From NCBI GenBank assembly GCA_036012755.1, contig DASCPX010000178.1, forward strand, positions 1 to 21,217: DNA of 21,217 nucleotides, given 5' to 3'. A program made the position numbers and the translations under genes. The stretch's first letter is position 1. Every line of letters begins with the position of its first letter. This document shows, piece after piece, positions 1 through 21,217 of this stretch. The DNA is from Myxococcota bacterium (GTDB lineage Bacteria; Myxococcota_A; UBA796; CAJQPC01). Below the pieces are notes generated by a model. That model worked only from the letters and a program-made list of their open reading frames with translations. It made no database searches and was not told where the DNA came from.

Positions 1-84
1 GGAGAGCTCCTCCGGTGAGCGGCCCTTTCGGGCCAGCTCAACCAGGCGCTGCCGGTATTCGAGGGGGTACACGACTCGGGGCAT
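1..84 (-). CDS. IS3-family transposase OrfA, N-terminal fragment (partial)
   Basis: ATG at 84 with SD AGGAGG (92-97). Translates MPRVVYPLEYRQRLVELARKGRSPEELS, matching the YPxEFRxxxVELxRxGRSxxEL pattern of IS3 OrfA HTH proteins. Not in the ORF track. Confidence 0.85.
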   Translation of the reverse strand, partial: MPRVVYPLEYRQRLVELARKGRSPEELS

Positions 85-85
85 G

Positions 86-117
86 GGACATCCTCCTTCG
101 GACGTTCGGGGATGTCC
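86..117 (-). promoter_or_regulatory. inverted repeat overlapping the orfA ribosome-binding region
   Basis: GGACATCC (86-93) and GGATGTCC (110-117) form a perfect 8-bp inverted repeat. One arm covers the end of the SD and the SD-ATG spacer. Confidence 0.6.
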
Positions 118-137
118 ACGAAACCGGGGTCACTCCA
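113..137 (-). repeat. putative left terminal inverted repeat (IRL) of the IS3 element
   Basis: TG-initiated 25-nt segment directly upstream of the orfA SD. The partner IRR is outside the window. Confidence 0.7.
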
Positions 138-341
138 ATCGCTGGGCGCTGAACGGAAGCTCGCGGTGGGGTGGGACATGCGTCTCAGTGAAGTTGGCCC
201 TCACGGGGCGTGCGCGATGTCCTCGCCGCAAGAGTACCCCCCCCCCCACCACGGCCGCCAAGCGGTGTTGCTTGCATTAAGTGCTTTATATTGTTGGACA
301 CTGCCATGCTCGCGGGGTGCCTGAATCGACGCATCTGCCAC

Positions 342-371
342 CACAGCCGGTTCGCCTACGAACCGGCTGTG
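342..371. repeat. perfect 13-bp hairpin (REP-like or terminator-like palindrome)
   Basis: CACAGCCGGTTCG-CCTA-CGAACCGGCTGTG. No U-tract on either strand. Confidence 0.7.
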
Positions 372-385
372 CTCTGCCCTGTCAC

Positions 386-703
386 ATGCCAGTCATAGAA
401 GACGGGGCGGCCTCCCGTCGCTACGTCGACGACAAAGCAGCCTGCAAATCTACCGCCCTCGGCGTGGACCTTGCAGATAGGCGCGGGCCTCGGATGGGGT
501 AGGTAGGACGCTGGTCGCATCGCCGGCTGACGTTCATGACGGGCTGTGACTTGACGGAGCGGGAGATCCGTCGCCGCGGCTTCGAGGTGCTCGAGAAGCC
601 GATCCTCCCCTCGGCCCTATCGGCGCTGACCCGGCGCTGGGACGACGCTTGCGGCGTTGTCCGCCTCCATCGGGCTCCCGAGCTGCGTGCCTGCGTCGGA
701 TGA
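386..703 (+). pseudogene. degenerate response-regulator receiver (REC) domain gene
   Basis: One frame reads ...RYVDDK...GVDLAD...*(TAG 500-502)...RLTFMTG...FEVLEKP..., giving REC-like VDD, FMTG and KP motifs. It has an in-frame stop and no recognisable phospho-Asp strand. Confidence 0.55.
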
Positions 704-715
704 GCTCGTGGATGC

Positions 716-1102
716 CTACGAGACCTGGCCTTGCTGGAAGCCGTCTTCCAGCATCAGCCGGTTGGCCAGCTCCGGATCCTGCTGGTCCGCGGGGAGGGCG
801 AGGTAGTAGGGGAGCTCGACCGGCCGCTCGGTGAGGGCGATGGCGTTGGCCTCGCAGAGGCGGTCGATGACCGAGTCGATCGTGGCTGCGAGGTTCGGTG
901 GCGGGCTCGGGTACTGCCGACCGACGAAGTCGATCAGCTCCTGGACGGTGTGGGACCCGTCCGCGAGCAGGAGGATCCTGCCCAGCCAGGGCTCCAGCGA
1001 CTGGGTCGTCGAGGCGTCGTGCATGTCGACGAGCAGCACCCGGTCGTCCCGTTTCGTGTAGACGACGGTCCGGGCGAAGAACTTGGAGCGCTTCGAGATC
1101 AT
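716..1102 (-). CDS. PqqD/RRE-like domain protein (128 aa)
   Basis: ATG at 1102, 2 nt after the upstream stop. Beta-rich N-terminus followed by ILLLADGSHTVQELIDFV...IDSVIDRLCEANAI, the typical PqqD winged-helix pattern. This is the real part of track ORF 716..2044. Confidence 0.7.
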   Translation of the reverse strand: MISKRSKFFARTVVYTKRDDRVLLVDMHDASTTQSLEPWLGRILLLADGSHTVQELIDFVGRQYPSPPPNLAATIDSVIDRLCEANAIALTERPVELPYYLALPADQQDPELANRLMLEDGFQQGQVS

Positions 1103-1104
1103 GG

Positions 1105-2067
1105 TCAGTCCATATCGCGGACCGGAAGCGGCTCCAGGATCGTGAGGAAGGGTGGGACCGGGTTCGAGCAGCGCAGGCAGCGGAGAGCCAGGATCCACGT
1201 CGTTGAGTCCCGGAAGCCCGAAAGCGGCGCTCCGCTGGCGTCCGTGGCGTCCTCGAGCGACGCGCTGCGGATCCCGTCGATGTCCAGGGTCCAGGTCTCG
1301 ATGGCCAGGGCCTCGAGCTCGAGGAAGCGGTCCTCCAGCTCGGCCGGGGTCTCGTCGTACCGGGCCACGGTGAGCTGATCGAGCGTCTCCAGCGCCAGCG
1401 CGTTGCCCCGCCCGTCTTGCTCGAGCCCCGACCAGTCCAATACCCAGGGACCCTCGGCCGCCACGGCCACCGGCACGAGCTCGGTGAGCACGGCGCTCAC
1501 GTCGAGCACGTCGCAGTCTCCGGCGAGGTCCACCGCCGTCGCCGTCTGGTCGGGAGCTGGGTCCAGGAAGGCGAGCCAGCGCGTGCCGAGGGTCAGCTCC
1601 AAGCCCGTGGCCAAGGTGAGGAGCCAGGTGTCTTCGGCCGTGTAGCGATCGACGATGCCCACGTCGGCCCCGTTGAAGCCGAAGTCCGACAGAGAAGCGG
1701 TCGTGGCATCTCCAGGCTCGTGGGTGACATAGCCGCCGAGGTCGGCCTGGAGCAGGGAGTCGTGGGCCAGGCCCTCCTCCACCTCCTCCGGTGAGAGCGC
1801 CGGGAAGCTCACGAGCAGGAGGTTGTCGATGTCCGCCGCCGGGTTCAGCTCGGCGCAGCGGAGGTCCTGCTCGAGCCCCGACCAGTCCAAGGCGAGGTCC
1901 TCTGCCTCGGCGGTGGGGTGTCGGGGCAGGTGCAGCGCCGCCGCGTAGCTGTAGTTGTTCTCGTCCGCGAGCTGGGCTTCCCCGGAGGTGCTCTCGCCAT
2001 CTCGTCCGCCGCAGCCCGCCAAGAGGCCAGTCAGCGTCAGCCACGTCGCGCCCTCACTCCCGCGCAT
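1105..2067 (-). CDS. lipoprotein of unknown function with two ~150-aa internal repeats
   Basis: Lipobox LLAGC at residue 19 from ATG 2067. LDWSGLEQD occurs twice, 150 aa apart. C-terminal CxxC, strong GC3 bias. Confidence 0.75.
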   Translation of the reverse strand: MRGSEGATWLTLTGLLAGCGGRDGESTSGEAQLADENNYSYAAALHLPRHPTAEAEDLALDWSGLEQDLRCAELNPAADIDNLLLVSFPALSPEEVEEGLAHDSLLQADLGGYVTHEPGDATTASLSDFGFNGADVGIVDRYTAEDTWLLTLATGLELTLGTRWLAFLDPAPDQTATAVDLAGDCDVLDVSAVLTELVPVAVAAEGPWVLDWSGLEQDGRGNALALETLDQLTVARYDETPAELEDRFLELEALAIETWTLDIDGIRSASLEDATDASGAPLSGFRDSTTWILALRCLRCSNPVPPFLTILEPLPVRDMD

Positions 2068-3421
2068 AGAGGTCGTCCACGACCTCGCCGTAGGCGATGC
2101 CATGTCCCATGAAGGAGTTGAGCTGCCAGGTCACGCTGCCGTCTCGCGTGAGGTGCTGCACCTCGCCCAGCATCGTCCAGGTCACGCGCACCTGGTCGTC
2201 CGGCAAGGCCGCGACGTCCCCCAGGACGAAGCTGTAGGCCTCGGGCTCACGGGCGTGGACCCAGGTGCGCTCGGCCGTCATGGTGTCCTCGTCCAGCCGG
2301 TACTCCTCGATGCGTGAGACCGGGTCTTCGTCCGTACCGTTCACGAAGACCAGGATGCCGTCGTCCGTGCGGTCCATCTGGTGTTGATTGTCGAAGCCAC
2401 CGTCTCCGACGAAGTCGAAGCTGTTCAGGGTGCCGGAGAGACCCCACACTGGCGCGCCCGTGGCCCGGTCGATCTTCGCGATCGAGTCGAAGAGGTAGAC
2501 GGAGAGGTAGTAGGCGTCCTCGTCGGGCACGTAGTCGATGGCGTTGACGTGGGTGAAGCCCTCTGTCTCGGGGTCGTCCTCCCACCAGTCCCAGACGTCG
2601 AAGACCGACCGGACCGTGCCGTCCGGCGCGACCTCCAGGATCTCGTCGCCGAAGACGTTGTCAGGCCAGTCGGGGTCGGGCGTGCCCGTGATGGCGCCGA
2701 TGCTGCCGTCGGGCAGCTCCACGAAGTCGTGCTCCAACAGCGGCCACGCGATGGGATCGAGTCGCGTGCCGTCCATGGCGATGCGGACCAGCTCGCTGGC
2801 CTCTGGCGGCACCGTGCCGTCTCCGGTGGCCCCTTCGGCGTTGTAGGCCACGTAGCTCCGGTCTCGGCTCAAGATGGCCCGGGTCACGCCGAAGCCCCGG
2901 TCTTCGATGTCGTACCAGACGATGCGGCCCAGCGCGTCGACGATGACGACGGAGCGGGACTGCCCCCAGACGGCAAAGACCTGGTACCCGGACCAGGACT
3001 CCGGGTCCCCAGAGATCGTGAAGCTCGGAAGCCCAGCGGGCAGCGGCCCCGTGCGCAGGAGATCCACCTCGCCCTCGGTCGTGGCGCCGTCGCGTTCGGT
3101 CGTCACCCGAAACCAGGTCTCCATGTAGGCAGGGAGCCCCAACAGCAGCACCTCGTGGTGCAGGCACTCGGCTGTCGTGTTGGTGCGGCGATCGAGCGCC
3201 TCTGTCTCCCCGAAGTCCACCCACCCACGGGTTGGCTCTGGGGTGGTCCAGCGCACGCGAACGACCGTGGCGACCTCCGCGACCTCCCACTCCACGTCTT
3301 CGGCCGCTGGTGGCGCGCCTGGATCCGTCTCCGCTGGATCTGCCTGGCAGCCGAGGAGCGCGGCGCACCCGGACGCGAGGAACACGAGGAACACGAGGAA
3401 CGCGGCGTGGTTCGATGGCAC
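2054..3421 (-). CDS. aryl-sulfate sulfotransferase (ASST)-like beta-propeller lipoprotein with N-terminal Ig/FN3-like domain
   Basis: Motifs EHDFVELPDG, THVNAIDY, NQHQ and DALGRIVWY are typical of the arylsulfotransferase family. Signal peptide ends LASGC (a second LLGC follows). Confidence 0.8.
   Translation of the reverse strand: MPSNHAAFLVFLVFLASGCAALLGCQADPAETDPGAPPAAEDVEWEVAEVATVVRVRWTTPEPTRGWVDFGETEALDRRTNTTAECLHHEVLLLGLPAYMETWFRVTTERDGATTEGEVDLLRTGPLPAGLPSFTISGDPESWSGYQVFAVWGQSRSVVIVDALGRIVWYDIEDRGFGVTRAILSRDRSYVAYNAEGATGDGTVPPEASELVRIAMDGTRLDPIAWPLLEHDFVELPDGSIGAITGTPDPDWPDNVFGDEILEVAPDGTVRSVFDVWDWWEDDPETEGFTHVNAIDYVPDEDAYYLSVYLFDSIAKIDRATGAPVWGLSGTLNSFDFVGDGGFDNQHQMDRTDDGILVFVNGTDEDPVSRIEEYRLDEDTMTAERTWVHAREPEAYSFVLGDVAALPDDQVRVTWTMLGEVQHLTRDGSVTWQLNSFMGHGIAYGEVVDDLYARE
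3376..3401. repeat. 9-bp tandem repeat (CGAGGAACA x ~3) in the ASST signal peptide
   Basis: Encodes FLV-FLV-FLA on the minus strand. Confidence 0.85.
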
Positions 3422-3476
3422 GTGCGGAGTTTAGCTCCCGTCCGACCGACCGAGCGCACCGTGGCATCGTACGCAC
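3422..3476. promoter_or_regulatory. divergent promoter region with -10-like hexamers 6 nt before both GTG starts
   Basis: Minus strand: TAAACT (3433-3428)-N6-GTG 3421. Plus strand: TGG-CATCGT (3465-3470)-N6-GTG 3477. Confidence 0.5.
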
Positions 3477-4550
3477 GTGCTCCTCCTCGTCATCCTCAGC
3501 TGCGGCCGCGTCGGCGAGGCTCCGGACGTGCTCTGCCCCGACGGCTGGCGTCGTCCGCCCGGGGAGTGCCCGGAGCCCGAGCCCGTCGACAGCGAGGACT
3601 CCGCCGAGCCCTGCGAGATCGGGATCCTGAGGCTGGACCCGGATGAAGGAGAGGAGCACTACCGGCGCTCGCCGGTCCGCGCGATCCTGGATGGGGAGCC
3701 GGACGCCGCGCAGATCCGCGTCGAGGGCGCAGAGGGAGAGAGCGTTCGCGATGGCCCCAGGGTCACCTGGACGCCGAGCGAGCCGCTGGAGTTCGACACG
3801 AGCTTCGATGCCGTGGTCGAGCACACCTGCGGCAAGCACGAGTGGAGCTTCCGCACCGGCGCGCTCGGCGAGCCCCGCACCGAGGAGATCGTAGGCCGGA
3901 CCTACGTCTTCGACGCCGAGAGCGCGGAGGTGATCGTGCCCGAGGGGAGCGCGCTCGAGCCTTACCTCGACCGCTTCGTCTTCGTACAGGTCCTCGAGCA
4001 CGACGGCGAGTCCCTGACCCTGCTCATCGCCCATTCCGAGCTGGACGACGCGAGCCAGCAGTATCTCTGCAACCCGACGCTCCAGGTGGACGCGGACTTC
4101 GAGGACGATCCCTGGTTCCACGTGCCACGGCAGCGCGCAGGACTCGGACCGCTGATCTTCGAGGAGCTGGAGATCAGCGGCTCCTTCAGCGCCGACGCGT
4201 CCCAGCTCGGGGGTCTGGCGGTGGACGCCGTGGTGGACACTCGCGAGCTGGCCTTCCTCGTGGGCGAAGAGGAGGGACAAGACGCGATCTGCAAGCTCGT
4301 CGCTGGCGGCGGGATCGAGTGCATGGCCTGCTCCGACGGCGAGGAGCTCTGCATGGAGTTGGTCACCGAGGGCGGCTCCGCGAGCGCCGTGGAGCTGGAT
4401 CTGTTCCCCATCGAGACCTGTGACGACAGCTGCACCGAGCAGGAGTGCGATGGCTGCGGCTGCTCCTCGAAGCGGCGAGGCGGTGCGTGGCTCCTCGGCC
4501 TGCTTTCCGTGCTGCTGCTGGGCCGCCGCGTGGCAGACTCCGCGCCATGA
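3477..4550 (+). CDS. lipoprotein with Ig-like domain, Cys-rich linker and C-terminal MYXO-CTERM-like sorting signal
   Basis: Begins MLLLVILSC. VTWTPSEPLEFDTSF...WSFRTG resembles a bacterial Ig-like (Big_5-type) domain. The tail GCGCSS...AWLLGLLSVLLLGRR fits the GCxC-linker-TM-Arg pattern of MYXO-CTERM. Confidence 0.8.
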   Translation: MLLLVILSCGRVGEAPDVLCPDGWRRPPGECPEPEPVDSEDSAEPCEIGILRLDPDEGEEHYRRSPVRAILDGEPDAAQIRVEGAEGESVRDGPRVTWTPSEPLEFDTSFDAVVEHTCGKHEWSFRTGALGEPRTEEIVGRTYVFDAESAEVIVPEGSALEPYLDRFVFVQVLEHDGESLTLLIAHSELDDASQQYLCNPTLQVDADFEDDPWFHVPRQRAGLGPLIFEELEISGSFSADASQLGGLAVDAVVDTRELAFLVGEEEGQDAICKLVAGGGIECMACSDGEELCMELVTEGGSASAVELDLFPIETCDDSCTEQECDGCGCSSKRRGGAWLLGLLSVLLLGRRVADSAP

Positions 4551-4846
4551 GACTCAGCCTCCTCGTCATCGCCGCTCTGTCCTTGACCGCCTGCGAGATG
4601 GAGGAGATCGGGACGGGCTCCGGCAGCATCAACGTCCGCAACGCCGACGACGGGACCGTCGACGTGCTCATCGCCGACTCGAAGGACTGCTTCGCCGGAC
4701 TCCGCGGCAGCGTGAACTCCAAGAGCACCCGGATGTTCTCTGTGGGGGAGCAGAGCTACCTCTGCGTCAACGAGACCAAGCCGGCGTTCCCGGTGAACAG
4801 CGGCGGGAGCTACGTCATCGAGGGCGGCGCGCTGCGCCCGGAGTAG
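4547..4846 (+). CDS. small lipoprotein (99 aa), unknown function
   Basis: ATGA overlap with the upstream stop. Canonical signal MRLSLLVIAALSLTAC. Confidence 0.8.
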   Translation: MRLSLLVIAALSLTACEMEEIGTGSGSINVRNADDGTVDVLIADSKDCFAGLRGSVNSKSTRMFSVGEQSYLCVNETKPAFPVNSGGSYVIEGGALRPE

Positions 4847-6086
4847 GCCTCCGGAGCACCAGGACGAAGAAGCGACCAGGCAGGGGGCCCGGCCCTTCGT
4901 CCCGAAGGCTGACGTCGACGAGCCCCTCTACGGCTTCTGGCAGTGGCACGGTCGCAGAGGTCCAGGCCCTCGCTGGCAGGTCGGGCCAGCGGGCCCTGAG
5001 AGCCGTCCAGCTTCCGCGGTGGAGCCAACGGGCAGACATCTCCAGGCCCAGGGCGTCGATGACGCGCTCCACGTCTGCCTCCACGCCGCAGTCCTCGGCC
5101 ACCGCCAGGCAGGCGGCGAAGTCGATGCTGACCTCTGGGTGGTCGAGCTGCTCGGTCTCCTCGGGATCGATGTCGAGGCCGCCGAACTCGGACAGCCACG
5201 CGACGCCCCCGGGTCGTAGGACCCGAGCGACCTCGCGGACGCAGGCGAAGGCCCCCACGTTGACGAGGCGGCCGTCGCGGCGCTGGGCGGGCAGATCGGC
5301 GAGGACCTCGTTGACGACGACGGCGTCGAAGTGGGACTGGGGGAAGGGCAGGGCGGTCGCGTCTCCGAGCACGCCCCGGCTCTGCGGAGCCATGGCGGCC
5401 TGGGCCTCGAGGAGGGCGGCGGAGCGATCGAGCCTCGTGTGCTCCCGAGCACGCAGGTCCCGGCTCACACTTCCGAGCCCGCCGCCGATCTCGAGCAGGC
5501 GCTCTCGAGGGCCCAGCCAGTCGCTCAGGGCCTGGCCCCAGGTTCGCCCCGAGAGCGCCGGGTGGGGATCGCTGAAGACATGGGCCAGGGTGGTCTCGGC
5601 TCGGTCGAAGCGGGTCTCGGCGTCGTCGATGCGCTCGTGGAAGTCCCCGAGCGAGGTCGCGCCCTCGGTCCACATCTCCGGAGAGCGAGCCCCGGGTGGC
5701 CGCGGCTCGGCGCAGCGCCGCCACAGGGATGGATCCCCCGCCCGCCAGCGCTGTGGTCGTAGCTGGACCGCCTGCAGGTCGTAGGAGGTCCACTCGGGTG
5801 GAATCCCGCCGAGTTCGCGGAGGGTGCGCCGCCCGTCGATGCGGCGCCAGAGCTCGATCTCCGCGCTCGAGACGGGCACCTCCCGGTAGGTGAAGCCTCC
5901 GGAGGTCAAAGTGGCCGGGACCCACAGAGAGCCCGACTCCGGCAAGAGCAGCACCAATCGGGAGCGGGCGGGGACCCAGTCCTCGTCTACCTCGGCGAAG
6001 GTCCTCTCGATCATCGGAGCGGGGGCGTCCGCGCGCACGAAGCGCCCGGTCTCCGGGTTGAAGAGCTTGCCATGCAGCCGCAGCAC
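4815..6086 (-). CDS. class I SAM-dependent methyltransferase with N-terminal RRE/PqqD-like segment
   Basis: Motif I LLEIGGGLG, GDATALPFPQSHFDAVV, EVARVLRPGG. N-terminal ELWRRIDGRRTLREL. Confidence 0.85.
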   Translation of the reverse strand: MLRLHGKLFNPETGRFVRADAPAPMIERTFAEVDEDWVPARSRLVLLLPESGSLWVPATLTSGGFTYREVPVSSAEIELWRRIDGRRTLRELGGIPPEWTSYDLQAVQLRPQRWRAGDPSLWRRCAEPRPPGARSPEMWTEGATSLGDFHERIDDAETRFDRAETTLAHVFSDPHPALSGRTWGQALSDWLGPRERLLEIGGGLGSVSRDLRAREHTRLDRSAALLEAQAAMAPQSRGVLGDATALPFPQSHFDAVVVNEVLADLPAQRRDGRLVNVGAFACVREVARVLRPGGVAWLSEFGGLDIDPEETEQLDHPEVSIDFAACLAVAEDCGVEADVERVIDALGLEMSARWLHRGSWTALRARWPDLPARAWTSATVPLPEAVEGLVDVSLRDEGPGPLPGRFFVLVLRRPTPGAARRPR

Positions 6087-6095
6087 GGCCCGATG

Positions 6096-7605
6096 CTACG
6101 TGGGCCAGTCCGCGCACATGTCGACGCTCGTGGTCGCGGCCGAGTTCCTCATCCGGATCCAGAGGCGGTACTGGCCGGCGTCGCCGGTGTAGGAGATGGT
6201 CTCGGTCGAGGTCCCCGTCGTGTTGCCCTTGTCGACCTTCTCCCAGTAGCTGCCGTTGTAGGTGTAGAGGAACATGTCGAGGTCCGCCGCGTCGTCGCCG
6301 TAGAGCTCGAAGCTGTGGGTTCCGGACGAGGTGGTCGTGTAGCCCTGCGGGCCCGGGTAGATGCGGTTGGCGACCCCGTTGGTGCGGGGCAGCTCCGCGG
6401 TGAGCGCGTGGTCGGTGCAGACGCTCGCCGCGTCGCCGAGCCCTACATTCGAGAAGGCGTCCTGGGTGGCGGCGTACTGGGACGAGTCGGCCCCGTGGAG
6501 ATCCTGGGCTGCGTCGAGGAAGGCGAGCCGGGCGTCCTCGAAGTCGGAGTTGGACGACATGTACTTCTTGAGCGAGCGGAAGGCGATCTGGCCGGCGTCG
6601 TCGGCGCCCATGCCGCTCACGGTCTCGCTCGGGTAGTCCACGTGGTCGCCGCCTTCGCTCATCAAGTAGAAGGCGTGGGTGATGATCCCGCCGTTGATGT
6701 GGACGCCGCCGTAGTCGGAGCTGCCCGTGTAGAGGTCGTTCATGTGGGAGCGCGACATGCCGTCCGCGCTCGGGTCGTCCAGGAAGCGCACGCCGTCGCC
6801 GCTGACGACGACGTCCTCGCCCATGACCCACACGTCTGCCGAGTCGCCGTCGGCGTAGCGCTCGGACATGGCTCCGAGGATGTCCGCGTAGGCCTCGTCG
6901 AGGGCGCCGGACTGGTTCGCGTAGGTGAGTCCACCGACGTGAGGTGGTCGTCTCCAGCATGTCGTATGTGCCGAACTGGCGCTGCGGGTCCTCCAGGTAG
7001 AAGACGCCCGAGTCCTTCGTCGACTTGATCTCGACGGTCCCACTGTAGTTGGACGTGCCCGTGCCCTTGGCCGTCTTGAGGTTGTCGTAGCGCAGGAGCT
7101 CCTCGCCGCTGTGAGCGTCCACGTAGACCCGCGGCATCGCTGGCGTGGCGAGCTGGTAGAGCTGCACCTCCCAGGCGAGGTGGTCCTCGCCAGCCGAGCG
7201 GAGGACCACGAGCCGCAGCTGGGGCGGATGGGTCTGGGGCTCCCGATCGCTGGCGATGTCGACGGCTTCGTCGCGGTCCAGGGCTGGCAGGGGGGAGACC
7301 GAGATGGCCGGCACGAGGTAGTCGCTCATGCCGACGAGCTCGCCCCGGGGAGCGAGGTGGACGATGAGCTCGCCCCCGACCACCGGCAGGCCGGCGTAGG
7401 TCTGCTGCAGCCGCAAGGTCCCGAGGTCCAGCTCGTCGAGGTCGAAGCGCCGGACGACGAGGTCATGCTCGTCGATGCCCAGGCCCTGGAGGGCGACATC
7501 GAGGCGCGCGCCGGCCAGCGCGAGCTCTACCTGCTGCTCCTCGTCGAGCTCCCACCAGACCGACTCGTCCTCGACCTGCGCGCACGCCAGGACAGCAAAC
7601 AACAT
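6096..7605 (-). pseudogene. M4 (thermolysin-like) metalloprotease lipoprotein, FTP-PepSY-M4-PPC, disrupted by internal deletion plus frameshift
   Basis: The 5' frame has FTP (RLQQTYAGLPVVGGEL), PepSY (YVDAHSGE) and the mature start up to TYDMLETTTS. Near 6940-6945 the frame changes to HVGGLTYANQSGALDEAYADILG...GGVHINGGI and a PPC-like tail (ADLDMFLY). HExxH is absent. Confidence 0.85.
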
Positions 7606-7694
7606 GAGCACCTTCCCGTTTCCAACCGCGACCAGGGTCTGTCGGCTCGCCGGATTGCCGGGTTTCGAGAGGGTTTGGGTGATACCTGGACGTC

Positions 7695-8750
7695 GTGCCC
7701 AAGCCGATCCCTCCTCCTCCTCCGCAAGCCTCAGCGGACGAGACCGGCCGGGCGGTCCGCCTGGCTCGCTGGCTCTATGCCCTGGTGATCGGTGCCTTCC
7801 TGCTCCTGGCTGCTGGCTACTCACCGCAGGGCTTCCCGGTCGACTACGGGCGCGAGGCGAGCCTGTCCTGGACCCTCTGGAAGCTCGAGGGACTGGACGT
7901 CGACACCCTCCGCGCGGAGGGGGACGGTCGCATCGTCTGGCTGCTCGGGGCCAGCGTCGTGCGCGAGTCCTTCGACGAGGACGTCATCAACGCTGCGCTG
8001 CCGGAGGGGGGCCCGCGGGTCGTGAAGATCGGCTTCGACCGCGGCGCCAGCGGGCTTGCATACGGAATGGCCCGACGGCTTCCCCTGCAGCCCGGCGATC
8101 TCGTCGTGCACAACGTCAGCGCCAACAACTTCCGCAGGGACTGGATCGCCTTCGTGGAGCTGCCCCACTGGTGGCTGACGACGCTCTACACCCCCGGCGA
8201 GTTCTGGGCGATCGACGAGCTCTCCGTCCAGGACAAGATCGAGGGCTCGGTGAACTACGCTCCGCGACGCTTCTGGAGCAACCACGACGAGCACCAGGAG
8301 GGCCTCTTCCTGTGGGCTCGATCCCCGCTCTCCGGTGCGCCCGAGGCTCGAGGACAGAGCGTGCACCTGCGCTTCCACACGGGTGAGACGCGAAAGGGCT
8401 TCCACAAGTGGCGGGTGAGCGAGCGGGCCCGCCGACAGCGCGTGCACAGCCTCGAGCGGTGGGACGCCTCGCCCGAGCAGTTCAACGCCCGCGGTCTCAC
8501 CCTGCTCCGCGAGCGCTGCGAGGTCCGCGGCGCAGAGCTCCTCCTCATCACCATCCCACCCAGCGACGCGATGAGCGAGCTGCTCGTCGAGCCTGGCGTG
8601 GAGCCGCTCTGGACCGAGCTGATGGCCGAGGCTGGCATCGAAGCCTGGCCCAAGCCCCCCGAGGACGACTACCACGACTTCATCCACCCCAACTTCAGGG
8701 GGAGGGCGATGCTCAGCGAGCACATGGTGGAGTGGCTCGACGGCCGCTGA
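7695..8750 (+). CDS. membrane-anchored SGNH/GDSL-like (DltD/AlgJ-like) protein
   Basis: N-terminal TM helix, block-I-like VWLLGAS, C-terminal DxxH motif (YHDFIHPNFRG). Confidence 0.65.
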   Translation: MPKPIPPPPPQASADETGRAVRLARWLYALVIGAFLLLAAGYSPQGFPVDYGREASLSWTLWKLEGLDVDTLRAEGDGRIVWLLGASVVRESFDEDVINAALPEGGPRVVKIGFDRGASGLAYGMARRLPLQPGDLVVHNVSANNFRRDWIAFVELPHWWLTTLYTPGEFWAIDELSVQDKIEGSVNYAPRRFWSNHDEHQEGLFLWARSPLSGAPEARGQSVHLRFHTGETRKGFHKWRVSERARRQRVHSLERWDASPEQFNARGLTLLRERCEVRGAELLLITIPPSDAMSELLVEPGVEPLWTELMAEAGIEAWPKPPEDDYHDFIHPNFRGRAMLSEHMVEWLDGR

Positions 8751-8789
8751 GGGCTATCGCTCAGAGCGTCCTGGTCCGAAGAGCAAGGC

Positions 8790-10106
8790 ATGAAGCCAGT
8801 CGCGAAAGAGGGCGGCGGTCTGTCGACCCTCCTGATCCTGACCCACGCGCCTGTCGCGGTCTTCACGGTCGGATGCCTCCTCGCGAGCGTGGGCGTGATC
8901 GCGGTCTTCGACCAGCAGATCGCCGAGCTCGTCGCCGGGGTCGCCCAGGACGCCAACGAGGTCGAGGCGCTCCAACTCTTCGCGGTCAGGGCAAAGGCCG
9001 CCTGGGGGGTCTTCCTCTCGCTGTTGCTCCTGAGCGTGCTCATCGGCACCCTGGTGACGATCTGGTCCCACCGGCGTCTCGTCGCCGGCTTCGAGCGCCA
9101 ACTCGAAGAGCGTGACGCGACGCTGAGGGGTGACCACGAGCGCCAGCTGTTCAGGACCCGCCTGGCCCAGGCGATGTCGATGGCCGACCGCGAGTCAGAG
9201 GCGCTGGCTGTCGCCGAGCGCGCCCTGGCGCTGGCTGCCCCGGAGATGCCAGCCGAGCTCCTGTTGGCGGACTCCAGCCAGGCCCACCTTCGGCGGGAGA
9301 TCGTCGGGGCCAGTGGCCCAGCCGCCTGCGAGGTCCAGAGTCCAGAGGCCTGCCATGCGGTTCGACGAGGATCCGCCTTGGTCTTCGAAGACAGCCGGAA
9401 CCTCGACGCTTGCACCCACCTGGGCCATCGGGGGCCCTGCAGCGCGGCTTGCATCCCGGTCAGCGTGATGGGGCGGAGCGTGGGCGTGCTGCACGTGGTC
9501 TCGGAGGCGGAGGTGCCGCCGGGGCTGGAGACAGTGCGGCAGCTCACCTTCCTGGCCGACCAGTTCGGCACGCGGGTCGGCATGGTCCGGGCCCTGGCGA
9601 CCAGCCAGCTCCAGGCCGACACGGACGCGCTCACGGGCCTGCTCAACCGCCGAAGCCTGGAGGCCCGCGTGCGACCTGCCCTGGCGACTGGGACCTCGGC
9701 GGCGGTGGCGATGTGCGACCTCGATCACTTCAAGCATCTCAACGACACCCACGGCCACGCCACAGGCGATCGCGCCCTGCGCGTGTTCTCCGGTGTCCTC
9801 CGGGCGGAGCTCCCCGATGGCGCGGTCATCGGGCGTCATGGCGGCGAGGAGTTCGTGGTCGTGCTCCCCGGAGTCCACCTCGACGAGGCCTTCGGCCACC
9901 TCGAGGACGTGCGCGAGGCCCTCGCGGAGGCCATCGGGCGGTCCGGGTTGCCAGTCTTCACGTGCAGCTTCGGACTCACCCACACCTCCCGCCAGGGCCA
10001 CCGGCTGGAGACGCTGATAGAGGGCGCTGACGCGCTGCTCTACCGGGCCAAGGAAGCCGGTCGGGACCGGATCGAGATCGAGCGCAGGCTGGCCGCGCTG
10101 GGCTGA
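8790..10106 (+). CDS. membrane-bound GAF-GGDEF diguanylate cyclase
   Basis: Two TM helices, a GAF-like region (CIPVSVMGRSVGVLH), DALTGLLNRR, DLDHFKHLNDTHGH and GRHGGEEF. Confidence 0.93.
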   Translation: MKPVAKEGGGLSTLLILTHAPVAVFTVGCLLASVGVIAVFDQQIAELVAGVAQDANEVEALQLFAVRAKAAWGVFLSLLLLSVLIGTLVTIWSHRRLVAGFERQLEERDATLRGDHERQLFRTRLAQAMSMADRESEALAVAERALALAAPEMPAELLLADSSQAHLRREIVGASGPAACEVQSPEACHAVRRGSALVFEDSRNLDACTHLGHRGPCSAACIPVSVMGRSVGVLHVVSEAEVPPGLETVRQLTFLADQFGTRVGMVRALATSQLQADTDALTGLLNRRSLEARVRPALATGTSAAVAMCDLDHFKHLNDTHGHATGDRALRVFSGVLRAELPDGAVIGRHGGEEFVVVLPGVHLDEAFGHLEDVREALAEAIGRSGLPVFTCSFGLTHTSRQGHRLETLIEGADALLYRAKEAGRDRIEIERRLAALG

Positions 10107-10133
10107 GCTTGCCTGTGGATGGTAGAAAGCTCT

Positions 10134-11033
10134 GTGCTCGCCGTCCTGCTCCTCTCCTGCGTCGACTATGGGGTGACGCGCAACACGGAGAGGGAGAGCT
10201 GGACCCAGCCAGCCCGTGAAGGTGGCGTGGACATTCTCTGGGTAGTGGACGACAGCCAGTCCATGTACGAGGAGCAGCAGCAGCTCGCCGAGCACAGCGG
10301 CAATTTCATCGAGCTCCTGCTGAACATCCCGGTGGACTTCCGCCTCGCCGTCACGACGACCGACATGGAGGAGGGGGGAGGTGCGCTGGTCGGTGAGATC
10401 CTCACCGGTGAGACCGAGGAGCTGCGGGAGGCGTTCATCGCCCAGGCGACGGACCTCGACAACGGGAGCCGGGACGAGCGCGGCTTCGACGCTGCGATCT
10501 TCGCCTCCGATCCGAGCACCTCGGACTTCGCACGGACGGCCTCGGACCTGGAGGTCGTCTTCTTCACCGACGAGGACGACCAGTCCGACATGGACGTCGA
10601 GACCTTCGCCGAAGAGCTGCGGTCGCAGCGCAACGGCGGTGTCTTCGTCAACGGCATCATCGGCGATCTGCCAGAGGGCTGCGCCTCCCTCATCGCCGCC
10701 GCGGACCCGGGCTTCAAGTACGTCGATGCCCAGTCGGAGACAGGCGGCACGCGGGAGTCGATCTGCTCGGACGACTACGGCGCCATGCTCGAGCGCGTCG
10801 CCTACCACGTGCTGGGCCTGAACAACGTCTATGCCCTGGCCGCGGTCCCGGAGCCTGCCTCCCTCGAGGTCCGGGTCGACAACGTGATCATCCCGGAGCG
10901 CGATCGACATGGCTGGAGCTACGACCCTGGCGAGAACGTCGTGATCCTCGATGGGTTCGGCGTGCCGAGGCCCGGGTCGGACGTCGTGATCCGGTACTTC
11001 GAGTGGTTCGGGGCCGACGAGGACACAGGATGA
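10134..11033 (+). CDS. vWA-like (MIDAS) lipoprotein
   Basis: VDILWVVDDSQSM (DxSxS) and VVFFTDEDD. Lipobox LLSC. GTG 10134 preferred over ATG 10119 because the intervening codons GTA GAA AGC TCT are atypical for this genome. Confidence 0.75.
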   Translation: MLAVLLLSCVDYGVTRNTERESWTQPAREGGVDILWVVDDSQSMYEEQQQLAEHSGNFIELLLNIPVDFRLAVTTTDMEEGGGALVGEILTGETEELREAFIAQATDLDNGSRDERGFDAAIFASDPSTSDFARTASDLEVVFFTDEDDQSDMDVETFAEELRSQRNGGVFVNGIIGDLPEGCASLIAAADPGFKYVDAQSETGGTRESICSDDYGAMLERVAYHVLGLNNVYALAAVPEPASLEVRVDNVIIPERDRHGWSYDPGENVVILDGFGVPRPGSDVVIRYFEWFGADEDTG

Positions 11034-12673
11034 TCCTGCTGGCGATCCTCGGCTGTGACGGAGAGGGGCTGTTCCAGGACAACGGCGGCGGCGACGAGAT
11101 CATGTCGATCCGCGTCGAACCGCCAGAGGTCCGCGTCGAGACCGGCGAAGAGGCCCCAGCAGAGGTCGAGTTCGTCGCGGTCGCCACCTTCGGAGACGGC
11201 AGCGAGCGCGAGCTCGACCTCGTCGCCTGGGAGAGCTCGAACCACTCCGCCGGGACCATCGACGACGACGGCGACTTCATCTCCAGGACCACCAACGGAG
11301 GCGTCGCGACGATCACGGCGAACCACGTCGGGATCGAGGGCACGGCCACCGTCACGGTCGTCTACGTCGACTCCTGGATCAACGGAGACCTGCCCGGCAT
11401 CGCAGAGGCCTTCGACGAGGCCACTCCGGCGAGCGGAGGTCCGGACATCACCTACCCCTACGACGAGCTCCGGGTGCCGCGGAACCTCGAGGGCCTGCGG
11501 TTCTTCTGGGAGGGGGCCGACGACGTCGTCTCCCGCCTGCGTCTCCAGAGCGTCATCACCGACATGTCCGTGTACACCGAGGGCTCCGACTGGACGCTCG
11601 ACTCCGACATCTGGGAGCTCATCGCCGCCAGCAACCGCGAGGGGCATGTCACGGTGAACGTGACCTCGGGCAGCTGGAACGGGAGCTCGCTCACGGACGT
11701 GAAGGTCGGTGGCGACCTCTCCATGACCGTCAACCGCTTCGACGCCCGCGGGAGCGTCGTCTACTGGTCCACCGCGGACACCGCGATCATGCGCATCCCC
11801 TTCGGCGAGCTGGAGGCCTCGATCTTCTTCGCGCCGGAGAGCGGAAACTGCGTCGGCTGCCACGTGCTCTCCAACGAGCGCGACCGCATGGTCGTGACCC
11901 ATGACGGCCCCAGCGGACGCTTCCAGGTCATCAACGTCGCCGACCCGGACGACCCGACCGAGGCCGTGGGCACGGACGACGATCGTCGGGCCACCTTCAA
12001 AGCCCTTCACCCGGAGGGCTCCTACATGATCGCCAGCGACGCTGGCCAGCTCCACCTCTACCAGCTCTGGGACGGACTGAAGGTCCGGACCTATGACGAC
12101 GACTACATCACCCAGCCGGACTTCCACCCCGATGGGGACGAGCTCGTCGCCGTGCGTGTCGTGAGCGGCCACAAGGACGAGTTCACCTTCCAGCAAGGCG
12201 AGATCGTCAAGGCCAGCTTCGACCTGGAGACAGGCGACCTCGGATCCTGGGAGGTCCTCGTCGCCAGCGATGGGACCAACAACCGCTACTACCCGAGCTA
12301 CTCCCCCGACGGTGCCTGGATCGCGTTCAACAAGGCCCAGGGCAGCGCCTACGCGAACATCCAGGCGCGGCTGGCCCTGGTCAAGTCCGACGGCAGCATC
12401 GTCATCGACCTCGACAACGCCAACGGCGAAGGCGCTCTCCAGAACAGCTGGCCCCGCTGGGGACCGCTGCCAGACGACGACGTGCTCTGGCTGGCCTACT
12501 CCTCTCGGCGCGCCTACCCTGGCCAGCTCCCCTCCACGGCCCCTCAGCTCTGGGTGACCGGCATCGACGAGAACCTCGCCGAGCAGGGGCTGGACCCGAG
12601 CGCAGCACCCTTCTGGCTCCCTGCTCAGGACACGCAGTCCGACAACCACGTGCCCATCTGGTGGGAGAAGTGA
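11030..12673 (+). CDS. lipoprotein with Ig-like domain and TolB/PD40-type beta-propeller, single CxxCH
   Basis: ATGA overlap, starts MILLAILGC. Big_2-like VAWESSN...ATITA, PD40-like repeats (QPDFHPDG, YPSYSPDGAWIAF, WPRWGP) and CVGCH. Confidence 0.8.
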   Translation: MILLAILGCDGEGLFQDNGGGDEIMSIRVEPPEVRVETGEEAPAEVEFVAVATFGDGSERELDLVAWESSNHSAGTIDDDGDFISRTTNGGVATITANHVGIEGTATVTVVYVDSWINGDLPGIAEAFDEATPASGGPDITYPYDELRVPRNLEGLRFFWEGADDVVSRLRLQSVITDMSVYTEGSDWTLDSDIWELIAASNREGHVTVNVTSGSWNGSSLTDVKVGGDLSMTVNRFDARGSVVYWSTADTAIMRIPFGELEASIFFAPESGNCVGCHVLSNERDRMVVTHDGPSGRFQVINVADPDDPTEAVGTDDDRRATFKALHPEGSYMIASDAGQLHLYQLWDGLKVRTYDDDYITQPDFHPDGDELVAVRVVSGHKDEFTFQQGEIVKASFDLETGDLGSWEVLVASDGTNNRYYPSYSPDGAWIAFNKAQGSAYANIQARLALVKSDGSIVIDLDNANGEGALQNSWPRWGPLPDDDVLWLAYSSRRAYPGQLPSTAPQLWVTGIDENLAEQGLDPSAAPFWLPAQDTQSDNHVPIWWEK

Positions 12674-14946
12674 GCCTCCTGGTCCTCGCCTGCAGCTCCT
12701 CGTCGGTGAAGCTCGAGGTGCTCGGCGAGGACGGAGCGCCGCTCTCCGGCGCCATCGCCATCCGACCCGACGCCTCCATCGAGTCGGACAGCACCGGGCG
12801 CATCGCCCTCTGGCTCGACCGCCCTGAGCTCTGGCTCGTCGAAGCTCCCGGCCACATCGCCGAGCCCGTCATCGTGGGACCGGACGACCACTTCACCCGA
12901 ATCGAGGTGCGGCTGTTGCGCGAGGAGGGCCGCCACGTCCTGCACTTCGGCGGCGACGTCATGCTGGGCCGGCGCTACGAGCAGCCCAGCTCGGGGGTGG
13001 CGCTCATAGATCCCGCTGACCGCGATGCCTGCTCACGGCGCATGGTCTCCGACCTCGCGCCCCTGTTTGCCGCGGCCGACATCTCGATGGTCAACCTGGA
13101 GAGCGTGCTCGGCGATCTCGGCGACGCCGACGCCTACCCGGCGAAGCGCTGGCTGATCCAGACCCATCCGGACAGCCTGGCCGCCTTCGAGGAGCTGGGG
13201 GTCGATCTCGTCGGGCTCGCGAACAACCACCAGCGGGACTGGCTCGACGATGGCGTCGGCTCCACCATCGACGCCCTCGATGCCCGTGGCCTCCCCTGGC
13301 TCGGCGCTGGCGCTGACATCGAGGAGTCCCTCCAGACTCGCGTCCTCGTCCTCGACGATCTGCGCGTCGGGGTCGTGGCCTTCACCAGCGTGGACGGGGC
13401 CTACGTCAACGAGACCCTCCCGACGGCCGATGACGACCTGCCCTCGTCGATCGGCGAGAACGAGGCCTGGAAGTGGGAGGAGCGTTCCTGGGGGACCGCC
13501 GACATCCCAGAGGAGCAACGCTTGCCTGGCGATGCCTGGCGGTTGTTCATCTCACTCGAGGACGAGCTCGACGACCCGGCGGAGGCATGGGCGTCGCTCC
13601 GAGCGGTCTACCCCGAGCTCCAGGACTGGGTCGCCCACCGAGGGCACGGCGGCGCCGCTGCCTGGGACCAGGACACGGCGGAGCTCCTCATCGCCGAGCT
13701 CGACAGCCAGGTCGACCTCGTCGTGGCGCAGCTCCACATGGGCTACCAGTTCTCGAACGCGCCCTCGGCCGGCGTGCGGGAAGCAGCGAAGGCCGCGATC
13801 GACGCAGGCGCGGACATCGTGGTCGGTCACCACCCCCACGTGCTCCAGGGCATCGAGGTCAGCGACGGCAAGCTGATGGCATGGAGCCTCGGCAACCTCG
13901 CCTTCGACCAGGACTTCCTGGCGACCTGGCGCAGCGCGGTCCTTCGCACGGTGTACTCGGATGACGGCGAGCTCGTGCAGGCCCGACTGGTACCCCTCGT
14001 CATGGACGACTACCGGCCGGTGCCCGTCCACGGCGTCGCGGCTCGGGACATCCTCCGGGAGGCATACGAGCGCGGAGTCTCCCAGACGACCGCTCGGCGT
14101 GGCGAGGACGACCGGGTCAGGGCGATGGTCGAGGCGGTGGAGAGCGAGCCGGTCGGATTCGTCCTCGAGCACGGCACGGTGCGCATCGTCGTGAAGCCCC
14201 GGACCACGGACGCCTCGCTGAGCGTTCCGCGGAAGGACACAGCAGAGCTGCCCCAGGACGGACTGGTCGCCGTGACGGGAGAGGGGGTGCTGGTCGGTCG
14301 CGACCTGTGGTCCTTCGGCTCCTTCGAGGACGAGGACGCCGACACCCGCGACGACATCCTGGGCTGGTCCCTGAGCCCGAGCGCGGAGATCGTCCACAGC
14401 GGTGACCAGCAGCGACACGTGCTGGAGCTCAGGAGAGAGCCGCTCAACTCCGCCAGCGTCGTCGCCTCGTTCACCGCGCGGGCGGTGATGTTCGACCATC
14501 GGGTCTGGACGGGGTCCGACGGCGTCGGGCTCGACGGTGAAGCCAGCTGGTCGGTGCGCTTCCTCGCACGCGGAAAGGGAGACCGGAACGAGGGCCTCGT
14601 CAACGTCACCCTCGTCCACTACGACGACACGGACCCCACCATCGATCCCTGGACGGTCACGCTGGCCGAGCTGGAGCTGCCGTTCTCCATCGGCGGTGTC
14701 GGCTGGCAGGAGGTCCTCGTGGAGATCCCGCCAGAGGCGCTGGTGGCGGTCGACGGGCTCAGCCCGAACGCGGCCCGCGTGCAGCTGGAGCTGCCCCCTC
14801 CACCCTTCAGGAGCAGCCTCCTCCAGATCGACGAGGTGGAGTTCATCGAGTGGCGGCCAGCGCGGGGCGACCTCGGCGCCTATCGCCGGGTACGAAGCGA
14901 AGACGGCAAGCGCCACACAGCAGACCTGGAGTTGTTGCCATGGTGA
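12670..14946 (+). CDS. CapA (PGA_cap) family metallo-hydrolase lipoprotein with C-terminal beta-sandwich extension
   Basis: GTGA overlap, starts MSLLVLAC. Motifs GGDVMLGR, VNLES, LANNH, LHMG, GHHPHVLQ and SLGNLAFDQ. Confidence 0.88.
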   Translation: MSLLVLACSSSSVKLEVLGEDGAPLSGAIAIRPDASIESDSTGRIALWLDRPELWLVEAPGHIAEPVIVGPDDHFTRIEVRLLREEGRHVLHFGGDVMLGRRYEQPSSGVALIDPADRDACSRRMVSDLAPLFAAADISMVNLESVLGDLGDADAYPAKRWLIQTHPDSLAAFEELGVDLVGLANNHQRDWLDDGVGSTIDALDARGLPWLGAGADIEESLQTRVLVLDDLRVGVVAFTSVDGAYVNETLPTADDDLPSSIGENEAWKWEERSWGTADIPEEQRLPGDAWRLFISLEDELDDPAEAWASLRAVYPELQDWVAHRGHGGAAAWDQDTAELLIAELDSQVDLVVAQLHMGYQFSNAPSAGVREAAKAAIDAGADIVVGHHPHVLQGIEVSDGKLMAWSLGNLAFDQDFLATWRSAVLRTVYSDDGELVQARLVPLVMDDYRPVPVHGVAARDILREAYERGVSQTTARRGEDDRVRAMVEAVESEPVGFVLEHGTVRIVVKPRTTDASLSVPRKDTAELPQDGLVAVTGEGVLVGRDLWSFGSFEDEDADTRDDILGWSLSPSAEIVHSGDQQRHVLELRREPLNSASVVASFTARAVMFDHRVWTGSDGVGLDGEASWSVRFLARGKGDRNEGLVNVTLVHYDDTDPTIDPWTVTLAELELPFSIGGVGWQEVLVEIPPEALVAVDGLSPNAARVQLELPPPPFRSSLLQIDEVEFIEWRPARGDLGAYRRVRSEDGKRHTADLELLPW

Positions 14947-15485
14947 TCCTCTTGTTGGCATGCAGCGGGACGGAGGGGACCGCCGCCGGCGGCTCGGTGC
15001 TCGTCGCGGACTACGCGATGCTCGGAGACGGCACCTCGTGGACCTACCGCGACGACGCCCTCGGGCCAGAGTCCGACAGCCCGGCCGAGGAGGAGCTGCT
15101 CCACGCGCGACACGTCGGCGATGGGGTCGTGGAGTTTCGCAGGGGGCTCCGGTGGGCGGACGCCGTCGAAGAGGGCAAGCTCGTGTGGTCGGAGGCTGAC
15201 GGGCTGACGCTCGTCGAGTGGGACCTGGGAGAGGCCCAGGGATCCGGCGAGATCTTCATGTCCGCCGAGACCCCCGAGCCGAAAGCGATGACCTTCAGCG
15301 GGAAGTACACCTGCACGACGTTCATGGATGCGCCCGTCGAGACCTACTACGGCACCTTCGAGCTGGCGCTGGTCTTCGACTGCGACGGAGGCGGCATGGG
15401 CGGCACCTACGCCTTCGCCTACGGCTGGGGGCTCGTCCAGGTCGACGCCGGCGGCATCCTGCTAGATCTGGTCGGTCCCTGGTAG
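14940..15485 (+). CDS. small beta-rich lipoprotein, unknown function
   Basis: GGAG SD at 14928-14931, starts MVILLLAC, overlaps the upstream stop, strong GC3 bias. Confidence 0.75.
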   Translation: MVILLLACSGTEGTAAGGSVLVADYAMLGDGTSWTYRDDALGPESDSPAEEELLHARHVGDGVVEFRRGLRWADAVEEGKLVWSEADGLTLVEWDLGEAQGSGEIFMSAETPEPKAMTFSGKYTCTTFMDAPVETYYGTFELALVFDCDGGGMGGTYAFAYGWGLVQVDAGGILLDLVGPW

Positions 15486-17492
15486 CTTCGAGACGTAGTC
15501 ACGCAAGTCCCGGAGCTCCTGCGTGAAGGGCTCCTGGACCGGTGGGAAGCGGAAGCCGGTCTTCGGGTCGAGGTCGAAGGCGGTCACGCGGAAGGAGATC
15601 GCGAAGCGCTCGCGCTTCCACTGGGCGTGGCAGAAGAGCCTCACGAAGAGCTCGATGTCATCGGCGAAGCGGCTCGCGTCCCCGCCGTAGTGAGGTCCGA
15701 ACTCCGGCCACAGGGAGCGGAACATCTCGACGGGGTCCTGGGCGCGCTGGACGAACTGGTACATGAGCCGGTCGAGGACCCAGAACGGCATCAGGTCCCC
15801 CTCGTCGGTCTGTCCCTCTCCGGGGGGCCTCAGCTCCGCGGTGGGTTGCTGAGCGTTCACCGCCCCCAGCGACGCCAGGCCGTGGAAGCCCTCTGCCCAG
15901 CGCAGCCAGAGGCTGACGAGGGACTTCGGCACGTCCGCGATCGGCGAGATGCCCCCGGAGGTGTCACCGTCCATCGTCGTGTAGCCGACCGCAGCTTCGC
16001 TCTTGTTGCTCGTGGCCAACAGCAGGCTGTCGTGGAGGTTGGCGATCATCCAGATCAGGGAGCCCCGAAGCCTCGCCTGCACGTTCTGGAGGGCGATGTC
16101 GTCGTCTCGCCAGGTGAGCTCCCGTCCCACCATCGAGCTGGCCAGGCCGACGTGCACGTCCACGGCCTCTTGGATGCCGACCTCGAGGTGGGTCGCGCCG
16201 AGCTCCTCGGCGAGTCCCTTGGCCGCTGCCTGGGTGACGGGGCCCGAGTTCTCCGTGGCCATGTACGCGGTGATCAGCCTTCTCGGGCTGTCGTCGTAGC
16301 GATTCATGCGGCTCACCAGGGTCGCCACCATCGCCGAGTCCCGCCCACCGGAGAGCGCGACGGTGAGGGTCTCGATGCCCGACTTCTTCGTGTAGTCCCG
16401 CAGCCCGAGCGCGATCGCCAGCTCGAGCTCCAGGTGGGGGAGGTCCTCCTGGCGCAGGGACGACGCGAAGCCCATCTCGACCAGCCACTGCAGGCTCGGG
16501 TCCACCGGACCCACGGGCTGGACCTCCCAGTAGGGTGCCGCAGGCGGGGAGGGGTCCCGGGTGGAGAGGTCCGCGTCCACCGCGACGAGCGTGGGGTGGG
16601 CGCCGTGCTCGCCGCGCTCGAATGCGGCCACCTGCTCCCGCCAGCTGCCCTCCTCCATGCGCGCGAGCCGAAGTCGGTCGAGGTCGACGATGTGGGAGCT
16701 GAGCTCCCAGTCCTCGCGGAACAACAGCCGGCGCCCCTCTGCGACGAGGTCGCCGTCGACGCCGATGAGCACGCTGCCGTCGAAGACAAGCCGGGTCGAG
16801 TCGCAGCCCAACAGCGAGGTGTAGAGGTAGCAGCAGTGGTCCTCTCGGCTGATCTGCTCGACCATGGACCGCCGGATGGCGTGCTTGCCGATGACGAACC
16901 AGCTCGCGGAGGGGTTGCAGACGATCTCCGCCCCCGCGAGGGTGTAGGTGCTGCCTGGCCGGATGCCCTTCCAGCCGTCCTCGCAGACCTCGATGCCGAA
17001 GCGGCCGAGGCCCGGGATCTGGAACATGAGCGTGCCTATCGGCAGGGTCAGCCCGTCGGCGCTGTGGAACTCCTCGGCGCGGCCATGGGGCCAGGACTGG
17101 AACCACCGGTTCTCGTACTGCACGTCACCGATCGCCAGGTACTCCTTGCAGACCAGGCCCACACACTCGCGGTCCACCACGACGGCGATCGCGTTGTAGA
17201 GCACGCCGCCGTGCAGCACGGGGAGCCCGACGCAGACAGCGATGTCGTCGCAGTGCTGCTCCAGCCTGCGCAGCATCGCCCAGGAGCGGTCCAGGGTTCC
17301 GCGCCGCATGAGCCGGTCGCCGAGCGAGTAGCCGGGGATGCACATCTCGGGAAGGACCAACAGCCGGGCACCCTCATCCCGGGCGGCGCGGATCACCTCC
17401 ACCAGGCGCCGGAAGTTGCCCTCCCAGTCCCCGACCGTCTGGTTGATGGATGCTGCGGCGACGCGCGTCGAGCGAGGGGAGAGCTCGGCCAT
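15462..17492 (-). CDS. nadE: glutamine-dependent NAD+ synthetase
   Basis: Nitrilase-like domain with E-K-C triad (LPEM, CKEYL, EVCED). Synthetase motifs SGGRDS, QNVQARLR, NKSEAAVGYTT.DGD, PTAELRP and QWKR. Confidence 0.96.
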   Translation of the reverse strand: MAELSPRSTRVAAASINQTVGDWEGNFRRLVEVIRAARDEGARLLVLPEMCIPGYSLGDRLMRRGTLDRSWAMLRRLEQHCDDIAVCVGLPVLHGGVLYNAIAVVVDRECVGLVCKEYLAIGDVQYENRWFQSWPHGRAEEFHSADGLTLPIGTLMFQIPGLGRFGIEVCEDGWKGIRPGSTYTLAGAEIVCNPSASWFVIGKHAIRRSMVEQISREDHCCYLYTSLLGCDSTRLVFDGSVLIGVDGDLVAEGRRLLFREDWELSSHIVDLDRLRLARMEEGSWREQVAAFERGEHGAHPTLVAVDADLSTRDPSPPAAPYWEVQPVGPVDPSLQWLVEMGFASSLRQEDLPHLELELAIALGLRDYTKKSGIETLTVALSGGRDSAMVATLVSRMNRYDDSPRRLITAYMATENSGPVTQAAAKGLAEELGATHLEVGIQEAVDVHVGLASSMVGRELTWRDDDIALQNVQARLRGSLIWMIANLHDSLLLATSNKSEAAVGYTTMDGDTSGGISPIADVPKSLVSLWLRWAEGFHGLASLGAVNAQQPTAELRPPGEGQTDEGDLMPFWVLDRLMYQFVQRAQDPVEMFRSLWPEFGPHYGGDASRFADDIELFVRLFCHAQWKRERFAISFRVTAFDLDPKTGFRFPPVQEPFTQELRDLRDYVSKLPGTDQI

Positions 17493-17504
17493 GAACAAAG
17501 GCTA
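17493..17504 (-). promoter_or_regulatory. -10-like hexamer 6 nt upstream of nadE ATG (candidate leaderless promoter)
   Basis: TAGCCT-TTGTTC-ATG with no SD. Confidence 0.5.
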
Positions 17505-17551
17505 TCGCGTCCGCGGTGCGCTGAGTCCTCGTGGGTGGCGACCAGAGCATG

Positions 17552-17595
17552 GTGGGCGGTGCTCACACGTGGATTCACGCACGAGCACCGCCCAC
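17552..17595 (-). terminator. strong stem-loop 12 nt after the MATE stop (terminator-, stabiliser- or REP-like)
   Basis: GTGGGCGGTGCTC / GAGCACCGCCCAC 13-bp perfect arms plus an inner CGTG/CACG stem. No U-tract on the minus strand. Confidence 0.55.
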
Positions 17596-17607
17596 GGTTC
17601 TGTCTTT

Positions 17608-18975
17608 TCAGGCAGCCCTGCGGATGTCCTTCTTCTTTGCCTTTGCGTCGGCGTCGAGCCAGCGACCGCTGAGGATCCGCCAGCTCGCGACGATGGCGAG
17701 GAAGATGATGTCCGCCGTGAGCCCGAGCCAGGCGCCGACGGCGCCCAGGCCCATCGGGATTGCCAACCAGATGCCCAGCGGCAGCTTCACGAACCAGGCG
17801 GAGAAGACCCCGACCAGCATGGTGAAGCGCGTATCGCCTGCACCCTTCAGCGCGTTGAGCGAGGTCATCGCCACCGCGTCGAAGATCTGGAAGATCGCCG
17901 CGACGACCAGCAGGTTCCGGCCGATGTCGACCACCTCCTGTTCGAGCCCGAAGGGCCACAAGAGCCCGCCAGGAGCGACCAGGAACAGCACACCGCAAGC
18001 GGCCATGATGCCCACGCCGAGCCTGGTGGCGCTGGTCCAGGCCTCTCGGGCGGCCCCGGGTCTCCGGGCACCGAGCGACTGCCCGACCAGCACACCGCCA
18101 GCCTCGCCGACCGCATGCCCTGGCAGGAAGCTCACGCTGATGATGCGGAGCACCACCACGTGGGCCGCCAGCTCGGCCTCGCCGACCCGCGCGAGCAGGC
18201 TGACGAAGATGCCGAAGGCGAGGACATCCAGGACGTACCAGACCGCCAGCGGACTCCCGAGGCGGAAGACCTCTGAGAGCTCGAACGCCCTTGGCCAGGA
18301 GAAGGCACCTGCGAGCCCGCGGCTCCTCCAGAAGAGGAAGGCGAGCCCGACCGCCAGCGCGATGTTCGTCGCGTGAGCGGCTCCTGCGATGCCCAGCGCC
18401 GGCACGGGGCCGAGACCGAAGATCAGCAGGGGGTCGATGGCGATGTTCAGCAGGTTGGCGACGAGCGTCGCGACCATCGGCGTGCGGGTGTCGCCCCGGC
18501 CCTGGAACCACGCGGTGAGCGCGAAGGTGCCGAAGACAAGCGGCGAGCCCAGGATGCGGATGGAGAACCACTCGCTCCCGAGCGACGTCGCGCCTTCGCT
18601 CGCGCCCATCAGGGGGAAGAGCCAGGGCCCGACCCAGAAGGTCGAGGCGACCACAGCACCGAGCGCGGCGGCCCACCACAGCGCCTGCCACCAGAAGTGG
18701 CGGGCACCCTCGTGGTCCTCTGCCCCGGTACGGTGCGACACGGCGACGTTCACGCCACCGAGCAGCCCCATGCCGAGGGCGATGCCGGCCCATGCGGCTA
18801 CACCGGCGATGCCGATGGCCGCGAGGTACTGGGTCCCGAGGCGACCGACGAACAGCGTGTCCGCCGTCGTCATCGCTGTCCGAGACAGCATCGACACCAT
18901 GATCGGCCACGCGAGACCAAAGACGGTGCTGACACCTATGCGTGCGGGCAGGGCGCCCGCTCTTCGCGCCGACAT
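17608..18975 (-). CDS. MATE family efflux transporter
   Basis: About 12 hydrophobic segments, LAWPI...ADTLFVGRLG, QGRGDTRTPM, LKGAGDTRFTM. SD GGAGG. Confidence 0.95.
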   Translation of the reverse strand: MSARRAGALPARIGVSTVFGLAWPIMVSMLSRTAMTTADTLFVGRLGTQYLAAIGIAGVAAWAGIALGMGLLGGVNVAVSHRTGAEDHEGARHFWWQALWWAAALGAVVASTFWVGPWLFPLMGASEGATSLGSEWFSIRILGSPLVFGTFALTAWFQGRGDTRTPMVATLVANLLNIAIDPLLIFGLGPVPALGIAGAAHATNIALAVGLAFLFWRSRGLAGAFSWPRAFELSEVFRLGSPLAVWYVLDVLAFGIFVSLLARVGEAELAAHVVVLRIISVSFLPGHAVGEAGGVLVGQSLGARRPGAAREAWTSATRLGVGIMAACGVLFLVAPGGLLWPFGLEQEVVDIGRNLLVVAAIFQIFDAVAMTSLNALKGAGDTRFTMLVGVFSAWFVKLPLGIWLAIPMGLGAVGAWLGLTADIIFLAIVASWRILSGRWLDADAKAKKKDIRRAA

Positions 18976-18977
18976 GG

Positions 18978-19096
18978 CGCACCTCCAAAGCGCGCGAGCA
19001 GACTCGCGGCTCGGTGAGTCCCCCTCGCGGGGGCTTCGGTTTCAACTGATCCAGGGGACCAGCTGACTCAGTCGGCGACCCCGTCCTGGAGGCACG
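18978..19096 (-). promoter_or_regulatory. structured 5' leader of MATE gene (anti-SD/SD pairing plus hairpins)
   Basis: CGTGCCTCCAGG (19096-19085) can pair with TTTGGAGGTGCG (18989-18978). Internal hairpins at 19042-19066 and 19020-19033 (CCCCC-GCGA-GGGGG). Confidence 0.6.
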
Positions 19097-19118
19097 AGGT
19101 CGTTGCGACAGCGGTCAT
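19068..19118 (-). CDS. putative leader peptide MTAVATTSCLQDGVAD (16 aa)
   Basis: ATG at 19118 to TGA at 19068-19070, ending 92 nt before the MATE ATG. It contains the anti-SD and has no SD of its own. Confidence 0.5.
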   Translation of the reverse strand: MTAVATTSCLQDGVAD

Positions 19119-19202
19119 GACAATGCTGGACATCGGGTCCTCGTGGTGGAATCAGGGCCCAAGTGTTCTGTGCACCCCAAAGCTCTCGACCGTGACGGGT
19201 CT

Positions 19203-20243
19203 GTGACAGGCTCCATTCTCCTGGTCGGAAACCCCACGGCACAGTCCGGAAAGGCAGCGGAGCGCATCAGGCACTCGCTGGAGGCGATGCGCTCGCGGGG
19301 GTGGTCGGCCCACGTGATGGAGACCCTCCCCTCGGGGCGAACGGTGGGCGCCTTGAGGGAACGCCTCGACGAGGACGAGGGCATCGAGGTCGTCGTCTAC
19401 CTTGGCGGGGACGGCACCTTCGCGGAGGTGGCCAAGGGCATCCTCGCTGCGAAGCGCAAGAGACTCCTCGGCATGCTGCCGAGCGGCACGGCCAACGACC
19501 AGGGCAAGTCCTTCGGCGTCAGCGCGGCGAGGGGGGCCCTGGCTCGCAACCTGGATGTGATCGCGGCCCGCCACACGACGCTGCTCGACGTGGGCAAGGT
19601 CGGTCGCATCGGCCTCGACGGTCGCGTCGACGACCTGAACCACGTCTTCCACAGCGTCGGCTGGGGCATGCAGTCCGACATCCTCCAGCAGCGCAACCAG
19701 GATCGGGAGGCGGTCAAGGGCTTCCCGCTGCTGTCGATGCTCTACCGGGACCAGCTGGTCTACGCCGGGGCCGCCTTCGGCAAGCTCATGGAGTCCTACG
19801 TCGAGCCGATCAAGTTCGACGCGCACGTGCGCGTGGACGGCAACGAGCACCACCTCCAGGGGCTCACCGACCTGGTGATCAACGCCACCAGCGTCTACGG
19901 CGGCATGTGGGTGCTCGACCGCGAAGCCGAGCCCGACGACGGTCGCTTCGAGCTCGTCCCGGTCCACGGCCGCAGGGAGTGGGCCAGCAAGGCCCTGCGA
20001 GACCTCGCCCAGGTCCCGCTCTGGGAGGAACACCTCGCTGCCTTCGGCGTGAAGCACCGGGACGGCTTCTCCGGCGGAGACTTCGACGTGGAGCTGGTGC
20101 GCATCGGCGAGGACGAGGTCAGCTCGCAGGTCGACGGCGAGGAGTGGGTCAGCGGCAGTCGCTTCCGGCTCTCGGTCCTTCGCCAGGAGCTCCCGATCAT
20201 CACCCCGGCGGACTGGGTGCCGCCGTGGAGACCTCCCGGGTAG
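19203..20243 (+). CDS. diacylglycerol kinase family lipid kinase (YegS/BmrU-like)
   Basis: ILLVGNPTAQSG, LGGDGT, LPSGTAND and QVDGE. GTG 19203 places the first strand at the N-terminus. Confidence 0.9.
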   Translation: MTGSILLVGNPTAQSGKAAERIRHSLEAMRSRGWSAHVMETLPSGRTVGALRERLDEDEGIEVVVYLGGDGTFAEVAKGILAAKRKRLLGMLPSGTANDQGKSFGVSAARGALARNLDVIAARHTTLLDVGKVGRIGLDGRVDDLNHVFHSVGWGMQSDILQQRNQDREAVKGFPLLSMLYRDQLVYAGAAFGKLMESYVEPIKFDAHVRVDGNEHHLQGLTDLVINATSVYGGMWVLDREAEPDDGRFELVPVHGRREWASKALRDLAQVPLWEEHLAAFGVKHRDGFSGGDFDVELVRIGEDEVSSQVDGEEWVSGSRFRLSVLRQELPIITPADWVPPWRPPG

Positions 20244-20288
20244 GAGCGCCCTGGACAGCGATCGACATCCCGGTGTGCGGAAGCGACG

Positions 20289-20525
20289 TCAGGCGGCGAG
20301 TGGTGCGAGCTCACCCTCCGCGAGTGGCGAGAGGCCGAGCTGAGTCAGGAGTTCGTCGAGGTGACTGGCCGTGACGATCTGCGGGGAGGTGATCTCGATG
20401 CCGACCACAGTGCCACCGTCCTCGTAGTCAACGATCAAGCCTCCTGCACGTCGCTCGGAGCGCACTACGGGCGTCGCGCGCCTCGCCACGTGAAGGTATG
20501 CAGCAAGCGGCAGTCGGCTACCCAT
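20289..20525 (-). CDS. DUF2283-like small protein, probably N-terminally truncated
   Basis: LAAYLHV...GLIVDYEDGGTVVGIEI matches the AY...vDy...G.vvGIEI pattern of DUF2283. The start is uncertain. Confidence 0.65.
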   Translation of the reverse strand: MGSRLPLAAYLHVARRATPVVRSERRAGGLIVDYEDGGTVVGIEITSPQIVTASHLDELLTQLGLSPLAEGELAPLAA

Positions 20526-20559
20526 CGGTCGGGGACCTGGTCCCGCAACACCAGCATCG

Positions 20560-20928
20560 TGCGCCTTCCTGGCGGTTTGGCAGGGCACCCGCAGCCTCCG
20601 CATCACAGCGGTCGCAGGCGTCGACGTCGAGGCCTGCATCGCGAGGGGCCGAGGGGTTGGCTGGATTGTCCTTGCATCCCGACTCTGGCCTGGACTGAGA
20701 CTGGGGCAGCTGAGGGGCTCAGCGACACCGCCAGGAGGGCACTATGCGGACCCGGCCCAGTACCGGGGCATCTCCTGGATCGACTTCCCCTACACCTACA
20801 GCGAGAGGTCCCTGGATGACGTGTGGACGAGCCCGGACAGCGGCGATGCCTGGGAGAAGATCTGCGCCGAGGTCCCCGGAACGCCGCCTTCGCCCTGCTT
20901 CAACACCCGCACCTTCGAGGTGAGGTGA
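20560..20928 (+). pseudogene. start-less gene remnant (3' end of an unknown gene)
   Basis: The frame is open from 20494 to TGA 20926-20928 with no usable start. The segment HYADPAQYRGISWIDFPYTY...FNTRTFEVR has strong GC3 bias and its stop overlaps the next ATG (TGATG). Confidence 0.55.
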
Positions 20929-21217
20929 TGCTGCTCGTCGTGCTCGTCGGCTGCGGGACCGGTGACCCCTGCTCCTGGGCTCATGGGAGTTGGGAGCAGG
21001 AGGCTGTGGTCGTGGCCGGCGAGGACGTCGGCGGAGACAGCGGGCAGTCGCTGGTCTTGTCACCAGACGCCTTCGAGTACGTCGCCACCGCCGAGCCCTG
21101 GTCATACGTGCCAGAGGACCCCGAGTGTTCCTCGCTGCGGGCGTCCGTAGGGGATCGGTCCTACCGCATCGAGAAGACTGGCGAGGAGCTGACCCTACGC
21201 CTGGGCACGGTCCGCGC
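20928..21217 (+). CDS. lipoprotein of unknown function (partial, runs off window)
   Basis: GAGGTGAGG SD-like sequence, TGATG coupling, MLLVVLVGCGTGDPC..., open to the window end. Not in the ORF track. Confidence 0.75.
   Translation, partial: MLLVVLVGCGTGDPCSWAHGSWEQEAVVVAGEDVGGDSGQSLVLSPDAFEYVATAEPWSYVPEDPECSSLRASVGDRSYRIEKTGEELTLRLGTVR

Follow-up and report, generated by a model that had tools for sequence, protein, structure and literature searches.

Predicted lipoproteins of an uncultured marine myxobacterium begin with short, uncharged N-termini that are most likely genuine minimal Sec/SPase II signals. We predict these signals to consist of the initiator Met, 4-7 very Leu-rich residues and a closing [Ala/Gly/Ser]-Cys, the basic n-region having been lost altogether. 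The trait is genome-wide, comprising roughly 450-650 predicted lipoproteins, and is confined to one uncultured Myxococcota order among the genomes searched. An earlier note, made on a single 21,217-nucleotide stretch of this genome (the window in the following), had proposed that the lineage uses a minimal lipoprotein targeting signal of this kind. This proposal is supported, and the short form is the main lipoprotein signal of the lineage: it recurs throughout the genome, its Cys is conserved in orthologues and it belongs to one order.

Short N-termini in the window and their orthologues

Upon re-reading the window sequence, we found all seven ultrashort, uncharged N-termini at the coordinates listed in the earlier note, although three of them start with GTG rather than ATG. 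In none of the seven does K, R, D or E precede the Cys, i.e. the short forms have no positively charged n-region. All seven close with a lipobox-like x-x-[AGS]-C and conform to [LVI]-[ASTVI]-[GAS]-C at the predicted cleavage site.

MLLLVILSC (3477-3503, plus strand; GTG start, Cys codon 3501-3503) opens gene 3477-4550, whose product has a MYXO-CTERM-like C-terminal tail with a weak match (E 0.002) to the tail of a myxosortase-dependent family. This start is indeed constrained, as had been claimed: going upstream in frame, one meets a TAG at 3432 and no ATG, GTG, TTG or CTG among the 14 intervening codons. Of the seven exported proteins originally proposed, the one on the minus strand is present as an N-terminus, MLFAVLAC (7582-7605; ATG start, with a GTG two codons upstream), but its gene (6096-7605), which encodes a thermolysin-type (M4) protease containing FTP/PepSY propeptide domains, carries an internal deletion and frameshift that disrupt it.

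The other five lie on the plus strand. (V)LAVLLLSC (10134-10160, GTG start) begins a MIDAS/CglD-like (adhesin-like) predicted lipoprotein (gene 10134-11033), for which the furthest possible start, ATG 10119, gives MVESSVLAVLLLSC, 14 aa without K/R. MILLAILGC (11030-11056; ATG start in an ATGA overlap with the upstream stop) belongs to a beta-propeller (PD40/TolB-like) predicted lipoprotein (gene 11030-12673), and (M)SLLVLAC (12670-12693; GTG start in a GTGA overlap) to a PGA_cap/CapA-type protein (gene 12670-14946), where the furthest start, GTG 12661, yields 11 aa without K/R and no other start occurs among the 191 codons upstream. The set is completed by MVILLLAC (14940-14963; ATG start in ATGGTGA with the upstream stop; gene 14940-15485) and MLLVVLVGC (20928-20954, ATG start; gene 20928-21217, cut by the contig end); GAGGTGAGGTG lies directly upstream of the latter's ATG, and GTG 20823 might serve as another start. 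Extension to a basic signal is thus impossible for 3477, 10134 and 12670, while four of the seven (7605, 11030, 14940 and 20928) have possible upstream starts. For 11030, the caveat of the earlier note is valid, in that GTG 11003 is available as an alternative; even with this codon, too few uncharged residues follow the last Arg to satisfy the standard pattern, and the short start is favoured by orthologues in which a stop closely precedes it. The M4 protease, the PGA_cap and PD40 domains and the CglD/MIDAS protein provide an export-requiring context. The window is also covered by contigs from four further metagenome runs, which belong to three studies, and none of the base differences or indels listed for them lies within the seven signal-coding stretches.

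The same operon holds a canonical comparator, MRLSLLVIAALSLTAC (4547-4594, plus strand), with Arg at residue 2 and Cys at residue 16. It passes a G+LPPv3-like pattern, for which we supplied what we take to be the {DERK} term, and therefore serves as a positive control. By contrast, the pattern, i.e. [RK] followed by 6-20 uncharged residues and four lipobox positions (according to an excerpt of PMC13068155), is passed by none of ten window variants and by none of the 446 short-only genes introduced below.

A comparison of homologue N-termini, as the earlier note had advised, showed that, in the case of six of the seven window genes, the lipobox Cys persists among relatives (14/14, 14/14, 10/10, 11/11 and 4/4 loci with the +1 Cys), while signal length ranges from 7 to about 36 residues and follows each genome's trait level. 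The 3477 orthologues of the same genus read MMILLLSC (G002, TAA two codons upstream) and VLIAVLAC (G001, TAG nine codons upstream), and that of genus g3 is canonical (MRFISLTVLALTAASC). All 11 orthologues of 7605 are intact, with HExxH and the lipobox Cys; the one in G001 (same genus) is short (MSLLIVLASC), and the ten from genomes of lower trait level have canonical signals of 18-24 residues that include K/R. The 10134 orthologues keep a post-Cys motif, C-V-D/E-Y/T, at 14/14 loci; close upstream stops fix them as short in G005 (TAG three codons upstream), G029, G014, G018 and G008, and they are canonical in G003, G028, G004 and G015. For 11030, the Cys is kept at 14/14 loci, with short forms fixed in G016 (MILYLLAC, stop seven codons upstream), G004 (MILTLWALGAC) and G018 (MTPFVLLLAC) and canonical ones in G028 and G024. 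The 12670 orthologues have at most 13 aa without a basic residue in G002, MLPTLLLTAC in G003 and a canonical 25 aa signal with Arg in G027. Those of 14940, directly downstream of the 11030 orthologues, keep the Cys at 10/10 loci and are canonical (with Arg) in g3, G028, G023, G018 and G024 and short in G003 and G029. For 20928, no orthologue was found in the five nearest genomes.

Genome-wide extent and distribution in Myxococcota

A genome-wide histogram of first-Cys positions, also suggested in the note, shows an excess at residues 7-12 even when genes are read from their longest-ORF starts, which disfavours short signals more than any other rule: 814 of 4895 genes (133, 226, 153, 124, 91 and 87 at the six positions) against about 362 predicted from the flanking positions, i.e. 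an excess of about 452. The corresponding histograms for W, H, M, Y, N and K contain no comparable peak. At the DNA level, ATG(NTN)5-GSN-TGY has 48 matches in the genome, compared with one for a TCN serine codon and five for Gly in place of Cys, and the reversed pattern has none.

Classified by their possible starts, lipobox N-termini fall into 446 short-only cases (every possible start within 12 codons of the Cys), 105 long-only cases with K/R and 212 ambiguous ones, as delimited by a crude gene caller whose calls in the window include at least one spurious ORF (7111-7788). In 400-kb samples, the numbers of short-only versus long-only cases with K/R are 1 vs 7 in G122, 5 vs 15 in G004, 27 vs 10 in G005 and 19 vs 1 in G000; since these counts differ under the same caller, the caller alone does not create the short class.

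Aligned on the Cys, 499 short-class genes have L at -3 (57%) and -2 (60%) and A, G or S at -1 (66, 14 and 12%). Between positions -7 and -2, the short class consists of L49 V9 I8 A8 (percent) and the canonical class of L36 A21 V13 G7. The short h-regions are thus far more hydrophobic than the canonical ones of the same genome, which indicates that two signal classes coexist. The early mature region, on the other hand, is equally acidic in both (net charge over the 18 residues after the Cys, -2.7 in the short and -2.66 in the canonical class), so its acidity is not specific to short signals. The shortening is not limited to lipoproteins: BamD and a CpoB-like protein have short uncharged signals as well, SPase I-type signals are also short, with about 9-12 uncharged residues, and among 85 proteins with MYXO-CTERM-like tails, an uncharged hydrophobic N-terminus is found in 31 at the longest-ORF start and in 23 at a downstream start. 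A Tat twin-arginine motif is absent from the short class, which lacks Arg; a Tat-type lipoprotein of the same genome (C193) keeps a long RR signal.

Across Myxococcota, 35 of 154 genomes of this order have at least 20 matches to a DNA proxy pattern, with 111-114 in the genus with the highest trait level (g45), whereas none of the 257 other Myxococcota searched has more than seven. Mapped on the SecY tree, the trait needs at least three to five changes of state.

Machinery and competing explanations

The genome encodes one SecA, one SecY, Lgt, LspA, Lnt and SPase I, with five matches for Lgt, two for LspA and one for Lnt above its cut-off; SecB was not found in the 96% complete genome. The note had suspected unusual Sec, Lgt or LspA recognition and recommended inspecting these proteins. 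For the processing enzymes, this suspicion gained no support: both LspA copies keep their catalytic motifs (aligned to 6RYO), and across the order the numbers of LspA (0-3) and Lgt (1-6) copies bear no relation to the trait. For SecY, it led to an order-specific small pore-ring residue as a candidate. Moreover, the fact that the SPase I-type and BamD signals are short too points to Sec targeting and gating rather than to Lgt or LspA. The note's other suggestion, a different export or lipidation route, finds no support here.

At the SecY position of E. coli Ile187, all 61 order genomes examined have A or S, whereas 58 of 60 genomes outside the order have I, M or V (I in 6/6 same-class genomes; I46 M5 V1 S1 T1 in 54 other-class genomes). 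A pore-ring residue is thus replaced by a smaller or polar one, as in prlA-type SecY; the other five pore-ring Ile positions and the plug residue Phe67 are conserved or nearly so (only Ile/Val at Ile82 and Ile86). The channel is sealed by this ring, which is made up of six bulky Ile (excerpt of PMC8082313); Ile187 belongs to it, and the ring positions at which prlA suppressors have been mapped are 191, 278 and 408 (excerpt of PMC2171872). We infer that the Ala/Ser state is a candidate for a prlA-like permissive change. It also occurs in order genomes almost without short signals (f2, f3 and f5), and the pattern has no match in G254 and G216, which lie outside the order but have Ser or Thr at this position; the change is therefore at most permissive and not sufficient. 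Its link to the trait rests on a single evolutionary event, one clade versus the rest. We found no other SecY site that follows the trait through all three high-trait lineages, and a genome of f6 with 59 matches (G145) is without the SecY substitutions common to the high-trait f1 genomes and f7.

Taken as a whole, the explanation we consider probable combines minimal Sec-type SPase II signals, the usual machinery and a mechanism of three steps. The extreme hydrophobicity of the short h-region would make up for the lack of positive charge; the early mature region, being strongly acidic, would provide the charge asymmetry that orients the hairpin; and Ala or Ser in place of the bulky pore-ring Ile would render the SecY channel easier to open, similar to prlA suppressors, so that signals could become shorter in several lineages. 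The lipobox would then be processed in the ordinary way by Lgt, LspA and Lnt and, as their active sites lie at the periplasmic face, a membrane-spanning helix would not be needed. More tentatively, it appears possible, if doubtful, that an order-wide, natural prlA-like SecY relaxed the proofreading of signal sequences, and that SPase I and II signals decayed independently at least three times to an uncharged minimum of 7-10 residues.

Alternatively, the starts may be mis-called, with true initiation upstream, at a canonical or non-canonical codon, adding a basic n-region to otherwise ordinary signals. The in-frame upstream GTGs at 7605, 11030, 14940 and 20928 and 179 ambiguous cases genome-wide with a longer, K/R-containing option would fit this idea, but the long options of 11030, 14940 and 20928 still fail the standard pattern, the 446 short-only genes leave no room for an extension, and the first-Cys peak persists under the longest-ORF rule. 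Furthermore, a stop directly precedes the start in 17 of 499 short-class genes and lies within two codons in 47; 173 have at most five and 241 at most ten in-frame codons back to the stop, and in 145 K/R is absent from the entire interval. Orthologue stops stand two to nine codons upstream, and SD-like motifs have the right spacing, being present at -18 to -4 in 52% of 446 short genes compared with 25% of internal control sites, with a peak at -12 to -9 in the upstream base logo. Together, the constrained starts, the longest-ORF peak, the orthologue stops and the SD spacing largely refute mis-calling, which we regard as highly improbable. The least credible reading is that the N-termini are not cleaved signals at all, but uncleaved anchors or a Cys motif for cytoplasmic modification: an eight-residue helix cannot span a bilayer, but the lipobox logo fits the Lgt/LspA recognition motif, the same Cys follows canonical SPase II signals in orthologues, and the proteins are of extracytoplasmic types.

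Real signals might also be handled by another or additional route instead of a relaxed SecY pore, such as obligatory SRP-dependent co-translational targeting, assistance by YidC or an undescribed factor that recognises Met plus poly-Leu. The coexistence of two classes with such different h-regions, the missing SecB and the insufficiency of the pore-ring change would all be compatible with this; we nevertheless consider it unlikely, given that no candidate factor was identified and that the single SecA and SecY are present and conserved. Still less likely, and indeed very improbable, are dedicated LspA/Lgt paralogues that process the short signals and leave the long ones to canonical copies. 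While the two coexisting classes and a tandem lspA-lspA-lgt-lgt cluster in G000, with its five Lgt matches, could be taken as hints of such a division, copy number is unrelated to the trait (genus g45 has one LspA, the low-trait f3 genomes 2-3) and SPase I-type signals are equally shortened.

Meaning and comparison with known systems

Signal peptides are held to follow near-universal rules, among them a basic n-region and an h-region that reaches across the gate; predictors, lipoprotein patterns and, indirectly, the calling of start codons all rely on them. In the present genome, two of three such rules are broken by the form that accounts for the majority of signals in the proteome. Much of the lineage's envelope and secreted proteome would consequently escape standard patterns and, probably, standard predictors, and gene callers may add spurious Arg-rich N-terminal extensions. 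Being graded and repeatedly evolved within one order, the trait is a natural experiment on the minimum information for Sec targeting, a question that the clade-specific pore-ring change makes testable in E. coli, and very short efficient signals would be useful in secretion engineering. If SecY relaxation were the true cause, signal-peptide architecture would co-evolve with translocon gating, and the rule of a positive n-region and a membrane-spanning h-region would belong to particular translocons, not to Sec export as such.

Canonical lipoprotein signals have their Cys at about residue 15-35, whereas it is found at residue 7-10 here. In common with canonical SPase II signals (E. coli Lpp type; PROSITE PS51257, G+LPP), for which a textbook description is given in an excerpt of PMC9360617, the short ones have a lipobox, Leu at -3 and -2 and a conserved +1 Cys; Lgt, LspA and Lnt are encoded as well, and the mature proteins are of envelope types. 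Unlike them, they have no basic n-region and an h-region of only 4-7 residues that is much richer in Leu. The SecY change resembles E. coli prlA (secY) suppressors, of which alleles at ring positions permit the export of proteins with defective signals (excerpt of PMC2171872). By contrast, it is a natural, fixed, order-wide state, known here from sequence, and not a laboratory suppressor, and position 187 is not named as a prlA site in that excerpt.

Type IV prepilin (SPase III) leaders are likewise very short and N-terminal, but they are charged and cut before the hydrophobic segment, whereas here this segment is itself the leader and ends in the lipobox. Chou and Kendall reportedly engineered minimal or idealised signal peptides in 1990, and Hikita and Mizushima are said to have described, in 1992, compensation by a longer hydrophobic stretch; the stretch here is, in contrast, short. 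As in engineered signals with poly-Leu h-regions and charge-free n-regions, hydrophobicity appears to trade against n-region charge (work cited in an excerpt of PMC5427057). However, while those signals are in vitro or E. coli constructs, the minimal form is here the natural majority signal of a whole proteome.

Start sites of the short signals in the window

All seven N-termini on which the earlier note had based its claim of ultrashort, uncharged signals (gene starts 3477, 7605 on the minus strand, 10134, 11030, 12670, 14940 and 20928) are found in the window, which is a complete 21.2-kb contig from a genome of 6.73 Mb with 68% G+C in 250 contigs. Three of them, those at 3477, 10134 and 12670, cannot be extended to a basic signal. 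The 3477 start is constrained, as had been claimed, by a TAG 14 codons upstream with no start codon in between. The signal at 10134 can reach at most 14 residues, from ATG 10119, and contains no Lys or Arg even then, and that at 12670 at most 11 residues, from GTG 12661, with no other start in 191 upstream codons. At 11030 (ATGA), 12670 (GTGA) and 14940 (ATGGTGA), the start shares bases with the stop of the gene before it, and upstream starts are possible for 7605, 11030, 14940 and 20928. As a canonical comparator, gene 4547, which lies in the same operon, has the signal MRLSLLVIAALSLTAC.

DNA matches to the window come from marine metagenomes, and contigs from four other metagenome runs (three studies) cover it with no listed difference within the seven signal-coding stretches; no RNA dataset matching the window is listed. 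At 20683, within the ORF 20361-20819 upstream of the 20928 gene, 2 bases are missing in one contig of run X8, probably through strain variation or an error in that contig (depth 2.7). The 55 bases at 3422-3476 separate the divergent starts of 2054-3421 (minus strand) and 3477-4550 (plus strand); no SD-like motif lies ahead of GTG 3477, and either gene, or both, may have a leaderless transcript.

The window encodes several export-type products, namely a thermolysin-type protease whose propeptide has FTP and PepSY domains (7605), a MIDAS/CglD-like adhesin (10134), a PD40 propeller (11030) and a PGA_cap protein (12670). The product of 3477-4550 ends in a MYXO-CTERM-like tail (window 4430-4550), in which a Cys-rich, a hydrophobic and an Arg-rich segment follow each other and which gives a weak match to the C-terminal end of a myxosortase-dependent family.

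Short signals across the genome

Gene calling with a codon-usage score and a longest-ORF start rule yielded 4895 genes; this rule works against short signals. The genome-wide histogram of first-Cys positions, proposed as a check in the earlier note, has a sharp peak at residues 7-12, with 814 genes against about 362 expected from flanking positions, and no other rare residue has a comparable early peak in the same gene set. In 499 genes, the first Cys is found at residue 6-13, most commonly at position 8, with no D/E/K/R/H/N/Q ahead of it, and the Cys-aligned logo of these genes reads Leu-Leu-Leu-Leu-(Ala 66%, Gly 14%, Ser 12%)-Cys, with a Pro/Asp/Glu-rich region after it. At most five in-frame codons lead back to a stop in 173 of the 499, a stop lies immediately ahead of the start in 17, and Lys and Arg are absent throughout the stop-to-start interval in 145. 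An SD-like motif precedes 52% of the short genes, compared with 25% at internal control positions. The upstream base logo of the short-signal starts peaks at -12 to -9 with T(-12) A(-11) G(-10) G(-9), perhaps an SD-like AGG which in many cases also serves as an in-frame TAG stop.

When the lipobox N-termini were sorted by their possible starts, 446 were short-only, 105 long-only with K/R and 212 ambiguous. Clearly canonical signals, such as MKRVLIATAALGVLVAC, occur among the long-only N-termini; none of the 446 short-only ones passes a lipoprotein pattern of the G+LPPv3 type (from PMC13068155).

Signal shortening extends beyond lipoproteins. The first six residues are nearly all L/I/V/F/M/W/A in 605 genes, 223 of which lack an early Cys, and many of these Cys-less N-termini resemble SPase I substrates of 9-12 residues (e.g. 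MLLIATAFA followed by QDPP, or MLLLLSLAMA followed by DDTD). A CpoB-like protein begins with MMLLLLSAC, and a Tat-type lipoprotein in the same genome retains a long twin-arginine signal. BamD (contig C149 of this genome, 39926-40537, minus strand) has no lipobox Cys and starts with the short, uncharged, SPase I-like MFALLLTLSLPAVAA before KNQ. By our own regular expression, 85 proteins genome-wide carry MYXO-CTERM-like tails; an uncharged hydrophobic N-terminus is present at the longest-ORF start in 31 of them and at a downstream start in 23, and a K/R-type signal is possible in only about 7.

Orthologues and distribution in the Myxococcota

A comparison of homologue N-termini, a check likewise suggested in the earlier note, agrees with its reading: six of the seven window genes have relatives that keep the Cys, in signals ranging from 7 to about 36 residues, and signal length in the orthologues parallels the level of the trait in each genome. 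The Cys is present at 14/14 loci for 11030, where the signals of three relatives (G016, G004 and G018) are short and fixed by stops 7-9 codons upstream, at 14/14 for 10134, where Cys-Val-Asp-Tyr is conserved and genome G005 has a TAG three codons ahead of the start, and at 10/10 for 14940. It is also kept in the PGA_cap gene (12670), with variable signal length, and in 11/11 protease (7605) orthologues, which have canonical signals in ten lower-trait genomes and a short one in the same-genus genome G001. The 3477 orthologue in genome G002 has a TAA two codons ahead of MMILLLSC. An intermediate state, MARRCVYGLRMTLLLLVSC, with both starts available, is seen in G016. For the 20928 fragment, no orthologue was found among the five nearest genomes.

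Genes 10134, 11030 and 14940, the last encoding a small 180-aa protein, form a conserved three-lipoprotein operon (window 10134-15485) that recurs across families of the order (loci L052-L056 and L200-L208); the PGA_cap gene (12670-14946) is inserted between its second and third genes in this genome. The M4 thermolysin-type lipoprotein protease gene (6096-7605, minus strand) is broken: the frame shifts after YDMLETTTS, and the segment expected to hold HExxH is absent ahead of GGLTYANQSGALDEAY. The break site is covered without a gap by a contig of a different run, and 11/11 orthologues in relatives are intact with HExxH.

Short signals are a lineage-specific and graded feature. As a proxy, we counted matches to ATG(NTN)5-GSN-TGY per genome, which gave 48 in the window's genome; at least 20 were found in 35/154 genomes of the order. 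In family f1, the window's own genus, genus g4 and genome G003 of genus g2 (27 matches) are high (27-91 matches), as are most members of f7 (up to 114) and genus g66 of f6 (59 and 81). Counts are low (0-5 matches) in several f1 genera and in most of f2, f3 and f5. A reversed-pattern control gave 0-1 matches, and 257 Myxococcota outside the order had 7 at most and mostly 0-2, the 14 of them in the same class having 0-3. Mapped onto a tree of SecY from 61 genomes, the high-trait condition requires at least five changes, at least three of them forced by well-supported branches. The nearest relatives by NadE are exclusively MAGs, labelled as Myxococcota or misfiled under other phyla.

Export machinery and a possible mechanism

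The ordinary Sec and lipoprotein-processing genes are found in this genome, with one gene each for SecA, SecY and Lnt (above cut-off), three for SPase I, two for LspA and five for Lgt. The two lspA genes are in tandem and adjoin two lgt genes (lspA, lspA, lgt, lgt; contig C59:100000-102591, locus L023), and both LspA copies retain the two Asp-containing motifs in an alignment to a solved LspA. Compared with the S. aureus enzyme of solved structure, both have about 13 extra residues between the catalytic motifs. Nearly all genomes of the order have 3-6 Lgt copies. SecB was not found with PF02556 in this 96% complete genome, and we place no weight on its absence.

The sequence evidence shows that these are real start sites, from which envelope proteins begin with an uncharged lipobox signal of 7-10 residues. 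Mis-called starts, which upstream alternatives would allow in some genes, are largely excluded as an explanation. With the identical pipeline on 400-kb samples, short-only and long-only-with-K/R N-termini numbered 1 and 7 in relative G122, 5 and 15 in G004, 27 and 10 in G005, and 19 and 1 in the window's genome; the short class is therefore not an artefact of the method. The short N-termini are also unlikely to be uncleaved anchors, given the lipobox logo and the orthologues.

Assuming genuine short signals, a separate targeting route or factor may serve them. Dedicated LspA or Lgt paralogues are not supported, as copy numbers (LspA 0-3 in 154 genomes of the order, Lgt 1-6 in 98) are unrelated to the trait. 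Of the unusual Lgt, LspA or Sec recognition that the earlier note had proposed, the copy numbers speak against the lipoprotein-enzyme part, and an order-specific SecY pore-ring residue is a candidate for the Sec part.

In the limited collection of literature that we searched, no paper described bacterial signal peptides that are naturally ultrashort and uncharged, and the reviews consulted (PMC9360617) count a positively charged n-region among the features that define the signal. The Leu-rich short core exceeds the canonical h-regions of this genome in hydrophobicity, which could stand in for the missing positive charge. The acidic mature N-terminus (net charge -2.7 over 18 residues) might supply charge asymmetry; it is not a short-signal-specific feature, the canonical class being equally acidic. 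Lgt and LspA would then act on the lipobox at the periplasmic face, so that a membrane-spanning helix would not be required; a model of LspA substrate binding is described in PMC9360617.

In an alignment of SecY from 61 genomes of the order and 60 other Myxococcota (E. coli numbering via chain 5abb_A), plug Phe67 and pore-ring residues Ile191, Ile278 and Ile408 are invariant, and Ile82 and Ile86 change to Val only (4/60 in the order and 5/60 outside, and 0/60 and 14/60, respectively). The Ile187 position is Ala or Ser in 61/61 genomes of the order, Ile in 6/6 of the same class, and Ile in 46, Met in 5 and Val, Ser and Thr in one each of 54 from other classes. The clade with the small ring residue is thus the one in which ultrashort signals evolved, an association of small statistical weight because the change is a single evolutionary event. 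The change is insufficient for the trait, since it is also present in low-trait genomes of the order, and both genomes outside the order that have Ser or Thr at this position gave 0 proxy matches.

Within the order, no further SecY site follows trait level across the three high-trait lineages. Substitutions at q119, q216, q238 (E. coli G240), q304 and q370 separate high- from low-trait f1, some being common to f7; high-trait genome G145 lacks them and no-trait f2 has them. At the prlA4-associated F286 position of E. coli (loci L084-L103), Phe is replaced by Ala, Val, Ile or Leu in 17/18 f7 genomes, and a few zero-trait genomes in f3 and f5 deviate as well.

A SecY that opens more readily might tolerate a minimal signal. 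According to PMC2171872 and PMC8082313, Ile187 belongs to the isoleucine ring, and prlA mutations, the signal-sequence suppressor alleles of E. coli secY, hit other positions of this ring and are thought to ease channel opening.
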